Origin: Candidatus Adlerbacteria bacterium RIFOXYC1_FULL_48_26 | GTDB taxonomy: Bacteria > Patescibacteriota > Minisyncoccia > Phycocordibacterales > SBAW01 | Length of the DNA stretch: 64,000 nucleotides | Assembly (NCBI GenBank): GCA_001773575.1 | Contig: MEXB01000009.1 | Location: 7,441-71,440, forward strand | Direction of reading: 5' to 3' | Shown here: positions 1 to 64,000 of the stretch, one piece after another | Position numbering within the stretch: position 1 is the stretch's first letter | Layout: every line of letters begins with the position of its first letter | Translations under genes and position numbers: made by a program | Notes under the pieces: model-generated | Told to the model about the DNA's origin: nothing | Database searches by the model: none | Seen by the model: the letters and a program-made list of their open reading frames with translations, nothing else

Positions 1-1
1 T

Positions 2-469
2 GTTGAACTCGTCGGCAGCGGCGCTGTACCGGGCATCATCCTTGGCTTTAACGTTAAGGCAGACCGCGACGCTGTACAGCTCGCAGAACGCCTCGGAGTT
101 TCAGCTGCAACGTTCTCGATCATCTACGAACTTACAAAATGGCTCGGTGAAGAGATAGAAAAACGCCGCCCACGCGCAGAGATGGAAGAAAAAACTGGCG
201 CAGCAAAATTACTTAAAGTATTTAGCACAGTTAAGAACAAAGTTGTTGTTGGCGGACGCGTTGATGAAGGAGAGATCAACGAGGGTGCTGATATTAAAAT
301 CATGCGCCGCGATGTAGAAGTTGGACGTGGAACTATCACCACTCTTCAAACACAGAAGAACGCAACCAAGAATGTCGAAAAAGGAAACGAATTTGGCGCC
401 ATGCTCAAGATTGATTTTGAACCAGCCGCTGGCGATACCCTTGAAGCATTCGCGACCGTAACTAAATAG
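2..469 (+). CDS. infB: Translation initiation factor IF-2, C-terminal domain (5' partial, continues upstream of window)
   Basis: Open frame from window edge; translation ...VELVGSGAVPGIILGFNVKADRDAV...KIMRRDVEVGRGTITTLQTQKN matches IF-2 C-terminal beta-barrel; followed by rbfA as in the conserved nusA-infB-rbfA arrangement. Confidence 0.85.
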   Translation, partial: VELVGSGAVPGIILGFNVKADRDAVQLAERLGVSAATFSIIYELTKWLGEEIEKRRPRAEMEEKTGAAKLLKVFSTVKNKVVVGGRVDEGEINEGADIKIMRRDVEVGRGTITTLQTQKNATKNVEKGNEFGAMLKIDFEPAAGDTLEAFATVTK

Positions 470-495
470 TTCGACTACGCTCACCATAAATAACT

Positions 496-816
496 ATGAA
501 CGGGAACCGAGGAGAAAGAATACAAGAAGCAGTCCGTGCAACAGCGGCAGAATTTCTAGCAAAAGAAGCTGGACCTCAGTCGCTTATTACTGTTACCCAG
601 GTTGCGCTCTCAAACGACGCTCGTAGCGCACGCGTGTTTATCAGCGTACTTCCTGAGAGCGCAGAAGAGGCCGCTCTTGCCTTTGCACAGCGTAACCGTC
701 GAGAACTCGCAGAGTTTTTCCGCACTCGCGTGCGCGGTGCATTTCCTCCCCACTTCGAATTTATGATCGACCGCGGCGAAAAGAACCGCCAGCGTCTCGA
801 CGAACTGTCGAGTTAA
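496..816 (+). CDS. rbfA: Ribosome-binding factor A
   Basis: 106 aa; RIQEAVRATAAEFL...ARSARVFISV RbfA-like; immediately downstream of infB. Confidence 0.85.
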   Translation: MNGNRGERIQEAVRATAAEFLAKEAGPQSLITVTQVALSNDARSARVFISVLPESAEEAALAFAQRNRRELAEFFRTRVRGAFPPHFEFMIDRGEKNRQRLDELSS

Positions 817-866
817 CGTTAAAGTGAAGTACGTCTCGCGTAGGTTTACCCTGAGCGAAGTCGAAG

Positions 867-941
867 GGCCACGTCGCCAAGTAGTAAGGCACGGGACTGC
901 AAATCCTGAATACGCGGGTGCGATTCCCGCCGTGGCCTCCA
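867..941 (+). tRNA. tRNA-Cys (anticodon GCA)
   Basis: Cloverleaf read by eye: acceptor GGCCACG/CGTGGCC, anticodon loop CTGCAAA, T-arm GCGGG-TGCGATT-CCCGC, encoded CCA. Confidence 0.85.
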
Positions 942-959
942 AGGACATGTTCTACATAA

Positions 960-2468
960 CTACGAAAGAGCCTTTTTAAACACGGCTATCAATGCATCAA
1001 GTTCCCCGCGTGTTTCCGTACCAAGCGAGACTCGCACAAATGGCGCGGTAATATTGGTCGCGTAGCGGGCTGTTACATACAACCGCGTCGTATCAAACCC
1101 AAAGCTTGTTCCACCAACAATATCCACGCCCGCTGCCTGTGCAGCCTTTTCCACGCGAGAAACAAATGCGTCATAGTTTGAAACATCTTGTTTTTCCTCT
1201 TTAAAACTCAACGTAACAAATGGTCCTTGGAACGGTAGATCTTTTGCCCATGAGTACGCTCCGTGAGAAGGCAGGCTTGGGTGCACCACACGCGCAAGCA
1301 TTCCCTTTCCATCTCCTACAAACTCATCGAGTTCTTGTGCAAATATTTTTGCGTTTCTACCGATACGAGAAAGACGGGTATCAAACAGTTCTCTGTCGGG
1401 TACGGGCATCGCCAACACAGAAGCATCGGGCATAATAGTTCCCAAATGCATGCGCGCTTCAAACATGCCTTGCTCTGAACCTACGGGTGTCCAGATAATT
1501 CCCCCACCAGCGCGGTCAAACCCAAACTGATGGAACTTGAGGAGACTTTCCACCACCACAAGCTTCATGCCACCAAGTGGTTTAAGTGGTAGGTCGCGCA
1601 GTGGCTGGCAGAACGACGCCAGGCCTGTGTTGTCGAGAACCAAAGTCGATTCTGCTGAAAGCAGGTTTGAAAGTTTTGGAATAAGAACAGAGAGGTTCGG
1701 CATCGCGAGAGACTCAGCGCCGCAGATGGAATCTAAAAATACAATTGAAGGTTGCAGCTTCTCTGCCATAAGGAGCATGTTTTCCGTATCAAACTCATCA
1801 ACATAATGAATCTGCCCCGGGAACAATTTTTCCAACTGCCATTTATTTTGGAAATAACTTGCCTGCCCCACCATCACGACAGAGTCGGGTGCGACACGAG
1901 AATGCAGTGACGTAAGCACCGTTGTTACAGCACTCATGCCGCTGCTGGTTGGAAATGCGAACGGTGCTAAGCGAAGCGGATGGTCAACATATGCTTTTAC
2001 AAACTGCTGGCCATAGCGTTTCTCGTCGATATGCATGTCGCGCTTGTAGTCATTTGCGGAGACAGATATCTTTCCCGTTTCATTTCCTGCCTGGGCTGTA
2101 TGCGTATGCCAAATTGAAGGAGACTGCCAATTACCTGAAGACAGTAAGCCACCGAGCGTCGCATGGAACGTTCTAAGAAGATCGCCGTACTCCTTTTTCT
2201 TTTGTATAAGTTCTTCCTCGTGTCCGACATTCCACAGAGCGTCATTCTTCAACACACGTTCAACTTCTGCAGAAATGCCCTGGAGTATTGCCTGTAGTCC
2301 ATCAGCCTGGCTTTTTACATACACCCTCGTCGGCTTTACATACGAGCCATGTGCTTTGTCTAGATGTATAGAAAACGCTTGGACGCGCTCCTGCGCAGAG
2401 CTGTACAGCGCTCGCAGACGTTCGTAATCTTCTCTCAGATCTGCCAGCGTTTCCTCCATTGGAGCCAT
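960..2468 (-). CDS. PLP-dependent Cys/Met-metabolism family enzyme (cystathionine gamma-synthase/beta-lyase/OAH-sulfhydrylase-like) with ~120-150 aa N-terminal extension
   Basis: 502 aa; fold-type I PLP motifs incl. VVESLLKFHQFGFDRAGG (PLP-Lys region) and GGTSFGFDTTRLY; N-terminal coiled region not typical. Confidence 0.7.
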   Translation of the reverse strand: MAPMEETLADLREDYERLRALYSSAQERVQAFSIHLDKAHGSYVKPTRVYVKSQADGLQAILQGISAEVERVLKNDALWNVGHEEELIQKKKEYGDLLRTFHATLGGLLSSGNWQSPSIWHTHTAQAGNETGKISVSANDYKRDMHIDEKRYGQQFVKAYVDHPLRLAPFAFPTSSGMSAVTTVLTSLHSRVAPDSVVMVGQASYFQNKWQLEKLFPGQIHYVDEFDTENMLLMAEKLQPSIVFLDSICGAESLAMPNLSVLIPKLSNLLSAESTLVLDNTGLASFCQPLRDLPLKPLGGMKLVVVESLLKFHQFGFDRAGGGIIWTPVGSEQGMFEARMHLGTIMPDASVLAMPVPDRELFDTRLSRIGRNAKIFAQELDEFVGDGKGMLARVVHPSLPSHGAYSWAKDLPFQGPFVTLSFKEEKQDVSNYDAFVSRVEKAAQAAGVDIVGGTSFGFDTTRLYVTARYATNITAPFVRVSLGTETRGELDALIAVFKKALS

Positions 2469-2504
2469 TTTAGCACGCGAGCCCTGTGATAAAGTTTCTC
2501 TATA

Positions 2505-3242
2505 ATGCCCATTGCAGACATCCTTGGTTTAAAGCCTGGCCCCACGTTGCTTGTTACCGCAGGGCTTGATGGCGATGAATATCCTTCTATTGAAGCCGCC
2601 TATGCTGCGGCAGAAACATATAACGGTGGGAATTTCAGTGGCAGACTTATTATTCTTCCCATTGTTAATGTGGCGGGGTTTGATGCCGGCACTTCAAAAA
2701 ACCCTATTGATGGAAAATATCCTAAGTACTGCATACCAGGCAGCCTCTTTGGCACCACACCGCGCCTTATGCGACGAATTGTTCAAGACTATGCACGACA
2801 CGCCTCACTATGGCTGGACCTACACAGTGCAGCACAAGGCGAGACAGTTATTCCCTGCCTCTGGAACAACATCAGTGGCGTTGCGGCCATAGATGCTCGT
2901 GGTGAAGCATTTACGCGAGTATCAGGAGTTGTGGCCGCAGTGCGCGAACAAGGCAGTACAGCAACTCGCACACTCGCAAAATATGGATGCACATACGTTC
3001 TTGCAGAATCGGAGGATGAAGAACAGCATGGACACTACATAGACCGTGCAATGCAAACACTTGGAATGATTCCTAGCGTTTCTTCCATACGACCTCCACG
3101 TGTGTTTACAAAAACACGCGACCTAGAAACCCTTGAAGATATCCCGGGCGAAGGTGAGGTACTTTTATGGAAAAAAGTTGCCCAACCTCCCCACCCGGGG
3201 GCTAGATTGGGCGAAATAGCTTACGAAGAGATTACGGAGTAA
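2505..3242 (+). CDS. Succinylglutamate desuccinylase/aspartoacylase (AstE/AspA, M14-like) family protein, possibly with degenerate metal site
   Basis: 245 aa; LVTAGLDGDEY (HxxE-position has DGDE), LWLDLHS (third ligand His region). Confidence 0.5.
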   Translation: MPIADILGLKPGPTLLVTAGLDGDEYPSIEAAYAAAETYNGGNFSGRLIILPIVNVAGFDAGTSKNPIDGKYPKYCIPGSLFGTTPRLMRRIVQDYARHASLWLDLHSAAQGETVIPCLWNNISGVAAIDARGEAFTRVSGVVAAVREQGSTATRTLAKYGCTYVLAESEDEEQHGHYIDRAMQTLGMIPSVSSIRPPRVFTKTRDLETLEDIPGEGEVLLWKKVAQPPHPGARLGEIAYEEITE

Positions 3243-3255
3243 AATAGCCTCATTA

Positions 3256-3341
3256 GCCGGGGTGATGAAATGGTAGACATAGGGGACTTAAAATCCCCGG
3301 ACGTAAAAGTCGTGTGGGTTCGAGTCCCACCCCCGGCACCA
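3256..3341 (+). tRNA. tRNA-Leu (anticodon TAA), long variable arm
   Basis: Acceptor GCCGGGG/CCCCGGC, anticodon loop CTTAAAA, long variable arm, T-arm GTGGG-TTCGAGT-CCCAC, CCA encoded. Confidence 0.85.
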
Positions 3342-3347
3342 GAACAT

Positions 3348-4205
3348 ATGTACGGCGAGATACTAAAAGAGGCACCAGAAGGCTATGTTCCCCACTACCA
3401 ATGGCCTGAGTATGTTCTTGATACTGACGTCCCTCCTCTCTTGGCACCGCGCCTCGTTGGTAAAAACCCAGTCGGCATGTACCGCCGCTTTTGGCCTATT
3501 GTTGTTGAAGAATATATTTCCGATAAAGAACCAGTCCTTGCAGACTCGGACCCAGAAAAGATTTCTCTGAACCGCATCATTATCTGGCAGCGTGTGTTCC
3601 ATAAAGATCAGCCAAAAGGATGGCGCACATTAAGACAAAAGCCTCCACAACTTGAAGGGTTTGCAGAACTCGGGGATGAATATTGGAAACAATGGTCAGA
3701 GTCTGCACGCAGATATCGTCGTAAGTGGCATGATGAATTTTTGGGAAAAGAATATGCGATAGAGAATATTAGTGCCGAAGAATTTTTAAAACATTACGAA
3801 AAGAGCACTATTAAGTCGTATATAAAAAAATTATATGCAGATATAGTTTTGCGAAAACAAAAAGCTTCAGCACATATACGTTTTATTGCCGCCCGCCATC
3901 TACCCACAGGCGACATCGCCGCGGCAATGGCTGTTGTTGATTCTCCGACACACAAAGCCTCGCACTACCTCTGTGGCTTTATAAAACCGGAATATGAAAA
4001 AGCCCCTGCAATGGTGGGAGTGATGGATGAATGGCATGCACGTGGAATAAAACACGGTATGAAGTTCCTCCACTTTGGACGTTTTTGGCAAAAAGGCGAC
4101 CCTGATGACTGGAAAGGATTCTCCCTCTTCAAATCCAAATTTGGATTGCGCTATGTCGCCTATCCACCCGCCCTGTGGAGATTTAAGGGTGGGAGGCTTT
4201 TTTAA
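3348..4205 (+). CDS. FemAB-family (aminoacyl-tRNA-dependent aminoacyltransferase-like, GNAT fold) protein
   Basis: 285 aa from first ATG after tRNA-Leu (ORF-track start 3270 overlaps the tRNA); C-terminal ...DDWKGFSLFKSKFG resembles FemABX F(K/R)KGFG tail. Confidence 0.5.
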   Translation: MYGEILKEAPEGYVPHYQWPEYVLDTDVPPLLAPRLVGKNPVGMYRRFWPIVVEEYISDKEPVLADSDPEKISLNRIIIWQRVFHKDQPKGWRTLRQKPPQLEGFAELGDEYWKQWSESARRYRRKWHDEFLGKEYAIENISAEEFLKHYEKSTIKSYIKKLYADIVLRKQKASAHIRFIAARHLPTGDIAAAMAVVDSPTHKASHYLCGFIKPEYEKAPAMVGVMDEWHARGIKHGMKFLHFGRFWQKGDPDDWKGFSLFKSKFGLRYVAYPPALWRFKGGRLF

Positions 4206-4235
4206 AGATAAAAATGTGCTACTCTTTTGTTGTTC

Positions 4236-4308
4236 GCGCCTATAGCTCAGTTGGTAGAGCAACTCCCTCTTAAGGAGATGGTCCCAGGTTCGAATCCTGG
4301 TGGGCGCA
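4236..4308 (+). tRNA. tRNA-Lys (anticodon CTT)
   Basis: Acceptor GCGCCTA/TGGGCGC, D-arm TAGCTCAGTTGGTAGAGC, anticodon loop CTCTTAA, T-arm CCAGG-TTCGAAT-CCTGG; CCA not encoded. Confidence 0.85.
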
Positions 4309-4313
4309 CAGAT

Positions 4314-4395
4314 GCTGGGATGGCGGAATTGGTATACGCGCCAGTCTTAGGAACTGGTCCCGCAAGGGATGGAGGTTCAAGTCCTCTTCCCAGCA
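4314..4395 (+). tRNA. tRNA-Leu (anticodon TAG), long variable arm
   Basis: Acceptor GCTGGGA/TCCCAGC, anticodon stem CCAGT/ACTGG with loop CTTAGGA, long variable arm, T-arm GGAGG-TTCAAGT-CCTCT. Confidence 0.8.
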
Positions 4396-4439
4396 CACAT
4401 AAACCCTCTTTTAAGCCTTATTTTGCACCCTTTTTTAGC

Positions 4440-4469
4440 TTGACAAGGTGTATTTTATTGTAGTATAAT
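4440..4469 (+). promoter_or_regulatory. Sigma70-like promoter TTGACA-18nt-TATAAT upstream of SPFH cassette
   Basis: Consensus -35 and -10 hexamers at 4440-4445 and 4464-4469; SD-like AAAGGAA ~8 nt before ATG at 4561. Confidence 0.6.
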
Positions 4470-4560
4470 ATTAAAGAATACCAAACCAGGCATATGCCTG
4501 TTAGGGACAGACATTCATCGCGGCATCTCGCCGTAGAACTTTGAAAGAAAGGAACGTGTT

Positions 4561-6156
4561 ATGGAACGCATTCTCAATTTCTTCCGTGCATTGCTCCGCC
4601 AGTCACGCACTCTGTGGCGGTGGAACAGCCGGAGGAGCACTCGTCGACTTCGGTCCACGATGCACTCGATGAACACGCTGGTGCGGTCAATGAGCACCAT
4701 CGCATCTGTGGCAGTCGCCACGGTTGGATGGGCCATCCTCATTTGGATGATCGCTCTTGCCGCACCTCTTGTAGCGGCAATCGTGGGGGCGTTGGTGACT
4801 GGTTTTACCATTCTCTTCTTCTTGCTCCCCTTCGTCCCCACCGCAATCGGGCTTGGGATTCAAAAGCCTGATCGGTATAGGCCGAAGAACGCTCCCGGTA
4901 TCACAACAACACGTGAGTATCCGCCATCAAAGTTCGGTTTCTTCATCTACCCTCATCCGGGCAGAGTGTTTGTAATCGAACGTGGCGGGCGGTTCGTTCG
5001 CGCCATGATGTCGTATCCGCATCGCATGTTCAGAGGCGAAATACGAAACCCGGATAACGATCCAGATGGACAAAGGTTCCTTCCTAACGAGCCTGAGTAC
5101 TGGGAGATCGTAAAAACGCCTGATGGCGAGCATGACACCCATCCACTGCCGTTCCCCTCCCCGGAGAACAGGCCGTGGTTCTGGATCTTCTACTCTCCCT
5201 TAAGCATCCTGTTTTGGATCTGGAAACGCTTCGTGTTCAAGGTTACCGGCGCTGCCTTCACAGGCATACCGCCGTTCCAAGGACCTCGCGTGTATCCAAT
5301 GGAGAGAAACGAAGAAATTACGTTGGAATCCGGCGAAACGGAGCTTGTACGAGTGGAAGACTACAGCAATCACTACCGGGTTGCGCACTTTCAATACCCG
5401 GTGAAGATTGCGAATGTCGACACTTACGACAAGATTCCCGTCAGGGTAATGCTCAACCTCGTCGCACATGTCTACAATCCGTTCATGACGGCCTACGAGA
5501 CTGACGACGACTGGACAACCCGTTTTAGCAACTTGGCAAAAGATGCTACAACCGGGTTCGCTCGGTCCAGGCCTCTAACCGAGGTCTGGACAGCAGCAAA
5601 GGGAAAAACGCGCGAGCTTGCGAAACGAGTGCGCGCGTTTGGACTTCTCGATACGTACAAGGAAGCGTTGCGCCAGGAGGTGCGCAATGGAACTAGTGAG
5701 GCTGAGCCAGGCGAAACGCCTGACACCGACGCAGAAAATCCTACTCGGAGCCAGAGTTTCACATGCGCCTTTGGCATCGTGATCGACAACGTCAACATTC
5801 TCGACATCTCGCCAATGGATCCGAAAGACACGGAAAAATTGGGAGATGTGGCTCGTGCGCAAGTTCGGATGGAAGCAGCACAACTGGACGCAAAAGGTGC
5901 CGTCGCCATCACCGAAGAAACCGCACGAATCATCAAGGAGAATGAGAATATGCTGCGCGACATTCCTCATGCTGCGCAGATCTTGGGGATGGAAACTAGT
6001 GTCCGTATCGCGCAAGCGGCCGGCACGGAAGGAAATCTTGTGTATATCACCGGTGGCACCAGCCAGGCAAGCGACCCAAACCAAGCGCTCGCCTTGCAAG
6101 AACTTCGGCGTCTCCGGCGGCAGAACAAGAGACTGACAAAAGAAAGCGAGGGATAA
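4561..6156 (+). CDS. Membrane-anchored SPFH/band-7 (stomatin/prohibitin/flotillin-like) domain protein
   Basis: 531 aa; Arg-rich N-terminus, two TM helices, then SPFH-like segments (VFVIERGGRFVRAM ... GIVIDNVNILDISPMDPKDTEKLGDVARAQVRMEAAQLDAKG) and C-terminal coiled-coil; GC visibly higher than neighbours. Confidence 0.55.
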   Translation: MERILNFFRALLRQSRTLWRWNSRRSTRRLRSTMHSMNTLVRSMSTIASVAVATVGWAILIWMIALAAPLVAAIVGALVTGFTILFFLLPFVPTAIGLGIQKPDRYRPKNAPGITTTREYPPSKFGFFIYPHPGRVFVIERGGRFVRAMMSYPHRMFRGEIRNPDNDPDGQRFLPNEPEYWEIVKTPDGEHDTHPLPFPSPENRPWFWIFYSPLSILFWIWKRFVFKVTGAAFTGIPPFQGPRVYPMERNEEITLESGETELVRVEDYSNHYRVAHFQYPVKIANVDTYDKIPVRVMLNLVAHVYNPFMTAYETDDDWTTRFSNLAKDATTGFARSRPLTEVWTAAKGKTRELAKRVRAFGLLDTYKEALRQEVRNGTSEAEPGETPDTDAENPTRSQSFTCAFGIVIDNVNILDISPMDPKDTEKLGDVARAQVRMEAAQLDAKGAVAITEETARIIKENENMLRDIPHAAQILGMETSVRIAQAAGTEGNLVYITGGTSQASDPNQALALQELRRLRRQNKRLTKESEG

Positions 6157-6159
6157 ACC

Positions 6160-7128
6160 ATGTACTGGGACATATTCCTCGGACTCGTAGGCCTTATCGT
6201 CGGTGTACCTCTCGCAGGTTTTCTGGCGTGGTGGCTACTGAAGCTTTTGCTTCTGCTACGGACCAAGCTTGGTCATGCAGAAGACCCAACACCTGAAACA
6301 CGGAGGCGGAGACGGCAACTGTTCCGAACAATCGCCATTGCGATTCTAGGGATTGCTGTTGTCATCACTGCCTTCTTGTATATACCGTGGGGCGCGATTC
6401 CCCACGATGAATCCAGAAGCTGGTCATCCTCTGGATGGCAGTGGCTGGAATACGCGTACGTTGCCTATGTACCAGCAGGGGTACGGAGTTTCATCCTTAC
6501 CTACATCTGGACATGGTGGTTTGCTATCGTTGTTGGCATTCTCTTCTTACTGGATCTACTCCGGCGAGGAAAGAAGGCCCAAGTGATAGCGCTTGTGGTT
6601 CTTGTGGCGGTTGGCTCAATAGCCTACTGGTTCGGGCCGGAACTTACGTGTGCCGACGACGACATTGTCTGCAAGGCCCAACATCTGCAACAAAAGCAGA
6701 TAAAGGCCGCCGAAGAGCTCCATAAGGAGCAAGAGCGGCAACGGCAGGCAGCGTTGGCCATCGAGCAAGCGAGAATCGCCACCCAAAAGCAGGTGGCGGA
6801 AGCGGCGGGAGGCGCTCAATGCCTCAACGTCGCTCACAAGGACCACCAGTTCGGGACAGCACCGGACGAATCGTCAATCATCAACCCGGACGGGAAATGT
6901 TTCTTCGCAAACTTTTACCCACCGGAAGATGAGGGTATCTGCTTTTACCAGCAGAGCGCCCATAGCTCGAAACCACACGGACCCTTCGGCAGAGATTGCC
7001 CTGGGGCCATACCGTTCAACCAGAACACAGCACCTCGAGATGTTGAACGCATCTGGGGAAACAAACCTTTCAAAGCGAACTTTGTTCTTCGCCCGCGCAG
7101 TGGCACAAACCACGGCACGAGCAACTAA
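6160..7128 (+). CDS. Hypothetical 4-TM membrane protein with coiled-coil linker and Cys-rich C-terminal domain
   Basis: 322 aa; starts 4 nt after stop of SPFH gene (operon); hydrophobic helices, Q/E/R-rich coiled-coil, C-terminal CxnC pairs. Confidence 0.6.
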   Translation: MYWDIFLGLVGLIVGVPLAGFLAWWLLKLLLLLRTKLGHAEDPTPETRRRRRQLFRTIAIAILGIAVVITAFLYIPWGAIPHDESRSWSSSGWQWLEYAYVAYVPAGVRSFILTYIWTWWFAIVVGILFLLDLLRRGKKAQVIALVVLVAVGSIAYWFGPELTCADDDIVCKAQHLQQKQIKAAEELHKEQERQRQAALAIEQARIATQKQVAEAAGGAQCLNVAHKDHQFGTAPDESSIINPDGKCFFANFYPPEDEGICFYQQSAHSSKPHGPFGRDCPGAIPFNQNTAPRDVERIWGNKPFKANFVLRPRSGTNHGTSN

Positions 7129-7136
7129 CACCAAAC

Positions 7137-7169
7137 GGCAGGACCACAAGTCCTGCCGTTTTTCTTTTT
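7137..7169. terminator. Rho-independent terminator (GGCAGGAC-loop-GTCCTGCC + T-run)
   Basis: 8-bp GC-rich stem 7137-7144/7150-7157 followed by TTTTTCTTTTT; sits between convergent gene sets. Confidence 0.75.
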
Positions 7170-7181
7170 GCATTTCTTAAT

Positions 7182-7430
7182 CTAGAACGAGTTTACTGTA
7201 TTTTGTATTACCGCAATAATGCCGAAGGCTGAGGCCATTACAAACATACCTACAATTCCCCACAGCATGTGATTTTTACCGTCCTCTTTCGCATGCTCAT
7301 CGCCTCGAATATTGAATTTGAAAAAGAATTCAGCGACACCAAATACAAACACCGCCAAACCCGCTGCAAACAAGAGCACAAGCAGCGGGTTGATGATGAC
7401 GGTATTGAGAGCCTGAACTAATTGCCCCAT
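7182..7430 (-). CDS. Small 2-TM membrane protein, signal-peptide-less paralog of the adjacent pilin-like proteins
   Basis: 82 aa; LLFAAGLAVFVFGVAEFFFKF...MLWGIVGMFVMASAFGII aligns with mature parts of neighbours. Confidence 0.5.
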   Translation of the reverse strand: MGQLVQALNTVIINPLLVLLFAAGLAVFVFGVAEFFFKFNIRGDEHAKEDGKNHMLWGIVGMFVMASAFGIIAVIQNTVNSF

Positions 7431-7786
7431 TACTGAGTTACGCGAGGTGCACGGAGAGCATCACCAGTGTTGTTGAAGTACTTGATACCAAGCGCTTCTG
7501 CACCGAACTGAAGAATACCGTAGAGGGTGATCATGACAAACAAAGATACGAGACCTGCGATCATGGTGTTTTTACCTGCAGCAGTGTCCTTTCCCTGACC
7601 CCAGATGTATTTAACCAAGCCCCAGAAGAACGCAATAATAGCGAGGACGATAAGGATAGGGATGATAAGGCGAAGGCCGTACCCTACTGAGCTTATCAAT
7701 TGAACAATGTTATTCAGCTGCTGCGCCGAAGCGATAAACGGTGTTAAAAGCAATAAAGCTGAACTTGCGACGTATATTTTCTTCAT
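7430..7786 (-). CDS. Secreted small membrane protein, TrbC/VirB2 pilin-like (2 hydrophobic helices after Sec signal peptide)
   Basis: 118 aa; signal peptide MKKIYVASSALLLLTPFIASA|QQ; motif AIIAFFWGLVKYI...GLVSLFVMITLYGIL. Confidence 0.6.
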   Translation of the reverse strand: MKKIYVASSALLLLTPFIASAQQLNNIVQLISSVGYGLRLIIPILIVLAIIAFFWGLVKYIWGQGKDTAAGKNTMIAGLVSLFVMITLYGILQFGAEALGIKYFNNTGDALRAPRVTQ

Positions 7787-7868
7787 AAAGTATTAATAGT
7801 ATTACGTTGTTAAGTGTATCAAGCGCCCCCTGCTATACAAGGAAGCTGTGTGGATAGTCCTGGGCAGA

Positions 7869-8231
7869 CTATAGAGGCAAAACCCCCTTAAGGAACTCAA
7901 GTATGCCCGCAAGAGCAACCACTACAAAAAGTCCAATCAAGCCCCACACAATGGTGTCTCTCCCCTTTTTGCGGCCCTTCACATCACCAGCGTAGTAGAT
8001 GTAGCGGACAAGACCCCAAAAAAAGGCAATTATGGCGACGGTAAGAAAAAGACCGGTAAGACTGTTTAAAAGGCCTACAAACATCTTCACCAAGCCATCT
8101 AGCGTAAGACCGCTGCTTGGGTTTGTAAGACGTATCTTTGGCGCAGTACCAGTTTGCGCATACGCAAAGAACGGAGCTAGTACGCCTACCATCAAAGCCA
8201 CACTGCGTATGTAATATTTCTTTAACGGCAT
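7869..8231 (-). CDS. Secreted small membrane protein, TrbC/VirB2 pilin-like paralog
   Basis: Start moved to MPLKKYYIRSVALMVG (signal peptide) by analogy with paralogs; motif AIIAFFWGLVRYI...GLIGLFVVVALAGIL. Confidence 0.55.
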   Translation of the reverse strand: MPLKKYYIRSVALMVGVLAPFFAYAQTGTAPKIRLTNPSSGLTLDGLVKMFVGLLNSLTGLFLTVAIIAFFWGLVRYIYYAGDVKGRKKGRDTIVWGLIGLFVVVALAGILEFLKGVLPL

Positions 8232-8644
8232 TGTCCGATAGTTGGGTTTGAACTTCCTGCCCCTGCACCAAGTGCACCGAGCGTGTTGGCAATAATTTGT
8301 CCGAGCACCCATGCGCCTATAAAAATACCGATACCTATAATGGTGTACCAGAGGTTTCTTTTTGCATCCTCCAGCGCCTTGGTGTTACCGCGTGCCCAGA
8401 CCATTTTGAAACCCGCGTACACCAAGAACAATACTGCAACAGGTCCGCCTATTGCAGAGATCGCGTCTAGGAAGAGAGTCAGTGCTTTGCAGATTGAGTC
8501 TGCTTTAAGCGGATTGGTGAAACCTACATAGTTCCCATTGTTATAACCTGAAGAATTACCATTGTTATAACCACCTTGCGCGCTCGCAACCATTGGGAGC
8601 GCGAACAAAAACGCCGCAACGTATATTTTCTTTAGATACTTCAT
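8222..8644 (-). CDS. Secreted small membrane protein, TrbC/VirB2 pilin-like paralog with Gly/Asn-rich insert
   Basis: 140 aa; signal peptide MKYLKKIYVAAFLFALPMVASA|QGG; two hydrophobic helices; tandem with three paralogs. Confidence 0.6.
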   Translation of the reverse strand: MKYLKKIYVAAFLFALPMVASAQGGYNNGNSSGYNNGNYVGFTNPLKADSICKALTLFLDAISAIGGPVAVLFLVYAGFKMVWARGNTKALEDAKRNLWYTIIGIGIFIGAWVLGQIIANTLGALGAGAGSSNPTIGQCR

Positions 8645-9948
8645 TGTAGGATACCGGGCGCAAGCGTTTGCAGTTCATGTGCCGCATCCTGAACAGCAGG
8701 GCCAGCTTGTGACTTGTTGCTTATGACATCGTTGACCATCGTACTAAATATATCATCGGTTTCTGTTGGATTTGGGTCCAACCAACCTCGTGCGATAAGA
8801 GCCGACTGGTAGAAAGTTGCGTACGCTGCGTTACCTGTCGTATCCACAGAAAGATCTAGTCGTACTGGTGCACCGCCGAATATTGGGAAGGCAAGACCGA
8901 TTCCTGTTTGGTTTGTCATCTTCTGTGCGATAGCAAGCGCGCCTTGCTGGTTTTGTGATGTACGAGGGATGGCAAGGCCTGTGAGGGCTCCGTATGTTAC
9001 ATACGTGGTGTTGCTCTGGATTTGTGGAACCGTTGCCACACCAAAACGGAGGTTTGGATTCCTTGTACTGATATCTGCATATTCACTCGCGAAGCCAAGA
9101 TACATTGCCAGCGTTCCTCCAGTAAACGCTTCCTGTGAACGAGGGAGGGCGCGGTTCCATGAATAGTCCGTTTTAGATGGATTGCCGAATTCTGTATAGA
9201 ACTGCAGCGCTGATGATGCAGGATTTTCCGTTGCTCCTGGGCTATTTGCACCAAATACGCTGCGCAAAAGGTCAGTACTGTTGTCACGCACCACAAGCAA
9301 ATCCCCCGCTTGGATAAATAGCATTGAGAGAATTTCTTTCGCGTGGTCAACATTGTTCCAACCACCAAGCGCTATAGCACTTCGTTTAAGGTTCTTAGCG
9401 GGGTCTAATAGGCTAAGTTTTTGTGCCTGTGTAACAACGTCGTTCCAATACTGTGGAGGCTGTGCAATGCCGGCTGTTTGGAATATATCTCTATTCCAGT
9501 ACATCACGAGTGGGTCAATAAGGAACGGGAAGGCCAACGTGCCTTGTGATGTAAGGAAAAGCCGCGCTTCGTCCACATAGGAAGATACAAAAGAAGATTG
9601 GGGCACTATGTTGTATGGAATAGTGTTGATTTTGTCAGCAAAGATTCCTATCTGATCTTGAGAGATAAGAATGATGTCGGGGCCGATGCCGCTGGCCATT
9701 GCGTTAATAACTTCGTTTGTATAGGTGCTTTCACTTTTTTGTACATATGACACAGCCTGGAACGAACGGTCTTGTTGGTTCAAGGCATTAAGAAAATTGA
9801 CCATCTTACCCTGGTCGGCCGTGCCCCACACCACAACGCTTCCTATATTGTTGTTGTTTGCAGTATATAGAGAAAAACTAAGAACACCGAGACCAATAAA
9901 AATGACGAACATCGCCGTAAACACAATTTGAAAGGTTGTCATTTTCAT
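8641..9948 (-). CDS. ABC transporter substrate-binding protein (family 1, sugar-type), membrane anchored
   Basis: 435 aa; N-terminal TM anchor, extracellular solute-binding fold features; start overlaps upstream stop by 4 nt. Confidence 0.7.
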   Translation of the reverse strand: MKMTTFQIVFTAMFVIFIGLGVLSFSLYTANNNNIGSVVVWGTADQGKMVNFLNALNQQDRSFQAVSYVQKSESTYTNEVINAMASGIGPDIILISQDQIGIFADKINTIPYNIVPQSSFVSSYVDEARLFLTSQGTLAFPFLIDPLVMYWNRDIFQTAGIAQPPQYWNDVVTQAQKLSLLDPAKNLKRSAIALGGWNNVDHAKEILSMLFIQAGDLLVVRDNSTDLLRSVFGANSPGATENPASSALQFYTEFGNPSKTDYSWNRALPRSQEAFTGGTLAMYLGFASEYADISTRNPNLRFGVATVPQIQSNTTYVTYGALTGLAIPRTSQNQQGALAIAQKMTNQTGIGLAFPIFGGAPVRLDLSVDTTGNAAYATFYQSALIARGWLDPNPTETDDIFSTMVNDVISNKSQAGPAVQDAAHELQTLAPGILQ

Positions 9949-9954
9949 ATAAAT

Positions 9955-10509
9955 CTATTCTGCAGTCTGAGCCGCCTTTTTGCGAACGATAAATCCCCAG
10001 TGGTATGCGCCTGCGTTTATATCATCTACCCACGCAAGACCTCCCTCTTCAAACATCTGTCGTGCAGCGCGTGCGGTTATGACATGGTCTTTGTGTGGAC
10101 CCATCCCACCAAATGACGCCGACCAGTCTATGATAAGTGCTCGACCACCATTTTTAAGTAATCGTTTTACTTCAGCCACCGCGGCCTGTCTGTTGTGTGA
10201 TGCAAATAGAACATTAGCGAGAATGCAGAGGTCGAATTGTTCAGCGGGTAGATGGCTGCCGCCTGTGTGTTCTATATCGCCGTGAATTACCTCAACATTA
10301 TTGAGGCCTTCTGCGTGCGCTAAATTTTTAAGACGAGGAAGAAGGTCGCGGTGCACATCAACGGCCCACACGACACCGGTCTCGCCCACTATGCGTGCCG
10401 CGGCACGGGTAAAAAATCCTGAACCGCACCCCAGGTCTGCAACTTTCATTCCTTCGTGCAGATGAGTAGCTCCGAGAGCTTCAGTTGGATTCAAAAAACT
10501 AGTTTCCAC
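9955..10509 (-). CDS. Class I SAM-dependent methyltransferase
   Basis: 184 aa; motif I VADLGCGSGFFT, motif II-like DVHRDL... Confidence 0.8.
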   Translation of the reverse strand: METSFLNPTEALGATHLHEGMKVADLGCGSGFFTRAAARIVGETGVVWAVDVHRDLLPRLKNLAHAEGLNNVEVIHGDIEHTGGSHLPAEQFDLCILANVLFASHNRQAAVAEVKRLLKNGGRALIIDWSASFGGMGPHKDHVITARAARQMFEEGGLAWVDDINAGAYHWGFIVRKKAAQTAE

Positions 10510-10624
10510 GCCATATATTGTACAGCAGAAAAAAGCTGCTCCATATGGTTTTTCTACGGTAGGGCTTGCATAATATTAAATAGTGTTGTATACTTATATC
10601 AGACAGAATAAAGGGGATTATCTC

Positions 10625-10879
10625 ATGATTGTTCGTATATGCGTCGAGCGTCCACTCAGCGAAACCGTTCTGGGCACCTTTAAGGAGAGGTTCCCCAACT
10701 ACGACCGGCTCAGCAGTGCGAGACACCCGACAATCGAGTATCTCGAGTTCTCCATCGAAGACAAGAATGCTGGAGAATTCCAGAAAATGCATCGGACCTT
10801 GGACCGACGTGGAGGGAAGATTACGTTCCTCCAAACAAAGACCATGGTGCCCGACACCGAACTTGGAGCCTCACTATGA
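10625..10879 (+). CDS. Small hypothetical protein (paralog A, ~84 aa, predicted alpha/beta)
   Basis: SD AAAGGGG 9 nt before ATG 10625; paralogous to 11423-11695 (KERFPNYD / RKRFPKYE; EYLEFSIEDKNA / HLLEFTVDEKDA). Confidence 0.6.
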   Translation: MIVRICVERPLSETVLGTFKERFPNYDRLSSARHPTIEYLEFSIEDKNAGEFQKMHRTLDRRGGKITFLQTKTMVPDTELGASL

Positions 10880-10898
10880 GGCTCCTTCTCTTTTATTT
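10865..10898 (+). terminator. Rho-independent terminator of paralog A (stop codon inside stem)
   Basis: GGAGCC...GGCTCC hairpin followed by TTCTCTTTTATTT. Confidence 0.6.
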
Positions 10899-11092
10899 AA
10901 CTGCGAGATTCTGCTCCTGGCCCGCCACAGAGTGATGAGCTCTTTCACTATTCAAAATAGACATACCCCAAAACGAGTACGCGAGTACAAAAACGAGCGC
11001 GACCATCGTCGCCCCCATCGCCCCGAGATTGTCCTCCACCTTTTGTCTCATACTATATATAACGCATGAGCGGCGTGTTTATTACATGAATT

Positions 11093-11129
11093 GCGAAAAC
11101 AAAAGAAAACGCTGCCATTACTGGCAGCG
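11093..11129 (-). terminator. Rho-independent terminator for minus-strand 66-aa gene
   Basis: CGCTGCCA-TTAC-TGGCAGCG hairpin; A-run on plus side gives T-run on minus strand. Confidence 0.65.
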
Positions 11130-11318
11130 CAACACTGTTCCATACTCTCCAAGCAGTCGGACCGCTGCATTGATTCCCTTCTCAGTCGTCTCCTGGTGTT
11201 CAAAGACGAAAAGGCGCTCGTTGACCTTAAACTTAAGGTCTATAGGGTAGTTACCCCATCTATAACTGAACTCATCCCGCTTTTCTGTTGAGTGGAAGTC
11301 GATCAGAATTTTACACAT
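11118..11318 (-). CDS. Small hypothetical protein (66 aa)
   Basis: Canonical SD AAGGAGG 7 nt upstream of ATG; own terminator; convergent with paralog A, divergent from paralog B. Confidence 0.5.
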   Translation of the reverse strand: MCKILIDFHSTEKRDEFSYRWGNYPIDLKFKVNERLFVFEHQETTEKGINAAVRLLGEYGTVLRCQ

Positions 11319-11422
11319 TATGTCGCCCTCCTTCTAACTGCCTTGAGGGTACTCCTTCTTAAATTTTTGTCTACTGGGAGAAATAGTGTATATTCGTCTT
11401 CGGCAACCCAGAGGAGTTCCTA

Positions 11423-11695
11423 ATGCCTTCAAACACCCAGTTGATTGCGCGAGTAAAGGTGGACCGCCGGTTCAGCGGCGACATCGCGTGCGAACTTCGG
11501 AAGCGCTTCCCGAAGTATGAAAAGTACGAACGTCTGCCGGCTGCCGGCAAGGACGATGTCACGCACCTCCTGGAGTTCACCGTTGACGAGAAAGACGCCA
11601 AGGTGTTCTTCACCCTCCACCAGCGTATGGGACCCCATCGCGGCGAACTGATGTTCTATCGGCCAGAAGTCATTCCGGAGGCCGTCGCCGCCTGA
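11423..11695 (+). CDS. Small hypothetical protein (paralog B, 90 aa)
   Basis: SD GAGGAG before ATG; paralog of 10625-10879. Confidence 0.6.
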   Translation: MPSNTQLIARVKVDRRFSGDIACELRKRFPKYEKYERLPAAGKDDVTHLLEFTVDEKDAKVFFTLHQRMGPHRGELMFYRPEVIPEAVAA

Positions 11696-11697
11696 CC

Positions 11698-11755
11698 GTC
11701 GAGGACTGTCCTCGACACAGTTTTTTCACTAGCCCTCCGGGGCTAGTTTCTTTTT
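11698..11755 (+). terminator. Two tandem Rho-independent terminators after paralog B
   Basis: GTCGAGGA-CTG-TCCTCGAC + TTTTTT, then CTAGCCC-TCCG-GGGCTAG + TTTCTTTTT. Confidence 0.65.
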
Positions 11756-11861
11756 AAAATACAGTATCTATTGTGAGCAAGGTTCGACCTTGCTCAGGTA
11801 CTACACCACAATTTTTTAACAATATTGGTACCTGACCCCAATTTCGCAATTTTCCAATTTC

Positions 11862-12638
11862 CTAAACCTCCAGATCTTTATCAATCAGTAATAAAAATGA
11901 CAAAGACAATATTGTCTTTGCAAGTTGGCCGGAAACTTCTTCTTCTTTTGGGTGGGCGGAGAATATTCTATAAATATTTAACATCTCCATTAATGGCTTG
12001 TGTTTATCTGGGAGAATTTCTTTAATTTTTTTATATTTTTTATCTTTGTATTCCTCAGGTCTAAAAATCTTGATGATACCGCCCAGCGTTGCCTCCTTAA
12101 AACTTGCTCTGTAAAGCTTTTTATTTGTTCTTTCTAACAATTTATGCAATCTATATTCAACTGCAGAAACAGACATAACAACTGAACTAAGGTAACAGTG
12201 TGCGTTTAGGGCTCGCATTGACTCTTCAAGCCGTACTGCTTCGGTTAGCGCAATAGGTTTTATTCTCTCCAATACTTCTTTATCTAAACGCTTAAGGTGC
12301 GGAAGGAGATAACCGAGATGTTTCTGAAACTGTTTTTTAACCCGATTTGCTTCTGGGTTAACAATACCCCAAAATTGTTGTTCCAATCGATGAATCTGAT
12401 TAGTCGGTACATCTAAATACGAAAGGAGCTCTACATAAAATTTTAAATGACCTCCCAGATGAGAAATCTTTGTCGAATAAGTATGTTGAAAAAAATGTTC
12501 GTCGACTTCTTTCGGATATCTTTTCAAAAAGCTCTCTGCAATTTTTGCAACATGCGGTTCTAAACCTTTTTGTTGTTTTATGAAGTAAATCATCACCTCA
12601 TGTGAGGATGAGATTTTCTTTGAATTACTCTTTTCCAT
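11862..12638 (-). CDS. AT-rich hypothetical alpha-helical protein with C-terminal HEPN-like Rx4H motif (possible Abi-like)
   Basis: 258 aa; very Lys-rich, visibly lower GC than flanks; motif YRIFSAHPKEE (R-x4-H). Confidence 0.5.
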   Translation of the reverse strand: MEKSNSKKISSSHEVMIYFIKQQKGLEPHVAKIAESFLKRYPKEVDEHFFQHTYSTKISHLGGHLKFYVELLSYLDVPTNQIHRLEQQFWGIVNPEANRVKKQFQKHLGYLLPHLKRLDKEVLERIKPIALTEAVRLEESMRALNAHCYLSSVVMSVSAVEYRLHKLLERTNKKLYRASFKEATLGGIIKIFRPEEYKDKKYKKIKEILPDKHKPLMEMLNIYRIFSAHPKEEEVSGQLAKTILSLSFLLLIDKDLEV

Positions 12639-12644
12639 AAAATT

Positions 12645-15119
12645 TTACAGACAAACGAAGCTCGCAATTGCGTCGCCGTCGCGGAGTTTCATGATGCGGA
12701 CGCCTTGAGTACCACGAGAGAGTGATGGAATTTCATTTACACCAGTGCGGATAACTTGGCCTTTCTGTGAGATGACAACCATTTCAGCATCAGAGTCGTC
12801 TGTCTTGCTGATGACACGTGCCGCGATCAATGGGCCGGTCTTTGGAGTTACTTTAACTGTCTTGATACCTGAGCCGCCACGGTTTTGGACTTTATATTCA
12901 TCGGCTGGAGTTGTCTTGCCGTACCCGTTCTTTGAAACTACGAGCACTTCAACATTCTTTGCACCCTTCTGGACAACATCGGCACCGACGATAAAGTCGC
13001 CTGAGCCAAGTTTCATTCCGCGAACGCCACCGGCTGAGCGGCCCATTGGGCGGATGTCACTTTCTTTAAATCGGATTGATTGGCCTTTTGCAGATGAAAG
13101 GAAGATTTCATCGCCCTTCTCTACAAGGAGCGCTGCGATAAGTTCATCACCCTTCTGGAGTTTGATTGCAATAAGGCCACTGCGGCGAACGTCGTGGAAG
13201 GAAGCCGCATCAACTTTCTTAGCAACACCCTGCTTGGTGATCATATAGAGGAATTTCTCTCCCTCTTTTTCTATCTTGCGCATCGGAAGCACTGACGAGA
13301 TTTTTTCTGCATCAGTAATAGAGAGGAAGTTCACAACAGCCTTACCCTTTGTAGAGCGTTTACCTTCTGGGACATCGTACATCTTTATCTGGTACGCCTT
13401 ACCAAGGTCGCTAAAGAAGAGGAGGTCGCTGTGTGTAGATGTTGTAAGGAAGGTCGTTACAAAGTCTTCTTCTTTGGTGTTCAAGTCTATAACTCCAACT
13501 CCCCCACGCTTCTGGCGGCGGAATTCTTCTGGGTTGGTGCGCTTTACATAGCCACCCGCAGTGAGTACAAGCACCTGCTCTTCATCGGTGACCAAGTCTT
13601 CAACATTGATGACACCCGCCGAGCCTTTCATAACTTTAGTTTTGCGGTCATCAGCAAAACGCTTTGCAGCAACAACAATTTCTTCTTTGACGACACCGAG
13701 CATCTTCTTGTCGCTTGCGAGCAAGATGGTCCACTCTTTGATACGTGCCTGCACTTCATCGAGTTCGTTTTCAACTTTCTTGCGTTCCAAGTTCGCCAAA
13801 CGTGAAAGGCGCATTTCCAAAATTGCCTGTGCTTGGATAGATGTGAATTTAAATTTCTTGATGAGGTTTACTTCTGCCTCTCCAACATCCTTCGATGCGC
13901 GGATGATTTTAATAACCTCATCGATATGGTCAAGAGCTTTGGTGAGACCGAGCAAGATGTGCTCGCGTTCCTGCGCCTTCTTAAGATCAAATTCTGTGCG
14001 GCGTTTTACAACTTCGCGGCGGTGTTTAATGAATTCCTGCAAAATGCCTTTGAGAGACATTGTCTGTGGAATACCATCAGCCAAAACCACCATGTTGAAG
14101 TGGAAGGTATCTTCAATGGCCGTGTGCTTGTAGAGGAAGTTCAAAACTTTCTGTGGGTGCGCACCGCCCTTCAAATCAATAACGACACGAATGTCTTTGG
14201 TTGATTCATCGCGAAGACCACGCACTCCTTCAAGTTTTTTATCACGCACCAAGTCTGCAATGCGCATAATAAGGTCAGCCTTGTTTACGCGATATGGAAT
14301 CGACGTGATAACGATTTGGAAATCGCCTTTCTTGTTTTCAACAATTTCTGCATTGCCGCGAACGACAACACCACCCTTACCTGTTGAATATGCGTGCAAC
14401 AAATCTTTCTTGTTGTATGCAACAGCACCCGTTGGAAAGTCTGGGCCTGAAACAAACTCCATCAAATCTTCTGTTGTGGCATCTGGGTTTTCTATCAAAT
14501 GCGTAAGCGCATTCGTTACCTCTGTAAGGTTGTGTGGAGGAATGGACGTTGCCATACCAACGGCAATACCGAGGGTTCCGTTAAGCAAAATGTTTGGAAC
14601 TGTTGCAGGAAGCACTTCTGGTTCCTGTTGAGTTGCGTCGTAGTTGGGGCGCCAATTAACAGTGTCCTTCTCAAGGTCGTTAAGCAAAAGCTCCGACATG
14701 CGCGACATCTTTGCTTCGGTGTAACGCATAGCAGCGGCCGAGTCGCCGTCGATAGAACCGAAGTTTCCTTGGCCAAGGATAAGTGGGTAACGCATTGAGA
14801 AATCCTGCGCCATCTTTACCATCGCGTCATACACAGACGCATCGCCGTGCGGATGGTACTTTCCGAGCACATCTCCAACTACTGCTGCTGATTTGCGGAA
14901 ACGGGCACCAGGAGTAAGACCCATGCGGTGCATGGCATACAAAATGCGGCGGTGTACGGGCTTCAAGCCATCACGAACGTCAGGCAATGCGCGCGACGTG
15001 ATAACGCTCATCGCGTAGTCCAAATACGACTCGCGCATTTCTGTTGAAATATTGCGCGCTACGATGCCTTGTGGATTCTGTTCTGCGCCAGCTGGCGGAT
15101 TTGTTTCTTGTTTTGCCAT
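12645..15119 (-). CDS. gyrA: DNA gyrase subunit A
   Basis: 824 aa; [10 protein letters not shown] active-site Tyr region, [15 protein letters not shown]-terminal beta-pinwheel repeats. Confidence 0.95.
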
Positions 15120-15122
15120 ACC

Positions 15123-15434
15123 TTAATAGTTACTAAACGTAGTAGTTGTTGTACCAACTACCTCAATTCCAGTCTGTGAAGTATCGCCGACGGCACCCGC
15201 TCCTGCAAGCTGTGTCTGTTGATCATTATTTGCAACCTGTCCAGAATTTACCGATGTTCCAAAGCGTACTCCCAACGTCGTTACCCACACTACAAACGCA
15301 AGCGCTGTAAACAGCCCCGCAAATTGCACCGCATGTTGGCGGCGATGATGTGGGGCTTTTGCTTGTACGTGTTTGACGTATTTGTTGTACATAACGCTAT
15401 GCTGTGAGAACCACGATTTCCCCCTCCTTACCAT
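15123..15434 (-). CDS. Small hypothetical membrane protein
   Basis: ORF between gyrA and MBL gene with one TM helix; no SD; weak. Confidence 0.3.
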   Translation of the reverse strand: MVRRGKSWFSQHSVMYNKYVKHVQAKAPHHRRQHAVQFAGLFTALAFVVWVTTLGVRFGTSVNSGQVANNDQQTQLAGAGAVGDTSQTGIEVVGTTTTTFSNY

Positions 15435-16017
15435 CAAGATCTTTTTTCTTAACGGTAAATTTGTCCATTGGCTCTACTTTGTCTACACCCGCTTCCTTCA
15501 AGAACGACTTAAGCGCTGCTGCTTCGTAGTGCATGGGGATGATTACCTTTGGTTCTAGCTGTACAGCGAGCTTGTACGCATCGGCATAGTCGAGAACACC
15601 TTCCCCGCCGATTGGAAGGAAAAGAATGTCTATATTGTCGAGCTCCTGCTTTGCCGCCTGGGGCATCTCTGTCGTGCCAAGTGCGCCAAGGAAGCAGAGG
15701 TTCATGCCCTCAAACGCAATTCCATAAATAGTATTGATGTGTTTTCCACCTCCATAGGTAGACTCAGATCCAAACCCGCGAACTGCGATTTCTTTTACTT
15801 CATATTCGCCAGGGCCAGAGACAACGAAAGGCTCGCGTTCACCAAAAGCAGCATTTTCAACACCGTTAAAGTCTTCGTGGTTCTGGCTTACGAGAACGAT
15901 GTCTGAACCAAATCGTACGCTTTTTTGTTTTGAATCTTTAGAAGGAAGGTTAAACGCGAGGGTAAGCTCTCCCTGCGAAATCTTGAAGCACTGGCCTCCC
16001 ATATAGTTGATAACCAT
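15397..16017 (-). CDS. MBL-fold metallo-hydrolase
   Basis: 206 aa; beta-lactamase-fold hydrolase pattern (VLVSQNHEDF..., IPMHYE). Confidence 0.75.
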   Translation of the reverse strand: MVINYMGGQCFKISQGELTLAFNLPSKDSKQKSVRFGSDIVLVSQNHEDFNGVENAAFGEREPFVVSGPGEYEVKEIAVRGFGSESTYGGGKHINTIYGIAFEGMNLCFLGALGTTEMPQAAKQELDNIDILFLPIGGEGVLDYADAYKLAVQLEPKVIIPMHYEAAALKSFLKEAGVDKVEPMDKFTVKKKDLDGKEGEIVVLTA

Positions 16018-16057
16018 ACCTTCATTTTATCATAATTTGGCTTAAAAAGACACCTAA

Positions 16058-16086
16058 TTGACGCCTAAAATTTGGCACGGTATAGT
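16058..16086 (+). promoter_or_regulatory. Sigma70-like promoter TTGACG-17-TATAGT driving GC-rich islet I
   Basis: Hexamers at 16058-16063 and 16081-16086 with 17-nt spacer. Confidence 0.55.
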
Positions 16087-16120
16087 GTCAGTCCTTAGAT
16101 CTTTCTGGAGCAACGACCAC

Positions 16121-16207
16121 ATGAGCAGCACTCCTCCCGCGCGTCCTCAGCAGCAGGAACGCGAACGCACGAACGACCGTGAACGCCAGCAGCGCGAACA
16201 CGGCTGA
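16121..16207 (+). CDS. 28-aa highly charged peptide ORF (MSSTPPARPQQQERERTNDRERQQREHG); alternatively an sRNA
   Basis: Sits between the promoter and a strong terminator in a ~200-nt transcription unit; weak SD. Confidence 0.3.
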   Translation: MSSTPPARPQQQERERTNDRERQQREHG

Positions 16208-16256
16208 TCTCGCCAGCGGCCGGGGAGTCACGCACCCATGCCAAACGGCCGCTACG

Positions 16257-16297
16257 GGCCCCTCCTGACTTTGTCGGGAGGGGCCTTTTTCTTTTCT
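16257..16297 (+). terminator. Rho-independent terminator (9-bp GC stem + TTTTTCTTTTCT)
   Basis: GGCCCCTCC-loop-GGAGGGGCC followed by T-run. Confidence 0.8.
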
Positions 16298-16322
16298 AGA
16301 TCTAGATATTCACTTCTGCCCC

Positions 16323-16350
16323 TTGCATGAATTCTACACATTGGTAGAGT
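16323..16350 (+). promoter_or_regulatory. Possible promoter TTGCAT-16-TAGAGT for mini-gene P1
   Basis: Hexamers by eye; weaker match. Confidence 0.4.
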
Positions 16351-16395
16351 TTAGGAGTTCGCGGCATTCCGCCGACGGAACAGAAGGAGGCTCTT

Positions 16396-16569
16396 ATGAA
16401 GCACTTCAGTCAGTCCTTTCCGATGCAGAAGAAGCACCTCGGCGCCAACAGCCTCGCCACCGGCAGCTCCCACGGCCTCAGCGCGACCGGCGTGAAGCTC
16501 GATCCGACCATGGCGAACATGACCGACCAGGCCGCCGCCGCCGGCCGTCTCGACGTCGACAAGGGCTGA
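16396..16569 (+). CDS. GC3-rich mini-gene P1 (57 aa, Gly/Ala/Ser-rich, C-terminal Gly)
   Basis: Canonical SD GAAGGAGG 6 nt before ATG; nearly all third codon positions G/C; followed by two hairpins, the second a strong terminator; shorter than the 60-aa ORF-track cutoff. Confidence 0.5.
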   Translation: MKHFSQSFPMQKKHLGANSLATGSSHGLSATGVKLDPTMANMTDQAAAAGRLDVDKG

Positions 16570-16615
16570 ACTGCAGCCGTACCTCTTCAATCCTGGGCTT
16601 CCCCAGGGCCAACCC

Positions 16616-16649
16616 GGGCCTCACAGAAATGTGAGGCCCATTCTTTTTT
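16616..16649 (+). terminator. Rho-independent terminator after P1
   Basis: GGGCCTCAC-AGAAAT-GTGAGGCCC + TTCTTTTTT. Confidence 0.8.
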
Positions 16650-16779
16650 CTATAACGTTGCAAAATAGCCTTATATCCTATATATTCGAGCTAATAGAAA
16701 GCCCAGCTTTTTATTAGCGAGGGTGGAATTAACCTTTCGGATCGGCCCGGAAACCTCCATCTGACAATTACATAATTAT

Positions 16780-17874
16780 ATGAATGAAGTAGAAGAGGGT
16801 TCTATCCCTACGTCCGTAATGGCCATGTTCGCAGAACAGGCCCAAATGCCACCTAAGGAAGGTGACATTATTGAAGGTACAGTGTTGGCGCTCGACCGCG
16901 CAAAGCTCTATATCGACCTCCCACCGTTTGGTACTGGTGTTATCTTCGGCCGCGAATACATGAACGCGCGCGAAGTTATCAAGCGCATTAACGTTGGCGA
17001 CATCATCGCTGCAAAGGTTATCGCAACTGACAGCAAGGATGGCTACATCGAGCTTTCTCTTAAGGAAGCACGCCAGGCTATCATCTGGGCAGAAGCAGAA
17101 GATGCAGTTCGCAACAAAACTCAGTTCGACCTCGTTATTAAAGAAGCAAACAAGGGCGGTCTCATCTTGGAATGGCAAGGTATCGCAGGCTTCCTCCCTG
17201 CCTCACAGCTTAAGGCTGAGCACTATCCTCGCGTTGCAGATGGCAACAAGGATGAAATTTTGAACGAACTCCGCAAACTTGTTGGACAGAAGCTTCCTGT
17301 TTCCCTTATCTCTGCAATTCCAAAAGAAGGTAAATTGATCTTCTCTGAAAAGGGTGCTGACGATAAAGAGAAGAAAGAAATCGTAGAACGCTATGTCGTT
17401 GGCGATGTTATTGAAGGCGAAGTCACAGGTATGGTTGACTTCGGTGTCTTCGTGAAGCTTGAAGAAGGCTTGGAAGGCCTCGTACACATCTCTGAGATCG
17501 ACTGGGGCCTCGTAGACGACCCTCGCCACTTCTTTAAAGTGGGAGATAAGGTTGGCGTTAAGATAATCGACATCAAAGAAGGTAAAGTATCTCTCTCTGT
17601 GAAGCAGCTTAAGGCAAACCCATGGATGGAAGCTTCAGGTAAATACAACAAAGGAGACAAAGTTGAAGGCGTCGTTATCAAATTCAACAAACATGGTGCA
17701 CTCGCATCTATTGAAGAAGGTATCGCAGGCCTCGTGCACGTGTCTGAGTTCGGCACTGAAGACAAGCTCCGCAGCTCGCTTGAACTTGGTAAGCGTTACC
17801 CATTCACCATTTCCCTCTTCGATCCGAAGGAAATGCGCATGGCGCTCTCATTTGGCACAGGCGAAAAGAAATAG
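16780..17874 (+). CDS. rpsA: 30S ribosomal protein S1 (short 4-S1-domain form)
   Basis: 364 aa; repeated S1 domains (GDIIEGTV..., GDVIEGEVTGMVDFGVFVKL..., GDKVEGVVIKFNKHGA...). Confidence 0.85.
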   Translation: MNEVEEGSIPTSVMAMFAEQAQMPPKEGDIIEGTVLALDRAKLYIDLPPFGTGVIFGREYMNAREVIKRINVGDIIAAKVIATDSKDGYIELSLKEARQAIIWAEAEDAVRNKTQFDLVIKEANKGGLILEWQGIAGFLPASQLKAEHYPRVADGNKDEILNELRKLVGQKLPVSLISAIPKEGKLIFSEKGADDKEKKEIVERYVVGDVIEGEVTGMVDFGVFVKLEEGLEGLVHISEIDWGLVDDPRHFFKVGDKVGVKIIDIKEGKVSLSVKQLKANPWMEASGKYNKGDKVEGVVIKFNKHGALASIEEGIAGLVHVSEFGTEDKLRSSLELGKRYPFTISLFDPKEMRMALSFGTGEKK

Positions 17875-17895
17875 ATCAGTTCTACATAACAAAAA

Positions 17896-17922
17896 CCCCG
17901 CACAATGCGGGGTTTTTGTTTT
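17896..17922. terminator. Bidirectional Rho-independent terminator between rpsA and pth
   Basis: AAAAACCCCGC-ACAAT-GCGGGGTTTTTGTTTT; pth stop lies in the T-run. Confidence 0.7.
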
Positions 17923-18478
17923 ATTGTTTTGAATGGATTTCCATCGTTGCCTTGTCGCGACCTTCGGTTACCAAAAGCTCAAGAGCATCGCGAACAAGTT
18001 TTTTTGCCTTCTTTAATTTGTCTTGCTCTGTTGCTTTAAATTTTCCAAGCACAAAATCTACGACATCTTTCTCGCCTGTTGGTTTTTTAAGTTTGCCTGA
18101 TGGAGTTGCAGGCGAGATGCCGATGCGGATACGCACAAAGTCTTTTGTCTTAATTGCTTTGTGGATGGAATTAATGCCATTGTGTCCACCCGATGATGAA
18201 CCAAAGGATAGTTTTACTTTCCCAAGCGGAAGATCGAGCTCATCCTGCAGCACAACAAGCTGCTCTGCTTGTTTTTTGGATGTCACAAGCTTCTTAAACG
18301 CCGCGCCGGAGTTATTCATATATGTGTCAGGCAGAAGGATAGTAACTTTCTTACCAAATAGTTTGCCCTTCTCCCCTTCTTTCTTATCAATAGCCATCAA
18401 AAAATCACGTCCGATATTGTGGCGCGTGCCATCGTACTCTTTTCCTGGGTTTCCAAGACCTGCAATAATCCAACTCAT
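17921..18478 (-). CDS. pth: Peptidyl-tRNA hydrolase
   Basis: 185 aa; N-terminal IIAGLGNPGKEYDGTRHNIG signature. Confidence 0.9.
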   Translation of the reverse strand: MSWIIAGLGNPGKEYDGTRHNIGRDFLMAIDKKEGEKGKLFGKKVTILLPDTYMNNSGAAFKKLVTSKKQAEQLVVLQDELDLPLGKVKLSFGSSSGGHNGINSIHKAIKTKDFVRIRIGISPATPSGKLKKPTGEKDVVDFVLGKFKATEQDKLKKAKKLVRDALELLVTEGRDKATMEIHSKQ

Positions 18479-18534
18479 GTAGCGGAATTGTAGCAGAAAC
18501 TTGCATGTTCTAAAAAGAGGACTACAATGTCTCC

Positions 18535-19092
18535 ATGCAAGAGGAGAAACGTGAGAATTTTTTCACCGAACTCCTGAAATTTGGAATACTCGCGCTCGTT
18601 ATTGTCGTACCTATACGACTTTTTATTGCGCAACCCTTCATTGTGTCGGGAGTTTCAATGGTTCCTACCTTTGAAGACGCTCAATATCTCATCATTGATG
18701 AGTTTACGTACCATTTTGAGAAGCCTAGCCGTGGCGACGTCATCGTATTCCGCTACCCAAAAGATCCTACGCAGTTTTTTATCAAGCGCATCATCGGCCT
18801 ACCCGGTGACCAAGTTCATATTTCCTCCGCAGGCATTTCAGTAACAAAGGAGGACGGTACAGTACTAGACCTCGACGAGTCATATGTGGTTAACCAAGGC
18901 AACGGCAACGAACAAACCTATACTGTTCCAGAAAATAGCTACTTCGTACTAGGAGACAACCGACCTGAAAGTTCCGACAGTCGCGCATGGGGGTTTGTAC
19001 CCCGCGAAAATATCGTGGGCCGCGCATTTGTAAGACTGCTTCCCGTCCAAACTGCTGCTCTGTTCCCTGGGTTTGCCACAGAGCCGCAGTGA
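18535..19092 (+). CDS. lepB: Signal peptidase I
   Basis: 185 aa; TM anchor, VSGVSMVPTF (Ser box), GDVIVFRYP, RIIGLPGD, VLGDNRPESSDSR boxes. Confidence 0.85.
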   Translation: MQEEKRENFFTELLKFGILALVIVVPIRLFIAQPFIVSGVSMVPTFEDAQYLIIDEFTYHFEKPSRGDVIVFRYPKDPTQFFIKRIIGLPGDQVHISSAGISVTKEDGTVLDLDESYVVNQGNGNEQTYTVPENSYFVLGDNRPESSDSRAWGFVPRENIVGRAFVRLLPVQTAALFPGFATEPQ

Positions 19093-19121
19093 TTATTTAA
19101 ATAAAGAGAAACGACGAATAT

Positions 19122-20267
19122 ATGAGCGCACCGCAACGACTTTCCCCAGCCTCGTTCATTAAACACGCCGCAGATGTTTCAAACTTTTACGGATTCAAAC
19201 CGATGAAGGAGGTTGAGCGTGGCGTACCGCGCGCATTGCGTGTAAAAGGCCCGCACTCGTTCACCACAACAACAGCCCTATCCTCTTCGTACTTTGCACA
19301 AAAGCCTACACAACCAGTACTTAGTTTTTACGCATCTCACACACCTTCACACTTACCTGGTCTCTATGTACCAAAAGAAACCGGAGAGTTTGGTTTGCAG
19401 GTAGTTGGCGCAGACGACAGCCTCGGTGAAATAGTTGTACTCAAAACATTGTTCGCAATTTTAAATGAGTGGGGCGCAAATGTTGGGAAACTTCGCATCA
19501 ACACACTTGGGGACCGCGACTCAAAACTCCGCTTTGAACGCGAGCTCTCAGCGTTTGCACGTAAGCGCGCAAATGAGATGAGCGAATGCTGCCGTGCCGG
19601 GAGCGCTCAGAACGCATTGGCACTTTATAGATGCACTAACAATTCATGTCGCGACCTTGTACGTGAAGGTCCTCGCACGATGAACTTCCTTTCGGAAAAA
19701 AGCCGTGTTCACTTTAAAGATGTACTCGAGCATATCGAGCGCCTCGGATTCCCCTATGAACTTGACGACCTTCTTGTCGGAGACGACCGTGACCCACGCC
19801 TGGTATTTGAACTTGATCTGGAGACCCCTGACGCAACAGTGCTTTCCGTTGTTGGTGGCCGCCACGACGACTACGTACGCAAGGTGACAGGTAAAAAAGA
19901 AGGAAGCTTGGTATCAGCAAGTATATTCTTCCGCAATAACGGCATTGCTCGAGCCCACTTCGCCCCAACCCCAACAGCTAAAATACCGAAGGTCTACTTT
20001 GTACAGCTCGGACTCCGCGCAAAGCTTGAAGGTCTAGCCGTAGTAGACATGCTCCGCGATGCAGGAATGCCTGTATCCCAGTCATTTGATGCAAAAAGCC
20101 TGACACCACAACTTGAGTCCGCAAAGGCACAGGGCGTCTCCCACCTACTTATCATGGGTCAGCGTGAGGCCCTCGACCGCACCGTCATCGTCCGTTCTGC
20201 CACCAATTCCTCTCAGCAAATCGTCCAACTTGCGGCCCTACCCCGATTTTTGAAGGGAATTAAGTAG
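19122..20267 (+). CDS. Class II aaRS-like protein related to HisRS/HisZ with anticodon-binding domain but degenerate catalytic motifs
   Basis: 381 aa; HisRS-like ...RINTLGDRD..., motif-3-like VVGGRHDDY, C-terminal HGTP-anticodon-like domain; motif 1/2 (RPE, FRYERPQ-GR) not recognisable. Confidence 0.5.
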   Translation: MSAPQRLSPASFIKHAADVSNFYGFKPMKEVERGVPRALRVKGPHSFTTTTALSSSYFAQKPTQPVLSFYASHTPSHLPGLYVPKETGEFGLQVVGADDSLGEIVVLKTLFAILNEWGANVGKLRINTLGDRDSKLRFERELSAFARKRANEMSECCRAGSAQNALALYRCTNNSCRDLVREGPRTMNFLSEKSRVHFKDVLEHIERLGFPYELDDLLVGDDRDPRLVFELDLETPDATVLSVVGGRHDDYVRKVTGKKEGSLVSASIFFRNNGIARAHFAPTPTAKIPKVYFVQLGLRAKLEGLAVVDMLRDAGMPVSQSFDAKSLTPQLESAKAQGVSHLLIMGQREALDRTVIVRSATNSSQQIVQLAALPRFLKGIK

Positions 20268-20311
20268 CAACTTGCGTAAAAGTGCCTTGCTGTGGTATTG
20301 TTTCTCGGCAT

Positions 20312-20563
20312 ATGGCAACAAACGCAGAGGTACAAAAGAATGATAACGAGACGCCGATAAACCTTATCCGACGCTTTTCTAAGCGCGTACAGGGTGCCGG
20401 TGTTATTTCTGAGCTCCGTGGCCGTCGTTACCACTCACGCGTTAAATCACGTGAAGTACGCCGCGCACAGACCCTCAAGGTCATCAAGCGCCGCGAAAAC
20501 GTCAAAGAACTCATCAAGCTTGGCAAAATGCCTGAGCGCCCTGTCCGTGGACGCCGCCGCTAA
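20312..20563 (+). CDS. rpsU: 30S ribosomal protein S21
   Basis: Start at MATNAEV; basic protein ...RRFSKRVQGAGV...RRYHSRVKSREVRRAQTLK S21-like. Confidence 0.7.
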   Translation: MATNAEVQKNDNETPINLIRRFSKRVQGAGVISELRGRRYHSRVKSREVRRAQTLKVIKRRENVKELIKLGKMPERPVRGRRR

Positions 20564-20566
20564 ACG

Positions 20567-20906
20567 TTTGCGAATCTCCTATAAAAAAATAAAAGACGAA
20601 GTGTTAGGCAAGGAATACGACTTATCCCTTGCCTTTTTGTCTGCCTCAGAAATGCGCGACGTAACGATCCGCACAAAAAACAAAGACAAGGTTTCTAATG
20701 TTCTCTCCTTCCCACTCTCAAAAACTTCCGGCGAGATACTTATTTGCAGAAAGGCAGCGGCGCCCTTCAGCGTCGGCTATTTGTTTATCCACGGCCTCTT
20801 TCATTTAAAAGGCTTCAAACATGGTGTTAGAATGGAAACTCAAGAGCGCAGAATTTTGAAACAATTCAAGCTCAGAATGCATGAGCAAAATAGTCACAGG
20901 AATTGA
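20567..20906 (+). CDS. ybeY: Endoribonuclease YbeY (rRNA maturation factor); start codon uncertain (likely TTG/GTG near rpsU stop)
   Basis: Frame contains ...LSFPLSK... and the HGLFHLKGFKH zinc-binding H-x3-H-x5-H motif; no in-frame ATG after the rpsU stop. Confidence 0.55.
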
Positions 20907-22059
20907 TGTTGGCACGTACCATGTAAAAGTGGTTATTGCAGAGAGCGCGGATGACCCACGCCAGCCTCCACGTATTCTAGGTACGGGATATGCAGAAAGC
21001 CGTGGCGTGAAAAATGGCTATATCATCTCTCAGGCAGAAACTACTCGTTCCATTGCAGCCGCCGTTGCGCAAGCCTCTAAGGCCGCTCATACAAAAGTTA
21101 AGCGCGCATACGTTAGCATTAGCGGTATTGGCGTAGACGAAGCATTTTCACGCGGAGAAACGGTTGTTGAACGTGGCGACTCCGAGATTACTGAACGCGA
21201 CATTCCTCGCGCTATTGCAGCAAGTGAAAAATCTCTGGCACCTGCTGCGATTGTAAATAGAAAAATAATTCACACCATCCCTCTTCGCTTCTCTGTTGAT
21301 GGCGTCAAAGTGATGGGCCGCTCTCCTGTTGGAATGAAGGGCATGCGTATTGCCGTTGAGTCTCTTTTTATCACCTGCCTCGACAGACATGTCAGCGACC
21401 TAGTCTCCGCCGTAGAAGAGGCTGGGGTTGAAGTGGAGGACGTTGTAGCTGGACCTCTTGCCGCAAGCTTCGTCGCTCTTACCAAAATGCAGAAGCGTGT
21501 TGGGTGCATACTTGCAAACATCGGCGCTGAGACGTTTTCAATAATAGTATTTGAAGACAACACACCGATATCTATAAAAGTGTTCCCCGTTGGAGCAGCA
21601 AACATCACCAACGAGCTCGCGCTTGGTCTCCGCATTGCTCCAGAGGATGCAGAGCAACTCAAACAAGGCGCAGTACTCGGTGCTCCATTTCCAAAAAAGA
21701 AAATAGATGACATCATCGCAAAAAAAGTTTTAGAGATGCTTAAACTCGCTGAAGCACATTTGAAAAAAATAGGTAAAGACGAATTGCTTCCTGCAGGAAT
21801 TGTTCTAACAGGCGGAGGTTCGCTTATTCAAGGCGTTGCAGACCTGGCAAAAACAGCACTACGCCTCCCTGCCCGCACCGCATCTCTTGCAGAAGGCGCG
21901 GCAACTAAAATGCAACTTAAGGATGGTTCTTGGGCTGTAGCCTATGGCCTCACCCTTTGGGGCCTCACATCAGGCGGAGATTTAGAAGTACGCGACGATA
22001 GCACGTTCGGAGATATTGTCCGCAGCCTCTGGCGTTGGTTCAAAAAGTTCCTTCCTTAG
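20881..22059 (+). CDS. ftsA: Cell division protein FtsA
   Basis: 392 aa; actin-like ATPase pattern GIDVGTYHVKVV..., LTGGGSLIQGV; precedes ftsZ. Confidence 0.85.
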   Translation: MSKIVTGIDVGTYHVKVVIAESADDPRQPPRILGTGYAESRGVKNGYIISQAETTRSIAAAVAQASKAAHTKVKRAYVSISGIGVDEAFSRGETVVERGDSEITERDIPRAIAASEKSLAPAAIVNRKIIHTIPLRFSVDGVKVMGRSPVGMKGMRIAVESLFITCLDRHVSDLVSAVEEAGVEVEDVVAGPLAASFVALTKMQKRVGCILANIGAETFSIIVFEDNTPISIKVFPVGAANITNELALGLRIAPEDAEQLKQGAVLGAPFPKKKIDDIIAKKVLEMLKLAEAHLKKIGKDELLPAGIVLTGGGSLIQGVADLAKTALRLPARTASLAEGAATKMQLKDGSWAVAYGLTLWGLTSGGDLEVRDDSTFGDIVRSLWRWFKKFLP

Positions 22060-22134
22060 ACTCAAAACAAAAGAGTGTTTTGTCAAAGTTTGCATCCATA
22101 CCAGAAGTGGTATACTTCGCGCACGCATTATTTA

Positions 22135-23352
22135 ATGAAAAAGCAACACCCTATGGCACAAGTACAACCAGACATTGAAGCGTTCGCACGGATCCGAGTC
22201 GTCGGTGTAGGGGGTTCGGGCAAAAACGCTGTCAATCACATGGTTGAAAGCAAAGTCCGCGGGGTAGATTTCATCTCCATCAATACCGATGCACAAGATT
22301 TGCATCACTCTCTCGCAAAAAAGAAAATTCACATTGGTAAAAACCTTACACGCGGTCTTGGTGCCGGAATGAATCCAGAAATCGGCAAGCGCGCAGCAGA
22401 AGAGACAAAAGAAGAAGTTCAACAGTCGCTTAAAGGTTCTGACATGGTGTTTATCGCAGGAGGAATGGGTGGCGGCACTGGTACAGGCGTCGCTCCAGTC
22501 GTTGCAAAAACTGCAAAAGAACTCGGCGCACTTACTGTCGCTGTTGTTACAAAACCGTTTGCATTCGAAGGCCAGCAGCGCATGCGTTTGGCAGAACAAG
22601 GCTTGGAAGAACTTCGCCGCGAAGTTGACGCCCTTATCGTTATTCCAAACGACCGCATCCTCGCAACTGTTGCAAAGGACACCACTCTCAAAGCAGCGTT
22701 TGCTGCGTGCGACGATGTGCTTAAACAAGCTGTAGAAGGAATTTCTGACCTCATCACCCACCCAGGTATCATCAACGTCGACTTCGCCGACGTACGAGCA
22801 GTTATGGAAAACTCAGGCTCAGCTCTTATGGGTATCGGCATTGCGTCAGGTGAAAACCGCGCTGCAGTTGCTGCAAAGGCTGCTGTTTCATCTCCCCTTC
22901 TTGAAATCTCAATCAACGGCGCAAAGGGCGTGCTCTTTGCAATCGCAGGTCAGGACGACCTCGGTATGATCGAAGTACACGAAGCAGCAAAGATCATTAC
23001 TGAATCTGTAGATCCAAATGCAAAGATTATCTTCGGCGCAATCAAAGACGAAAAACTTAAGAAAGGCGAAGTTCGCGTAACTGTTATCGCAACAGGCTTC
23101 CCAGCAGCAGGTATCGCACCACGCGGCACACCACTCTTTACATTCAGCGGCCGCGAAACAAAAGAAGTTGATGTTCCACCAATTGGCAAAATCTTCAACA
23201 CTCCAGCTCCTGCTCCAAAAGAAGTAGAAAAAGAGGAACCTAAGAAACCTGTTGTTGAGGCTCCAGTAGAGCCCAAACTTAAGAAAGAAGATGACGAAGA
23301 GGATGAATGGGGTGCTGTACCTTCCTTCCTACGCCGTCCTAAGATAAAATAA
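22135..23352 (+). CDS. ftsZ: Cell division protein FtsZ
   Basis: Tubulin signature GGGTGTG (GGMGGGTGTGVAPVVA), N-terminal IRVVGVGGSGKNAV; start may be 22135 or 22153. Confidence 0.9.
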   Translation: MKKQHPMAQVQPDIEAFARIRVVGVGGSGKNAVNHMVESKVRGVDFISINTDAQDLHHSLAKKKIHIGKNLTRGLGAGMNPEIGKRAAEETKEEVQQSLKGSDMVFIAGGMGGGTGTGVAPVVAKTAKELGALTVAVVTKPFAFEGQQRMRLAEQGLEELRREVDALIVIPNDRILATVAKDTTLKAAFAACDDVLKQAVEGISDLITHPGIINVDFADVRAVMENSGSALMGIGIASGENRAAVAAKAAVSSPLLEISINGAKGVLFAIAGQDDLGMIEVHEAAKIITESVDPNAKIIFGAIKDEKLKKGEVRVTVIATGFPAAGIAPRGTPLFTFSGRETKEVDVPPIGKIFNTPAPAPKEVEKEEPKKPVVEAPVEPKLKKEDDEEDEWGAVPSFLRRPKIK

Positions 23353-23356
23353 GTCG

Positions 23357-24280
23357 ATGTACGACTTAGCGATAATTGGTGGTGGCCCAGCAGGTGTCGC
23401 CGCGGGAGTCTATGCTGCCCGCAAACAACTGAAGACTGTATTTATTGCAGAAAGCATCGGCGGACAGAGCATTGACTCTGCTGAGATTCAAAACTGGATC
23501 GGCACTCCTGCAATTTCTGGCATGGACCTTGCAAAAAGTTTGGAAGCGCATCTTAAAGCATATGCGGGAGAATTCGTAGATCTCAAACTAGGGATTCGTG
23601 GGGACAGGGTAGAAAAAATTGCAGGCGGTTTTTCTATAACAACTTCAAAAGGTCCTATCGAGGCAAAAGCGGTACTTATCTCAACCGGCGGTTCGCGCCG
23701 CAAGCTCACCGTGCCTGGCGCTGCAGAGTTTGAAAACAAGGGGCTTACCTACTGCGCATCATGTGACGGCCCTCTCTTTGCTGGCCAAGATGTAATAGTC
23801 GTCGGTGCCGGCAACGCAGGTTTTGAAAGTGCTGCTCAACTGCTTGCCTACTGCAAATCCGTCACGCTCCTAAACCGCAGCGCAGAATTTACTAAAGCAG
23901 ACGCTTCAACGGTGCAGGCGGTAATGGCGCATGCAAATTTTAAAGCGCTTTCAAGCACAGAACCTATAGAAATAAAAGGCGGCCCTTTTGTAAAAAGCAT
24001 GGTTGTAAAGAATTCAGAAACTGGAGAGACAACAGAACTTGCAGCAACAGGTATTTTTGTTGAAATCGGCATGATCTCAGCAACAGGACTTGTAGAGGGC
24101 CTTGTAGATATGGACGAGCACAAACACATTAAAGTTGATCCGAGAAATCAGCGCTCGTCAGTAGATGGAATTTGGTCTGCAGGCGACTGCACAGATGGCC
24201 TCTACCACCAAAACAACATTGCTGCAGGCGATGCTGTAAAAGCACTCGAGGATATCTACTACTGGGTCAAAGCGCAGTAA
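23357..24280 (+). CDS. trxB: Thioredoxin-disulfide reductase-like FAD/NAD(P) oxidoreductase
   Basis: 307 aa; FAD motif AIIGGGPAGVAAGVYAA, redox CASCDG, NAD(P) motif VVGAGNAGFESA. Confidence 0.8.
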   Translation: MYDLAIIGGGPAGVAAGVYAARKQLKTVFIAESIGGQSIDSAEIQNWIGTPAISGMDLAKSLEAHLKAYAGEFVDLKLGIRGDRVEKIAGGFSITTSKGPIEAKAVLISTGGSRRKLTVPGAAEFENKGLTYCASCDGPLFAGQDVIVVGAGNAGFESAAQLLAYCKSVTLLNRSAEFTKADASTVQAVMAHANFKALSSTEPIEIKGGPFVKSMVVKNSETGETTELAATGIFVEIGMISATGLVEGLVDMDEHKHIKVDPRNQRSSVDGIWSAGDCTDGLYHQNNIAAGDAVKALEDIYYWVKAQ

Positions 24281-24335
24281 TTTTTGCGTTTTTGACAAAA
24301 AAACGATATATTGGCGCAGTGCTTTAGGTTCGTAT

Positions 24336-24407
24336 GGCCCTATCGTCTAACGGTTAGGACGCCGGCTTTTCAAGCCGTTAATCGGGGTTCGATTCCCCGT
24401 AGGGTCA
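24336..24407 (+). tRNA. tRNA-Glu (anticodon TTC)
   Basis: Acceptor GGCCCTA/TAGGGTC, anticodon stem CCGGC/GCCGG with loop TTTTCAA, T-arm CGGGG-TTCGATT-CCCCG. Confidence 0.85.
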
Positions 24408-24422
24408 CAAGGACAGAATTAA

Positions 24423-24509
24423 GGAGAGGTGGCTGAGTGGTCGAAGGCACCGGTTTCGAAAACCGGCATCTGGGAAACTGGATCGAGGGTTCAAATCCCT
24501 CCCTCTCCG
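24423..24509 (+). tRNA. tRNA-Ser (anticodon CGA), long variable arm
   Basis: Acceptor GGAGAGG/CCTCTCC, anticodon stem CCGGT/ACCGG with loop TTCGAAA, long variable arm, T-arm GAGGG-TTCAAAT-CCCTC. Confidence 0.85.
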
Positions 24510-24540
24510 CACACACGTAATGTAGTGGTAAGCTAACTAT

Positions 24541-24873
24541 ATGTTAGGACTGCATCATCTGCACCAGCGCAGAAAAAGAATCGCAGAACAACCGCGCACG
24601 GTTCACGTAATACTAAGTAAGGCAAAAATAGATTTGCTCATATACATTGCGGCTTTTGTCGGACCGTTGGCACTGTTGCCGCAGGTGATTAATGTATACG
24701 CGACCCGCGACACCTCCGGTCTCTTTTTGCCTACATGGTGCATGTTTGGGGTATTGAATTTTCTGTGGATCCTCTACGGTCGTGTGCATAAAGAAAAACC
24801 TATTGTCATAACAAACACAGCGCTCATGGTACTTAACTTTTCTGTAGCCGCTGGCATTGTGCTTTTTAGTTAA
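24541..24873 (+). CDS. SemiSWEET / PQ-loop (MtN3-like) small sugar transporter
   Basis: 3 TM helices with LALLPQVINVY PQ motif and ...NFLWILYG...; N-terminal extension may be start mis-call. Confidence 0.65.
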   Translation: MLGLHHLHQRRKRIAEQPRTVHVILSKAKIDLLIYIAAFVGPLALLPQVINVYATRDTSGLFLPTWCMFGVLNFLWILYGRVHKEKPIVITNTALMVLNFSVAAGIVLFS

Positions 24874-24878
24874 CACAT

Positions 24879-26159
24879 ATGAAGAAAAATCCTCACAGCC
24901 TTCCACGGAAAGCATATTTTACTACTCGGTCATTTTTGCGGTATTGGTACAGTCCTAAGGAAGTCCCAGCCCCTCGCCCAACACAAGGTCTCAAAATTGC
25001 TTTTATCCATAGCGATAAAAAAATTGCGACCGGTGCACATCATATAAACGAACTGATGAGTAAGGCCTTGGTAGAACGTGGGGCCCGTGTAAAAAGCTTC
25101 TACCCACGCCGACAGCTAACCGACACGCCTGTGCATCTCAAAGGCATTGCAAACATTTTATTCTTCCATTCGCTGCTCGAACACAAGGAAGAAATATTAA
25201 AGAATCACATTATTCAAGGCACGACATATACACCCCTACCCTTCCTGTCATTTGATGTGCCAGTCGTGTGCCACTTTGGTTCAACAATACGAGGATACCT
25301 TGATGCGGTGCCGCCCACGAAACAGCTGCCAAAAGAGGAGCTAGCTGTCTTCAAAGAACTAGCAAAGCTCAACATAATACCTGAACTCGACCTCAACACC
25401 TTTCGCCCAATGGAGGATGTTGCAGACATAGAAGCCATCGCGGCGGCACGGGCATCCGCTTGCATCGCCACCTCCCAGCGAGTGCGAGACGAGCTTATGG
25501 CCATGGAAGTACCTGCTGAACAGATTACAGTGATACATAATGCAATCGAGGATTATTGGTTTTCGACAACCAAACCGGAAAAGCCAGCAGCGCCACATCT
25601 AATATTTTTAGGGCGTCTTGGTAACGATGTATTCACCCTAAAGCTGAAAGGTTTCTCCCGTTTAGTTAATTTTTACCGTGCATTTCCAGACATACCAAAA
25701 ACCACGGTCTGCATGACCGCGAACCGCGAACTCAAGGAGTGGCTGCGCGTAACATTCCCCAAGCACTACATGTATACAAACCTCCGCAAAGACCTCATCC
25801 CAGGAGCGTTGGCTCCGCTTTATGGAAGCATCATGTTTTTGTCGTCACGGTATGAAGGATTTTCGCTTAGCCTTATTGAGGGAATGTCTCAAGGATTGGT
25901 TCCTATCGCGTACCCGGTAGGAGTAGTTCCTGAAGTCATTAAAGACGGAGAGAATGGGTATATCGTCTTTTCGCAAGAAGAGGCAATCGCTCGAACAAAA
26001 GAACTCCTCGCCGACGAGCAAAAACGTCTGAAGATGGCCCAAGCAGCACAAGTCGCAGCGCAAAACTTTCGAAGCAAGAACATTGCTGTGCAATTGCTGA
26101 CACTGTACCACTCACTCCGAGAAAAGAACTCGAAAAGACAGAGGACCCTTCAGGCCTAA
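24879..26159 (+). CDS. Glycosyltransferase family 4 (GT-B fold)
   Basis: 426 aa; C-terminal SRYEGFSLSLIEGMSQGLVPIAYPVGVVPEVIKDGENGYIV retaining-GT motif. Confidence 0.7.
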   Translation: MKKNPHSLPRKAYFTTRSFLRYWYSPKEVPAPRPTQGLKIAFIHSDKKIATGAHHINELMSKALVERGARVKSFYPRRQLTDTPVHLKGIANILFFHSLLEHKEEILKNHIIQGTTYTPLPFLSFDVPVVCHFGSTIRGYLDAVPPTKQLPKEELAVFKELAKLNIIPELDLNTFRPMEDVADIEAIAAARASACIATSQRVRDELMAMEVPAEQITVIHNAIEDYWFSTTKPEKPAAPHLIFLGRLGNDVFTLKLKGFSRLVNFYRAFPDIPKTTVCMTANRELKEWLRVTFPKHYMYTNLRKDLIPGALAPLYGSIMFLSSRYEGFSLSLIEGMSQGLVPIAYPVGVVPEVIKDGENGYIVFSQEEAIARTKELLADEQKRLKMAQAAQVAAQNFRSKNIAVQLLTLYHSLREKNSKRQRTLQA

Positions 26160-26180
26160 AAAGGAAATAGGCCCGAAGGC

Positions 26181-26351
26181 CTATTCTGCGGGTGTTTGGC
26201 GTGAGGTTTCTTGGACTGGCCATAAAAGTTCAGTCCAGAAGAACACGCCGATACATGTGACGATCAAAAAAGGATTACCCGTCTTACATGCCTGCGCCAG
26301 GATCTCCTGACGATTTTTGGTGAAACGATCTTGCTTCTGTTGTGCAACCAT
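26181..26351 (-). CDS. Small membrane protein (56 aa), below ORF-track cutoff
   Basis: SD GGAGGTGA 4 nt before ATG; one TM helix (NPFLIVTCIGVFFWTELLW); stop followed by hairpin AGGCCTTCGGGCCT + T-run. Confidence 0.45.
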   Translation of the reverse strand: MVAQQKQDRFTKNRQEILAQACKTGNPFLIVTCIGVFFWTELLWPVQETSRQTPAE

Positions 26352-26421
26352 ACGTCACCTCCACCTTCCCCTCTAAGTATACTCCTGACAAAAAGGGCTT
26401 TTTTTGGTATTGTCGGTTTAC

Positions 26422-26497
26422 GCGCGGTTAGCTCAGTTGGTAGAGCATCCCCTTGACGTGGGGAGGGTCACAGGTTCGAGTCCTGTATCGCGCACCA
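26422..26497 (+). tRNA. tRNA-Val (anticodon GAC), CCA encoded
   Basis: Acceptor GCGCGGT/ATCGCGC, D-arm TAGCTCAGTTGGTAGAGC, anticodon loop TTGACGT, T-arm ACAGG-TTCGAGT-CCTGT. Confidence 0.85.
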
Positions 26498-27571
26498 ATG
26501 AAAATTCTAGCTATAGAAACGTCCTGCGACGAAACGGGTGCGGCGCTTGTTGAGGGCCAAAAAACTGAAACCGGTTTTATATTCAAGCAGCTTGGTAATG
26601 CAGCTCTCAACTCCCAAGCAAAATTGCATGCAGAGTATGGTGGCGTATACCCCAACCTCGCCAGACGCGAGCACGAGAAAAACCTTCCTATTATCTTGGA
26701 GCAGGCGCTTCAGCAAACAGAGGGTTCAGAGATTGATGCGATTGCAGTAACCCAGGGCCCAGGTCTTGAACCTGCGCTTTGGGCTGGCATTATGTTTGCA
26801 GAAGCGCTCGCGAAAGAGAAAAATCTACCGCTCATTCCAACAAATCACATGGAGGGACACTTGGTCTCCTCTCTTGTTCAAGATGGGAAAATGGAAAACG
26901 TTCAGCTTCCTGTGCTTGGGCTTTTGATTTCCGGCGGACACACAGAATATGTGTTGATGAAGAACTGGTTTGAGTATGAAGTCATAGGAGAAACGCAGGA
27001 TGACGCCGTTGGAGAAGCGTTTGATAAAGTAGCACGCATGCTTGGACTTCCCTACCCTGGCGGCCCGGAGATTTCAAAACTTGCGGAGCACGCACGCAGT
27101 GGAGGAGAAAACTCTTCTGTGAAGCTGCCTCGCCCCATGATCCACGACAAAAACTTGAATGTTTCTTTCTCAGGACTCAAGACTGCCGTGCTGTACATGC
27201 TACGCGATGCAGGCGGGATACATACACTAAGCGCAGGCCAAGTGGCGGCAATTGCATTGGAATTTGAAAATGCTGTTGGCGACATCTTTATCTCAAAGAC
27301 TCGTAGAGCGCTTGAAGAAACTGACGCAAAAACATTTGTTATAGGAGGCGGTGTTGCTGCAAACAAATACTTGCGCGCACGTCTGGTGAAATTTTTGGAG
27401 GATGAGTTCCCTAATGTAGAGATGCGTCTGCCAGAACTCTCCATAACTGGCGACAACGCTGTGATGATAGCGGAAGCCGCTCTTGCTCGTGCGCTCTCTG
27501 GTATAGATGATGTCGCTAAAGAGCCTGTCCGAGCCTACAGCAACAGGTTCTCGATTTTACCGCCTAAATAA
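26498..27571 (+). CDS. tsaD: tRNA N6-adenosine threonylcarbamoyltransferase (Kae1/TsaD)
   Basis: Start MKILAIETSCDETGAAL immediately after tRNA-Val CCA; ASKHA-fold pattern, metal-binding HMEGH. Confidence 0.9.
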   Translation: MKILAIETSCDETGAALVEGQKTETGFIFKQLGNAALNSQAKLHAEYGGVYPNLARREHEKNLPIILEQALQQTEGSEIDAIAVTQGPGLEPALWAGIMFAEALAKEKNLPLIPTNHMEGHLVSSLVQDGKMENVQLPVLGLLISGGHTEYVLMKNWFEYEVIGETQDDAVGEAFDKVARMLGLPYPGGPEISKLAEHARSGGENSSVKLPRPMIHDKNLNVSFSGLKTAVLYMLRDAGGIHTLSAGQVAAIALEFENAVGDIFISKTRRALEETDAKTFVIGGGVAANKYLRARLVKFLEDEFPNVEMRLPELSITGDNAVMIAEAALARALSGIDDVAKEPVRAYSNRFSILPPK

Positions 27572-27585
27572 ACTACAATTGGCAC

Positions 27586-29649
27586 ATGCCAGAAAAGGTT
27601 CCGGAAAAGTTTAATACGCCCTACCAACCGCAAGATACCGAAACCGCCATATATAAAAAGTGGGAGGAAAGCGGCTTTTTCAACCCAGACAACTTGCCAG
27701 GTGAACGCACCGAACCTTTCACCATCATCATGCCGCCACCTAACGCGAACGGCTCACTCCATGCCGGCCACGCGCTCTTTGTAACCCTCCAGGACATCAT
27801 GGTTCGCTTTGCCCGCATGCAAGGTAAAAAAACACTTTGGTTGCCAGGCGCAGACCATGCAGGATTTGAAACTCAAGTAGTGTATGAAAAGAAGCTCGAG
27901 AAAGAAGGTCGTTCGCGTTTTGATATGCAACCTCAAGATCTCTACAAAGAGATTTTGGACTTCACTCTCTCTAACAAGTCATTTATGGAAGGCCAGATTC
28001 GTCAACTCGGCGCATCATGCGACTGGTCACGCGAAACATTTACGCTTGATGAAAAGGTTATAAAAACCGTCTATAGCACTTTCAATAAGTTGAATGACGA
28101 TGGCCTTCTCTACCGAGGTTCGCGCATTGTGAACTGGTGCCCTAAACACCAGACATCTCTTTCAAATTTGGAAACCGAACGCGAGACCCGTACGGATAAT
28201 TTCTACTATCTAAAATACGGACCGTTTGTTATCGCAACAGCGCGCCCTGAAACAAAGTTTGGCGACAAATATGTTGTCATGCACCCAGATGACGCACGCT
28301 ACGCACAATATAAACAAGGAGACCAGTTTGATCTTGAATGGATCAACGGCCCTATTACAGCGACTGTGATCAAAGACGAGGCTATTGATATGGAGCTTGG
28401 TACTGGAGTAATGACCATTACCCCATGGCACGACCAAGCAGACTTTGATATTGCCTCTCGCCACAGACTCCCCTTTGAGCAAATTATCGACTGGCGCGGC
28501 AAACTTCTCCCAATTGCAGGAGAATTTGCAGGAATGAATATAAAAGAAGCTCGCACAAAGATCGTCGAGAAACTTCAAACAAAAGGTTTGGTTGAAAAGG
28601 TGGATGAAAAATATACTCACGAAGTTCCAGTCTGTTACAAATGCAACCGAGAAATCGAACCTCAGGTGCGCCCTCAGTGGTTCGTAAAGATGAAACCGCT
28701 CGCAGAGCGTGCCATTGCCGCTGTTAAGAATAAAGAAGTTCATGTCGTAACAGAAAGCCATGAACGCGTACTACTACACTGGTTAGAGAATATCCAAGAT
28801 TGGAATATCTCCCGCCAAATTATTTGGGGTATCCCAATCCCAGCATGGAGTAAGGGCGACGAATGGAAAATTCAGGAAGAAACTCCGGGCGAAGGTTGGG
28901 AGCGCGACCCTGACACATTCGACACTTGGTTCTCATCCGGACAATGGCCATTCGCAACGCTTGGGTACCCAGACAACTCTGATTTCAAAACATTTTACCC
29001 AACCAGTGTTATGGAGACTGGTGCTGACATCATTTTCTTCTGGGTTGCCCGCATGCTCATGCTTGGACTCTACTGCACGGGAGAAGTTCCCTTTAAAGAG
29101 ATATATCTTCACGGCCTTGTTCGTGACGCGAAAGGTATGAAGATGAGTAAGAGCAAAGGTAATGTTATTTCCCCTCTTGAGATCTCAAATGAATATGGAA
29201 CCGATGCATTACGCATGGGTCTTGTGGTAGGTAACACGCCAGGAACAGACTTAAACCTCGACCCTCACAAGATTGGCGCGTACAAAAAATTTGCCAATAA
29301 ACTCTGGAACGTTACTCGCTTTGTGCTTTCTCAAGAAAATACTGGTGAAGTAAAACAAGACTTGAAAGAAGAGTTTGAAGCAATGGCAGCGGATGTTACG
29401 AAGGACATGGAGGAGTATCGCATCTACATGGCAGCAGAAAAACTCTATCACTATGTATGGGACCGCTTTGCAGCTGAGATTTTGGAGGAAAGTAAAGGCA
29501 AGCCAGAGTATGGCGCAACGCTTTACTATATTTTGACGAACGTACTTAAACTTCTTCATCCTTTTATGCCATTTATTACAGAAGAAATTTGGCAAAGTGT
29601 ATCAGAGAAGGACTCACTGTTGATGGTCGAGGCTTGGCCAACAAAGTAG
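27586..29649 (+). CDS. valS: Valine--tRNA ligase (short form without C-terminal coiled-coil)
   Basis: 687 aa; PPPNANGSLHAGHAL (HIGH), KMSKSKGN, editing-domain segment. Confidence 0.9.
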   Translation: MPEKVPEKFNTPYQPQDTETAIYKKWEESGFFNPDNLPGERTEPFTIIMPPPNANGSLHAGHALFVTLQDIMVRFARMQGKKTLWLPGADHAGFETQVVYEKKLEKEGRSRFDMQPQDLYKEILDFTLSNKSFMEGQIRQLGASCDWSRETFTLDEKVIKTVYSTFNKLNDDGLLYRGSRIVNWCPKHQTSLSNLETERETRTDNFYYLKYGPFVIATARPETKFGDKYVVMHPDDARYAQYKQGDQFDLEWINGPITATVIKDEAIDMELGTGVMTITPWHDQADFDIASRHRLPFEQIIDWRGKLLPIAGEFAGMNIKEARTKIVEKLQTKGLVEKVDEKYTHEVPVCYKCNREIEPQVRPQWFVKMKPLAERAIAAVKNKEVHVVTESHERVLLHWLENIQDWNISRQIIWGIPIPAWSKGDEWKIQEETPGEGWERDPDTFDTWFSSGQWPFATLGYPDNSDFKTFYPTSVMETGADIIFFWVARMLMLGLYCTGEVPFKEIYLHGLVRDAKGMKMSKSKGNVISPLEISNEYGTDALRMGLVVGNTPGTDLNLDPHKIGAYKKFANKLWNVTRFVLSQENTGEVKQDLKEEFEAMAADVTKDMEEYRIYMAAEKLYHYVWDRFAAEILEESKGKPEYGATLYYILTNVLKLLHPFMPFITEEIWQSVSEKDSLLMVEAWPTK

Positions 29650-29665
29650 GCGTTATACTAACTGA

Positions 29666-30358
29666 ATGAGTCCAGCAGTTCTTTTGACTGCATTTTTAGG
29701 CGGTGTACTACCAGCGTTTATCTGGCTGTTTTTTTGGTTACTTGAAGACAGAGCCCATCCGGAACCTAAGCGATATATTTTCTACTCCTTTCTCGCCGGT
29801 ATGGGTGCCGTTCTCCTAGCGCTTCCGCTTGAACGTTTTGCTGCGGGCTATTTCTCCATGAACAACTTCACCCTCTTTCTCTCGTGGGCAACGATAGAAG
29901 AGCTTCTTAAGTTCGGTGCAGCGTACTTTGTAGCACTACGCTTTGCTGTATATGACGAACCGCTCGATGCAGTTATCTATATGGTTACAGCAGCGCTTGG
30001 TTTTTCAGCTCTAGAAAACGCACTCTTCCTCTGGAGCCCTCTCCAACAAGGAGATGTGTTGCGCGCATTGGTCACTGAAGATTTGCGCTTCATGGGCGCA
30101 ACACTCCTCCACACGCTTGCGTCAGTTACCGTCGGCATTTCACTCGCACTTTCGTTCTATATGCGCGCCGCAATACGAAAACAATACGTCATCGTAGGAG
30201 TTGTCCTTGCAATATTGTTGCATACCACTTTTAATTTTTTTATACTGAAGTCAGGAAACTCAGCAACATTTTGGATCTTCCTGTGCATTTGGATCGGCAT
30301 TGTTGCGGCGTTGCTTATGACTGAACGAATTAAACAGCCGATTAAAGAATATTGTTAA
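29666..30358 (+). CDS. PrsW-family intramembrane glutamic protease
   Basis: 230 aa polytopic; EExxK (IEELLKF), FxxxN/H motifs (ALENALF, HTTFNF). Confidence 0.6.
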   Translation: MSPAVLLTAFLGGVLPAFIWLFFWLLEDRAHPEPKRYIFYSFLAGMGAVLLALPLERFAAGYFSMNNFTLFLSWATIEELLKFGAAYFVALRFAVYDEPLDAVIYMVTAALGFSALENALFLWSPLQQGDVLRALVTEDLRFMGATLLHTLASVTVGISLALSFYMRAAIRKQYVIVGVVLAILLHTTFNFFILKSGNSATFWIFLCIWIGIVAALLMTERIKQPIKEYC

Positions 30359-30364
30359 ACCCTC

Positions 30365-30868
30365 ATGGCAAAAGAAAAACGATCACTATTTGAATGGCTT
30401 ACTGGCGGCACCGCTGCTGATAACGATTATTCTTTTGAAGACTTAGAAAGTGGTGGCTCGAGCTACGCTTCTAAAACTCCCGCTAAAGAAAAACATCTCA
30501 ACATTGCTATAGAAGACACTACTGTTGCAGAAGAACCAGATGGAGAGCTTGCTGTAGACGTCTACCAGACACCTACGCACATCATCATCAAGGCTATGAT
30601 TGCCGGCGTACGCCCTGAAGATCTCGATGTTTCAATAACACGCGACATGGTTACCCTACGCGGTAAGCGCGAACGCCACACAGAAGGCACTGCAGGAGAT
30701 TTCTTCTTCCAGGAACTCTACTGGGGTTCATTTTCTCGCACCATCATTCTTCCTCAAGAAGTTGAAATAGAAGAAGCAGAAGCAACTGAGAAGCACGGGC
30801 TTCTTAGCATCAAGCTTCCGAAACTCGACAAAGGCCGCCAAGCTAAGTTGAAGATTAAGTCTAACTAG
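30365..30868 (+). CDS. Hsp20/alpha-crystallin small heat-shock protein
   Basis: 167 aa; alpha-crystallin domain DVYQTPTHIIIKAMIAGVRPEDLDVSI...GLLSIKLPK. Confidence 0.8.
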   Translation: MAKEKRSLFEWLTGGTAADNDYSFEDLESGGSSYASKTPAKEKHLNIAIEDTTVAEEPDGELAVDVYQTPTHIIIKAMIAGVRPEDLDVSITRDMVTLRGKRERHTEGTAGDFFFQELYWGSFSRTIILPQEVEIEEAEATEKHGLLSIKLPKLDKGRQAKLKIKSN

Positions 30869-30946
30869 ACTACATAAAAAGTCCCCGTTTCAGGGAGATA
30901 TACCTCGCCCTTCCACGGGAACTTTTTATTTTGTCTTACGCTGCTG

Positions 30947-31019
30947 TGCCTGGGGCCAGGATCGAACTGGCGACCCCTTCCTCTTCAGGGAAATGCTCTA
31001 CCAACTGAGCTACCCAGGC
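30947..31019 (-). tRNA. tRNA-Phe (anticodon GAA)
   Basis: Minus strand: acceptor GCCTGGG/CCCAGGC, D-arm TAGCTCAGTTGGTAGAGC, anticodon loop CTGAAGA, T-arm GCCAG-TTCGATC-CTGGC. Confidence 0.85.
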
Positions 31020-31042
31020 GGTACAAAGAGATACTACCAAAA

Positions 31043-31345
31043 TTAAGGCTGATTTCCAAACTGCTTTAGGAACTCCGCAAACTGGGCCCCGTAGCTTTCA
31101 GCCTGCTGACCGCTCATACCTATTTGGTTATATATCTCTGTAGCTTTCTCAACGTATGGCTGTAGGTAGTAATAGTACGCCGCACCTGAAACTGCAATTA
31201 TGATGATCCACCATACTATCGAGAAAAATCTCCCCCATCGTGCAGACGAGCGTATACCGCGCAATATGCGATTGTTTTCTTCTGTAAGCGCCAGCGTTTT
31301 CTTTACCAAATCGCGCGTCTCTTCGTCATTTATATCGACAGACAT
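31043..31345 (-). CDS. Hypothetical small membrane protein
   Basis: 100 aa; one TM (WWIIIIAVSGAAYYYYL); no family recognised. Confidence 0.5.
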   Translation of the reverse strand: MSVDINDEETRDLVKKTLALTEENNRILRGIRSSARWGRFFSIVWWIIIIAVSGAAYYYYLQPYVEKATEIYNQIGMSGQQAESYGAQFAEFLKQFGNQP

Positions 31346-31399
31346 ACTGAAATAATACCACGCTGCACATAGTAAGGACGTGATAAGATTTACATAAAG

Positions 31400-31933
31400 A
31401 TGCGACTACACGCTCACAACAAACGCGGCTTTACACTTATAGAACTCTTGGTTGTTATCGCCATCATTGGTATTTTGGCATCAATCGTCCTCACATCACT
31501 TGAAAGTGCTCGTGCGAAGGCGCGGGACTCGCGTCGCCTAACTGAATTAAAAGAGGTGGAAAAGGCCGTTGCCCTTTACGAACTCGAAAACGGAGCATAT
31601 CCATCTACGAGTAATGCTTGGTGGGGAACGTGCTCAAGCTACGGAAGCCACCCGACTTCTGGCTCCACAGGATGGGTGCCAAATCTTGCACCAACATACA
31701 TATCCGTATTACCCGCCGACCCTAAGCCAGTTGGAAACAACGGCTGTTATCTTTATAGGTCCAACGGCACCAACTACATGCTTCTCGCGTATCTCACTGT
31801 TGAAACGTATCCGACCGTGACTACAAATCCGATACCGCGTCCGAGCACAGACGGATCGGCAACAACCTGCGGAGGCGATCCCGGCTACCAATTCACGTTT
31901 GCAAAATACACACCAGGAGGGATGTGCTGGTAG
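31400..31933 (+). CDS. Type IV pilin / pseudopilin (prepilin N-methylation motif)
   Basis: KRGFTLIELLVVIAIIGILASI class-III signal motif followed by variable globular domain with Cys pair. Confidence 0.8.
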   Translation: MRLHAHNKRGFTLIELLVVIAIIGILASIVLTSLESARAKARDSRRLTELKEVEKAVALYELENGAYPSTSNAWWGTCSSYGSHPTSGSTGWVPNLAPTYISVLPADPKPVGNNGCYLYRSNGTNYMLLAYLTVETYPTVTTNPIPRPSTDGSATTCGGDPGYQFTFAKYTPGGMCW

Positions 31934-31952
31934 AAGTTTCTATATTATCTAG

Positions 31953-32024
31953 TGCCCTCGGTAGGAATCGAACCTACATCTACTCCTTAGGACGGAGCTG
32001 TTCTATCCATTGAACTACAAGGGC
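31953..32024 (-). tRNA. tRNA-Arg (anticodon CCT)
   Basis: Minus strand: acceptor GCCCTTG/CGAGGGC, D-arm TAGTTCAATGGATAGAAC, anticodon loop GTCCTAA, T-arm GTAGG-TTCGATT-CCTAC. Confidence 0.8.
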
Positions 32025-32082
32025 CAATGCAAAACCGACCACGAGGGTCGGTTTTGAGTATGCGACAGATTCAGAGATTTTG

Positions 32083-32322
32083 CTACGCCTCAATACCGAG
32101 CTTACCGGCTACTTTTTCACGGTCAAAACCAACCATAAGATCTTCTCCGATCTTGATAACCGGTACGCCGAGCTGGCCTGTAAGGTTGATCATTTCTTCG
32201 CGCTTTTCAGCGTCGGTTGAAACATCGTATGCGGTATATTCAACATTCTTTTCAGCGAAGAATTCCTTTGCGAGCTTGCAGAAGTGGCATGTAGGGGTCG
32301 TGTAGATAGTTACAGGCTTCAT
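32083..32322 (-). CDS. Glutaredoxin/NrdH-like redoxin
   Basis: 79 aa; CxxC motif TCHFC, thioredoxin-fold pattern GQLGVPVIKIG. Confidence 0.75.
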   Translation of the reverse strand: MKPVTIYTTPTCHFCKLAKEFFAEKNVEYTAYDVSTDAEKREEMINLTGQLGVPVIKIGEDLMVGFDREKVAGKLGIEA

Positions 32323-32358
32323 ACAGTTTTGATTATCGTTATATGGCTAATTATATCA

Positions 32359-32976
32359 CTAAAACCCTAGATTTTCTTTGACTAAAAGTATCGTTATGCT
32401 GCGCCCTGTATAGGTTGGTTCTGCGTGGAATATAAACTCTTTATTGAGCGCAGTGCCACCCATACCAACTGACTTCATGCGCTCATCCTCAAGCGGCACG
32501 ACGTGCTCACGGAGACGTGCGCGCGCATCCTCGAGAGTTGGAACAATCTTATTCGTGCCTACAATAAAGATAACGTTTGGAGAGCTGAATACAATGTGTG
32601 GAAGCTGGCTGCCTGAGTTAGATGCAATAACTAACTCACCTGTCTCTGCCATCGCATGCACGCTGCCGAGATAGAAATCGGACAAAAGCGCTTGGCGTCT
32701 TAACTCGTTTTGTTTTACTGGGTCTTTTTCATTAACAATACCTTCGTGCACATTGTTCCAGCCATGTTGCCCACCCTTTAAATAGTCTATGTACCCTATC
32801 TGCTGGAGCGTTGTAGAAGCACCGTTCATCACTGACGCTCCTGCGGGTACAAGTTCTTTAATTTTTGCAAACGCCTCTTCTTTAGTGCTGACAATAATGG
32901 GTTTAAAGTTGCGCGCCTCAAGAGCTGCCACTGTACTTGTAAGTGCTTCTTCAGAAGCTAGTGTGTTGTAATCCAT
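32359..32976 (-). CDS. LUD-domain (LutC/YkgG-like) protein
   Basis: 205 aa; LUD-like central region with ...ASNSGSQLPHIVF... Confidence 0.55.
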   Translation of the reverse strand: MDYNTLASEEALTSTVAALEARNFKPIIVSTKEEAFAKIKELVPAGASVMNGASTTLQQIGYIDYLKGGQHGWNNVHEGIVNEKDPVKQNELRRQALLSDFYLGSVHAMAETGELVIASNSGSQLPHIVFSSPNVIFIVGTNKIVPTLEDARARLREHVVPLEDERMKSVGMGGTALNKEFIFHAEPTYTGRSITILLVKENLGF

Positions 32977-33031
32977 GCATCTAGTATAATCCTGTACTTT
33001 ACTTTGTAAAGTATTTACAAATTGCTATACT

Positions 33032-33325
33032 GTGGGCATGTCATCTTCAGACCCCTGCCCGGTACAGAAAACGGCTGTTCTCCTCTCAGATACATGGACC
33101 ATGCTTATTATTCGTGACCTGCTTGAAGGAGAGCAGCGTTTCTGCGACCTTGAGCGCTCGCTCGAGGGTATTTCCACCCGCACGCTGACAAACAAATTAA
33201 AGAAACTAGAAGAAGACAAGCTTATACGCAAAACAGAGAGCGGGTGCTATGAAGCCACAGATAAAGGCAAAGGTCTGCGCACTGTCGAAACTGCTATGCG
33301 CCGATATGGAGAGAAGTATCTTTAA
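33032..33325 (+). CDS. HxlR-family winged-helix transcriptional regulator
   Basis: 97 aa; DPCPVQKTAVLLSDTWTMLIIRDLLEGEQRFCDLERSLEGISTRTLTNKLKKLEEDKLI typical HxlR. Confidence 0.7.
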   Translation: MGMSSSDPCPVQKTAVLLSDTWTMLIIRDLLEGEQRFCDLERSLEGISTRTLTNKLKKLEEDKLIRKTESGCYEATDKGKGLRTVETAMRRYGEKYL

Positions 33326-33346
33326 ATGCTAAAATCCGCTTGCAAA

Positions 33347-33417
33347 GCGAGTGTAGTTTAGTGGCAGAACTGGTGCTTCCCAAGCATCGGGCGGGAGTTC
33401 GATTCTCCCCACTCGCA
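33347..33417 (+). tRNA. tRNA-Gly (anticodon CCC)
   Basis: Acceptor GCGAGTG/CACTCGC, anticodon stem GGTGC/GCATC loop TTCCCAA, T-arm GGGAG-TTCGATT-CTCCC. Confidence 0.85.
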
Positions 33418-33420
33418 CAT

Positions 33421-33813
33421 TTACCAAGAAAAGAGTGTGTGGAATAGCGCCTTAAGCCAGCCTTTTTGTGCTGTGTTTCCAGAAGCCGTTGTTGAAGCCT
33501 GGGCCACTATCTGGACAACCCCCTCTCCAGGCTTAACAACGCCATAATGTTCGCGTAAAAGGGCTTCCTGGCCCCTTGGGGAGGAAAGCTGCCCCACTGA
33601 GGCGGAGATGGTCTTTTTTTGAGCCTCTAGGGTTGCTAGGCGAGCCTCAGCATCCTGCTGGCCTGCAGTGGCTGTATTGAGGCGTCCGTACATATCCCAG
33701 GCAGCCCGCACCATGACAACAGTAAAGGCTAGTAACAGAAGAGCTCCTGCAAATCGCAGGCAGAAATTGAGCAATTCTGCTCTTTTACTCCGATGCTTTT
33801 TGAACTCCCTCAT
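33421..33813 (-). CDS. Septum-formation initiator family (FtsB/DivIC-like) single-TM coiled-coil protein
   Basis: Start at MREFKKHRSK...; TM then coiled-coil; ORF-track TTG start further upstream less likely. Confidence 0.45.
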   Translation of the reverse strand: MREFKKHRSKRAELLNFCLRFAGALLLLAFTVVMVRAAWDMYGRLNTATAGQQDAEARLATLEAQKKTISASVGQLSSPRGQEALLREHYGVVKPGEGVVQIVAQASTTASGNTAQKGWLKALFHTLFSW

Positions 33814-34022
33814 ATATGCTATTGTATCAGCTATATGTTTAGCAAAAACCAGAAAAAACAGAAACGCATCATGCAAATCTTTACCGGCGTCTTAGGCGTC
33901 CTGGTAATTCTAAGTATGGTCCTCTCCTACTTTGCGATGCTCGTTTAAGGGAAATTGAGAAATATTTCAGTATCCTTTTTGATACTGTTAGCGAACCATC
34001 GCAGATACCAATGTGATGTAGA

Positions 34023-34093
34023 GCCAACGGCAATGGTTTGCAGTTTTAGACTTGGTATTCTGAGACTCTAGGGTTCGATTCCCTTCGTTGGCT
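34023..34093 (+). ncRNA. Non-canonical tRNA-like element (intact acceptor stem and T-arm, no foldable anticodon arm)
   Basis: GCCAACG...TAGGG-TTCGATT-CCCTT-CGTTGGC-T; 7-bp acceptor pairs perfectly; D/anticodon regions do not form a cloverleaf; related to element at 51246-51313. Confidence 0.35.
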
Positions 34094-34184
34094 TAGGAAA
34101 AACTTTCGATTCCAGGCAATTGACAGGATTAATATGGTCGCTTTATAATTATGAGCGAATACCAAGTCTGAGTCTGCGACTAAA

Positions 34185-34219
34185 TAAAAAACTCCGCTTC
34201 ACGCGGAGTTTTTTATTTT
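34185..34219. terminator. Bidirectional Rho-independent terminator (lepA 3' end)
   Basis: AAAAAACTCCGC-TTCAC-GCGGAGTTTTTTATTTT. Confidence 0.7.
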
Positions 34220-36086
34220 AATCGCTCTTGATCATTTTTAGAAACACATCTTCAGGGATGTTCACTTTCGCATTTTCCAATGCCTTCTTCTTTCCCTTTT
34301 TCTGCTTTTCACGCAGCTTCATTTTGCGCGTGATGTCGCCGCCATACATGTGCTGAGTAACGTCTTTAGAGAGCGCTGAAAGTGTGCGGGATGAGATGAT
34401 GCGGCCCAGAGCTCTTCCTTGAATCTTGGTACTGAATTGCTGACGCGGCAAGATTTTATACAACTTCTCTACTGCAGCTATAGCCTCTTCATCGGCGCGG
34501 TGCTTTGCAATAATACGTGAAAACGCTGGGACTATATCGTCGGCAACATAGATGTCTAGGCGTGCGACGTCCGCTAGGCGCAACTCGCGTAGCTCGTAAG
34601 AAATGGATGCATAGCCGGACGACACACTCTTTAGTTTGTCGAAGAAGTTTCGCATCAGTTCGCGAAGCGGCATAACCACTTTCACAATAACGCGTGCTTC
34701 TGAGAACGTTTCTGTAGACTCTACATTTGCCTCGTGCTCATAGAGCAACGGCATCACGCCTCCAACATATTCGGCTGGCAAAATAATTTCTGCTGAAACA
34801 AATGGTTCCCACACCTGTGCAATATCGCCGTATTCAGGAAACTGAGGTGGAGAATAGATGGTGTGGCGTTTTCCGTCTCGTGTTTCGACTTCGTATGTGA
34901 TAGTTGGTGTTGTTACAACAAGGCTAAGGTTTGCCTCGCGGCGCAAACGCTCAGTAACAATTTCCAAGTGGAGCATGCCGAGCAAACCACAGCGGAAACC
35001 GCGGCCCAAAATACCTGAAGACTCTTCTTCAAATGAGAGGGATGAGTCAGAAAGGCGCAAACGTGAAAGCGCCTGGCGGAGTGCGACAAAGTCGTCTTGG
35101 CTTTCAGGATACACAGAGGCCCACACAACTGCCTTAGGCTCGCCATAGCCAGAAAGTGGAGTGGCTTTTGAACCGTTCTGGCGAACAGTATCTCCGACGC
35201 GCGCCAGACCTGGCTCTTTAATACCAGTTACGACATACCCGATAGAACCGGCAGTAAGACCTTCTGGAAGCACGAGGGGCTTAGGAGAGAACGTGCCGAC
35301 TTCGAGTGCGGTGAACTTACGGCCTGTTGCTGCAAATTCAAGCACGTCGCCTTTCTTTAGCTGCCCATCAAACATACGCAAATACACAATCACACCTTGG
35401 TGGTCAGAATATTGAAAGTCGAAAACCAAACCACGTGGCGGCGTAACCATAGAAATTGAGGATGCCGAAGCAGAAAGATCCTTCGCGGTGAGAGGAGCAC
35501 CGCTCGAAGGGTCTTTCTGCAAAGGCTCAGTCACCAACTTAGGTGGAGGCACCTGCGCAATAATTGCATCGAGTAATTCAGGAACGCCCTCCCCTGTTTT
35601 ACCGGAGCACGTGAGAACTGAATCAGGATCTATATCAAGCAAAAGCGCAACTTGTTCGCGAACGTTTTCAACATCAGCAAGTGGCGAGTCAATTTTTGAA
35701 AGTGCTGGAATAATCACCAGCCCTAATTCTCGCGCAGTGCGCAATGTAGTTAAGGTCTGAGCCTGCACACCCTGGGTGGCATCAACGAGGAGTATCGCGC
35801 CTTCAACGGCAGTGAGCGCTCGTGAGACTTCATATGAGAAGTCTATGTGGCCAGGGGTATCAATAAGATGGAGCATGTATTCCTTGCCCTCTTTGCTGTA
35901 GCGCATGCGCACAGGCTGCATCTTGATGGTAATGCCGCGCTCACGCTCGAGGTCCATAGAATCGAGCACTTGGTCGCGCATTTTGCGCTTCTCAATGGTG
36001 CCTGTGACCTCAAGAAAACGGTCGGCAAGGGTCGACTTGCCGTGGTCAATATGGGCGATAATAGAAAAGTTTCGAATATTATTCAT
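34218..36086 (-). CDS. lepA: Elongation factor 4 (LepA)
   Basis: 622 aa; G-domain NFSIIAHIDHGKSTLADR, DTPGHIDF, LepA-specific C-terminus. Confidence 0.9.
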   Translation of the reverse strand: MNNIRNFSIIAHIDHGKSTLADRFLEVTGTIEKRKMRDQVLDSMDLERERGITIKMQPVRMRYSKEGKEYMLHLIDTPGHIDFSYEVSRALTAVEGAILLVDATQGVQAQTLTTLRTARELGLVIIPALSKIDSPLADVENVREQVALLLDIDPDSVLTCSGKTGEGVPELLDAIIAQVPPPKLVTEPLQKDPSSGAPLTAKDLSASASSISMVTPPRGLVFDFQYSDHQGVIVYLRMFDGQLKKGDVLEFAATGRKFTALEVGTFSPKPLVLPEGLTAGSIGYVVTGIKEPGLARVGDTVRQNGSKATPLSGYGEPKAVVWASVYPESQDDFVALRQALSRLRLSDSSLSFEEESSGILGRGFRCGLLGMLHLEIVTERLRREANLSLVVTTPTITYEVETRDGKRHTIYSPPQFPEYGDIAQVWEPFVSAEIILPAEYVGGVMPLLYEHEANVESTETFSEARVIVKVVMPLRELMRNFFDKLKSVSSGYASISYELRELRLADVARLDIYVADDIVPAFSRIIAKHRADEEAIAAVEKLYKILPRQQFSTKIQGRALGRIISSRTLSALSKDVTQHMYGGDITRKMKLREKQKKGKKKALENAKVNIPEDVFLKMIKSD

Positions 36087-36124
36087 ATCGTTATCTGCAA
36101 CAGGAGTCTAGCATGTTCAGGTTG

Positions 36125-37798
36125 CTAGGACGAGATGTCCGTCGTTTCCAGGGCAACACCGCGGACATCCTGGAAACGGCGACGGAATGCAGCAATCGAC
36201 TCAGCCAACTCTGTATTTTTTAGCAACGCGAGGACGCCCGCAGTTACCGAAAGCCCAAGAATGCCTGCACATGCTCCTTGTAGCACCAAAAGCCCGGTCG
36301 TATTAATGGTGCCTGCAATACCTGTCTCCATAAGAAATAGATACGACACGCCGCCTCCAATAACTGATGCAGAAAAGCTTTGGAATATAAGACGAGAGAT
36401 ACGTATACGAGGAATTTTAAAATCACGCATAAACACAAAAAGTCCTATGAAAAACTCTGCAACAGAACCCAGGCAGTATCCAAAGGCCAACACCAGCACT
36501 ACTGTGCCCGGAACATCGCCTACGCGTAACAGTGACTCAACAAAGTGGCGGACAAACTCATTATTTTGGAATACCCACAAACAGCCCAAAGCAGATAGGA
36601 CGGAGATAAGGATATCGCTAAGACCAAAGTAGAGAGGTTTTTTGCTATTACCCGCTGCGTAGTATGCGCGCGCGATAAGCATAGATACCGACTGTGCCGC
36701 GAGCGAAATAATAAATAGTGCGAGTGCGGCTGCAGTAAGACGTGTTGCGCTCCAATCAAAGGCGCCAGCGCCCAAAACCACACGCACCAATTGCGCGCGG
36801 AACACGATGAAGAAGATTGTTGCAGGAATACACCAGAAGAAGATATGCCGAAGTGCAGTTTCCACATACTTAACAAATTCTCCATGGTCCCCCATCGCAT
36901 GCAGACGAGCCAGTGTTGGAAACGCGGCGACAGAGTATGAGACGCCGATGATGGTCAGCGGAACTGCCTGTAAGTTGTATGCAAACATAAATACAGAGAT
37001 GGAGCCCGCGGAGAAGAACGATGCAAGCGCTATCAAAATAAGGAGTGAAATTTGGGTCGCGGACAACGCAAGCGTTCGAGGGATAGAGAGAGTAAGTACA
37101 GCAACCATCTCACGCAAACCTTCCTTAAACGGCAGCCTGTGTGGGATTTTCTCTGCAGTGAAGAACGGAATCTGCAACGCGCAGTGCATAGTCGCACCAA
37201 GCACCACGCCCCACCCAAGGCCAGCGAGCCCCATGTGTGGATACAGTGCAATTACGCCAAAGATAATTCCGAAGTTGTACAGCAGCGGAGAGATAGAATA
37301 GAGAAAAAATCTATGTCGCAACTGCGTAAGGCTCCCTAGAATGTTCGACGCACCAAGAAGGATAGGCTGCAACAACAAGATGCGAACAAGTAACACAAGC
37401 TGTGGATCGTTAATACCAGGCACAACAAGCGGCACAATCCATGGCGCAAGCAAGAACACAACAAGTGATATGGCGCCCATTCCCACAAAGAATATGAGCA
37501 AACATTGTTCGAGGAACGAGATCATGTACCCTTCCTTTTCACGCTCCAGCCGTGTTAACACTGGCAACAGCGCATACAACGAAAGCAGCGACGCAATAGT
37601 TGCGAAAAGAAAGTCTGGGATACGGAACGCTGCGTAGTAGAGGTCAAGCGTGTGTGACGCACCAAACTCAGCAGCAAGCAGGCGGTCGCGCACAAGGGCC
37701 AATAGCTGTGAACAAAGGGCAAAGAACGCAAGAAGATACGCGGCCTCATGCATGCCGCGTATCTCTTTGCCAAACATCGTTAACAGAGACCGTACCAT
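36125..37798 (-). CDS. murJ: Lipid II flippase MurJ (MviN family)
   Basis: 557 aa, ~14 TM; N-terminal SQLLALVRDRLLAAEFGAS...YYAAFRIPDFLF characteristic of MurJ. Confidence 0.8.
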   Translation of the reverse strand: MVRSLLTMFGKEIRGMHEAAYLLAFFALCSQLLALVRDRLLAAEFGASHTLDLYYAAFRIPDFLFATIASLLSLYALLPVLTRLEREKEGYMISFLEQCLLIFFVGMGAISLVVFLLAPWIVPLVVPGINDPQLVLLVRILLLQPILLGASNILGSLTQLRHRFFLYSISPLLYNFGIIFGVIALYPHMGLAGLGWGVVLGATMHCALQIPFFTAEKIPHRLPFKEGLREMVAVLTLSIPRTLALSATQISLLILIALASFFSAGSISVFMFAYNLQAVPLTIIGVSYSVAAFPTLARLHAMGDHGEFVKYVETALRHIFFWCIPATIFFIVFRAQLVRVVLGAGAFDWSATRLTAAALALFIISLAAQSVSMLIARAYYAAGNSKKPLYFGLSDILISVLSALGCLWVFQNNEFVRHFVESLLRVGDVPGTVVLVLAFGYCLGSVAEFFIGLFVFMRDFKIPRIRISRLIFQSFSASVIGGGVSYLFLMETGIAGTINTTGLLVLQGACAGILGLSVTAGVLALLKNTELAESIAAFRRRFQDVRGVALETTDISS

Positions 37799-37807
37799 GA
37801 ACCTATA

Positions 37808-40117
37808 TTACTGCGAAATTGGAGCTTTTTCTCTATCCTCTGGGTTTGAGGTAACTGGTGGCGTTGCCCCATCAAACGGAGGCTTACCTGCCTCCAAGTT
37901 AGCTAAGATAAGTTTCACTTCAGCATTGTCAGGGTTCGTAGCAACGAGATCTTTGAACTGTTGTATTGCCTCAGGTGTTTTCTTGAGCGCAGCATACGTC
38001 AGACCAAGGAAGTACTTTGCGTTTGCGTAGTCTGTCTGTAGTGAGACTGCTTTTTCAAGCGCAGGAGCAGCGTCGCTCATGTTGTTGTTTGAGTAGTACA
38101 GGAGACCAAGTTGAAACCATATAGACGCAACACCTGGAGCACTGTTTACTGCGGCTTTTGCAGCAACGATCGCATTAGGCATATCTTTTTCTGCAACATA
38201 CATCTGGACCGCAAACAATATTGCATCTGTGTAATCCTGTTTAAGTGTAAGTGCCTGTGTAAGCGCATCGTTTGTTGCTTGTTTATTTTTTTGTCCATAC
38301 TCAAGACGTGCAACTGCCAATGGAATCTCTGGATCCAGTGGGTTGTGTGTCTGCGCTGATGCGTAGAATTGTTTTGCTTGAGTATACGCACCTTCTACCC
38401 CAACACCTGCAAGCAGGTCATAGATTCTCGCAAGGATGAAGTGTGCACGGAAGTCGTTGGGGTTTGCTTGTATGCCCTGCTGGCCGAACAAAACAGTAGT
38501 TTGCGCAAGCGCAGTGAACTGCTGTTGTAGTTCTGTGCTTGGTGTTGAGGTCGATTGTGCCAACTGTTGCATTGCAGAGAGACCTGCCTGTGCTGCAAAT
38601 TGCAACGAGTCTCCTGTTTTCTCAACTGAAAGCGCCGCATTTGCTTTATTAAGAGCACCATTAACATCGCCGCTTCCGAGCGCAATAGCACCTTGGTTAA
38701 CATTCTTTTCTGTAATGAAGCGACGCACAACAGATGCTCCTGCAACAGCTACTACTACTAGTACGACAATGAGTACTCCGAGTGCAATACGCTGCATCAA
38801 CAGGGAGACTGTAGAATTTTCTGGATTTGCATCGCTCTTCATCGAGAACGCAAACGATGCGCCAGACAGAGCGAGTGCAAGAAGAAGAATGTTCTGGTTT
38901 GGAGTATATACGAACGCCGCAATCCACAGATAGAGGCTAGCGCTCGAGCACATAACCATTGCTGTCTGTTCATACCAATTGAACGATTCGCGGCGGCGCA
39001 TAACCTGTATAAGCCCTAAAAGAACGAGGATCAACGGTATGCACCACGCGAGCATACCTACAACACCAACTGTTCCAAGCGCAGTTGTAAATGTGCTGTA
39101 GCCAGAACTGAAACTAAGATTCCAGAATTGTGACTGGTTAATAGCTGCTGGTTTGTGCAAAGACCATTCATTGTTGAACGTGCCTGGACCAGTACCTACC
39201 AAAAACTCTTTCATTGACGCTTCGTGTGACAAGCGAACAACTTCGAGTGTTGTACCAAACGAAGGTCGGATTTCGAACGACGAAACTGGAAATACTTTTA
39301 CCAAGCCTGACTGGATTCCAGCTCCCCACACCAAGAAGAAGATGGAGACGACGCCTGCAACAATGGAGACCTTTGGTAATTTTTTATTTGTTACGAAAGA
39401 CCATGTGCCAACTATAAACATCATTCCAAGGAGTAATGCCCAGACAGCTGAGTATTGCACGAGCGCTAAAAAGAGCGTTACAACAAGCGCTACACTCATG
39501 AGCCCAATGCGACGACCCATAGATAGAGGTACGCATTCAATAACTATAAGAAGCACCAAGAGGCATACGCCCGCCAACAACCCCAAGTCATTCCACTTGC
39601 CAACCAAGTTTACGGAAGCGTCAGAGAATACCGCTGGCAATATTTTTGTTCCAAAAAATATATTGATGAACTGGAACAGAATTGCGAAGCCTGCTGCAAG
39701 CGAGACACTTGCCAACAATAGGCGCACTGAGCCAAGGCGGCGGAATAGGAAGAAAGATATCAAGAATGTAAATGCTGCAATGACTGTGAAGCAGACAGTG
39801 TCTGTTTCAATAGAGTATCCAAACAGACCAACAGAACGGTCGGCTGATACAAGGTAGGAGAAAAGGTAGACAATAGGTAGAAGCAGAACGAGCCACGCGG
39901 CGCGATATCCCTTCTTTCCAACTACGCCTCCCAACCCTCCCCCTACTACAAAGAGAAGGCCGGCAACAAGTATAAAAAATGCTGCGACTGCTAATTTACC
40001 CAGCTGCAAAGGGAACCACGGTGTTGGAACGAGACTAATAAGAGAGAGAACGAGGCCAGCCATATAGGCGTAGCGTGCCCATACGAGGAGGGGCAATTTT
40101 TGCAGATACGTTTGCAT
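37808..40117 (-). CDS. O-antigen ligase (Wzy_C-like) polytopic membrane domain fused to C-terminal TPR repeats
   Basis: 769 aa; ~12 TM N-terminal region, periplasmic loop, C-terminal TPR-like repeats (A-x-Y-x-x-A, YxLGLxYxxxxxxxxAxxxxxKA). Confidence 0.65.
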   Translation of the reverse strand: MQTYLQKLPLLVWARYAYMAGLVLSLISLVPTPWFPLQLGKLAVAAFFILVAGLLFVVGGGLGGVVGKKGYRAAWLVLLLPIVYLFSYLVSADRSVGLFGYSIETDTVCFTVIAAFTFLISFFLFRRLGSVRLLLASVSLAAGFAILFQFINIFFGTKILPAVFSDASVNLVGKWNDLGLLAGVCLLVLLIVIECVPLSMGRRIGLMSVALVVTLFLALVQYSAVWALLLGMMFIVGTWSFVTNKKLPKVSIVAGVVSIFFLVWGAGIQSGLVKVFPVSSFEIRPSFGTTLEVVRLSHEASMKEFLVGTGPGTFNNEWSLHKPAAINQSQFWNLSFSSGYSTFTTALGTVGVVGMLAWCIPLILVLLGLIQVMRRRESFNWYEQTAMVMCSSASLYLWIAAFVYTPNQNILLLALALSGASFAFSMKSDANPENSTVSLLMQRIALGVLIVVLVVVAVAGASVVRRFITEKNVNQGAIALGSGDVNGALNKANAALSVEKTGDSLQFAAQAGLSAMQQLAQSTSTPSTELQQQFTALAQTTVLFGQQGIQANPNDFRAHFILARIYDLLAGVGVEGAYTQAKQFYASAQTHNPLDPEIPLAVARLEYGQKNKQATNDALTQALTLKQDYTDAILFAVQMYVAEKDMPNAIVAAKAAVNSAPGVASIWFQLGLLYYSNNNMSDAAPALEKAVSLQTDYANAKYFLGLTYAALKKTPEAIQQFKDLVATNPDNAEVKLILANLEAGKPPFDGATPPVTSNPEDREKAPISQ

Positions 40118-40159
40118 GGAGACAGTATAACGCGCAAACGCCCCCGCTAGGCGAGGGCG

Positions 40160-40544
40160 TCCACATATCTGCGCGCGCGTATGTAAGCCGAATTCTGTTT
40201 TGCAGAATGTAATTTATCTGGGCCTGTCCTCGCGGACAGGCTCGAGCGGCTCCCAATCCCAACTAATGTTGGGAAGTACGGCCTTGCACCCAAGTAAGGA
40301 TTTTGCCGTTTCACCCGAACTAAATCGGTTCGTCACTGTTCGCACCTCTCTCGCCCGCAAAAAGCGAGTGACAGGGATTACCCACGCAAAGCAAAGTTAC
40401 CCTTGCCGCGTGGCCCCGAGATAAAATCAGAGATTTTATTTTTCGGGGCTGCTACCTTGTTAACCCTACGATTGCTCGAGGGTGGGTGTTCGGACTTTCC
40501 TCCCCTCAACTTTCATTGAGGAGCTACATTCCAACGCGCTGATA
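40160..40544 (-). ncRNA. rnpB: RNase P RNA (bacterial type)
   Basis: Minus-strand reading contains P3 hairpin CCUCAA-UGAAAG-UUGAGG, P4 5' strand GGAGGAAAGUCCGAAC, GGUGAAA / GGUGCAAG motifs and P4 3' strand ACAGAAUUCGGCUUACA; ends approximate. Confidence 0.75.
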
Positions 40545-41012
40545 TTATTGTACCACAATTTTTTGCCCTATGGCAATACCTCGGGCATTTGCATACCCTG
40601 CGGGTACTTCGAGTACGTAACGAACTGGAACATCAGAAGGAAATGTTTGCGGAGGTTGGCGGTCTGTATAACTTTCAGGTGAGGCGTTGCTGACTATCTT
40701 TACGACCGAACCTTCTTCGTCGGCAAAAATCATATCAATAGAAAAATTCATATCTTTCATCCAGAACCCAACCTTACGCGCCGGGTCAAAAATAAACAGC
40801 ATGCCATGGTCGACCTTAAGAGACGTGCGGTCAGATAAACCCTGCTCGCGTTGTTCATCATTTGAGGCAACTTCAACTTGTATAGATGTTTCGCCAATCG
40901 TAATAGTTTTCATAGGTAATCCTGCATTAGGCTGTAACTGCCGATGATTGTATACGTACGCAACCCCTCCAACCAAGAACGACAGAAGAAGTATACCGAC
41001 GGCGTATTTCAT
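40545..41012 (-). CDS. DUF192-family protein (secreted/anchored)
   Basis: Start MKYAVGILLL (signal/anchor); ...DHGMLFIFD...FWMKDMNFSIDMIFADEEGSVV DUF192 pattern; 4-nt overlap with zwf stop. Confidence 0.6.
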   Translation of the reverse strand: MKYAVGILLLSFLVGGVAYVYNHRQLQPNAGLPMKTITIGETSIQVEVASNDEQREQGLSDRTSLKVDHGMLFIFDPARKVGFWMKDMNFSIDMIFADEEGSVVKIVSNASPESYTDRQPPQTFPSDVPVRYVLEVPAGYANARGIAIGQKIVVQ

Positions 41013-42010
41013 ATATGCAGATCTTTCCATGACTCTATAATTGGATCAATAAAACGCCACTGCGCACGGACATCTTCCATAGAAGGAAATAGACTTCTGT
41101 CGCCCTTTATTGCCGCAGAAATAAGCATCTCGTATTCAGGTATTTTATTTGGGGATTCAGATATGGTTATTTCGTTTCCATCTTTCAGTGACAGAGCTAC
41201 TTCTTTAGAAGATTTCTGCATGGCCTTCCCTCCCTCAAGCGTTATAAAAGGAGTGTGGATTTTAAAATATGTTTCAGTTTGGGAACCCGCAGCTACGCCT
41301 GGAATATCTTTGTAACCTGGATATTGAGCACGCACAGTTTCTGCTGGCGTCGGTGTGGGCAATTGCCCCAAGATATGAGCAACTATTTGCAACATATGGT
41401 TTTGTCCCACATCGCGAAGGGCGCCAAGTTGATCGTAGGAAATTCCACGCTTTTCAACTCCAACGGTTTCAAAAAATCGAACATAGATATGAGAAATGCT
41501 TTCTTTTGGAACAGGCAGAGTTTTTAACCCGCGCACCCAATCTTTTGCGAGATAGTGGTCAACAAAAAATATATTCTGTTCAGAAACAATGTATTGAAGT
41601 TGTATATACAACTCTTCGGCCACAGCCCCACTTGTACCAAATGGTTTTTCTATCATTACCCGCGTAACGCCCGCACCCTGCATAGCATTGAACGCCGCTT
41701 TGTATAGCGCAGGCGAAAGTGCCAAATACACGAGCAACTCACCACTCTTAGATATTTCAGATAGCTTAGAAAAAGTTGCGGCGTCTTCTGCCTCTCCTTG
41801 TAAAAAAGTAAAAAGGGACAGAAATGATTCTTCTGCGTGCGGGAGTATTTCTTTGACATAGCTGCGTAATTCAGCGTCGCTCCACGCCTTGCGTGATACG
41901 CCGACAATACGCGTGACTGGCAATTCTCCCCTGCCATACAACCCATGCAGTGCAGGCAAAATCTTAAGTCGCATCAAATCTCCCGTGATTCCGAAAGCAG
42001 CGAAGGTCAT
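41009..42010 (-). CDS. zwf: Glucose-6-phosphate 1-dehydrogenase (short form)
   Basis: Start at MTFAAFGITGDLMRLKILPAL; MIEKPFGTS, FFVDHYLAKDWV, DQLGALRDVGQNHMLQIV motifs; ORF-track N-terminal extension rejected. Confidence 0.75.
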   Translation of the reverse strand: MTFAAFGITGDLMRLKILPALHGLYGRGELPVTRIVGVSRKAWSDAELRSYVKEILPHAEESFLSLFTFLQGEAEDAATFSKLSEISKSGELLVYLALSPALYKAAFNAMQGAGVTRVMIEKPFGTSGAVAEELYIQLQYIVSEQNIFFVDHYLAKDWVRGLKTLPVPKESISHIYVRFFETVGVEKRGISYDQLGALRDVGQNHMLQIVAHILGQLPTPTPAETVRAQYPGYKDIPGVAAGSQTETYFKIHTPFITLEGGKAMQKSSKEVALSLKDGNEITISESPNKIPEYEMLISAAIKGDRSLFPSMEDVRAQWRFIDPIIESWKDLHI

Positions 42011-42148
42011 ACGGACAGTGTACTGTATTTGCGAAAATCTGCGGATAAGCAACCTTGCGCTTCCTCCGATGAGGAATATAGTTATCGAGGCTAGCGTACC
42101 TTTTACAGAAATACAGTCCCTCTTCAATGACTTTCTGGGGAGCGCCAA

Positions 42149-42733
42149 ATGAATGGAACGAATGCACGCGGCAGACTCGCGCTGGTTGACGGAGTATCAC
42201 TCGAAAGATCCCTCTCGACACATGGGATCAATAAAATAGACGCGGATATGCTCCGTAGATTACTGAAGAGTAAAATACCTGGAGCATACGAATTCTTGCA
42301 GAATCCCGTCATTACCATGCACCCTGAGTTGGCCGACGGAGAACTTGGGAGCGCCTTTGTGCGAAAAGGGTTTGAAGTTCTTGGGAGACACAGTCGCGAC
42401 GAGGCCGACGATTACGCGTTGCGCGAACGTATCGAGAACGCAGACCCGGCCAAGATTGGCCAAATCGTTATGGTCAGCTCCGACGCCGGCTACGCTCGAG
42501 CGCTTTTCGAGAAGTGGAAGCAGGGCGTATCTATCTGCTGGTTCGTCGCGGATAGCTGCGACGAGAAAGATGGCGATACACGAATAGGCCGATTGTTGCG
42601 AAAATTTTTCGCTTGCGGAGCATTTACCTGGGTCAGGATGGAGCCTTTTATTGCGTCTTTGCAATATCCTTCCTCGGCCCTAGAAGGCAAGCGCCATCGG
42701 CAAGGGACTCGCCCACACGCACACAGTATGTAA
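42149..42733 (+). CDS. NYN-domain (LabA/DUF88-like, PIN-related) protein
   Basis: 194 aa; LALVDGVSL start of NYN core and IVMVSSDAGYARAL; lone plus-strand gene among minus-strand genes, GC visibly higher. Confidence 0.5.
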   Translation: MNGTNARGRLALVDGVSLERSLSTHGINKIDADMLRRLLKSKIPGAYEFLQNPVITMHPELADGELGSAFVRKGFEVLGRHSRDEADDYALRERIENADPAKIGQIVMVSSDAGYARALFEKWKQGVSICWFVADSCDEKDGDTRIGRLLRKFFACGAFTWVRMEPFIASLQYPSSALEGKRHRQGTRPHAHSM

Positions 42734-42812
42734 GTACGAAACAAGGCGCGGGAGAAATTCCGCGCCTTTTTCTTTAGTATCTCTACCCACAGTATGGGAA
42801 GTAGGTCCCCTA

Positions 42813-43196
42813 CTAGGACAGGTAGGCAAACCAAGAGAGGTAGGCGCCGAGAAGCAGTGCAAAGCCTCCTGCAGCTGGAACAACTTTCGTGTTCAACGCC
42901 CAATCGCCACCAAAGTCGGCAAGTTTAGGAAATGTGACACAGACAATACCCTTAATGAGAGTACCCCACCCTAGGAGAGTCACGAGAACTTGTGGAAGGT
43001 TGCCCCACACATTGTGGGCCATTATCTGCACAATACCTACTGCCATAGCGAACATGCCGAAGAAAAGAACAGCGAATGATTCCTTTTCAAGATCACGATA
43101 GATAGTGACGTAATATTTAGTACTAAAGAAAAACCCGAGACCTATAGCTACAAGTATCGGTCCCCATATTTGGGCCAAAAATATTGTTATTTCCAT
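42813..43196 (-). CDS. Hypothetical 4-TM membrane protein
   Basis: 127 aa, four hydrophobic helices. Confidence 0.5.
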   Translation of the reverse strand: MEITIFLAQIWGPILVAIGLGFFFSTKYYVTIYRDLEKESFAVLFFGMFAMAVGIVQIMAHNVWGNLPQVLVTLLGWGTLIKGIVCVTFPKLADFGGDWALNTKVVPAAGGFALLLGAYLSWFAYLS

Positions 43197-43231
43197 ACCC
43201 TTTATTATAGGGTCTGTTTTAAAACCTCACG

Positions 43232-43573
43232 TTACTTATCCAAAATTCGAAGTGATCTCTTTATAGCCACAAATGCATGTGCCCATAGAAATGGGAGCCA
43301 GATGGGCATAAGACCAAGGAAGCTGCGGCTAAGAAATGTCTCAGCTCCTGTGCTGACAAAGAATCCTTCTGAGATCGTTATAACCACGAAGCCAAAGAAG
43401 AAAGCGAGCAGGTCATTTTTCTCTCTCTTAAAAGACAGGAGCGCGATGCTGAACAGTATGTATATCCCAGCCAAAAGATAATCATTCGACACAAATGGTA
43501 TGAGCCCGATCATCACAACAATCGGAATACAGTAGAAAGCGATTGCTTTAACTTTCTTAAACATGCCGTTCAT
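43232..43573 (-). CDS. Hypothetical 3-4-TM membrane protein
   Basis: Start trimmed to MNGMFKK because ORF-track start overlaps tRNA-Ser. Confidence 0.5.
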   Translation of the reverse strand: MNGMFKKVKAIAFYCIPIVVMIGLIPFVSNDYLLAGIYILFSIALLSFKREKNDLLAFFFGFVVITISEGFFVSTGAETFLSRSFLGLMPIWLPFLWAHAFVAIKRSLRILDK

Positions 43574-43605
43574 TATAAACCCTGCAGACAATATAAAACT
43601 TCGGG

Positions 43606-43690
43606 CGGAGGCGGAGAGATTCGAACTCTCGGTGGGTTGCCCCACACACGCTTTCCAAGCGTGCGCACTAGACCGCTATGCGACGCCTCC
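43606..43690 (-). tRNA. tRNA-Ser (anticodon GGA), long variable arm
   Basis: Minus strand: acceptor GGAGGCG/CGCCTCC, anticodon stem CACGC/GCGTG loop TTGGAAA, long variable arm, T-arm CGAGA-GTTCGAATC-TCTCG. Confidence 0.85.
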
Positions 43691-43786
43691 GTGCTGGAAA
43701 AATATAACACAAATCGTTGATCCCGACTGAAACGTCGGGAAAGAAAATGGCGACCTAAAGAAGGCCGCCATAAAAAAACAGATGAA

Positions 43787-43933
43787 CTAGTTGTCGTTGC
43801 AGGGAATGACGACCTTGGTCTCCGGATCTCTCCAACGTGCAAGACGCTTGTCTCGGATCTCTTTGACCTCCACCGCAATGCGTGGAGAGAGGGCTCTCCG
43901 CGCCCGGATCAGAAATTCTTCTTGCGCTGTCAC
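43787..43933 (-). CDS. Possible small protein (48 aa, GTG start) MTAQEEFLIRARRALSPRIAVEVKEIRDKRLARWRDPETKVVIPCNDN
   Basis: Canonical SD AAGGAGG 8 nt upstream of GTG; not low-complexity unlike overlapping R-rich frames. Confidence 0.3.
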   Translation of the reverse strand: MTAQEEFLIRARRALSPRIAVEVKEIRDKRLARWRDPETKVVIPCNDN

Positions 43934-44050
43934 TACTCACACCTCCTTTTGATTGTCCTCTTTTATATACGCCTCAGGCGCATACAAAGTTTCAGTAGAA
44001 AAGTTTGAGGCGGCTCTCTTTCGAGAAACCGCCTCGGTGAACGTGCGCTG

Positions 44051-44296
44051 CTAGTAAAAGCAGCGTCCGCGCTTGCCCTTGCAGACCGGCGCCCTTTCGA
44101 AGGAGCCGTGCGACGGCGTTTCGGGATAGTCCCGGAACACCGTGGTGTGCGCACTGGCCGCCGGCGCGATCGCGGGCTTGGACGCCTGCATCGACATCTG
44201 CGCCACTTCGACAATCTTGAGGTTGCCGTACATGGCCCGATGAACAGCACGGTCGGCGAGCGTCGGGTCAACAGTATTCAGAACCAAAGTGCCCAT
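44051..44296 (-). CDS. GC3-rich mini-gene P2 (81 aa)
   Basis: SD GGGGAG 7 nt before ATG; perfect consensus promoter upstream; hairpin GAGGCGG...CCGCCTC + T-rich tail after stop; GC-rich codons. Confidence 0.5.
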   Translation of the reverse strand: MGTLVLNTVDPTLADRAVHRAMYGNLKIVEVAQMSMQASKPAIAPAASAHTTVFRDYPETPSHGSFERAPVCKGKRGRCFY

Positions 44297-44347
44297 TGAG
44301 ATTCTCCCCTAGTCAAAGTCCTTCATGCACTGTGCATGATTAGATAT

Positions 44348-44376
44348 ATTATATATCAGGAAACTGTTCCTGTCAA
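44348..44376 (-). promoter_or_regulatory. Perfect consensus sigma70 promoter TTGACA-17-TATAAT (minus strand) with 8-bp inverted repeat ACTGTTCC/GGAACAGT flanking the -35
   Basis: Read on minus strand: cTTGACAggaacagtttcctgataTATAATat; inverted repeat ACTGTTCC-TGTCAA-GGAACAGT spans the -35 hexamer. Confidence 0.7.
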
Positions 44377-44395
44377 GGAACAGTAGGAGTTCCTA

Positions 44396-46045
<1,650 letters not shown>

Positions 46046-46420
46046 TTAGAGAATGTAGCTGATGTTATCTTCGCGAATAAGGTAGTACTCTGTGCCGTCA
46101 ATCTTTACCTCGTCGTATCCGTACTTGTTGAACATAATAGTGTCGCCAACGTTCACTCCAACAGGAATAAGTTCGTTATCATCGCCACGCTTACCAGGAC
46201 CCACAGCAACCACAACACCTTGTTCAGGTTTTTCTTTGCTTGAATCGGGAATAATAATGCCAAAAGAGGTCACCTCTGCAGCCGTTACAGGTTTTACCAA
46301 CACACGGTCGCCATACGGAGTCCCGAGCTTATTTTTTTGAACTACAGGGTTACTCTTCTTTATAAGCTTTTTTGAAACCTTCTTTACTGGTACTTTGACC
46401 TTCTTTTTAGATTTCTTCAT
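46046..46420 (-). CDS. groES: Co-chaperonin GroES with ~30-aa Lys-rich N-terminal extension
   Basis: 124 aa; core LGTPYGDRVLVKPV...GIIIPDSSKEKPEQGVVVAVGPG...VGDTIMFNKYG; N-terminus MKKSKKKVKVPVKKVSKKLIKK. Confidence 0.85.
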   Translation of the reverse strand: MKKSKKKVKVPVKKVSKKLIKKSNPVVQKNKLGTPYGDRVLVKPVTAAEVTSFGIIIPDSSKEKPEQGVVVAVGPGKRGDDNELIPVGVNVGDTIMFNKYGYDEVKIDGTEYYLIREDNISYIL

Positions 46421-46460
46421 AGTGAAAATACTTTACTTGAAATGAGGTTGCGGGGCAAAT

Positions 46461-46715
46461 ATGGCTGTGTTAGGGTTATATCTAATGACGCTCGCAGGGG
46501 TTCTCCCCTACATCCAAATAGTGCTTTCAGTCGCGCTTATCGTGTGCATCCTACTCCAGCAAACTGGGGCTTCTCTTGGTGGCGCATTTGGCGGTGATAA
46601 CTTCAGTGCCGCATACCACACACGCCGCGGCATGGAAAAGTACTTGTTTTGGGCGACTATCGTCATCGGCATCCTGTTTGCCGCATCGGCACTCATCGCT
46701 CTTGTCATTCACTAA
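46461..46715 (+). CDS. secG: Preprotein translocase subunit SecG
   Basis: 84 aa; two TM helices with LLQQTGASLGGAFGG signature. Confidence 0.7.
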   Translation: MAVLGLYLMTLAGVLPYIQIVLSVALIVCILLQQTGASLGGAFGGDNFSAAYHTRRGMEKYLFWATIVIGILFAASALIALVIH

Positions 46716-46742
46716 CTCCCCCGCTAAACGCGGGTAAATTAT

Positions 46743-48482
46743 ATGCGTGCATTTTGGCGCAAACACTCTACAATCGCAGAAGCTACATATCGTTCATTCT
46801 CAGCCAGCGGCCGCGCTATCTTTCTCTTTTTTGCTGCCCTTCTTATCATAAGTAGTGCCGGCCTCCTTTATATACTCAATGCGCGTTTACTTGTCGTTGT
46901 CCCTACCCACGGCGGTTCACTCCACGAAGGTGTTATAGGCGCTCCTCGTTTTATCAACCCCATCTTGGCAATTTCAGACGCAGACTTAGACCTCACAAGC
47001 CTTGTCTACTCGGGCCTGCTTAGAGCAACTCCAAGCGGCGACTATATCGCTGACTTAGCATCCGACTACACCATCTCTCCTGATGGCCTAACGTATACCT
47101 TTCATATCCGTCCAAATGCTACCTTCCAGAACGGCACTCCTGTTACTGCCGACGACATTGTCTTCACCATACAAAAAACACAGGACCCTGAACTCAAAAG
47201 CCCTAAGCGCGCAAACTGGGTTGGCGTAACAGTGGAGGCAATTGACTCACACACTGTGCAATTCACTCTCAAGTCTCCGTACGCACCGTTTATAGAAAAT
47301 CTAACACTCGGTATTTTGCCAAAAAGCCTCTGGCAGAATATTAGCGATGCTGAATTCCCATTCAGCAATTTAAACACCTCACCTATAGGCTCAGGGCCGT
47401 TCAAGGTTTCTAATATCACCCGCACGTCATCTGGCATTCCCTCTTCATACAGACTCAATGCATTCTCCCACTATGTATTAGGTAAGGCGTATTTAAATAA
47501 CATTACCTTTACATTTTATCAAAACGACGAGGATCTCGTGAGCGCACTTAAGAGTGGTGCCGTTGATTCAGCAAGCGGAATTTCCCCCGCAGCGCTTTCA
47601 GCACTCAAAGGCCTCAATGTAGACACCTCTTCGCTCAACCGCGTCTTTGCAGTCTTTTTTAACCAAAACCAGTCAGTTGTACTCCGTGACGCAGCAGTTC
47701 GCCAAGCACTCAATAGTTCAATCGACCGCAGCGCGCTCGTACAGCAAGTTCTTAGCGGGTACGGCACGCCCCTGACAGGTCCTGTTCCTCCAAGCGTTAT
47801 GGAAACATCAGATGCACTACCCCTTACGGCAAGTTCTACCTTGCAGGCGTCGCTTATAGAAAAAGCTGGCAAGACTCTTGATGCCGCAGGTTGGACCATG
47901 GGCGAAGATGGTGTTCGTGGAAAAACCACAGGTAGCGGAAAGACAGCAAAAACACAACTGCTTGAATTCTCGCTTGCGACCGACAATGTGCCTGAACTTC
48001 GTGCCGCCGCACAGTATGTACAAAACGTATGGTCGCAGCTGGGCGTGAAGGTTAGTATCCAGATTTATGACCAAGGCGACCTCTCAGAAAATGTTATTCG
48101 TCCGCGCAAATATGACGCGCTACTCTTTGGTGAAATTATAGGCCGAGAGCTCGACCTCTTTGCATTCTGGGACTCATCCCAGCGCAACGACCCAGGTCTC
48201 AATATTGCCATGTATGCAAACTCTACGGCAGACAATGTGCTTGGACAATTACGCCAAACAAGTGACGAAACCAAGCGCGCCTCGCTCTATGCGCAGTTCG
48301 ATGCACAGCTTAAAAAAGACATTCCTGCCGTATTTCTCTATGCGCCTGATTTCGTGTATATTGTACCCAAAGACTTACACGGGGTTGATCTTGGCTTCAT
48401 CGAGACCCCCAGCGACAGGTTTTTGAGCGCCGCATTGTGGCACACGGACACCGACAAGGTATGGCCACCATTTGCACACTAG
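46743..48482 (+). CDS. ABC transporter substrate-binding protein family 5 (peptide/nickel/oligosaccharide type), membrane anchored
   Basis: 579 aa; N-terminal anchor; SBP_bac_5-like pattern. Confidence 0.7.
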   Translation: MRAFWRKHSTIAEATYRSFSASGRAIFLFFAALLIISSAGLLYILNARLLVVVPTHGGSLHEGVIGAPRFINPILAISDADLDLTSLVYSGLLRATPSGDYIADLASDYTISPDGLTYTFHIRPNATFQNGTPVTADDIVFTIQKTQDPELKSPKRANWVGVTVEAIDSHTVQFTLKSPYAPFIENLTLGILPKSLWQNISDAEFPFSNLNTSPIGSGPFKVSNITRTSSGIPSSYRLNAFSHYVLGKAYLNNITFTFYQNDEDLVSALKSGAVDSASGISPAALSALKGLNVDTSSLNRVFAVFFNQNQSVVLRDAAVRQALNSSIDRSALVQQVLSGYGTPLTGPVPPSVMETSDALPLTASSTLQASLIEKAGKTLDAAGWTMGEDGVRGKTTGSGKTAKTQLLEFSLATDNVPELRAAAQYVQNVWSQLGVKVSIQIYDQGDLSENVIRPRKYDALLFGEIIGRELDLFAFWDSSQRNDPGLNIAMYANSTADNVLGQLRQTSDETKRASLYAQFDAQLKKDIPAVFLYAPDFVYIVPKDLHGVDLGFIETPSDRFLSAALWHTDTDKVWPPFAH

Positions 48483-48528
48483 TGCAGTACAAATTTTAGT
48501 ATTTATTTTATTCATTAGTAATTAGATT

Positions 48529-50421
48529 ATGGAAGAACCGAAAAAGCCGTCCCAACCAGGACGCACAGGACGTGGGCCCCGACCAGCAGGATCACGCCCA
48601 CAAGGAGCTAAAGGACGCGGACGCCGCAATGATTTTCGTCGTGGTGGACCAAAGCCTCACCAGACACACCCAGTTCGTGAGATAAAAGAACATGATCCAA
48701 ACGCCGCTTCAAATGGAGGCCCTGACGAAAAGCCAGTTCCACCACTTGAGGCTGGAAACATTCGCATCATCCCTCTTGGTGGTGTAGAGGAAATCGGCCG
48801 CAACATGACAGCGGTTGAATACGGCGATGACATCGTGATCATCGACTGTGGTTTCCAATTCCGCGAAGACGATACTCCAGGCATCGACTACATTTTGCCT
48901 AACACCCGCTACCTCGAAGAACGTCGCGATAAAATCCGTGGGCTTTTCATTACGCACGGCCACCTCGACCACATCGGCGCTATTCCATATATCATCGATC
49001 GCATCGGCTACCCTGCCCTCTATACGCGATTGCTCACGTCTATCATGATCAAGAAGCGCCAGGATGAATTCCCTAACCTCAAACCTCTCACTATTCACGA
49101 AGTTGAAAAGAACGAGACAGTGCGCGCAGGTAAATTGAAGATTCGTTTCTTCTCAGTTACGCACACCATCCCAGACTCAATGGGTATCATTATTGAAACT
49201 CCACACGGCAACATTGTTGCAACGGGCGACTTGAAACTCGACCACGTAGACGGCGTACCTACAGAGGAGGAAGAGAAAGAATGGTCAATCTTTAAAGACA
49301 TGAATGTCTTGATGCTTATGGCCGACTCGACCAACTGTGAAGAGCCGGGCTTCTCCCTTCCAGAACGCACGGTGCGTAAAAACATGGAGGAGATTATCTC
49401 AACCACGAAAGGTCGCCTTATTATCGGCACCTTCTCTTCTCAACTCGAACGTTTGATCCACATCATTGAGACTGCAGCAAACTGTGGCAAGTCTATCTTG
49501 ATCGAAGGCCGCTCAATGAAGGTCAACATCGATATCGTAAAACAGCTTGGTATGTTGAAAGTTCCAGAAAAGACTTTCATCGGCCCACAGGAACTTGAAG
49601 CACTTCCAGATAACAAGATTCTTATCTTGGCGACGGGCGCACAGGGCGACGAATTTGCGGCACTTATGCGTATCGCAATGAAGACCCACAAGAACGTTAA
49701 AATCAAACCAACGGACGTGGTGCTTCTCTCTTCATCGGTTATCCCAGGCAACGAACGCTCAGTTCAGAAACTTAAAGACAATATTTCACGCCAGGGTGCA
49801 AAGATCATTCACCGCAAGACGATGGACGTCCACGCATCGGGCCACGCAAACCGCGACGAGCTCGTATGGATCCATATGCACGTGAACCCTCGCTTCTTTA
49901 TGCCAATGCACGGCTACCATTACATGCTCCGCACCCACGCTGAAATCGCTAAAGCCTGCGGCCGCCGTGAAGAAGAGGTTATTGTTCCAGACAACGGAAC
50001 CGTTATTGAAATCCGTGACGAAGGCCAGAGCTTGGTACGTTTGAAAGAAATGGCTCCCAACTCACTTCGTTTGGTGGACGGCTTCTCTATTGGCGACATC
50101 CAAGAAGTAGTTATCCGCGACAGAAGCGTCTTGGCACAGGAAGGAATGTTCGTGATTATTGCAACGGTGAACCCAAAGAACGGCCGCTTGCGCAAGTCTC
50201 CCGACATCATTTCCCGCGGCTTCGTGTACCTACGCGAAAACCAGGAACTTCTCCAGCAGACACGCATGATTGTTAAGAAAACAATTGAAGACACAACCAA
50301 GGGCATGCAGCCAGTGAACTTCGACTACGTTAAGAACAACGTTACCGATGCAGTTGCACGCTTCCTCTTCGAGAAGACCAACAAGCGCCCTATCGTTATT
50401 CCAGTAGTTCTAGGAGTGTAG
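48529..50421 (+). CDS. rnj: Ribonuclease J (MBL/beta-CASP) with Arg/Gly-rich N-terminal extension
   Basis: 630 aa; IIPLGGVEEIGRNMTAVEYGDDIVIIDCG, FITHGHLDHIGAIPY (HxHxDH), beta-CASP and C-terminal domain. Confidence 0.85.
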   Translation: MEEPKKPSQPGRTGRGPRPAGSRPQGAKGRGRRNDFRRGGPKPHQTHPVREIKEHDPNAASNGGPDEKPVPPLEAGNIRIIPLGGVEEIGRNMTAVEYGDDIVIIDCGFQFREDDTPGIDYILPNTRYLEERRDKIRGLFITHGHLDHIGAIPYIIDRIGYPALYTRLLTSIMIKKRQDEFPNLKPLTIHEVEKNETVRAGKLKIRFFSVTHTIPDSMGIIIETPHGNIVATGDLKLDHVDGVPTEEEEKEWSIFKDMNVLMLMADSTNCEEPGFSLPERTVRKNMEEIISTTKGRLIIGTFSSQLERLIHIIETAANCGKSILIEGRSMKVNIDIVKQLGMLKVPEKTFIGPQELEALPDNKILILATGAQGDEFAALMRIAMKTHKNVKIKPTDVVLLSSSVIPGNERSVQKLKDNISRQGAKIIHRKTMDVHASGHANRDELVWIHMHVNPRFFMPMHGYHYMLRTHAEIAKACGRREEEVIVPDNGTVIEIRDEGQSLVRLKEMAPNSLRLVDGFSIGDIQEVVIRDRSVLAQEGMFVIIATVNPKNGRLRKSPDIISRGFVYLRENQELLQQTRMIVKKTIEDTTKGMQPVNFDYVKNNVTDAVARFLFEKTNKRPIVIPVVLGV

Positions 50422-51120
50422 TAGTTTCTCCAACTCCTTTTCACTAGCTCCGGTCTTAAGCGCGTCGCGAAGTAATGCGGCGCGCTTTTGGCGTGTAGAA
50501 CCTTCAAATTTAGACTGCTTAACATAGTGTTTGCTTTTGTTGTTTATACGAACGCCACTCGCCTTCAGGTGTGAGCCGTAGTCCATCAAGGCCGCATAAA
50601 AATCTCTTGGCTCCATCTTCGACTTTTTTAAATCACTCTCTATCAAAAGCAGGATTTCTTTATCAGACACAAGCCTCTTTGTTGGAAAATAAAAGTGCGT
50701 AAATACCGTGCGAATATTTGTCTCAATAAATACCTCTGGATTATTAAAAGCGAAGGTCGAAACAGCGCGAGCAGTGTAGTGGCCAATGCCGGGAAGTTTT
50801 TCTATCTCCAAAACTTCTTTAGGAAATTTTCCCTTGTATTGTTTTGCAACAATCTTGGCGGTTTCATGGAGAAACTTCGCACGGCGGTTGTAGCCCAGCC
50901 CCTGCCACTCTTTAAGAACGTCTGAAAGAGACGCTTTTGCTAACACAGCGAACGTTGGAAAACGTTTGAGAAACGCTTCGTACTTCGGTACCACACGAGA
51001 GACTTGGGTCTGCTGAAGCATCAGCTCAGATACCAAAATTTTGTATGGATCCTTGGTCTTCCTCCACGGAAGATGCCCGCGGCCAGATTTTTTATAGAAG
51101 CTTTTAAGCTCTCGTAACAT
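50410..51120 (-). CDS. HhH-GPD base-excision DNA glycosylase (MutY/Nth-like) lacking the C-terminal 4Fe-4S Cys cluster
   Basis: 236 aa; helix-hairpin-helix LPGIGHYTARAV and WQGLGYNRRAKFLHETAKIV; no Cx6CxxCx5C. Confidence 0.65.
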   Translation of the reverse strand: MLRELKSFYKKSGRGHLPWRKTKDPYKILVSELMLQQTQVSRVVPKYEAFLKRFPTFAVLAKASLSDVLKEWQGLGYNRRAKFLHETAKIVAKQYKGKFPKEVLEIEKLPGIGHYTARAVSTFAFNNPEVFIETNIRTVFTHFYFPTKRLVSDKEILLLIESDLKKSKMEPRDFYAALMDYGSHLKASGVRINNKSKHYVKQSKFEGSTRQKRAALLRDALKTGASEKELEKLLHS

Positions 51121-51133
51121 GCAAAACTATAGT

Positions 51134-51166
51134 AACAAAAAACTCCCTGATGGGGAGTTTTTTGTT
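51134..51166. terminator. Rho-independent terminator (AACTCCC-loop-GGGAGTT flanked by A/T runs)
   Basis: AAAAAACTCCCTGATGGGGAGTTTTTTGTT. Confidence 0.65.
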
Positions 51167-51245
51167 CTACTGGCTCCAGAGGATTTCTCCTCAACTACAT
51201 AGGACTCGGTAACCTCAATTAAGAGTATAGCCTGCCGCCCTTTGA

Positions 51246-51313
51246 GTCAAATCTACAGCCAGCAGAGGGAATCGAACCCTCAACACTAGGTTACCGATCC
51301 TACTATTGTAGCC
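51246..51313 (-). ncRNA. Non-canonical tRNA-like element (perfect acceptor stem and T-arm; D/anticodon regions atypical)
   Basis: Minus strand GCCAGCA...GAGGG-TTCGATT-CCCTC-TGCTGGC-T; 68 nt; only a 4-bp/8-nt-loop pseudo anticodon arm (TAGG-ATCGGTAA-CCTA); similar in sequence to element at 34023-34093. Confidence 0.35.
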
Positions 51314-51400
51314 ATACTGCTGGCTTATTCCATCACGTCGGTATACCGTGATGGTTCGCTAACGATAGCAGAACGGGTACTGAAATAATCCTAAAATTTT

Positions 51401-51436
51401 CATACACAAAACAAAAACCTCCCCGAGTTGGGGAGG
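51401..51436. terminator. Bidirectional Rho-independent terminator downstream of RRM gene
   Basis: AAAACAAAAACCTCCCCGAGTTGGGGAGGTTTTTG. Confidence 0.7.
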
Positions 51437-51454
51437 TTTTTGAAAGGGACAGTA

Positions 51455-51709
51455 TTACTGTGCCTTTGGACGTGCGTCAGAAACTGTGAGCATGCGACCA
51501 CCGAAGTCCTTGCCATTCCACATAGAAATAGCGGCGTCGGCGCCAGCATCATCTGCCATTTCAACGAAGCCGAAGCCACGTGAACGACCAGTTTCGCGGT
51601 CAGTAACGATAGATGCCGAAGCAACTTCGCCTGCCTGTGCGAACGCATCGCGGAGCTCATCACCCGTAGTACGGTATGGGAGTCCACCGATGAACAATTT
51701 GCGTGCCAT
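51455..51709 (-). CDS. RRM (RNP-1/RNP-2) RNA-binding protein
   Basis: Start MARKLFIGGL (RNP-2 KLFIGGL), RNP-1 RGFGFVEM; 84 aa. Confidence 0.75.
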   Translation of the reverse strand: MARKLFIGGLPYRTTGDELRDAFAQAGEVASASIVTDRETGRSRGFGFVEMADDAGADAAISMWNGKDFGGRMLTVSDARPKAQ

Positions 51710-51869
51710 AATGCGCGAATTCAAAACAACTAAATAAGATGTTCTGGTAAGGCGACCCTCCGAACTTACTTCCGCGCAAACGGACACAGTGGAGATACTT
51801 ACTTGAACACTAGGTAGTATAGCACACTACTATGAAATTGCAAGCAAATCTTGATAAAGAAAAAATGAT

Positions 51870-52568
51870 CTACTTGTTCGTCAGCTTTGCGTATACAACA
51901 AGACGTTTGTTGTATGAGCGCGCCTCTGCATCCCATGCGCCATCGCAGGTAATGAGTACAAGTTGTGTAGGGCCGGTCTGAGAAAAGATGTCAGCAACCG
52001 GCGCAGAGTCGAGATTGTACTGTGCAGTTTGGTGAACGATGTAGATAAGCGTTCTACCTGCGCTGTCCTCAACAGTGATATAGTCCCCTACTTTTACATC
52101 AGAAAGGTGTTCGAATACACCTGACGTAGTAAGTGCGTTGTTTACATGGCCAGCCATAACTGCGTTGCCTGCAGCACCTGGCTTAGGACCCAATGTATAC
52201 CAACCAATATTTTGGAAGGACTTAGGAGTCTCCATCGAGCCGTCATCTTTTTTACCAACCTGTTCAATGTTCGCATCAACTCCAATACTTGGAATTTTTA
52301 CATGCGTCGGGGTGATGGGAGTTGTTGTGGCCACCAAGGAAACATTAGGAAAGGCAGAAGCAAAACCTTGAGAAGAACCGAGAGTTCCTAGCGGTTGGAA
52401 GGCAGTCTGCACAGCATCTGTTCCACCAACATAATTAAATGCTCGTGAAAAAAGATTCGCTGCTCCTATAAGGATCACCAGGCTTCCGATTGCAATCAGG
52501 ACCCAGCGCGCCAACGTAGAATGCTTAGCCAAGTGTGACACTGATAGCTCGTTTGACATAAGGGGCAA
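51870..52568 (-). CDS. Sortase family transpeptidase (membrane anchored)
   Basis: 232 aa; N-terminal TM; catalytic VLITCDG (TLxTC) and conserved His/Arg context. Confidence 0.7.
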   Translation of the reverse strand: MPLMSNELSVSHLAKHSTLARWVLIAIGSLVILIGAANLFSRAFNYVGGTDAVQTAFQPLGTLGSSQGFASAFPNVSLVATTTPITPTHVKIPSIGVDANIEQVGKKDDGSMETPKSFQNIGWYTLGPKPGAAGNAVMAGHVNNALTTSGVFEHLSDVKVGDYITVEDSAGRTLIYIVHQTAQYNLDSAPVADIFSQTGPTQLVLITCDGAWDAEARSYNKRLVVYAKLTNK

Positions 52569-53427
52569 AGTAGATGCCTGCGCCGATCAAGAGTACGAGA
52601 GCAAACGCGAGCACCGCGCTGTCCTGCGGGCCAAAGCCAGTGTTAGGCAAGAAGGCTGGGATGAAGTTAGACGTTATTGTTGGTGTGCCTGGGTATGTAA
52701 TAGCGCCTGCAACACCTGCCACAACGTTTATCGTGCAGTTCGCAGTCTGTATACCATTGTTAACCATCACAGTCTGAACACCTGTGCTTTGAAATACGGT
52801 TGAGTACGAAGCACCAATATTTAATGTGGTGCGGTCAGTTGTCGTCCACGTATATGCGTTTGAGCTACCACCTGTGGCAGTGAAGGTTGCTGGTTGTCCT
52901 GCGGCAACAGTCTGGTACGAAGGATTACATGCAAGTGTGTACTGTCCATATGAACCCTGGTACGGAACAACTGGTGCAGGGCAGCCTGGGTTTCCGTAAT
53001 ACCCTGGGATGCAAGCGCTGGGTGATGTTGGAGGAGTGTTTGAAAGTGTGATTACGCAAGAAACAATTTCACCGCTCAAGCGAGTAAAGCCTGAGCATGT
53101 GTTTGAGTAGTGGAAGTAGTAGCCTGAGCTATTTGTACTTGCAGTAACTGAATAGCTACCTGGAACAAATGTCACTCCACGAGTTTCACCGGTAAACCCT
53201 GAAGCGTAGCCCAACGTACCTCCAGTTGTATTGTTGGTATAGCCAGCCATAGCAGGAGCTGTTGCTGTAACTGTCACGATAGGCGCATTGGAAGGCTGAG
53301 AAACGCCTGGAGCAAGTACGGTTGTAATAACAACCTGTGAGTTAGGGCTGGTCTGGGCCCATGCAATAACTGGAAGCGCAACTATAGATATAGAAATGGC
53401 TGCTGCGGCAAAACTGCGGAATGTCAT
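52525..53427 (-). CDS. Secreted Thr/Ser/Gly-rich surface protein with C-terminal LPNTG sortase sorting signal
   Basis: Signal peptide; C-terminus FLPNTGFGPQDSAVLAFALVLLIGAGIYFAPYVKRAI (LPXTG + hydrophobic + basic); overlaps sortase gene start. Confidence 0.65.
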   Translation of the reverse strand: MTFRSFAAAAISISIVALPVIAWAQTSPNSQVVITTVLAPGVSQPSNAPIVTVTATAPAMAGYTNNTTGGTLGYASGFTGETRGVTFVPGSYSVTASTNSSGYYFHYSNTCSGFTRLSGEIVSCVITLSNTPPTSPSACIPGYYGNPGCPAPVVPYQGSYGQYTLACNPSYQTVAAGQPATFTATGGSSNAYTWTTTDRTTLNIGASYSTVFQSTGVQTVMVNNGIQTANCTINVVAGVAGAITYPGTPTITSNFIPAFLPNTGFGPQDSAVLAFALVLLIGAGIYFAPYVKRAISVTLG

Positions 53428-53534
53428 AGGAAATAAGGGCTTTAATTAATAGAGTAAGTAATTAGTGCATAAGGCACATGGAGCTAGAGTGAACCTAGCC
53501 GAAAGATTACCACTTTATTTGAGAAACGCAATGC

Positions 53535-53726
53535 TTAAAAGCCAGAGATACCGCCAACTCCTTGAGATGCCAAGAAGGCTGGAAGAACGAGAGGTATTAT
53601 TACCAAAGGAAGGAGAATGAAAGACAGAGTTATGATAGCGCTCCACAAGAAGTATTTACGCATTTTTTCTGCTGATTTATAGGTCGCGTCGAGCTTCTGT
53701 TCAATTCGGTTCAGCTGTTCATCCAT
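53535..53726 (-). CDS. Small membrane protein (63 aa)
   Basis: Start MDEQLNRIEQKLD; C-terminal TM helix; ORF-track N-terminal extension overlaps ZIP gene. Confidence 0.4.
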   Translation of the reverse strand: MDEQLNRIEQKLDATYKSAEKMRKYFLWSAIITLSFILLPLVIIPLVLPAFLASQGVGGISGF

Positions 53727-53745
53727 AGGCTTATTATACTGCACC

Positions 53746-54468
53746 CTATTCAGCGATAGTGATGGCAATAAACAACACCAAAGCACCCACAAGAGTCATA
53801 AATGTAGTCCAGAATGTTGGGTGTGCGTGATGGCTTTCTGGTATCAAGTCGGATGCGCCGATGTAGAGGAAGAACCCAGCAAAGAGTGCGAGCAAGAGTC
53901 CAAGGGTCGCAGCAGGTACTGTAAAGAATAGAGTTACGATGATGCCGGCGACAGGCGCAAGCGCATCAACAAAAAGCCATCTCAAAGCCTGCTTCTTTTG
54001 GCCACCATGACGCACCACAACATTTACTGTATTTATGCCGTCAGAAAAATCGTGGGCAAGTACGGCGGCCGCGACAATAAGACCAACCGCAGGCGACACT
54101 TGAAAGGCTAAGCCAATTCCAACACCATCAAGAAAACTATGGATTGAAAGTGAACCTGCTTTTACATGACCTCGAGAATGACCGTGTTCGACATCCTCTG
54201 CATGTCCATGACCATGCAACATCAACAAACGATCGAGCAACAAGTACAGCAAAAATCCGAGACCTACGAATGAGGCAATCGTGGATACTTCATGCACCTC
54301 CCCTGCGAGTTCAAATGCCTCAGGCACCAAGTCAAAAAAGGCAACCGCAATAACAGCGCCTGCGCTGAATCCCAAAATCAAATGCATTTTGTCGCGTAGT
54401 TTAAGCGCAACAAATCCTCCAATCATAGTTGCACAAAACGCTGCGAAAGAGATGAAAATTAATGTCAT
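53746..54468 (-). CDS. ZIP-family zinc/metal transporter (ZupT-like)
   Basis: 240 aa; 8 TM; His-rich loop HGHGHAEDVEHGHSRGH; HDFSDG and LAHDxxDG-like ZIP motifs. Confidence 0.8.
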   Translation of the reverse strand: MTLIFISFAAFCATMIGGFVALKLRDKMHLILGFSAGAVIAVAFFDLVPEAFELAGEVHEVSTIASFVGLGFLLYLLLDRLLMLHGHGHAEDVEHGHSRGHVKAGSLSIHSFLDGVGIGLAFQVSPAVGLIVAAAVLAHDFSDGINTVNVVVRHGGQKKQALRWLFVDALAPVAGIIVTLFFTVPAATLGLLLALFAGFFLYIGASDLIPESHHAHPTFWTTFMTLVGALVLFIAITIAE

Positions 54469-54487
54469 AGAAGAAAATACTTACATA

Positions 54488-54901
54488 TTACGAACATCGG
54501 GCACACAGACCGAATAATTCCAACGAGTGGCTGTTAATGCTTTTAAATGCTTTCGCGTTTTTAGCTGCTTTTATAAGGGCTGTTTCAAGTGACGGGTCAG
54601 AAAAATCCTCCACCCTTTCACAGCTGGTACACACAAGATGGTGGTGATGCTTCTTCCCCACCGACAACTCATAGTGCGCGTGTCCGTGCCCAAGCTCCGA
54701 ACGCGCGAGCAGATTCTTTTCTGTAAGCGCTTCGAGGGAACGATACAGTGTTACGGTATCTTGTTTTTGTCTTAGTTTTTTTTGGATCTCTACAACAGTT
54801 AAGGGCTTGACCTCATCCTGCAAAAGCTCCAACAACGCAACTTTCCCCGGCGTTGCGCGGAAACCAGCCTTGCGAAGCATTTCTTTAAATCCCTGTTGCA
54901 T
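54488..54901 (-). CDS. Fur-family metalloregulator (likely Zur, next to ZIP transporter)
   Basis: Start MQQGFKEML; wHTH, HHHHLVCTSCERVEDF and GLCARC metal-binding Cys pairs. Confidence 0.75.
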   Translation of the reverse strand: MQQGFKEMLRKAGFRATPGKVALLELLQDEVKPLTVVEIQKKLRQKQDTVTLYRSLEALTEKNLLARSELGHGHAHYELSVGKKHHHHLVCTSCERVEDFSDPSLETALIKAAKNAKAFKSINSHSLELFGLCARCS

Positions 54902-54958
54902 ATGTGGAGTATGTATTACATGCAAAATAATTGCAAATAAATATATGCGCCGCCGTTG

Positions 54959-55297
54959 TTAGTCTTTATGCTTCGTGCGGTGCATGTCGGTAAGCACACC
55001 GTTTGCCTCCATCAGAACAGCTATAGCATTTCGCAAGAAAAGAACTCCTGCGCCAACTGTTAGCCATCCAGTAGCGAAAGACATAACCGGAGAAGTAAAC
55101 ACGGTAACAGGGTTATACATACAAACGGCAAAAAAAGTAAACCAGAGCGATGCGCAGAACCCGCAGTACAAGGCTCCTCCAACAATAGGAAGCGATTCAA
55201 TCTTTTTTGCAAAGTCCTTATGGTCAAGCAAGATAGCTCGCCATATAAGCGTAAACGTAGCAACGGACGCGGTCAGTACTAAATATTCAGCAATCAT
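54959..55297 (-). CDS. Hypothetical 4-TM membrane protein
   Basis: Start MIAEYLVL right after upstream terminator; ORF-track Arg/Pro-rich 74-aa extension is read-through into GC-rich islet and rejected. Confidence 0.5.
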   Translation of the reverse strand: MIAEYLVLTASVATFTLIWRAILLDHKDFAKKIESLPIVGGALYCGFCASLWFTFFAVCMYNPVTVFTSPVMSFATGWLTVGAGVLFLRNAIAVLMEANGVLTDMHRTKHKD

Positions 55298-55312
55298 ATA
55301 TTTATAGTAATA

Positions 55313-55356
55313 GTTTAATAAAAGTGCCCCGCCAAACATAAAGTCCGGCGAGGCAC
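55313..55356 (-). terminator. Rho-independent terminator after mini-gene P4
   Basis: Minus strand GTGCCTCGCC-loop-GGCGGGGCAC (10-bp stem, one mismatch) + TTTTATT. Confidence 0.7.
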
Positions 55357-55377
55357 GACGCACGATGAGGTGACGCC

Positions 55378-55641
55378 TTACAGGTGGGCGGCCAGCGGGT
55401 TGCCGCTGTCGCGCAGGAACCCCATCCCGAACTTCGAGACCGGGTGGACATTCCCGCCACGCGTCTGGCAGAGAGCGCCGTCCTGGACGACGAGGTCGCC
55501 CGCGTCCGGCCGGACGCAACCGTAGTCCTTGGCCGAGACCACGACCACAGCATCGGATTTGACGCTACCCTGCTGCTCCGGCGTGAAGACACAGGACGTG
55601 CAGCAGGGCGGACAGCCGCCACACGGGGGCTTCTTGGACAT
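55378..55641 (-). CDS. GC3-rich mini-gene P4 (87 aa) with Cys-rich N-terminus MSKKPPCGGCPPCCTSC
   Basis: SD AGGAG (inside palindrome CCTTCGAAGG) 8 nt before ATG; strong terminator after stop; GC-rich islet flanked by AT-rich DNA. Confidence 0.5.
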   Translation of the reverse strand: MSKKPPCGGCPPCCTSCVFTPEQQGSVKSDAVVVVSAKDYGCVRPDAGDLVVQDGALCQTRGGNVHPVSKFGMGFLRDSGNPLAAHL

Positions 55642-55759
55642 CGAATCAACTCCTTCGAAGGTACTTCAAACGCAACCAATTTGCGTTTGTATATGCAAGA
55701 ATATCACAGCATATAACCAATTGCAAGTTATTTGCAATTACATATATCGACTAAACACA

Positions 55760-56905
55760 CTAGTGTCGATGTCCGTGAGAACCCGTGTGTGTTATAGATG
55801 ACACCTTCGACAACATCCACACTGCCACAAATGTTGTGATAGGTACGGCAAGAATAAGGCCGATGCTGCCTACAAGAATACGGACAATTTCTGTGGCAAA
55901 TAATTCGCTATTAAGTACAGAACTCAGGCTCGCACTTCCAGAATATGTTTGTGTCAGAAGTAAGAGCAACGGCAAGGCGACGCCGACGTATGCAATTGCC
56001 AACGTGTTTACTAAAGCGCCTATGTGTTCCCTACCGATGCGGATTGCTCGCTTATAGATATCAACACGGCTCATGTGTGTGCCTGCCAAAAATAATTCTT
56101 CTACAGCTATTGCCTGGCTAATAGCAATGTCGTACAGCACTCCAAGCAGACCTATCATAATGCCGCCAAAGAGAAGGCCTAGCATGTCGATACCGCCCTG
56201 CGTATTAAAGTTGAGATAAATACTCTCTTCGCTGCCATATCCGCTGAAATGCCCCATATGGACGACAGTGTATGCGAGAGCGCCGGTGATACTAACCGTA
56301 ATAAGCATGCCGATAACAGCCGCACTCGTGGTCTTGGTAAACCCGTGTGTGACATATGATCCCGCAATAATAATGAGCGACGCGACCCCGATACTCACAA
56401 GAATTGGGGAGTATCCGCTTAATATTCCTGGCAACAGTATGTAGAAAATTAAAATCAAACTACCAGCCAGACTCAAAAGCCCTCTGATACCCTGCACACC
56501 TCCGAACACAAAAAGCAGCATGAGAAAAAGAATTCCAAGCCATATAAGCAAGTCGAGACGGTACGCGTCTGACACAGTCCAATGGTCGGTTGCATCAAGT
56601 GGGTTACTGATATGCCGAACGTAGAAAATATCGCCCTCTTTTAATTGGGTGAAATTATTTTCAAACGTCGGTGTCTGTCCTTTATCCGGCCCTTCAAGTA
56701 CTTCTATTTTCAATGTCTGCACAGTGGCTGGGGTATCTGTCCCTGGAATAACTGTGTCGTGTTGATTAGTCATTTCCAAAACCCTAGCCTTCCCCACACT
56801 TATCGTGTCAGGCACTAATTCCTGGGCATGCGTAACGAAAGGAACTGCACCCAACAAGAGTGCAGTTCCTAGACCTATGTAGAGTATGCGCTTCATTCGA
56901 AGCAT
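55760..56905 (-). CDS. YibE/F-family polytopic membrane protein
   Basis: 381 aa; signal peptide, extracellular N-domain, then ~8 TM with YibE/F-like pattern; C-terminal His-rich tail. Confidence 0.7.
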   Translation of the reverse strand: MLRMKRILYIGLGTALLLGAVPFVTHAQELVPDTISVGKARVLEMTNQHDTVIPGTDTPATVQTLKIEVLEGPDKGQTPTFENNFTQLKEGDIFYVRHISNPLDATDHWTVSDAYRLDLLIWLGILFLMLLFVFGGVQGIRGLLSLAGSLILIFYILLPGILSGYSPILVSIGVASLIIIAGSYVTHGFTKTTSAAVIGMLITVSITGALAYTVVHMGHFSGYGSEESIYLNFNTQGGIDMLGLLFGGIMIGLLGVLYDIAISQAIAVEELFLAGTHMSRVDIYKRAIRIGREHIGALVNTLAIAYVGVALPLLLLLTQTYSGSASLSSVLNSELFATEIVRILVGSIGLILAVPITTFVAVWMLSKVSSITHTGSHGHRH

Positions 56906-56915
56906 GAGAGAGAAA

Positions 56916-57743
56916 TTATTGAACTGAAGTTGTGCTACTTGCAGTTGCGTTAGCGCCGACTGGGCCTATTTTCGCCAAGCCTTTCACTATTACATTGATG
57001 TCTGCGCGTGCAGCTTTAAGATCTGCCTCAACTGTTTTCAAGTTTGCACGAGCCGCCTTAAGCGCCGCAGTGTTTGCTGCCATCTGCGCACTGTCTCCGG
57101 TGTCAGGAGTAAGAGAAGCAGTAGAGGAAACGCTTGCCTGTGCCTGTGTGTTTGCATTGCTGATCTTTGTGGCAAGGTCATTAAGCGCTGTCTGAAGCGC
57201 AGTTACATCTGCACCTGCGTCTGCAGCAGCCTGAATGCGCGCAGCAAGTTTGTTACCAAGGGTCTGCATCATTGTTGAGATAGAAACTGCACGGTCTGCA
57301 GCTGCGGCGATGTGGATTTGTGGCACCACGAGCGCGTACACACGGTACGACTGAGTGATTGACTGCACATCGGCCTTCAATGTTGCCTCATCTGTATCTG
57401 CTTGGATCTTTGCATCAAGAGCCTGGAATGCGCTTGTCTGTGTCTGGATCGCATTTGCCAAACTCTGCTTAAACGATGGAGTTACCTGCTGCATTGCCTG
57501 AACGCGTGCGTTTATAGAAGCGAGTGCGTCAACGCGGCGCTGAAGTTCTTGGTGTGCGCGATCTTTTTTCTTGTCCATTGCCGCAGTTGCAGCTGCGCTT
57601 GCTTTTACACTTGTGCTTGCAGCAGTAGTGCGGACTTCTGCTGAAACTCCAACATTAGCTGCACCAGTCTGAGCAGAAGCTACTACTGGAGCGAGAACAA
57701 CCAAACCGAGAGACGCTGCGAGGATATAAGGTAGTCTATTCAT
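56916..57743 (-). CDS. Secreted Ala/Gln-rich coiled-coil protein
   Basis: 275 aa; Sec signal peptide (…VVASA|QT); highly helical A/Q/T-rich. Confidence 0.5.
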   Translation of the reverse strand: MNRLPYILAASLGLVVLAPVVASAQTGAANVGVSAEVRTTAASTSVKASAAATAAMDKKKDRAHQELQRRVDALASINARVQAMQQVTPSFKQSLANAIQTQTSAFQALDAKIQADTDEATLKADVQSITQSYRVYALVVPQIHIAAAADRAVSISTMMQTLGNKLAARIQAAADAGADVTALQTALNDLATKISNANTQAQASVSSTASLTPDTGDSAQMAANTAALKAARANLKTVEADLKAARADINVIVKGLAKIGPVGANATASSTTSVQ

Positions 57744-57744
57744 A

Positions 57745-58035
57745 TTACTGGCTTATCTGCTTATCATTCATGCTTGAATCAACCCCTGCTGTATCGGTTG
57801 TGTATGCGCTGAGCTGTGCATCGATAGCTGCAGTGTCTTGTGAGATGGCTTCATCAGACGCATCGTTTGATGCGCTCATACCATTGATAGGCCCTGTCTC
57901 CTGCGTTGAGGTAGCGTTTTGATTTCCAAGCATAGGGTTAGCTTGTTTATTTGTAAGCCAACCGCTCCACCACAAAAGCCACGCGAGGGCTGCAATAACG
58001 ATTACTGCAAGGACCCATTTAATTGCCATAGACAT
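57745..58035 (-). CDS. Small membrane-anchored protein
   Basis: 96 aa; N-terminal TM (WVLAVIVIAALAWLLWW), acidic Ser/Thr-rich tail. Confidence 0.4.
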   Translation of the reverse strand: MSMAIKWVLAVIVIAALAWLLWWSGWLTNKQANPMLGNQNATSTQETGPINGMSASNDASDEAISQDTAAIDAQLSAYTTDTAGVDSSMNDKQISQ

Positions 58036-58088
58036 ACTATTTCTTCTTTGTTTTTAGACGTAATTTCGAATAATACCGCCCAAGTATA

Positions 58089-58472
58089 CTACAATTTCTT
58101 TGGATCTAGCTCGAGACACACAGAATTGACGCAGTAACGATTGCCCGTACCTGTTGGGCCATCAGGAAATATATGGCCTAAATGCGAGCCGCATTGAGCG
58201 CATGTGATTTCTTCACGATGCATCCCGTAAGAATCATCTACGGTTGTTTTAGTAGAGCCGGGAATTGCCTGGTCGAATGAAGGCCACCCTGTTCCAGAGT
58301 CGAACTTTGCATCTGAAGAAAATAGCGCATTTCCGCAGACTTTACAGCGATACATGCCGTCACGTTTTTCATGTAGAAGCTCACCTGAGAACGGCGCCTC
58401 CGTCCCCTTCTCTCTTAGAACGCGGTATTGCTCTGGAGTGAGCTTTTTCTTGAGCTCTTCTTCGTCCATCAT
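58089..58472 (-). CDS. msrB: Peptide-methionine (R)-S-oxide reductase MsrB
   Basis: 127 aa; two CxxC zinc pairs (CKVCGNALF, CAQCGSHLGHIF) and catalytic Cys (RYCVNSVCL). Confidence 0.85.
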   Translation of the reverse strand: MMDEEELKKKLTPEQYRVLREKGTEAPFSGELLHEKRDGMYRCKVCGNALFSSDAKFDSGTGWPSFDQAIPGSTKTTVDDSYGMHREEITCAQCGSHLGHIFPDGPTGTGNRYCVNSVCLELDPKKL

Positions 58473-59224
58473 CGTTGCTTGAAGTATATCATTTGGGTTT
58501 CTCCCCCAAGCCAGGTAGTAGTACTGCTTCCAGACACAGGAAATTGCTCACCAAGATATTTAGGCTTGCGCCCTGAGGCAATATCGAACGCAGCTTTTAA
58601 AGATGCAGGAATTTCTCGCAAGGAGTTATAGAAATATCTCTCCCCTTCCTGAGAAGCATCCACGCCGTATGCGTCCACACCAAGTGTGCGAGCAATAAAT
58701 ATCGCTCTAGGTAAGTGATATTGCTGCGTCACTATAAGCATATGAGAAACTCCGAACACATCTCGCGCACGGTACATACTGCTGTATGTATCAAAGCCAG
58801 CGTAGTCGAGGAAGATGTCGGCTTGAGGCACTCCAAGTGCGAGCAAATATTTACCCACTGGATACACCTCGTCATACTGGAGCGTACTGTTGTCGCCAGT
58901 TACTAAAATTTTTGAAACGACGCCAGACTGGTAGAGAGTTGCTGCGCGGTCGGCGCGCTCTTTCATCACCGCAGACAACGTGCCGTTGGACATGACAGAA
59001 GCACCGAGCACAAGTGCCACTGGAGCCTTAGGAGGAGCCTCCTGGCGGCCATATATAAAGCGAACAGTGGAAATATCCACATACGCAACAACAAGTACGC
59101 ACGTAAAGACAAACAGGAAGGGCGCGAACAGCACCCATCGAAAAATCCCTTTTATCACAATGATTATTATAAAGCCTGCGTAAAACTTTTCGATCGGTTC
59201 TGGGGAACCGCGAGAAAGTTTCAC
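58469..59224 (-). CDS. SanA/YdcF (DUF218) family membrane-anchored protein
   Basis: 251 aa; N-terminal TM; DUF218 core ...KILVTGDNSTLQYDEV... Confidence 0.65.
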   Translation of the reverse strand: MKLSRGSPEPIEKFYAGFIIIIVIKGIFRWVLFAPFLFVFTCVLVVAYVDISTVRFIYGRQEAPPKAPVALVLGASVMSNGTLSAVMKERADRAATLYQSGVVSKILVTGDNSTLQYDEVYPVGKYLLALGVPQADIFLDYAGFDTYSSMYRARDVFGVSHMLIVTQQYHLPRAIFIARTLGVDAYGVDASQEGERYFYNSLREIPASLKAAFDIASGRKPKYLGEQFPVSGSSTTTWLGGETQMIYFKQR

Positions 59225-59235
59225 TTCGGCATCCT

Positions 59236-59913
59236 CTACATTAATTCTTCGTCTAGGGGAACCACTTCTGTCATTTGCATCTGCGGCGCTGGGATAATAC
59301 AGAGCACTTTCCCTGCGATTTTAAAATCTTCTTTCAAGATAATTGGTTTGAATTTAGGATCTTTTGATTCTGGCCAGAGAATGACCATACCGTCGCGTTT
59401 CTCCAGACGTTTAACCGTAACCATGTCGTTTACTATCGCCGCGACGCGGTCGCCATTTTGCACATCATCAGTAAAACGGATAAGAACATAGTCGCCAGTG
59501 TTAATACCTGCGTCGTTCATACTGTCGCCGATAGCGCGCACGGCAACAATGTCTCCATCCTCTTCATCAACGATACGTTTGTCTACTTCTAGAAATTCAT
59601 CTGCTCCTTGAGTGTTCTGCGCAAAGACACTGAGGTCGTCGCACCCAACATTGGCAATGACGGGGATGCTTACTGTCCCCCACGCACCATCAACATTGCG
59701 TAGCTCTATATTGCGAGAAGCATTTTTGCGGCGAACGATGTAGCCCTTTCTCTCTAAGATGTCTAAATATTGAGTAACGGTGCGAAGCGAGTTAAAACCG
59801 AGCGCTGAACGTAGCTGTTCCAGCGTTGGAGACTGGTTTTGCGTGTACATGTAGTCCCTGAGAGTGCTAAGTACGCGCTGCTGCTTAAATGTTAGGAGGT
59901 TTTGTATTTGCAT
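59236..59913 (-). CDS. lexA: LexA repressor (S24 peptidase with N-terminal wHTH)
   Basis: 225 aa; Ala-Gly cleavage region VIANVGCDD..., catalytic Ser GDSMNDAGINTGD and Lys VKRL. Confidence 0.85.
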   Translation of the reverse strand: MQIQNLLTFKQQRVLSTLRDYMYTQNQSPTLEQLRSALGFNSLRTVTQYLDILERKGYIVRRKNASRNIELRNVDGAWGTVSIPVIANVGCDDLSVFAQNTQGADEFLEVDKRIVDEEDGDIVAVRAIGDSMNDAGINTGDYVLIRFTDDVQNGDRVAAIVNDMVTVKRLEKRDGMVILWPESKDPKFKPIILKEDFKIAGKVLCIIPAPQMQMTEVVPLDEELM

Positions 59914-59980
59914 ACACCAATACTAACACTAATTACTGCGTGCAATACACAAGATACACTAATGTGTGGATATCTTCGCG

Positions 59981-60310
59981 CTAGCTTTCGTGATGATGAG
60001 CGTGTTTGTGATGCTGTGGGCCCTTGGTAAAAAGCTGGTCGAAGCGCAACTTTGCGAAACCAAACAAGTACACGATCTCCAAAATACCTAGGGTGTTAAT
60101 GAGGAGTATGGCGAGAAACCACCATGGCTGGCCATTGCGTGAGGCGTGCCATAGAGCCAAACCCTTCCATACCATTGACCAAAGCACCGCAATAAAGACC
60201 AGCCCACCAACTGCACCTACAGCGAGCGGAGCGTTAATAAACCAAGCCTGATTCATGCCCCAATCATGCGTATACATATATCGTAAGTATACAACGCTCT
60301 TATCCGTCAA
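59981..60310 (-). CDS. DUF5652-family small membrane protein
   Basis: ...VWKGLALWHASRNGQPWWF... characteristic; real start may be MNQAWF (60256). Confidence 0.5.
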   Translation of the reverse strand: MTDKSVVYLRYMYTHDWGMNQAWFINAPLAVGAVGGLVFIAVLWSMVWKGLALWHASRNGQPWWFLAILLINTLGILEIVYLFGFAKLRFDQLFTKGPQHHKHAHHHES

Positions 60311-60318
60311 CTATATAT

Positions 60319-61308
60319 ATGACACCATTTAAAAAAGGCCTCGTTTCTCTAGCAATTATCGGTAGCGTATTGGCTCCCGCATCTGGCGCGTTTGCCCAAA
60401 CGTATTCGACTATTTCAGCTCAGGTTGTTAATACCAACTGTCCAGTACTGAACTACGACCTCTACTACGGAATGGTCAATAGCGATGTCGTGGCGCTGCA
60501 ATCCTTCTTAGCTGTGCAAGGATACTTCCATTCAACCCCTATCGGTGTCTTTGGCCCACTGACATACCGCGCGGCACAGAACTTCCAAGCAGCTCACGGC
60601 ATTCCAGCAACTGGCTATGTTGGCCCACTTACACGTGCAGTGATCAACTCAATGCAGAACTGCAATAACCCTATGCCTCCAGTTCCGCCACCAACACCTG
60701 CGCCATTTATCCAGAACATTTCTCCATCATCTGGAACTGTGGGAACGAGTGTGACGCTTTCCGGCTACGGCTTCAGCAATAACAGCACTGTTGTGTTTGG
60801 TGGTAGCGGAATCTCAAACGTATATTCAAATGGCTCAAGTCTAACGTTTACTATTCCTGAATACACATCTGTATGTCCCCCAGGTGCATACTGCATTATG
60901 ATGGCGCGCCAGGTGACGCCAGGAACATACTCGATCTACGTTCAAAATCAAAACGGTACAAGTAACACAGTGAACTTTACTGTGACAAGCCAGGCAACGA
61001 CACAACCTCTTTCAATCACAGGTCTTGATGCGCCGGCAAGCGTACGTATTGGACAAGCAGCTACATGGACATTACGCACTAATGTAGAAAATTATGTTCC
61101 AGGTTCAACTCTTCGCTACTCAGTAACGTGGGGCGATGAAGGAGTCTATCCTACCTATGCATCGAACGCTTCTTCTCCAAACATACAAACAACTGCAAGC
61201 TTTACGCACACATATTTGATGGCTGGCACATATCGCCCAACCTTCACTGTCACAAACGACGCTGGGCAAACTGCCTCAGCAACTGCGACTGTGATTGTAG
61301 GGTATTAA
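60319..61308 (+). CDS. Secreted protein with peptidoglycan-binding (PG_binding_1-like) domain and Ig-like/PKD-like beta domains
   Basis: Signal peptide; DVVALQSFLAVQGYF...GPLTYRAAQNFQAAHGIPATGYVGPLT; Ser/Thr-rich beta modules. Confidence 0.6.
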   Translation: MTPFKKGLVSLAIIGSVLAPASGAFAQTYSTISAQVVNTNCPVLNYDLYYGMVNSDVVALQSFLAVQGYFHSTPIGVFGPLTYRAAQNFQAAHGIPATGYVGPLTRAVINSMQNCNNPMPPVPPPTPAPFIQNISPSSGTVGTSVTLSGYGFSNNSTVVFGGSGISNVYSNGSSLTFTIPEYTSVCPPGAYCIMMARQVTPGTYSIYVQNQNGTSNTVNFTVTSQATTQPLSITGLDAPASVRIGQAATWTLRTNVENYVPGSTLRYSVTWGDEGVYPTYASNASSPNIQTTASFTHTYLMAGTYRPTFTVTNDAGQTASATATVIVGY

Positions 61309-61349
61309 AAAGAAAAGACCCCTCACCGCACCGAAGTGCTAAGTGAGGG
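61306..61349. terminator. Rho-independent terminator (mainly for minus-strand mini-gene P3 / E1-E2 transcript)
   Basis: Plus AAAAAGAAAAGA-CCCCTCAC-loop-GTGAGGGG; the T-run lies on the minus-strand side. Confidence 0.7.
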
Positions 61350-61395
61350 GCTAGTTTAGGGAACCCACTCGTACGCGTACGCTACTGAAGCCGCG

Positions 61396-61575
61396 CTAGC
61401 CGAGCGTGGGATGGAAGCTGAGTTCGTTGCTCGGGTCGGTGCCACGCTCCTGCGCGCCACCGCTGCTGCTCGCCGAATGTGCGCCGGTGCCGCCGAGATG
61501 AGCCTGGACCTCAGCCGTCGTCATCACCGTCGCACCTTCACCCAAACGGGCCGTGAGGGCCGATTGCATATTCAT
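61396..61575 (-). CDS. GC3-rich mini-gene P3 (59 aa, Gly/Ser/Ala-rich, ends ...HPTLG)
   Basis: SD GGAGG 6 nt before ATG (MNMQ...); 80 nt downstream of E1-like gene with no terminator between; strong terminator after stop. Confidence 0.5.
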   Translation of the reverse strand: MNMQSALTARLGEGATVMTTAEVQAHLGGTGAHSASSSGGAQERGTDPSNELSFHPTLG

Positions 61576-61654
61576 AACCGTCCTCCGTTTGTACTCCGAC
61601 CATCTCAAGGATGGCCTTTCTAACAGTAGCAACCAGAACTAGCCCGTCAAGTGT

Positions 61655-62353
61655 TTACCACTGGAACGTCTGTACTTCGTGGGAAACCATGTCGACGCGC
61701 ATTTGATTGTTCAACAAATCATCCGCTCCACTGCGAATGGCATGGAAGCGCACCATCTCCCACACAGCATCGCTTGCTGCACGCACGACTGTCGTGGGGA
61801 TAGCGATATGCCCTCCGCACCCGCCAATAAGATTGTCTCCCTGCTCGTCGGGATACCAGTACCTTTCCCACTGCTCGATGTGAGAAGCGTTGTTAGGGTC
61901 GATGACATGCGTGATGATATGGGTCGCATCCATGCGCGTTTCGATGAACAGCGTTATCTGGTCGTTCTGCTTGATACAGCTTTCCCAGATACTCTTACGC
62001 GTTTTCATGCTATCGAGACACGCGAAGACTACGCCTGCAAGAGGCCTGTAGCCATCAACAAATTCCCGATGTTCATGAATTTGTGCACCTGTCCATTGCT
62101 CTGCGAGCCGGACAAGCGCCTCCGTTTTGTACATACCAACATGATTCATCCCATACACTTGGTTGGGAGGATTATGTGAGGCAACTGTATCGCCATCCCA
62201 CACATGAAGTTCGTTTTGATGACCGCATCCGAACCTGACTAGAAGTTCGGCGACACGGCCACCGATTCCGCCCACGCCGATCACATGGATTGGATCCTTG
62301 AACGTCGTGTGATCGAAGATGGCGTCATGGCGTCTGGTGTCATAAACCATCAC
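61655..62353 (-). CDS. E1-like ThiF/MoeB/HesA-family adenylyltransferase (ubiquitin-activating-enzyme fold)
   Basis: 232 aa; Rossmann HVIGVGGIGGRVAELLVRFG; DGDTVASHNPPNQ matching DxDxVexSNLNRQ; Cys-containing ACLDSMKTRK region. Confidence 0.8.
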   Translation of the reverse strand: MMVYDTRRHDAIFDHTTFKDPIHVIGVGGIGGRVAELLVRFGCGHQNELHVWDGDTVASHNPPNQVYGMNHVGMYKTEALVRLAEQWTGAQIHEHREFVDGYRPLAGVVFACLDSMKTRKSIWESCIKQNDQITLFIETRMDATHIITHVIDPNNASHIEQWERYWYPDEQGDNLIGGCGGHIAIPTTVVRAASDAVWEMVRFHAIRSGADDLLNNQMRVDMVSHEVQTFQW

Positions 62354-62974
62354 TTACTCCTGTATTTCATCCAAGGGCCATTTTTCAACAGTGGCACTTG
62401 GATATTGTCCCGGATTAGCGCTGAACACTGCGGCCAGCAAGATTCGACATGCCTCCAGCAAATTACCATCTGCAATGGCGGTTTTGATCTGCACAGCTCC
62501 GTCGGTCATACAGATGGCTCCATACTCACTTATATGAGGATGGTGGTATAGACCAGTTCCAAACTGCTCCATTCCGGTATCCTCCATTCCGGTCAACGGA
62601 GTAAGGTTCTGGAACGTATATTCTTTCATTTCTACATTGAGAGTAATGATGAACTCCCCAATCTTGCGCCACATTTTGTTATTGTCTTGCAAGCGCACGA
62701 GGTGCGTCCCCAAAAGCAACTCCCCTGCCGCAAAGTTGATAGCAACACACTGCAACTGAGGGTTACGGACAAGTTGAACGAAGTCATCAAATCCTTTTTT
62801 GAAGACCACCTCTTTCTCAGCATCATCCTTCACATGGGTTGAGCACAGCGTCGCAAACCCATTTCTAACGGTCTCATCGATTCCTACGGTTTCAACAATT
62901 TCCGGAACTGTGGGTTTTGCAGGATTTTCCGTGATGGAGTTCTTTCTTTTCCTCCAGCCGCTGAACACACTCAT
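62354..62974 (-). CDS. E2-like (UBC-fold) protein with HPN-type motif and candidate catalytic Cys
   Basis: 206 aa; YHHPHISEYGAICMTDG matches UBC HPNI-x3-G-x-IC-LD; abuts E1-like gene with no gap; N-terminal ~50-aa extension. Confidence 0.55.
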   Translation of the reverse strand: MSVFSGWRKRKNSITENPAKPTVPEIVETVGIDETVRNGFATLCSTHVKDDAEKEVVFKKGFDDFVQLVRNPQLQCVAINFAAGELLLGTHLVRLQDNNKMWRKIGEFIITLNVEMKEYTFQNLTPLTGMEDTGMEQFGTGLYHHPHISEYGAICMTDGAVQIKTAIADGNLLEACRILLAAVFSANPGQYPSATVEKWPLDEIQE

Positions 62975-63070
62975 ATGTCCCTCCTGAAGTTTGGGTTTAT
63001 AGTCTCAACGTTCTTCTGTGGGCATACTACAACTTAGGGTTCTTCTTGAACAGTGAAGAGTCTGTCGTAT

Positions 63071-63373
63071 TTATATCCCCCGCAGGGCGCTAAAAATGAA
63101 GGCGACGAGCTCTATAAGTAGCCAACCGATAATGGCGTAGGCGATCATTGCAAGAACAGCAACGACATCTATAAATGCATTGGGGGTGAAATATATTCCA
63201 GGAAACGCACCTATAAATGGCCCAATAAATACTGCGCTGGTGTTGTATACCCATGCGACGAAGGATGAGCTGGAGCTGGCTCCAAACAATTCAAGTCCGA
63301 AGCGCAACAACAATATAAATTCGATTACTCCAATAACCGCATTAATAAGGCGTGCAATAAAAAATGATGACAT
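63071..63373 (-). CDS. YggT-family small membrane protein
   Basis: 100 aa; two TM helices; resembles YggT/Ycf19 pattern. Confidence 0.5.
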   Translation of the reverse strand: MSSFFIARLINAVIGVIEFILLLRFGLELFGASSSSSFVAWVYNTSAVFIGPFIGAFPGIYFTPNAFIDVVAVLAMIAYAIIGWLLIELVAFIFSALRGI

Positions 63374-63418
63374 AGAGAGACTTTACCCCCTCCTAGATGG
63401 AGAACTCATGAAGACGAG

Positions 63419-64000
63419 TTAGCGGCCCAACACTAGTGTGCGGCGGATCTGGTCGAACTGGGCAACAAGTGCAGCGTGGTCAAACGCGACGCGCGTGCCC
63501 GCTGGGTAGTTTGCGAGCTGGGTCGAGTGGATCATATAACGGATTGCTGTGCATGGAATAGTGCCTGGAATTGCATAGACGATCTCTTCGTAGAGGTTGC
63601 CTGCTCCTGCACCGCCCCCAGTAGCCACTGAATATTCGACGCTGTTCTCTGTAACTGTGCCTGGATTCTTTGCATCATCGAGGAAAAGATTTGCGGAACA
63701 CGCATCCACATTTGGCAGTTGTTCAACTGAAAGGTATGTATCTGAACTCAAGTTCGTGCCCGTGGCCATTGTTGTCGGAATGGTAAATTTTACGCCGTTG
63801 ATTTCTAAGCCAGGACCCATAGCCTGGTACTGATACGAAGCATCTACTGTGTACTCCATTGGGTAAAGAATAGAAAAACCAAATTTAGATGACGCATATG
63901 CCTTCCAGCTTTCTTGTTCTGTTGTTCGAGTGCTTACTTCAATACAACCTGTATATGTTTGTTTCCCTTTTTCTTGTACAAAAGCTGTGTTGCCCTTGTT
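63419..64000 (-). CDS. Hypothetical protein, 5' partial (reading frame stays open to window edge)
   Basis: Minus-strand frame of the 146-aa ORF has no stop between 63859 and 64000 (…NKGNTAFVQEKGKQTYTGCIEV…SILYPMEYTV…); no SD before internal Met. Confidence 0.5.
   Translation of the reverse strand, partial: NKGNTAFVQEKGKQTYTGCIEVSTRTTEQESWKAYASSKFGFSILYPMEYTVDASYQYQAMGPGLEINGVKFTIPTTMATGTNLSSDTYLSVEQLPNVDACSANLFLDDAKNPGTVTENSVEYSVATGGGAGAGNLYEEIVYAIPGTIPCTAIRYMIHSTQLANYPAGTRVAFDHAALVAQFDQIRRTLVLGR

Follow-up and report, generated by a model that had tools for sequence, protein, structure and literature searches.

A tRNA cluster of Candidatus Adlerbacteria bacterium RIFOXYC1_FULL_48_26 (GCA_001773575.1, MEXB01000009.1:7441-71440; this whole 64,000-nucleotide stretch is hereafter the window) is followed by two open reading frames, here called A and B. 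The questions raised by this locus are what the two genes encode and how they came to lie there. The initial annotation had read them as a self-contained SPFH/band-7 and membrane-protein cassette, acquired as an island beside the tRNA genes. The analysis below upholds the cassette-like organization and the SPFH assignment, and leads to a different view of the origin of the locus.

A two-gene operon headed by an SPFH gene

The two ORFs, bounded by a promoter and a terminator (Table 1), form a two-gene operon that is indeed a self-contained unit with a dedicated downstream membrane partner, and this organization recurs in relatives. The promoter, originally called near-consensus, matches all 12 consensus positions and is the sole full match within 5.6 kb; every one of the 18 loci inspected, drawn from 17 relatives and the window, has a 10-12/12 match 16-125 nt 5' of A. 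Both ORFs are of the lengths first described, although the gap between them is 3 nt rather than 4, the TAA of A occupying 6154-6156 and the ATG of B starting at 6160; a candidate ribosome-binding site, AGGGA, lies 7-10 nt before this ATG. Across loci, the spacing from A stop to B start ranges from -4 to +5 nt, with the exception of L026, in which the called starts overlap by 17 nt. The terminator had been considered strong and bidirectional; the hairpin is real, but its T-run is good on the plus strand and poor on the minus strand, making it only partly bidirectional. A GC-rich hairpin with a T-run occupies this position in all 15 loci that were folded (the window and 14 relatives), and the stem sequence of the window is also present in L033.

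Table 1 Features of the A-B locus, in window coordinates
Feature	Position	Strand	Description
tRNA-Leu(taa)	3256-3341		ARAGORN
tRNA-Lys(ctt) and tRNA-Leu(tag)	4236-4309 and 4314-4396	+	ARAGORN; upstream neighbours of the operon
Promoter of the A-B operon	4440-4469	+	Sigma-70-type, TTGACA-18-TATAAT, 12/12
Gene A	4561-6156	+	531-aa ORF, divergent stomatin-like SPFH protein
A, N-terminal membrane anchor	4699-4857	+	Residues ~47-99, about two TM helices, after Arg-rich residues 1-46
A, Trp/Phe-rich helix	5179-5247	+	Residues 207-229, WFWIFYSPLSILFWIWKRFVFKV; AF2 helix; family-specific
A, C-terminal long helices	5821-6027	+	Residues 421-460 and 471-489; AF2 secondary structure
Gene B	6160-7128	+	322-aa ORF
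B, membrane module	6160-6633	+	TM1, Arg-rich loop (RRRRR), TM2-TM4; hydropathy and AF2
B, CxxxxxxC motif and stalk	6646-6804	+	C163, C170; Gln/Glu/Ala-rich helix, residues ~169-215
B, globular Cys-containing C-terminal domain	6805-7128	+	Residues 216-322, 4 Cys; exchangeable module
Intrinsic terminator hairpin	7133-7161		Between convergent B and pilin genes; stem 12-13 bp, 7 GC pairs
Four VirB2-like pilin genes (PF18895)	7182-8644	-	Convergent with A-B; neighbour, membership in the system not implied

The NCBI annotation of A starts at M44 (position 4690) and gives 488 aa; the longer start adopted here has the better ribosome-binding site and adds an N-terminal motif, RT.W.W..R.TRR, that is common to P0002. 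When A and B were searched singly against Pfam, NCBIfam, PADLOC and PHROGs, B returned only noise due to its TM composition, and A returned a Band_7 match (PF01145; E=0.007, 16.9 bits) under the 23.6 cut-off. Word-indexed homology searches recovered only 8 relatives for A and 1-3 for B; by exhaustive profile search, the A family comprises at least 99 representative clusters at E<=1e-30. Band_7 was matched by 40 of 64 full-length family members (best 1.4e-11), and a profile of these 64, compared with the PDB, retrieved Pyrococcus (PH) stomatin at 8.1e-12, human stomatin at 4e-9, prohibitin at 5e-7, QmcA at 3e-6 and HflC/K at ~5e-3. A larger alignment of 130 sequences matched stomatin at 5e-20, a value that may reflect profile drift, as it includes partial-match sequences that are maybe canonical SPFH proteins; the stomatin link was nonetheless kept (8e-12) when the search was repeated with full-length members only. 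The AF2 model of A, of modest confidence overall (pLDDT 57.5; 70-83 in the core), consists of an SPFH α/β fold followed by long C-terminal helices. The top 50 Foldseek matches of this model in the PDB were all of SPFH fold (stomatin, HflK/C, prohibitin, flotillin, erlin, vault MVP), with a TM-score of 0.68-0.73 to the SPFH domain of mouse stomatin. Family profile and fold thus agree in making A a divergent SPFH protein of stomatin type. The locus has no other SPFH gene, and tblastn found no paralogue of A in the window.

The N-terminal anchor of A is seen as a region of hydropathy >=1.6 over residues 43-102, and the members of the family have 1-4 TM segments at this end. In 44 members, the K+R value was 1.32 after the last TM segment versus 0.30 before it, a flank charge that suggests a cytoplasmic SPFH domain. 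The Trp/Phe-rich helix, with the conserved consensus WLLYSPLSILWWxWKRWVY, sits within an insertion of ~70 aa in the first part of the SPFH domain; its hydropathy of ~1.1 is under the TM threshold, and we propose that it acts as an interfacial membrane anchor. The C-terminal helices align with the helical region of stomatin and HflC, and are followed by a conserved tail, IVILGG...DP.QAA.LKELR.

The membrane partner and its exchangeable domain

The first description of B as a 4-TM protein with a coiled-coil and a Cys-rich end holds well. Its hydropathy has four peaks (residues 5-23, 57-75, 116-134 and 140-158), AF2 places helices at 2-37, 45-78, 106-135 and 139-158 and a further one at 169-215 (pLDDT 70-78), and all 6 cysteines lie beyond residue 162. 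The AF2 model was built from a 4-sequence alignment and has a pLDDT of 54.7, falling below 50 in the ectodomain. The CxxxxxxC motif and stalk also occur in P0010, L001 and L025, and the C..NPxGxC..C..C motif of the B end is common to L001, L002, L007, L025 and P0160. In general, B proteins are 258-404 aa long and consist of TM1, a Pro- or charge-rich loop, 3-5 further TM helices (4-6 in total across loci, counted as hydropathy peaks) and a tail of 95-195 aa. The tails of 20 of the 21 proteins hold an even number of cysteines (2, 4 or 6), which are nearly absent elsewhere in B. By the positive-inside rule, B would have both termini outside, and its tail is probably extracellular and disulfide-bonded, a topology that is based on hydropathy, charge and cysteine parity only.

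An NfeD/YqiJ-like partner had been suggested for B. With its multi-TM N-terminal region and its operon with an SPFH gene, B does have traits of NfeD; however, PF01957 was matched neither by the window B at E<=1 nor by any of 20 positional B proteins at E<=0.1, and B also had no sequence match in the PDB. By sequence, B is thus not recognisable as an NfeD. It also differs in size, the NfeD short form being ~140-150 aa with its soluble domain on the SPFH side (PMC2636767), and in the predicted placement of the B tail opposite the predicted cytoplasmic SPFH domain.

Comparison of related loci revealed that the C-terminal domain of B is mosaic. In L028, L029 and L030, the A proteins are 98.7-99.8% identical and the first 540 nt of B 98-100%, whereas the last 300 nt are only 42-48% identical and represent three ectodomain types that cannot be aligned. 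The same break in identity occurs between L005 and L012 and between L008 and L009, and in L017, two B genes lie in tandem and differ in ectodomain type. Individual types recur in diverged lineages (L027/L030 and L009/L017b). B-type genes were also found behind two other Band_7 subfamilies (L033 and L034), which the A-family HMM does not detect. Between the window and L033, DNA identity is 68-90% from ~6780 through the terminator and random upstream, with 66% aa identity over 161 aa; the ectodomain and terminator of L033 are therefore like those of the window, yet stand behind a different SPFH subfamily. Identity between L002 and L034 is likewise module-wise. In L034, the same kind of B TM core (65-68% aa identity) goes with a quite different SPFH protein, which argues against tight co-evolution of A and B. 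This variability was documented in relatives; all assemblies found of the window organism carry a single B allele, on contigs 99.9-100% identical to the window, and tblastn with B and its ectodomain found no B paralogues or silent ectodomain cassettes in the window.

The higher GC first noticed in A and B is real within the window: both have a GC of 0.544, and their GC3 (0.615 for A, 0.591 for B) exceeds the mean of the 66 window ORFs (0.47, sd 0.06) by 2.0 to 2.4 sd, ranking highest of all save ORF 610-948. (The latter overlaps rbfA and tRNA-Cys and is probably no gene.) In most relatives, however, the GC3 of A-B likewise departs from that of the flanks, lying above it in GC-poor genomes and below it in GC-rich ones; the raised GC is therefore not evidence of recent insertion here. 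It could alternatively be that the locus is ancestral and that the A-B allele of the window was imported from a higher-GC relative by homologous (allelic) replacement, which would account for the anomaly. Module-wise replacement is on record here for the SPFH gene, the B TM core, the ectodomain and a pilin tail; the high-GC segment coincides with the extent of A-B; most other named Adlerbacteria MAGs bear 50-54 (% GC) in their names versus 48 here, A-B being at 54.4%; and the GC3 of A-B varies less across lineages than that of the flanks. This narrow range, however, could equally stem from constraint on A and B, no sequence resembling a donor turned up (the nearest A is 49% identical), and the identity of A to its relatives is no higher than that of the neighbouring SBP or methyltransferase (MT) genes. 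We therefore consider such an import possible, although on balance doubtful.

Known SPFH systems and the proposed role

The nearest known systems are those of stomatin-type SPFH1 proteins with NfeD partners, namely P. horikoshii PH1511 with PH1510, and E. coli QmcA (YbbK) with YbbJ. PH stomatin, human stomatin and QmcA are the best sequence and fold matches of A, with which they share the N-terminal anchor, the long C-terminal helices and an SPFH domain on the cytoplasmic side (predicted for A, reported for QmcA). Stomatin/NfeD operons also have two genes, with a multi-TM partner that bears a small non-helical end domain, and SPFH genes are commonly found in operons with such multi-TM and all-β partners (PMC2636767). 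A differs in scoring below the Band_7 cut-off singly, in the insertion with the aromatic helix, in a further insertion within the domain's first half, and in its distinct tail. B differs from NfeD in being encoded downstream, in its larger size, in the lack of a Pfam match (20 proteins) and in its paired-Cys, strain-exchanged and probably extracellular C-terminal domain. The proposed working model for A-B is found in the YdjG/YdjH-YdjI (SamGHI) system of B. subtilis, in which a dedicated membrane protein is reported to go with an SPFH scaffold (bioRxiv 10.64898/2026.02.06.704340), and in stomatin, which is reported to encapsulate membrane clients, AQP1 and UT-B being enclosed by the scaffold (PMC12407830). 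Strain-variable ectodomains are not reported for those clients.

SPFH cages are known to confine a patch of membrane (PMC12478178, PMC12624060). By analogy, A would most likely oligomerise into a cage on the cytoplasmic face and fence off such a patch, and the TM bundle of B would sit in the SPFH-delimited patch with its paired-Cys C-terminal domain outward, filling the operon-partner role of NfeD without being a recognisable NfeD. The B ectodomain and, in one population, also the C-terminal tail of the adjacent pilin are replaced through recombination among strains, such that the A-B pair looks like a scaffolded, diversifying surface determinant, of which host-cell recognition or phage evasion would be the likeliest selective driver. 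We have moderate confidence in this overall reading, in which an SPFH cage holds a dedicated client whose surface domain recombines. SPFH proteins are ubiquitous, yet few of their bacterial clients are known, and a lineage-specific SPFH subfamily with an obligate, co-translated partner not recognisable as NfeD offers a defined scaffold-client pair.

The neighbouring pilin genes invite a broader view. All four matched T4SS_pilin of Pfam (E values of 1.7e-7, 1.7e-3, 6.9e-8 and 9.4e-11), and the array adjoins A-B in all loci, L026 having A-B within it; in one population, the tail of the pilin pil1 varies along with the B ectodomain. Arrays of this kind (PF18895/PF04956) in Patescibacteria hold 2-11 highly variable pilins, proposed to aid in adapting to host strains (PMC12102498), and the locus is thus placed beside genes already suspected of host adaptation. 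A and B themselves are no pilins, and that paper does not mention SPFH proteins; nothing in the literature searched linked SPFH proteins to Patescibacteria or to pilin arrays. The larger ORFs scanned across the window included no VirB4 or other T4SS ATPase, and were housekeeping genes (gyrA, S1, signal peptidase, class I tRNA synthetase, LepA, MurJ, GroEL, RNase J). The adjacency of A-B and the pilins may reflect general synteny of the infB-to-gyrA region and not function. As a speculative extension, to which we give low credence, A-B and the pilin array would jointly serve strain-specific recognition at the cell surface, either to attach to hosts or to avoid phages, with an SPFH cage dedicated to a polytopic surface protein whose disulfide-bonded ectodomain recombines as a cassette-like polymorphism. 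If true, this would be the first case of an SPFH scaffold serving a surface determinant that diversifies, and would open a way to host specificity in the uncultured, ultrasmall and presumably episymbiotic CPR bacteria.

Two other roles were weighed against the cage-and-client reading. In one, A is an HflK/C-like regulator of FtsH and B is incidental. HflK/C indeed share the SPFH fold and belong to a cage-forming family, the profile search also retrieves both from the PDB, P0017 carries the JGI name 'regulator of protease activity HflC', and the stomatin-type QmcA has been reported to interact with FtsH (PMC2636767). Nevertheless, this role appears improbable, considering that the locus has just one SPFH gene and not a K/C pair, that the HflK/C match is weak and far below that of stomatin (~5e-3 versus 8e-12), that no ftsH is adjacent, and that B is invariably coupled to A. 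Furthermore, the SPFH domain of HflK/C is extracytoplasmic, the opposite of the orientation predicted for A. In the other, the locus is an anti-phage or conflict system built around the SPFH protein, with B as its surface sensor. SPFH domains reportedly appear in some conflict systems, and the diversification of the B ectodomain is arms-race-like. This we judge very unlikely, since none of the PADLOC-DB 2.0 models matched A, B or orf311 (a 311-aa ORF between tRNA-Leu(taa) and tRNA-Lys(ctt)) at E<=1, A and B contain no nuclease, protease or NTPase effector domain, and the locus lies among housekeeping genes and is present throughout the clade rather than patchily.

Conservation of the locus and the island question

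The gene order infB-rbfA-[four tRNAs]-A-B-<four VirB2-like pilins-<SBP-<methyltransferase was found to be shared by ~20 relatives, a count that covers every related locus with enough sequence. A identity in these relatives is 27-49%, and those that are named belong to Adlerbacteria, Kaiserbacteria, Nomurabacteria or Paceibacterota. Where rbfA is retained (7 relatives), the tRNAs Cys-gca, Leu-taa, Lys-ctt and Leu-tag separate it from A (L001 having three only), and the same four are found 5' of A in L011; the genes between the tRNAs differ among relatives. The pairwise identities of A parallel those of SBP, MT and rbfA.

Acquisition of A-B as an island or cassette inserted beside tRNA-Leu(tag), as originally proposed, would fit the tRNA-adjacent position, the variable inter-tRNA genes and the raised GC and GC3. 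This reading fails, and is highly improbable, because A-B is syntenic in the related loci: instead of the variable presence expected at the tRNA-Leu(tag) 3' flank, the pair occupies one constant site in relatives whose A identity goes as low as 27%, flanked throughout by this tRNA set and by the pilin/SBP/methyltransferase block, and A has diverged as its neighbours have. In addition, there was no integrase-like Pfam match among the neighbouring ORFs scanned, no direct repeat of >=14 nt within 3200-7500, and no second copy of the tRNA-Leu 3' end in the window with up to 3 mismatches, and the GC3 offset changes sign in high-GC relatives. The tRNA-Lys/Leu pair is thus an ancestral neighbour of A-B and no integration site. 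As part of the cage-and-client explanation, and held with the same moderate confidence, A-B is regarded as a vertically inherited operon of Paceibacteria-type CPR bacteria. A general lesson is that tRNA adjacency and atypical GC are insufficient to call an island.

Exchange at A-B is allelic replacement inside a fixed locus, not island insertion, and the locus is a recombination hot spot within otherwise reduced, syntenic genomes. That the ectodomain swaps are artefacts of metagenome assembly, arising from chimeric contigs, is given almost no credence. In favour of this view, all the relatives come from metagenome assembly, the contigs of the window organism are often broken within A, and L011 has an N-run in B. 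Against it, each variant retains an intact ORF with paired cysteines and is followed by a terminator of its own, and three unrelated pairs, originating in different projects, share one structural position of the break; in addition, the types are recurrent in diverged lineages, and the independent assemblies L030 and L031 carry the same allele at 99.7-100% identity.

A divergent SPFH protein and its membrane partner

Proteins A and B, the 531-aa SPFH candidate and the membrane protein encoded downstream of it, are 100% identical to the hypothetical proteins A2419_00370 and A2419_00375 of Candidatus Adlerbacteria bacterium RIFOXYC1_FULL_48_26, which is placed in the Parcubacteria group of the Patescibacteria. 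When A alone was compared with Pfam, Band_7 was matched at E=0.007 and 16.9 bits, under the cut-off of 23.6, and a word-indexed search retrieved 8 relatives. When 1.84 billion cluster representatives were searched exhaustively with a profile, 480 sequences were retrieved at E<=1e-3, of which 99 were at E<=1e-30. A profile of 64 full-length members, 40 of which also matched Band_7 individually, found only SPFH proteins among solved proteins, including the stomatins of P. horikoshii (E=8.1e-12) and human (4e-9) and prohibitin (5e-7), and more weakly QmcA (3e-6) and HflC/HflK (~5e-3). The AF2 model of A was of modest confidence (pLDDT 57.5, with 70-83 in the core); its best 50 Foldseek matches in the PDB were all SPFH-fold complexes, and it superimposed on the mouse stomatin SPFH domain with a TM-score of 0.68-0.73. 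By these results, A has the SPFH fold and belongs to a divergent subfamily specific to its lineage. Features particular to this family are one to four N-terminal TM segments, two insertions, the first of which (~70 aa) follows the first beta-hairpin, and a conserved tail at the C-terminus. A Trp/Phe-rich helix (residues 207-229) is conserved within the first insertion; at ~1.1, its hydropathy is below that of a TM helix. In 44 members, K+R was 1.32 after the last N-terminal TM segment and 0.30 before it, a charge bias suggestive of a cytoplasmic SPFH domain, the location also reported for QmcA.

Homologues of B were almost undetectable by sequence, and a gene of B-type architecture, encoding 258-404 aa, directly follows A in every locus. 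In the window, 3 nt separate the A stop codon from the start of B, the Shine-Dalgarno sequence of which (AGGGA) lies within the 3' end of A; across the loci, the start lies within -4 to +5 nt of the A stop in all but L026, where the genes overlap by 17 nt. A promoter matching 10-12 of the 12 consensus positions is found 16-125 nt 5' of A in 18/18 loci examined, and a hairpin with T-run 3' of B in 15/15 loci folded, the window being included in both sets. The A-B operon is conserved and tightly coupled. In B, a short N-terminal segment leads into TM1, which is followed by a loop rich in Pro, Ala or charged residues (RRRRR in the window), another 3-5 TM helices and a C-terminal tail of 95-195 aa. 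Cys is almost absent outside this tail, in which it numbers 2, 4 or 6 in 20 of 21 proteins, the lone odd count being a boundary artefact; B is a polytopic partner with a Cys-paired tail. This parity, together with the positive-inside rule, indicates that B is probably N-out/C-out, the tail forming a disulfide-bonded ectodomain outside the cell. The SPFH-plus-partner reading of the initial annotation was supported by the profile and fold matches of A and by the membrane partner encoded directly behind it. A partner of NfeD type, which had been considered, was not supported, as the NfeD model had no match in 20 B proteins; nor was there any PDB sequence match for B, and its AF2 model was of poor quality and unfit for fold search. 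B-type genes also occur behind two further Band_7 proteins (in loci L033 and L034) to which the A-family HMM is blind, and the SPFH-B pairing is therefore broader than the A family. In L011 (2824-4391), B is broken by an N-run at about the TM/ectodomain junction, and an extra secreted protein of SGY(S/A) repeats lies at 3735-4391, between B and the pilin array.

A syntenic locus beside tRNA genes

The promoter, the two genes, the terminator and the raised GC were all confirmed (see table). Their reading as an acquired island beside the tRNA cluster was not supported, on several grounds. The relatives included MAGs and metagenome contigs under the labels Paceibacterota, Kaiserbacteria, Nomurabacteria and, in one case, "Saccharibacteria"; their A proteins are 27-49% identical to that of the window. 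Wherever the flanking sequence sufficed, the related loci had the common order infB-rbfA-[tRNA-Cys, Leu(taa), Lys, Leu(tag)]-A-B, followed on the minus strand by four PF18895 pilins, SBP_bac_1 and the methyltransferase; this last block is kept in all relatives, and in L026 A-B is located within the pilin array. Pairwise identities of A parallel those of the SBP_bac_1 protein, the methyltransferase and rbfA. No integrase was found by Pfam in the neighbouring ORFs, nor was a direct repeat or a second copy of the tRNA 3' end.

Features of the A-B operon and its surroundings in the window
Feature	Position	Description
PLP-dependent enzyme	960-2468 (-)	among the tRNAs
AstE/AspA-like protein	2505-3242	among the tRNAs
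ORF without family	3270-4205	311 aa; among the tRNAs
tRNA-Leu(taa), tRNA-Lys(ctt), tRNA-Leu(tag)	last one ends at 4396	upstream of A
Promoter of A-B	4440-4469	TTGACA-18-TATAAT, perfect match
Gene A	4561-6156	531 aa
Gene B	6160-7128	322 aa
Terminator	7133-7161	GC-rich hairpin of 12-13 bp with T-run; immediately ahead of the convergent pilin gene
Four VirB2-like pilin genes (PF18895; fourth also matches TrbC), then membrane-anchored SBP_bac_1 protein and small SAM methyltransferase	7182-10509	

The compositional claim itself is real, since GC is 54.4% in both genes and GC3 is 0.61 in A and 0.59 in B, against a mean of 0.47 (sd 0.06) over 66 window ORFs. Nonetheless, the GC3 offset recurs in the relatives, being positive in low-GC and negative in high-GC genomes, and is therefore not evidence of a recent insertion in the window genome. 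The variable part of the region is the tRNA patch at 867-4396, not A-B; relatives differ in how the tRNAs are ordered and oriented and in which genes lie between them. Four tRNAs (Cys-gca, Leu-taa, Lys-ctt, Leu-tag) lie in this patch between rbfA and A and recur in 8 of 10 relatives scanned, while L001 keeps three of them; a homologue of the 311-aa ORF occupies the same slot in L011.

By composition, the most foreign-looking gene near A-B is a 258-aa ORF at 11862-12638 (-), with GC of 35%, GC3 of 0.31 and no Pfam match, which adjoins gyrA (12645-15119). The top GC3 of the window belongs to a 112-aa ORF at 610-948 (-), which overlaps rbfA and tRNA-Cys on the opposite strand and is almost certainly not a gene. 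The NCBI start of A is M44; we favoured the longer ORF for its RBS and for an Arg-rich N-terminal motif shared with the A-family protein P0002, a choice without effect on the other results. A perfect 14-nt palindrome (CAGGCATATGCCTG) at 4487-4500, downstream of the promoter and within the untranslated leader that precedes the A start codon, could serve as an operator or form a hairpin in the RNA.

Exchange of modules within the locus

Exchange was seen among the near-identical loci L028, L029 and L030/L031, which share 98.7-99.8% identity in A, 97-99.5% upstream and 98-100% in the first 540 nt of B, while the last 300 nt of B fall to 42-48%, i.e., random level, and encode three unrelated ectodomains with two Cys each. 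The ectodomain is recombining. The same identity break, right after the last TM helix of B, recurs between L005 and L012 (a fall from ~90% to 40%) and between L008 and L009 (from ~85% to 35%). The convergent pilin likewise has a conserved core and a differing C-terminal tail among L028, L029 and L030, and the variable zone therefore covers the 3' ends of both convergent genes. This pilin lies at 5071-5394, ~7031-7373 and 7094-7522, respectively; the three tails are one short, one GGQT-repeat and one GSSG-rich.

The window ectodomain and terminator recur in L033 (68-90% DNA identity; 66% aa identity over 161 residues), where both the TM module and the SPFH gene ahead of them are of another kind. 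Between L002 and L034, DNA identity is 71-88% in the TM core of B and 78-85% in the pilin, and these two loci have neither the SPFH gene nor the ectodomain in common. In L017 (1352-3576), two tandem B-type genes have unlike TM modules and unlike ectodomain types, the second ectodomain being of the L009 type (67% identity) and the first only 38-46% identical to those of L008 and L009; this tandem represents either a duplication or an allele captured at this locus. Exchange therefore proceeds by replacement of alleles, module by module, while the locus itself stays fixed. Such replacement could also explain why A-B of the window is GC-richer than its surroundings; no donor for the window allele was found.

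Proposed working and the neighbouring pilins

SPFH proteins form cages confining a membrane patch (PMC12478178, PMC12624060), stomatin encloses membrane clients (PMC12407830), and operons pairing SPFH and partner genes have been described (PMC2636767). By analogy, A would form a cage on the cytoplasmic face, the TM bundle and basic loop of B would be seated within it, and the variable domain of B would be exposed on the cell surface. A-B is an SPFH/partner operon in which a non-NfeD partner bears a cassette-like ectodomain. The suggestion of a defence system was not supported. The convergent neighbours of A-B are a VirB2-like pilin array of a type that has been described as highly variable and possibly host-adaptive in Patescibacteria (PMC12102498). 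A role common to A-B and the pilin array is possible; since the whole infB to gyrA region is syntenic, their adjacency alone is weak evidence for it. Among the larger ORFs scanned across the 64 kb of the window, neither VirB4 nor any other T4SS ATPase was found.

Assemblies made independently from the window organism, 99.9-100% identical, break off inside gene A, at ~5013-5050, 5555, 5861 and 5935. Three of these ends fall in a span of less than 40 nt (L014 at 5013, L037 at 5027 and L038 at 5050). The ends may reflect strain variants, either of A or of the region upstream of it, that co-exist in the samples concerned.

Follow-up and report, generated by a model that had tools for sequence, protein, structure and literature searches.

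The spacer between an MBL-fold hydrolase gene and rpsA in the groundwater CPR bacterium Ca. Adlerbacteria RIFOXYC1_FULL_48_26 contains an insert of approximately 595 nt (16058-16652), here designated islet I. On a narrow balance of the evidence, islet I is best explained as a lineage-specific insert of two autonomous, moron-like transcription units, which would be accessory cassettes derived from horizontal exchange. Positions refer to the window, the whole 64-kb stretch of a 244-kb contig that was analysed, in which the islet is accompanied by gyrA, a small membrane-like ORF, the MBL-fold hydrolase gene, rpsA, pth and lepB. The locus was compared with those of two MAGs, CAYGIN01 (L002) and JAIEMM01 (L003), the latter representing a sister species that carries both units. 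The predicted features of the islet and its right border are listed in Table 1.

Table 1. Predicted features of islet I and its right border, in window coordinates. SD, Shine-Dalgarno.
Feature	Position	Strand	Description
Unit 1 sigma70-type promoter, TTGACG-17-TATAGT	16058..16086	+	Consensus scan 10/12; TTGACA-17-TATAGT at the same place in L003
Unit 1 SD-like GGAG	16107..16110	+	10 nt 5' of the ATG; read from sequence; GGAG with identical spacing in L003
Unit 1 28-codon ORF, MSSTPPARPQQQERERTNDRERQQREHG	16121..16207	+	pI 9.1; GRAVY -2.6
Unit 1 3'UTR two-tier stem-loop	16215..16253	+	Outer stem of 8 bp, AGCGGCCG/CGGCCGCU; inner G/C stem of 3-4 bp
Unit 1 intrinsic terminator	16256..16296	+	14-bp stem (16256-16286) with 10 G-C pairs, then T-run
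Unit 2 promoter, TTGCAT-16-(TGn)TAGAGT, extended -10	16323..16350	+	Read from sequence
Unit 2 SD, GAAGGAGG (GGAGG)	16383..16390	+	5 nt 5' of the ATG; GAGGAGG at the same spot in L003
Unit 2 57-codon ORF, P1	16396..16569	+	GC1/2/3 = 0.59/0.48/0.91
Unit 2 3'UTR small hairpin, CCTGGG-cttc-CCCAGG	16592..16607	+	Centroid fold; not kept in L003
Unit 2 intrinsic terminator	16616..16649	+	10-bp stem (16616-16639) with 7 G-C pairs, then T-run
Right border of insert: rpsA promoter TTGCAA-17-TATATT (16658-16686) and leader hairpin	16653..16722	+	Part of rpsA rather than of the islet

A sequence-only reading had described a GC-rich stretch of about 600 nt between the hydrolase gene and rpsA, and the measured composition bore this out. 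The GC content of 16058-16649 was 0.593 compared with 0.480 across the 64-kb window, reaching 0.635 and 0.655 in windows of 200 nt and peaks of 0.70-0.71 in windows of 150 nt (window mean 0.48, sd 0.052); just three further places in the 64 kb approached these peaks. At least four further stand-alone mini-genes rich in third-position G/C (GC3) occur in the window. The two self-contained promoter/mini-ORF/terminator units proposed in that reading were both present and co-oriented, and a consensus scan detected four promoter-like sites in the 1-kb islet region against 0.6 ± 0.9 in shuffles. The islet is not an artefact, since 10 independent public contigs, produced by different assemblers from different samples, contain the same sequence. 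Nine of them are 100% identical and the tenth differs by 2 bases; P1 carries G57S in one public assembly. This recurrence ruled out an assembly chimera. A synthetic construct was likewise ruled out by the many independent assemblies, and the BglII, XbaI, EcoRI and PstI sites found inside the islet are equally common across the window.

Comparison with relatives identified the spacer as what appears to be a variable slot common to the lineage. The window, L002 and L003 are approximately equidistant, with 84-91% nucleotide identity in the hydrolase gene and rpsA. The sister species retained both units and the whole arrangement, whereas in equidistant L002 two unrelated GC-rich mini-genes occupied the same site, which shows the replacement of units 1 and 2. 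Among 67 distinct Adlerbacteria spacers the length ranged from 142 to 2361 nt (median 730), with varied mini-gene units, and each of twelve related spacers analysed in detail contained 1-3 plus-strand promoter/mini-ORF/terminator units. Eleven of the related loci compared (9 distinct gap sequences) had empty spacers of 142-278 nt, beside which the left 40 nt plus right 127 nt of the window's spacer can be placed end to end. The mini-ORFs of all loci formed small, mutually unrelated clusters only. The hydrolase gene was present in every relative found to retain that flank, with or without units. The rpsA promoter and leader showed 80-100% conservation in the sister species and could be traced throughout Adlerbacteria, the empty-spacer lineages among them.

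Sequence composition and codon phase show that unit 2 contains a true coding frame, P1, whose reading matched the earlier one exactly. GC3 of P1 was 0.91 compared with 0.468 ± 0.055 in 63 host ORFs (z = 8), and the highest value for any 58-codon window in host genes was ≤0.76; the claim that nearly each third position is G or C thus held. The GC periodicity was significant both in P1 (chi-square p = 6e-7) and in its ortholog in the sister species (1e-9). Codon phase was kept in 156/156 aligned columns, the gaps being of 9 and 12 nt, and the SD and ATG were conserved. One antisense frame necessarily shares this periodicity; the choice of strand follows from the promoter, SD and terminator alone. 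The promoter block was 83% identical between the two species compared with 50% for the P1 ORF. The sequence-only reading had called this promoter weaker, and indeed it falls below detection by the consensus scan; the canonical SD and the two downstream hairpins, the last of them a terminator, were found as described, and a 10-bp terminator hairpin was retained at the matching position in the sister species. Foreign codon usage had been proposed for both ORFs and was upheld for P1 but not for the 28-aa ORF. Of the two measures suggested for this comparison, GC3 flagged P1, while a CAI-like codon-adaptation index did not, because the host has little codon bias. The product is probably a small, hydrophilic, unstructured peptide (AlphaFold pLDDT 59, pTM 0.17, secondary structure almost absent), with predicted tryptic peptides HLGANSLATGSSHGLSATGVK and LDPTMANMTDQAAAAGR. 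GRAVY was -0.41 in P1 versus +0.33 in the ortholog and the number of Cys residues 0 versus 5, a contrast that a common biochemical function does not easily accommodate. The NCBI annotation of the RIFOXYC1_FULL_48_26 MAG apparently lacks a P1 call.

Unit 1 may encode a peptide, act as a small RNA, or do both. Its promoter was recovered by the consensus scan and its 28-aa ORF was located as previously read; the terminator was also present, although its stem, given earlier as 9 bp of G and C, comprised 14 pairs. The coding evidence for the ORF is weak. The predicted 3.4-kDa peptide is rich in Gln, Arg and Glu, and its codon composition (GC1/2/3 = 0.76/0.55/0.66) showed no GC3 excess. Identity to the 30-codon ORF of the sister species was 46% and was flat over codon positions (0.50/0.64/0.50), with no significant codon-position signal between the two sequences (p = 0.64). 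The best-conserved block of the islet, at 85% identity, was instead 16208-16254, which contains the stem-loop. Thus the suggestion that unit 1 might be a small RNA gained ground, the most conserved part being the 3'UTR stem-loop rather than the ORF. The stem-loop and terminator folded identically in the two species, with a long terminator after the two-tier stem-loop (z -4.1 and -3.6), and the terminator of the sister species retained a 16-bp hairpin of differing stem sequence.

These observations favour the most credible of the alternatives, that unit 1, and less plausibly unit 2, is a regulatory or structural RNA in which the ORF plays an incidental or secondary part, like that of a dual-function sRNA. 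Bacterial sRNAs typically close with a stem-loop and then an intrinsic terminator at the 3' end, and unit 1 shares this layout. Dual-function sRNAs are exemplified by SgrS/SgrT, RNAIII/hld and SR1/SR1P; the predicted unit 1 transcript of ~200 nt, with a short ORF near its 5' end and a structured 3' part with terminator, resembles them in layout only, as judged from the sequence alone, and with respect to dual-function and trans-acting sRNAs the structure is conserved in 2 species. Unit 1 has no sequence or Rfam relationship to these RNAs. At gathering threshold Rfam 15 matched only tRNAs in the whole window, and thus assigned the islet to no known RNA family, and there was no Rfam match to the islet even at E ≤ 10; within 16000-16800 the best-scoring family, BjrC68, reached 22 bits where 39 are required, and fell on the unit 2 terminator. 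A covariance model of the stem-loop found no additional copy in 640 kb of relatives. Whole transcripts were not clearly stabler than shuffles (z -1.7 and -1.6). In addition, the sister species keeps the GGAG spacing, the ATG, a frame with a single 6-nt in-frame indel and the C-terminal QQRxHG, and the 28-codon ORF is the sole frame open in both species; in unit 2, the 3-base periodicity excludes a purely non-coding RNA. We regard a primarily RNA identity as tenable but not the leading account. The conserved 3' stem-loop suggests a role for unit 1 at the RNA level, possibly beside a tiny charged peptide.

Both units appear to be orphans with homologs in the one sister species only. A word-indexed search of 5.8 billion clusters and a profile search returned P1 itself and K2Q00_02480 of the sister species as its only relatives. 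Exhaustive HMMER searching of 1.8 billion representatives added two matches, both repeat proteins with 9-11 matching stretches each, which are compositional noise. Phage, plasmid and viral collections held no match to P1 or the islet, and neither Pfam nor PHROG held a family for any mini-peptide, including for the notion that the Gln/Gly/Lys-rich slot peptides are KGG-type stress proteins, which was rejected. With nhmmer, the blocks of units 1 and 2 matched only in the window and the sister species, while the rpsA leader was widely found. Metagenomes searched for closer relatives yielded none nearer than 86% rpsA identity. A broader P1-like family among slot ORFs, defined by an 'MKxF' N-terminus and a Gly-Ala-Gly C-terminus, was rejected, as pairwise scores were at shuffle level; P1 and its true ortholog reached only z = 2.9 in the same kind of test. 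No donor of the islet was found among the 5.8 billion or 1.8 billion proteins or the phage and plasmid collections, and the actinobacterial donor that the sequence-only reading had proposed was accordingly not supported by any homolog.

The divergence of P1 differed sharply from that of its flanks. Relative to the sister species, the flanking genes had dN 0.02 and dS 0.6-1.15, whereas P1 had dN 0.52 and dS 0.38, with identities of 0.62/0.42/0.69 at the three codon positions. Third-position differences were C<->G exchanges in 12/16 cases in P1 versus 9/184 in rpsA and the hydrolase gene (p = 7e-11). The peptide sequence of P1 thus appears essentially unconstrained (dN ≥ dS) while GC3 stays above 0.9, although selection tests are weak because homologous sequences number just two, and a dN/dS of about 1 would also fit a translated, functionless ORF.

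The same data bear on a reading in which the units descended vertically as rapidly evolving genes of the clade and their third-position G/C is kept by selection, for example for a short, highly expressed mRNA that is stable and nuclease-resistant; import need not then be invoked. GC3 was 0.91 in P1 and 0.96 in its ortholog despite flanking synonymous sites near saturation (third-position identity 0.59-0.72), which may reflect third-position selection rather than recent import. Third-position changes were nearly all C<->G, so that A and T were avoided, and slot ORFs in several further low-GC lineages also showed raised GC3 (L036, 0.85; L014, 0.77 and 0.83; L006, 0.75). Promoter, SD and terminators show the conservation between the two species that vertical descent predicts, and this counts against import. 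On the other side stand the entirely different genes at the site in the equally related L002 and the composition of rpsA, a highly expressed host gene with a GC3 of 0.51 and no such bias. Moreover, an 87-aa Cys-rich mini-gene elsewhere in the window has a GC3 of 0.86 versus 0.48 and 0.56 in its homologs, which occupy comparable gene neighbourhoods in relatives with 47-51% GC; high GC3 is therefore no general mini-gene requirement. Finally, a 59-aa mini-gene and the 3' end of its ThiF neighbour were ~97% identical to another species in which third positions of the adjoining gene were just 50% identical, so that recent inter-species exchange is directly visible at this locus. Vertical descent under third-position selection is possible on this evidence but rather unlikely.

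Little probability is assigned to the bolder idea that the hydrolase-rpsA spacer of Adlerbacteria is a dedicated expression slot that actively diversifies short coding cassettes, whose G/C-locked third positions would allow DGR-independent peptide diversity for episymbiont interactions. Here G/C at third positions would keep the frame free of stops, the other two positions would outpace neutral change, their spectrum being rich in C<->G and different from the host's, and each strain would acquire its own repertoire of small peptides facing the hosts, competitors or phages of these putative episymbionts.

It is improbable that P1 is the precursor of a RiPP, bacteriocin or microcin. Its size (55-57 aa in the two species), the Cys/Ser/Thr/Gly-rich C-terminal half of the ortholog, the rapid strain-specific turnover expected of antagonism genes and the signal peptides of some slot occupants in other lineages would all suit such a role, but P1 itself has no Cys, hydrophobic core or recognisable leader, and a modifying enzyme, a C39/ABC exporter and an immunity gene are all absent nearby. 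The neighbours are housekeeping genes, no Pfam family was assigned, and candidate leader and core motifs were non-significant; a Gly-Ala-Gly motif and a 'hydrophobic-Gly-x' leader among slot peptides failed the shuffle test.

Diversification of the ORF as the variable region of a DGR or similar system is very improbable, and a DGR was largely refuted within the window. CPR bacteria are rich in DGRs, NNC codons are numerous in the ORF, and conservation is lowest at position 2 and highest at position 3; however, no template-like second copy of even a part of the islet occurs in the window (best off-diagonal match 31 nt, 77%), substitutions are not adenine-restricted (they include C<->G, C<->T and A<->G), and the locus is clonal over the 10 assemblies, which is not what an active diversifier would produce. 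Equally remote is a role of the units as leader ORFs or attenuators of rpsA: they are always co-oriented with and directly upstream of it, and each terminator could in principle permit read-through, but a separate promoter and leader serve rpsA beyond the unit 2 terminator and are conserved across Adlerbacteria, even in unit-free spacers of 142-199 nt, unit content is unrelated among lineages and no alternative antiterminator pairing was evident. A type I toxin-antitoxin system was rejected, both peptides being hydrophilic and no antisense promoter being found.

Among known systems, the nearest parallel to islet I is the moron, a concept reportedly introduced by Hendrix and colleagues. A phage moron is described as a lone short coding region with its own promoter and factor-independent terminator, lying between genes that are adjacent in related genomes and differing from its neighbours in composition, with the mechanism of acquisition given there as unestablished (PMC4378225). 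The islet units similarly each have a sigma70-type promoter, an SD and ORF, and a G+C-rich hairpin with T-run, are inserted where eleven related loci have a short hydrolase-rpsA spacer, and deviate in composition except at the third positions of the 28-aa ORF. Unlike morons, they lie in a cellular chromosome rather than a phage or prophage, have no phage genes as neighbours, show no similarity to PHROG or phage-database entries, and form a tandem of two. Their composition also shifts upward in GC, whereas DNA of foreign origin usually exceeds its host in AT. The islet thus works like a moron without being one in the strict sense.

Chromosomal hotspots and islets of horizontal transfer have fixed core-gene flanks and variable, lineage-specific content. 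The slot resembles them in its fixed flanks, its variable content, its empty sites in some relatives and an insert history decoupled from that of the flanks. It differs in its miniature size (0.15-2.4 kb, 0-4 mini-genes), in the lack of an integrase, tRNA, attachment repeat or mobile-element gene, and in its occupants, almost all orphan ORFs of 25-120 aa with their own promoter and terminator each. Species-specific orphans of prokaryotes resemble the islet ORFs in being short, homolog-less, predicted to be disordered, and rare or narrowly distributed, but their GC and GC3 closely track the host genome, and those with viral matches or a de novo origin are GC-poorer (PMC11293555), whereas the GC3 of P1 lies 8 SD above its host. 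Searches of the literature on Adlerbacteria and on CPR small proteins yielded no description of such an islet. The islet is a familiar kind of swappable accessory DNA with an unusual composition.

In the favoured account of moron-like accessory cassettes, the unit 1 transcript (~16093 to 16296) would carry the GGAG, the 28-codon ORF, the stem-loop and the terminator, and unit 2 would give a transcript of ~290 nt (~16357 to 16650) with a strong SD, the 57-codon ORF and a terminator; we infer both transcripts, their ends and their translation from sequence signals. Each unit would be transcribed alone, its terminator insulating rpsA, which would use its own promoter. The spacer would be a hotspot at which the units are swapped by horizontal exchange, supplied by a gene pool of higher GC that most plausibly lies in other Adlerbacteria or CPR bacteria, and GC-richer Adlerbacteria, in which GC3 of rpsA reaches 0.85, are a likelier source than Actinobacteria. 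P1 would be under relaxed or diversifying, not purifying, selection. Fast-changing, strain-specific content inside a predicted strong expression cassette suits an accessory role towards a changing partner, for instance a host, a competitor or a phage, more than it suits a housekeeping role.

The islet gives a CPR genome two further mini-genes, unannotated or 'hypothetical', of a kind that annotation pipelines systematically overlook, and bears an odd compositional signature, a GC3 above 0.9 in a 48% GC genome, seen in two species with mainly C<->G variation. CPR bacteria have tiny genomes and a presumed dependence on other cells, and small proteins that are strain-specific and strongly expressed are plausible mediators of this lifestyle. 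If the units are imports from GC-richer relatives, they would represent cassette-level gene flow among CPR species of ~80-90% identity. The comparison also indicates that a housekeeping intergenic spacer can serve as a miniature gene-exchange hotspot across a whole CPR lineage.

The window derives from a CPR bacterium (Paceibacterota) of the Rifle aquifer, Candidatus Adlerbacteria RIFOXYC1_FULL_48_26; three of its mini-proteins outside islet I matched proteins of this MAG exactly, and the relatives of its rpsA were without exception Adlerbacteria or Paceibacterota. The MBL-fold hydrolase and rpsA genes are separated by a spacer of 762 nt, the central part of which (16058-16649) has a GC content of 59.3% compared with 48.0% window-wide, with peaks of 0.70-0.71 in 150-nt windows, more than 4 SD over the window mean. 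The GC-rich stretch that the sequence-only reading had placed between these genes was thus borne out. Two promoter-miniORF-terminator units had also been proposed there; promoter and terminator signals were found, and both ORFs were exactly as described. The unit 2 promoter was absent from the consensus scan because of its weak -35 hexamer.

Positions of islet I signals, flanking genes and other GC-rich elements of the window
Feature	Position	Strand	Remarks
MBL-fold hydrolase gene	15397-16017	minus	Pfam Lactamase_B_3
Unit 1 promoter	16058-16086	plus	TTGACG-17-TATAGT; promoter scan
Unit 1 ORF (28 aa)	16121-16207	plus	
Unit 1 terminator	16256-16286	plus	14-bp stem, then T-run; terminator scan
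Unit 2 promoter	16323-16350	plus	TTGCAT-16-TAGAGT; TGn extended -10; weak -35
Unit 2 Shine-Dalgarno (SD)	ends 5 nt before ATG at 16396	plus	GAAGGAGG
P1 (57 aa)	16396-16569	plus	
Unit 2 terminator	16616-16639	plus	10-bp stem, then T-run; terminator scan
rpsA promoter and leader hairpin	16653-16722	plus	TTGCAA-17-TATATT; hairpin CTAATAGAAAGCCCAGCTTTTTATTAG; 80-100% conserved in L003
rpsA	16780-17874	plus	divergent from MBL-fold hydrolase gene
Mini-gene, 90 aa	11423-11695	plus	GC3 0.74
Mini-gene, 81 aa	44051-44296	minus	GC3 0.79
Mini-gene, 87 aa	55378-55641	minus	GC3 0.86
Mini-gene, 59 aa	61396-61575	minus	GC3 0.75
Bacterial RNase P RNA, class A	40168-40542	minus	91.7 bits; E = 1e-28; full-length model match

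The islet I sequence was found in ten independent public contigs from different assemblers and samples (nine identical, one with two base differences), which rules out an assembly chimera. An engineered construct was likewise rejected, since restriction sites were no commoner in the islet than in the rest of the window. One public assembly of this strain (loci L001/L121) has two substitutions: G16564A, by which the final residue of P1 becomes Ser instead of Gly, and T16572G in the 3'UTR; these were the sole polymorphisms among the ten assemblies in the 2.5-kb MBL-rpsA region.

The window and the sister-species MAGs L002 (CAYGIN01) and L003 (JAIEMM01), the three closest species, were roughly equidistant, with 84-91% nucleotide identity in MBL and rpsA. 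Both units were present in L003. The same spacer of L002 contained two other GC-rich mini-genes, each with a promoter, SD, ORF (45 or 75 aa) and terminator, in which no similarity to the window units was found. Spacer length ranged from 142 to 2361 nt (median 730) in 67 distinct Adlerbacteria spacers, counted with both flanking genes required as anchors. In 11 of the fetched related loci the spacer was shorter than 300 nt, and the left 40 nt and right 127 nt of the window spacer, the latter comprising the rpsA promoter and leader, could be placed end to end along these short spacers, so that islet I is an insert relative to the short-spacer genomes. In nhmmer searches the rpsA promoter and leader turned up widely across Adlerbacteria, and matches to the blocks of either unit were confined to the window and L003. 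The rpsA leader hairpin may be the operator for S1 autoregulation. In the 12 related spacers examined in detail, between one and three units designed like those of the window lay on the plus strand; a near-consensus TTGACA-16/17-TATAGT promoter usually opened the first of them, at a distance of 40-75 nt from the start of MBL. Over all loci the ORFs of this slot fell into many tiny, mutually unrelated clusters, including Gln-rich hydrophilic peptides, small signal-peptide proteins and Gly/Ala-rich peptides.

Unit 2 was regarded, on sequence features, as a protein-coding gene. The GC content of P1 at the three codon positions was 0.59/0.48/0.91, and its G+C content showed three-base periodicity (p = 6e-7). 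P1 lay far outside the host genes, in which GC3 was 0.468 +/- 0.055 with a maximum of 0.61 (63 ORFs) and none of 1468 windows of 58 codons exceeded 0.76; the codon usage earlier called foreign was indeed so at P1 third positions. The one homolog of P1 was hypothetical protein K2Q00_02480 of L003, a MAG with 96% rpsA amino-acid identity to the window. Promoter, SD and ATG are shared by this ortholog, whose stop lies at the corresponding position with a terminator after it, and whose GC3 is 0.96 (periodicity p = 1e-9). When the pair was aligned as DNA without constraint, codon phase was kept in 156/156 aligned ORF columns, with internal gaps of 9 and 12 nt. The antisense frame over P1 was also open and shared the GC3 periodicity by geometry; the assignment to the plus strand therefore relies on the conserved promoter, SD and terminator found there, signals of a kind that the minus strand lacks.

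P1 is an orphan. A word-indexed search against 5.8 billion clusters found P1 itself only, and a profile built from P1 and its L003 ortholog recovered just those two proteins. When 1.8 billion representatives were scanned exhaustively with HMMER, the only additions were two long repeat proteins, which were matched in 9-11 stretches and rejected as compositional noise. No family was found in Pfam or PHROG, and no match in phage, plasmid and IMG/VR collections. AlphaFold predicted no fold (pLDDT 59, pTM 0.17).

The coding case for unit 1 is weaker than that for unit 2, and here the structural reading made earlier, largely right as to the signals, the two ORFs and the P1 coding frame, has to be tempered. 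The plus frame was the sole frame open in both the window and L003 (28 vs 30 codons, with a single 6-nt indel), GGAG preceded the ATG by 10 nt in both, and both peptides ended in QQRxHG. Codon-position identity was flat (0.50/0.64/0.50). The best-conserved block of the islet (16208-16254) was not an ORF: it holds a two-tier stem-loop downstream of the unit 1 ORF, in the 3'UTR, and was 85% identical, compared with 46% for that ORF. The stem-loop had the same fold in the window and L003. It is followed by the long terminator, whose structure was kept while its sequence changed (z -4.1 and -3.6 for stem-loop plus terminator). Unit 1 may thus be an mRNA for a peptide, a small RNA, or the two combined, and the small-RNA reading, raised earlier for this unit, remains a serious one. 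A covariance model of the stem-loop found no other copy, and no Rfam family matched unit 1 or unit 2.

For the flanking genes, comparison of the window with L003 gave a dN of ~0.02, a dS of 0.6-1.15 and third-position identity of 0.59-0.72, indicating neutral sites near saturation. P1 and its ortholog had a dN of 0.52 and a dS of 0.38; codon-position identity was 0.62/0.42/0.69, lowest at position 2 (p = 0.01 vs position 3), GRAVY was -0.41 for P1 vs +0.33, and cysteines numbered 0 vs 5. These data argue that the P1 amino-acid sequence is under no purifying selection. Its third positions stayed G/C in both genomes, and C<->G transversions made up 12/16 of P1 third-position differences vs 9/184 in rpsA and MBL (Fisher p = 7e-11). 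With two sequences compared, this fits long-ago divergence of the alleles in GC-rich genomes and separate imports; it also fits active maintenance of third-position G/C while the peptide drifts or diversifies. That the units are native genes with selected GC3 is considered unlikely. This locking of GC3, with a divergence made up mainly of C<->G changes, is the odd feature of P1.

At least four further stand-alone GC3-rich mini-genes were present in the window, the four tabulated each having an SD and a terminator hairpin; their promoter-like hexamers were read by eye, outside the scan. The 81-aa gene has a perfect TTGACA-17-TATAAT promoter by this reading, and the 90-aa gene forms a divergent pair with a 64-aa ORF of ordinary GC (11130-11322). 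Both are NCBI hypothetical proteins, and no Pfam family was found for either. The 87-aa Cys-rich protein (N-terminus CGGCPPCCTSC) is encoded between ZIP zinc transporter and YibE/F genes. Its homologs (43-54% identity, in relatives of 47-51% GC) have similar neighbourhoods, with a Fur-family regulator, YibE/F and, in one genome, ZnuABC, and it is therefore probably zinc-related. GC3 of the homologs was ordinary (0.48 and 0.56); the window copy thus seems to have been replaced by one from a GC-richer donor, and such mini-genes have no general need of high GC3.

Both the 59-aa gene and the 3' end of the ThiF/E1-family gene that lies upstream of it (61390-61870, minus strand) were ~97% identical to another Adlerbacteria species (L130, 1-480), with third-position identity of 0.93 for the 59-aa gene. 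The adjacent PG-binding/TIG/PKD gene had a third-position identity of 0.50 (saturated) and 82% amino-acid identity in the same comparison, which is direct evidence that species have recently exchanged DNA at a homologous site and points to a recombination tract. Since rpsA GC3 reaches 0.85, many Adlerbacteria being GC-richer than the window genome, these are a plausible donor pool and Actinobacteria are not needed.

The 59-aa peptide ends in Gly and its gene adjoins an E1-like enzyme, a combination that may be meaningful. Of ten mini-peptides encoded in the window, L002 and L003, five have Gly directly before the stop (GGC TGA/TAA/TAG), namely P1, the 59-aa peptide, the second L002 unit, and the 28-aa peptide with its ortholog; the chance of this is ~1% at 10% Gly, the homologous pair counted once. 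A GC-rich "gap" at 40118-40544 proved to be class A RNase P RNA, missed by the default Rfam scan because its score is just below the gathering score of 100.

A RiPP or bacteriocin precursor, a DGR (diversity-generating retroelement) target and an rpsA leader each failed a tested defining feature, the DGR target for want of a template repeat in the 64-kb window. Islet I is best supported as a pair of autonomous moron-like accessory cassettes in a chromosomal micro-hotspot. Its architecture, insert and orphan status and unit 2 coding frame are demonstrated at the sequence level. As described in the account of morons drawn on here (PMC4378225), a moron is a lone ORF with promoter and terminator, of deviant composition, between genes adjacent in relatives; islet I is alike in mechanism but lacks the phage setting, and the likeness is therefore one of analogy rather than membership. 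In a survey of species-specific orphan genes GC followed the host, viral-like or de novo orphans being GC-poorer (PMC11293555); P1, far GC-richer, is atypical of these.

A horizontal origin and expression of the islet are inferred, as any function would be. Each unit would be transcribed from its own promoter and halted by its own terminator, with a separate conserved promoter serving rpsA. For unit 1 the product would be an RNA of ~200 nt whose 3' stem-loop is conserved, along with a possible 28-aa charged peptide; unit 2 would yield a 57-aa hydrophilic peptide, probably unstructured, whose sequence is free to change. The category itself is an ordinary one, that of lineage-specific orphan mini-genes in a variable spacer.

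Follow-up and report, generated by a model that had tools for sequence, protein, structure and literature searches.

Does a set of short, GC-rich open reading frames dispersed over one bacterial genome represent a mobile family, a series of imports from a foreign donor, non-coding transcripts, or resident genes which acquired their unusual composition in place? The question arises from a 64,000-nucleotide stretch of DNA (the window), for which a sequence-only reading had described four such mini-genes in separate GC-rich islets and proposed either a paralogous family or independent imports from a high-GC donor, an actinobacterial host being considered plausible should the organism be Saccharibacteria-like. 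All four ORFs are present (57, 81, 87 and 59 aa for P1, P2, P4 and P3, respectively; Table 1). The organism belongs to Candidatus Adlerbacteria (Parcubacteria) rather than to Saccharibacteria.

GC-rich islets and their coding character

Within 64 kb, just five stretches exceed the mean GC content of 150-nt segments by more than 3.5 standard deviations (0.69-0.72 versus a window mean of 0.48, standard deviation 0.052), and all five are mini-gene islets; the initial count is raised by a fifth islet containing P0 and by a weaker sixth unit, P5. The distinctness of G/C-ending codons noticed earlier is borne out by compositional analysis, since GC3 of P1-P4 (0.75-0.91) lies far outside the range of 36 reference ORFs of at least 200 aa (mean 0.46, standard deviation 0.06, maximum 0.61). 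In their reading frames P1-P4 follow the order GC3 > GC1 > GC2, with third-position A being nearly nil (0.02-0.07), and P0 has weak codon periodicity (0.68/0.58/0.72). Codon usage of the mini-genes approximates that of a genome with about 65% GC and is foreign to the window's own genome, although GAA is still the main codon for Glu. It is the reverse of that found in GroEL, GroES and S1, which argues against translational selection. GC3-rich patches also occur within long genes (maximum 0.80-0.82), as expected from mosaic tracts.

An SD sequence and a terminator hairpin are present at every unit, as had been proposed for the first four; the consensus scan itself recovers the terminators of P1 and P4 (and P0) and not those of P2 and P3, the loop of the P2 hairpin exceeding the length rule of the scan. 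Promoters were returned by consensus scans only for P0 and P2, and none was identified for P3 or P4; the SDs, together with the hairpins that terminate P2 and P3 and the promoter-like hexamers of P1, were read by eye outside the scan rules. Public assemblies of this organism carry a gene call at P1. P0-P4 together with P5 are best explained as real small-protein genes, each constituting its own transcription unit.

Table 1. Mini-genes of the window with their regulatory elements and associated genes
Feature	Coordinates	Strand	Remarks
P5 promoter-like site	11367-11394		
P5 mini-gene	11423..11695	+	90 aa, GC3 0.74; sixth stand-alone mini-gene
P5 terminators	11698-11716 and 11728-11747		
Fifth GC-rich islet (P0)	16074-16306		absent from the sequence-only reading
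P0 promoter-like site	16058..16086	+	TTGACG-17-TATAGT, 10/12 consensus matches
P0 mini-ORF	16121..16207	+	28 aa, MSSTPPARPQQQERERTNDRERQQREHG
P0 intrinsic terminator	16256..16296	+	scan; partly conserved in L098
P1 promoter-like hexamers	16323..16350	+	TTGCAT-16-TAGAGT; by eye, under scan threshold
P1 mini-ORF	16396..16569	+	57 aa, GC3 0.91; ORF list, codon periodicity
P1 intrinsic terminator	16616..16649	+	scan
P2 terminator hairpin	44007..44035	-	GAGGCGG...CCGCCTC; sequence and fold, identical in L180
P2 mini-ORF	44051..44296	-	81 aa, GC3 0.79; downstream of groES-groEL
P2 5′ leader palindrome	44324..44338	-	CATGCAC-A-GTGCATG; CATGC-N5-GCATG kept in L180
P2 promoter	44348..44376	-	perfect TTGACA-17-TATAAT; scan, same hexamers in L180
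P4 intrinsic terminator	55324..55356	-	scan
P4 mini-ORF	55378..55641	-	87 aa, GC3 0.86; Cys-rich
Operator-like palindrome 1	55668..55688		AAACGCAA-N5-TTGCGTTT; upstream of P4
Operator-like palindrome 2	55719..55739		AATTGCAA-N5-TTGCAATT; upstream of P4
P3 terminator hairpin	61309..61351	-	sequence and fold; recombination breakpoint
P3 mini-ORF	61396..61575	-	59 aa, GC3 0.75
Exchanged tract, minimum extent	61396..61867	-	ThiF 3′ end, leader and P3
P3 5′ leader hairpin	61598..61616	-	GGCCATC...GATGGTC; pairing kept in L094 via U-A to U-G change
ThiF-family (E1-like) gene	61655..62353	-	directly upstream of P3
E2-like candidate	62354..62974	-	YHHPH-x4-G-x2-C motif

Conserved slots, variable content and exchange of P3

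The gene order YggT-like / E2-like / ThiF / P3 / PKD is kept in genomes L093-L097, and similarity along this locus is strikingly uneven. Identity between the window and L093 reaches 95-99% in the ThiF 3′ end, leader and P3 versus 70-75% in PKD and DUF5652, while for L093 and L094 the respective values are 74-90% and 93%, so the tree topology flips at the P3 terminator. The dS of P3 is 0.10-0.21 versus 1.0-3.0 in neighboring genes, and pS along ThiF drops from 0.76 to 0.31 toward P3. As judged from these alignments, P3 and the ThiF 3′ end have demonstrably been exchanged between species by homologous recombination, and the low dS of P3 is a consequence of recombination rather than of constraint. 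Terminators of P3 in the window, L093 and L094 are unrelated. Genomes of the donor clade (L093, L094) have just 46-47% GC; therefore, exchange alone leaves the GC richness of P3 unexplained.

At P0 and P1 the slots persist with different content. In the sister genome L098 leader and terminator sequence is conserved (that of the P0 terminator partly), including the block from the P1 promoter-like hexamers to the SD, whereas the ORFs differ: the P0 slot is occupied by another ORF of 66 aa (GC3 0.90) and the P1 slot by a His-rich ORF of 53 aa (GC3 0.83) with marginal similarity (p = 0.04). DNA identity is about 50% over the P0 and P1 ORFs versus 83% over the adjacent MBL gene. For P2, an exhaustive HMMER search of 1.84 billion representative proteins gave one homologue, P0009 (59% identity), which resides in L180 at the same position behind SecG, GroES and GroEL; pN between the two is 0.30, compared with 0.044 for GroEL. 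P0, P1 and P2 are near-orphans. P4 is accompanied by Fur, membrane protein and YibE_F genes in five genomes, with GC3 of 0.71-0.78 in L011 and L012 (59-60% GC) and ordinary GC3 (0.48 and 0.56) in L009 and L010 (47-50% GC). Because the latter orthologues show ordinary values, GC richness is not intrinsic to P4.

Origin of the GC richness

The explanation that we place first, though only tentatively, is that of resident hypervariable or exchanged mini-gene slots, the GC richness of which derives from recombination. Each mini-gene would occupy a fixed slot common to sister Adlerbacteria and Parcubacteria genomes, and its ORF would either be swapped across species by homologous recombination, as for P3, or diverge or be replaced much faster than the flanks, as for P0, P1 and P2. 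GC-rich composition with atypical codons would then be a by-product of slot recombination, fed by alleles circulating in a clade spanning about 46-60% GC and/or by GC-biased gene conversion acting on often-recombined segments of a few hundred bases, and would reflect neither translational optimisation nor import from a host. We infer this causal link, as well as all mini-gene functions considered below. GC-richer relatives with the same loci were found (L011 and L012 with 59-60% GC, L180 with 54%); a GC-rich donor allele more than 62% identical was found for none of the mini-genes. Association of recombination with GC3 has been published for bacteria as a modest genome-wide shift (PMC4450053). 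The coincidence of raised GC3 with the recombined segment comprising P3 and the ThiF 3′ end resembles this effect, but the rise in GC3 seen in the window amounts to 0.3-0.45 and is confined to 200-350 bp, with recombination demonstrated at one of six units.

Somewhat less likely, but quite possible, is that selection acts on the transcript itself, keeping short monocistronic mRNAs GC-rich with recombination being incidental; such mRNAs might need to resist AU-preferring RNases or toxin endonucleases, to fold strongly, or to be decoded slowly on purpose through codons that are rare in this genome. The GC-rich stretch covers leader, ORF and 3′ UTR and ends at promoter and terminator, with sharp boundaries and no GC3 gradient in the flanks of P0/P1, P2 and P4, and this neat extent resembles a transcript property more than random recombination tracts. 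High GC3 (0.79-0.91) is maintained in both lineages at P0/P1 (window and L098) and P2 (window and L180) in spite of ORF DNA identity down to 50-66%, which calls either for import more than once or for a local force that persistently favours GC, and the scarcity of third-position A in P1-P4 points the same way. Transcripts of P4 (z = -5.2) and P2 (z = -3.7) fold better than dinucleotide shuffles, but those of P1 (z = -1.6) and P3 (z = -1.1) do not. The ordinary GC3 of the L009 and L010 orthologues of P4 and of other small genes in these genomes (0.38-0.58 for KGG, SecG and genes of 63, 89 and 96 aa) also speaks against such selection, as does the origin of the low dS of P3 in recombination rather than constraint.

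That each islet was imported independently and recently, has yet to ameliorate and came from a high-GC donor outside the CPR, for instance an actinobacterial host, appears improbable. What stands of this earlier proposal is the foreign codon usage, the near-orphan status of P0, P1 and P2 and the inter-species exchange of P3; what does not is the donor, since the gene neighborhoods of all homologues recovered are comparable and of CPR type. No recognisable high-GC donor is among them, nor did an actinobacterial one emerge from protein searches with P2 (HMMER, as above), P3 and P4 (word-indexed, 5.8 billion clusters), all in databases without taxonomy. Further arguments against import are syntenic positions in relatives whose neighboring genes are saturated at synonymous sites, conservation of the P4 operator-like motif across five Parcubacteria genomes, persistence of GAA for Glu, and partial data already suggesting that relatives carry slots with GC-rich content. 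Atypical composition followed by amelioration after horizontal transfer defines “alien” genes in the concept of Lawrence and Ochman. The mini-genes are similar to them in having GC3 and codon usage far outside the host range and in being short, poorly conserved and near-orphan; they differ in being single genes of 28-90 aa rather than multi-gene islands, in having slots syntenic across species with conserved native regulatory sequences, and in the lack of any donor, mobility gene or target-site repeat found for them.

One dispersed mobile family of paralogues P1-P4, built around a (V/L)DP(T/S)xA(D/N) core, is hardly tenable. In Smith-Waterman comparisons against 1000 shuffles 9 of 10 peptide pairs score at shuffle level (p = 0.25-0.93 for P1-P4 pairs other than P1-P2; p = 0.29 for the HLG... 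segment supposedly common to P1 and P3), and P1-P2, with a local score of 34 and p = 0.014, loses significance once the 10 tests are corrected for. The core does not persist either, VDPTLAD of P2 being replaced by SDTDTLFN in P0009 and LDPTMAN of P1 missing from its L098 counterpart. Islet-versus-islet comparison found no common DNA, neither flanking repeats nor mobility genes were found around the islets, no mini-gene relatives were found in viral contigs, and genomic context and conservation regime differ wholly from gene to gene. To the extent that such comparisons can tell, the mini-genes are unrelated to one another. Finally, that the islets are structured non-coding RNAs with accidental ORFs is very improbable: few stop codons in GC-rich sequence, weak P0 periodicity and strong folding of P2 and P4 would fit, but P1-P4 and the L098 ORFs have strong three-base periodicity, P3 and P4 are conserved at the protein level (in P4, 19 residues are invariant among 5 sequences), and Rfam at E <= 1 gave only sub-threshold matches around terminators with no family at gathering score.

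Putative roles of the products

Association with the E1/E2 module, earlier suggested for the mini-genes in general, holds for P3 only, the others having unrelated neighbors. P0 and P1 encode hydrophilic and probably disordered peptides, and P2 a groESL-adjacent small protein, the leader palindrome of which may be either an operator or a hairpin. P4 is a member of a small Cys-rich family. Its locus (YibE_F / P4 / membrane protein / Fur / ZIP) would serve metal homeostasis, with P4 apparently being controlled by a Fur-family protein. The P4 sequence contains the motifs CGGCPPCCxxC ... YGCVRPD ... HPV ... NPLAAH. The palindrome motif has just two perfect matches in 64 kb, both upstream of P4, where 0.37 would be expected, and it also precedes the P4 homologues. 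Zur/Fur regulons include small Cys-rich proteins, for example metallothionein-like metal buffers or chaperones. P4 is reminiscent of them in having five Cys within CGGCPPCCxxC and a further YGC motif, in its position next to a regulator of the Fur family, to YibE_F and to ZIP or ZnuABC transporters, and in its two conserved operator-like sites; it differs in having no match in Pfam, NCBIfam or PDB, and no fold match was found for its predicted beta-rich C-terminal domain.

P3 lies directly behind the E1/E2 pair, as had been noted, in the order E2-like, ThiF, P3 and in at least three species. The E2-like candidate is recognised by no profile library. MccB-type ThiF enzymes adenylate the C-terminus of a peptide, and Pup ends with GGQ/E. 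Unlike ubiquitin-like modifiers and Pup, P3 has neither beta-grasp fold nor Gly-Gly nor GGQ/E end, there is no ligase, deamidase or JAB peptidase nearby, and P3 comes with a separate leader and SD, 79 nt past the ThiF stop. What P3 has in common with these systems is that it is short and probably disordered, that its gene immediately follows those of an E2-like protein and a ThiF-family enzyme in three species, and that its last 21 residues, with Gly at the very end, do not vary among them. P3 would belong with the E2-like/ThiF pair, possibly as the peptide on which this pair acts.

Composition and coding character of the GC-rich units

With an overall GC content of 48.0%, the window contains only five stretches in 64 kb that exceed the median by more than 3.5 SD when GC is followed in 150-nt windows (mean 0.48, sd 0.052), and four of the five are islets already picked out by the sequence-only reading, which placed in them the mini-ORFs P1-P4. 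The fifth holds another short ORF, P0, and follow-up of the same DNA yielded a sixth unit, P5, having the architecture of the others and a milder bias. Translation of P1-P4 agrees with the earlier statement, and the claim that composition and codon usage are atypical for this genome, as judged by GC3 and codon counts, is borne out more strongly than reported and for six units instead of four: across 36 reference ORFs of at least 200 aa, GC3 is 0.46±0.06 with a maximum of 0.61. Consensus scans supplied both promoter and terminator of P0, recovered the terminators of P1 and P4 and revealed a perfect TTGACA-17-TATAAT promoter for P2, while the terminators of P2 and P3 can each be recognised in the sequence by a long-loop hairpin with a T-run behind it; for P3 and P4, no promoter was identified. 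Three-base periodicity, being a product of protein constraint and GC pressure, argues against purely non-coding RNAs, and so do the empty Rfam searches, since Rfam 15 covariance models at gathering score detected tRNAs only and no islet, and islet-by-islet searches at E <= 1 gave sub-threshold matches around terminators only. Neither Pfam nor NCBIfam returned a match for P0-P4; the protein of the sixth unit is likewise unmatched in Pfam, and the fetched loci of related genomes (L-numbers) contain no relative. Another ORF occupies the interval from the P2 terminator to tRNA-Ser, has a terminator of its own behind it and is called as a gene in one public assembly. Literature searches returned no account of GC-rich mini-genes from CPR or Adlerbacteria. 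Parcubacteria species representatives of 43-51% GC also contain isolated genes with GC3 of 0.79-0.84, and the phenomenon may thus be wider than this genome.

Features of the GC-rich units, their relatives and neighbours (islets bounded by 150-nt GC windows; GC1/2/3, GC by codon position)
Feature	Position	Strand	Particulars
Sixth unit (P5)	11367-11747; ORF 11423-11695	+	90 aa, GC3 0.74, promoter-like site, SD, two terminators
Fifth-islet unit (P0)	16074-16306; ORF 16121-16207	+	Promoter-like site, 28-aa Q/E/R-rich ORF, terminator; directly upstream of P1
GC islet 1 (P0)	16103-16291
GC islet 2 (P1)	16396-16631; ORF 16396-16569	+	GC1/2/3 0.59/0.48/0.91
GC islet 3 (P2)	44022-44219; ORF 44051-44296	-	GC1/2/3 0.59/0.50/0.79
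GC islet 4 (P4)	55324-55644; ORF 55378-55641	-	GC1/2/3 0.65/0.51/0.86
GC islet 5 (P3)	61343-61587; ORF 61396-61575	-	GC1/2/3 0.63/0.58/0.75
48-aa ORF	43787-43933	-	GTG start, strong SD AAAGGAGG, GC3 0.63; terminator 43771-43747
P2 leader palindrome	44324-44338		CATGC-N5-GCATG
Palindromes upstream of P4	55668-55688, 55719-55739		21 bp, AANNGCAA-N5-TTGCNNTT, perfect
Palindromes upstream of P4 homologues	L011 424-444, 469-489; L012 415-435
P1 slot in L098	12-173	-	53 aa, GC3 0.83
L093-like tract	61309-61867
E2-like candidate	62354-62974	-	206 aa, upstream of ThiF; YHHPH-x4-G-x2-C
GC3-rich patch	4561-6156		Codons 196-235
GC3-rich patch, LepA	34218-36086		Codons 29-68
GC3-rich patch	42149-42733
GC3-rich patch, RNase J	48529-50421		Codons 428-467
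Isolated GC3-rich genes elsewhere	L059 3253-3603; L064 13427-14080; L014 4274-5137		~105 aa (L059)

Genomic slots, family resemblance and the question of a donor

Comparison with relatives indicates that the units are resident, fast-turnover slots, i.e., fixed genomic places of a mini-gene, with heterogeneous functions. Among 1.84 billion representatives P2 has a single homologue (P0009, 59% identical), located in locus L180 after SecG / GroES / GroEL exactly as P2 is here, and the two loci agree in promoter hexamers and leader palindrome, their terminator hairpins being identical; the protein itself evolves fast (pN 0.30 vs 0.044 for GroEL), its GC3 being 0.79 both here and in L180, which belongs to a 54% GC genome. 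The palindrome, positioned just downstream of the consensus sigma-70 promoter and distinct from the CIRCE element, may be an operator. In locus L098 the MBL gene beside the P0 and P1 slots is 92% identical in protein, and leader and terminator sequences are recognisable around different ORFs: the P0 slot is occupied by 66 aa with GC3 of 0.90 (and by a Q-rich 57-aa product in L099), whereas any similarity of the P1-slot occupant to P1 is no more than marginal (p = 0.04). His accounts for about one fifth of the 53 residues of this last allele, a striking enrichment suggestive of metal binding. A P2-like islet after groEL is absent from species representatives at <=79% GroEL identity, and 80 groEL-anchored Parcubacteria loci (1.3 Mb) are devoid of P0-P3 homologues.

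The mini-ORFs had been proposed to form a paralogous family sharing a (V/L)DP(T/S)xA(D/N) core, a proposal that does not withstand shuffle control. Smith-Waterman scores of peptide pairs compared with 1000 shuffles gave p = 0.25-0.93 for all P1-P4 pairs save P1-P2, for which p = 0.014 uncorrected is lost after correction for ten tests, and the 'HLG' segment ascribed to P1 and P3 scored p = 0.29. Nor is the core kept by orthologues: VDPTLAD of P2 is replaced by SDTDTLFN in P0009, the P1 counterpart in L098 lacks the motif, P4 has RPD instead of DP, and only P3 retains it (TDPSNEL). No DNA similarity between islets and no flanking direct repeats were found; scans of viral sequences with P2, P3 and the P4 alignment gave no match, and peptide-pattern scans of viral and of metagenome contigs confirmed no relative of P1, although the metagenome scan missed even the source organism and so carries no weight. 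The shared core is a chance resemblance, and short motifs common to GC-rich mini-ORFs can be chance.

The further suggestion that a Saccharibacteria-like episymbiont acquired these genes from an actinobacterial host does not fit the genome, which is of Parcubacteria type within CPR (Candidatus Adlerbacteria), and gained no support from the searches run, in which every homologue with a fetched locus resides in a CPR-type neighbourhood. These searches of protein databases covered P2, P3 and P4, and their results carry no taxonomy; exact copies of P1, P2 and P4 are present in Rifle groundwater assemblies. Slots at orthologous positions in relatives speak against recent insertion. Three observations make a non-CPR donor unlikely as a recent source: the homologues all occur in comparable CPR-type neighbourhoods, the slots keep their synteny in relatives in which synonymous sites of the neighbouring genes have reached saturation, and regulatory DNA is conserved.

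Exchange at P3 and the origin of GC richness

The P3 locus, the one among P0-P4 for which close relatives are available, displays phylogenetic incongruence and tract-like similarity. P3 has orthologues of 98% and 88% identity in an unchanged gene order, YggT-like / ~200-aa protein / ThiF / P3 / convergent PKD gene, and its dS is 0.10-0.21 vs 1.0-3.0 in neighbouring genes. Synonymous constraint as the cause of this 10-fold lower value is ruled out by the switch of topology in segment-wise identities, which therefore points to recombination at P3.

Segment-wise identity (%) between the window and loci L093 and L094
Segment	Window-L093	Window-L094	L093-L094
ThiF 3' end	95.3	89.2	90.1
Leader	98.7	72.7	74.0
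P3 ORF	97.2	91.1	90.0
PKD	75.4	75.2	93.3
DUF5652	70.5	71.3	93.6

Relative to L093 and L094, one breakpoint coincides with the P3 terminator, the hairpins following the near-identical ORF being unrelated in all three genomes, and the other is inside ThiF, along which pS falls from 0.76 to 0.31 toward P3. Together they indicate that the window's genome carries an L093-like tract of ~0.5-0.7 kb, which entered by homologous recombination across ~25% divergence.

This exchange, the fast evolution of P2, the contrast among P4 orthologues (GC3 of 0.48 and 0.56, i.e., ordinary, in 47-50% GC genomes and 0.71-0.78 in 59-60% GC genomes) and the occurrence, within otherwise ordinary long genes, of 40-codon patches with GC3 of 0.78-0.82, far above binomial expectation, together favour recombination-linked GC enrichment, whether by introgression from relatives richer in GC, by GC-biased gene conversion (PMC4450053) or by both. 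The patches may represent mosaic tracts that share an origin with the islets. Selection for GC-rich transcripts is the main rival: the GC-rich stretch is shaped like a transcript, genes flanking P0/P1, P2 and P4 show no GC3 gradient, and folding significantly exceeds that of shuffles for the mRNAs of P4 and P2 (z = -5.2 and -3.7), though not for those of P1 and P3 (z = -1.6 and -1.1). Small size as the sole cause is ruled out by other small genes with GC3 of 0.38-0.58, and translational selection is excluded because GroEL, GroES and S1 prefer GCA, CCA/CCT, ACT, GTT and TCT, opposite to the GCC/GCG, CCG, ACG, GTC, AGC and AAG of the mini-genes. The cause of GC richness is explained in part only, recombination-linked enrichment being the favoured account.

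The P4 and P3 neighbourhoods

The P4 family and the association of P3 with ThiF and its E2-like neighbour are the most concrete experimental leads. Four P4 homologues (43-65% identity) have in common the motifs CGGCPPCCxxC, YGCVRPD, HPV and NPLAAH(C), and in every locus the neighbours are a Fur-family regulator, a ~115-aa membrane protein, YibE_F and ZIP or ZnuABC transporters. The two palindromes preceding P4 are the sole perfect matches to their motif in 64 kb, where 0.37 matches would be expected by chance with one mismatch allowed; L011 and L012 also have the motif ahead of their homologues, as do L009 and L010 at one mismatch, and the 1.8 Mb of fetched loci contain just one unrelated match. 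These palindromes probably constitute the operator of the neighbouring Fur-family regulator. The arrangement of a Fur/Zur regulon, comprising conserved adjacency of regulator and metal transporters plus a putative upstream operator, is thereby found, and P4, a conserved Cys-rich protein, is judged from this context to be a small metal-related protein that a Fur-family regulator apparently controls. Its structure model (pLDDT 67.7) has no fold match in PDB.

As for P3, its last 21 residues are invariant and end in a single Gly (...HPTLG) within a sequence of low complexity, with neither the C-terminal Gly-Gly of a ubiquitin-like nor the GGQ/E of a Pup-like ending. The product of the preceding gene is predicted to belong to the ThiF family at 49 bits (Pfam cut-off 28.1 bits), below every NCBIfam equivalog cut-off, so that the assignment holds at family level only. 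The protein encoded upstream of ThiF is termed E2-like on the basis of one conserved motif, reminiscent of HPN...C of E2 enzymes; it is 57% identical between species whose ThiF is 88% identical, it has no match in Pfam, NCBIfam, PADLOC or PDB sequence/profile searches, and its single-sequence structure model is unusable (pLDDT 41). A beta-grasp ubiquitin-like gene is missing from the operon, as is a JAB peptidase. P3 would be of interest as a peptide whose E2-like/ThiF pair lacks a recognisable ubiquitin-like partner.

A far-reaching picture, which we regard as improbable, is that Adlerbacteria hold fixed "expression slots", each consisting of a conserved leader with SD and then a terminator (promoters being recognised for some), into which short ORFs would be continually exchanged or rewritten, their ~65-70% GC kept by a local recombination- or transcript-linked force, with P3 as the disordered C-terminal-Gly peptide that a minimal E2/E1 pair, dispensing with any beta-grasp ubiquitin-like protein, would use as its substrate or tag.

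For annotation, the lesson is that mini-ORFs can be genuine genes even when they are strongly GC-rich in a genome of moderate GC. If recombination is what makes these units of 200-350 bp rich in GC, they would represent an unusually sharp bacterial case, on the scale of a single gene, of introgression or biased gene conversion and would offer a gauge of DNA exchange by ultra-small CPR bacteria across species ~75% identical; if GC richness is selected at the mRNA level, they would suggest that organisms of minimal regulatory repertoire possess a layer of post-transcriptional control that has gone unrecognised.
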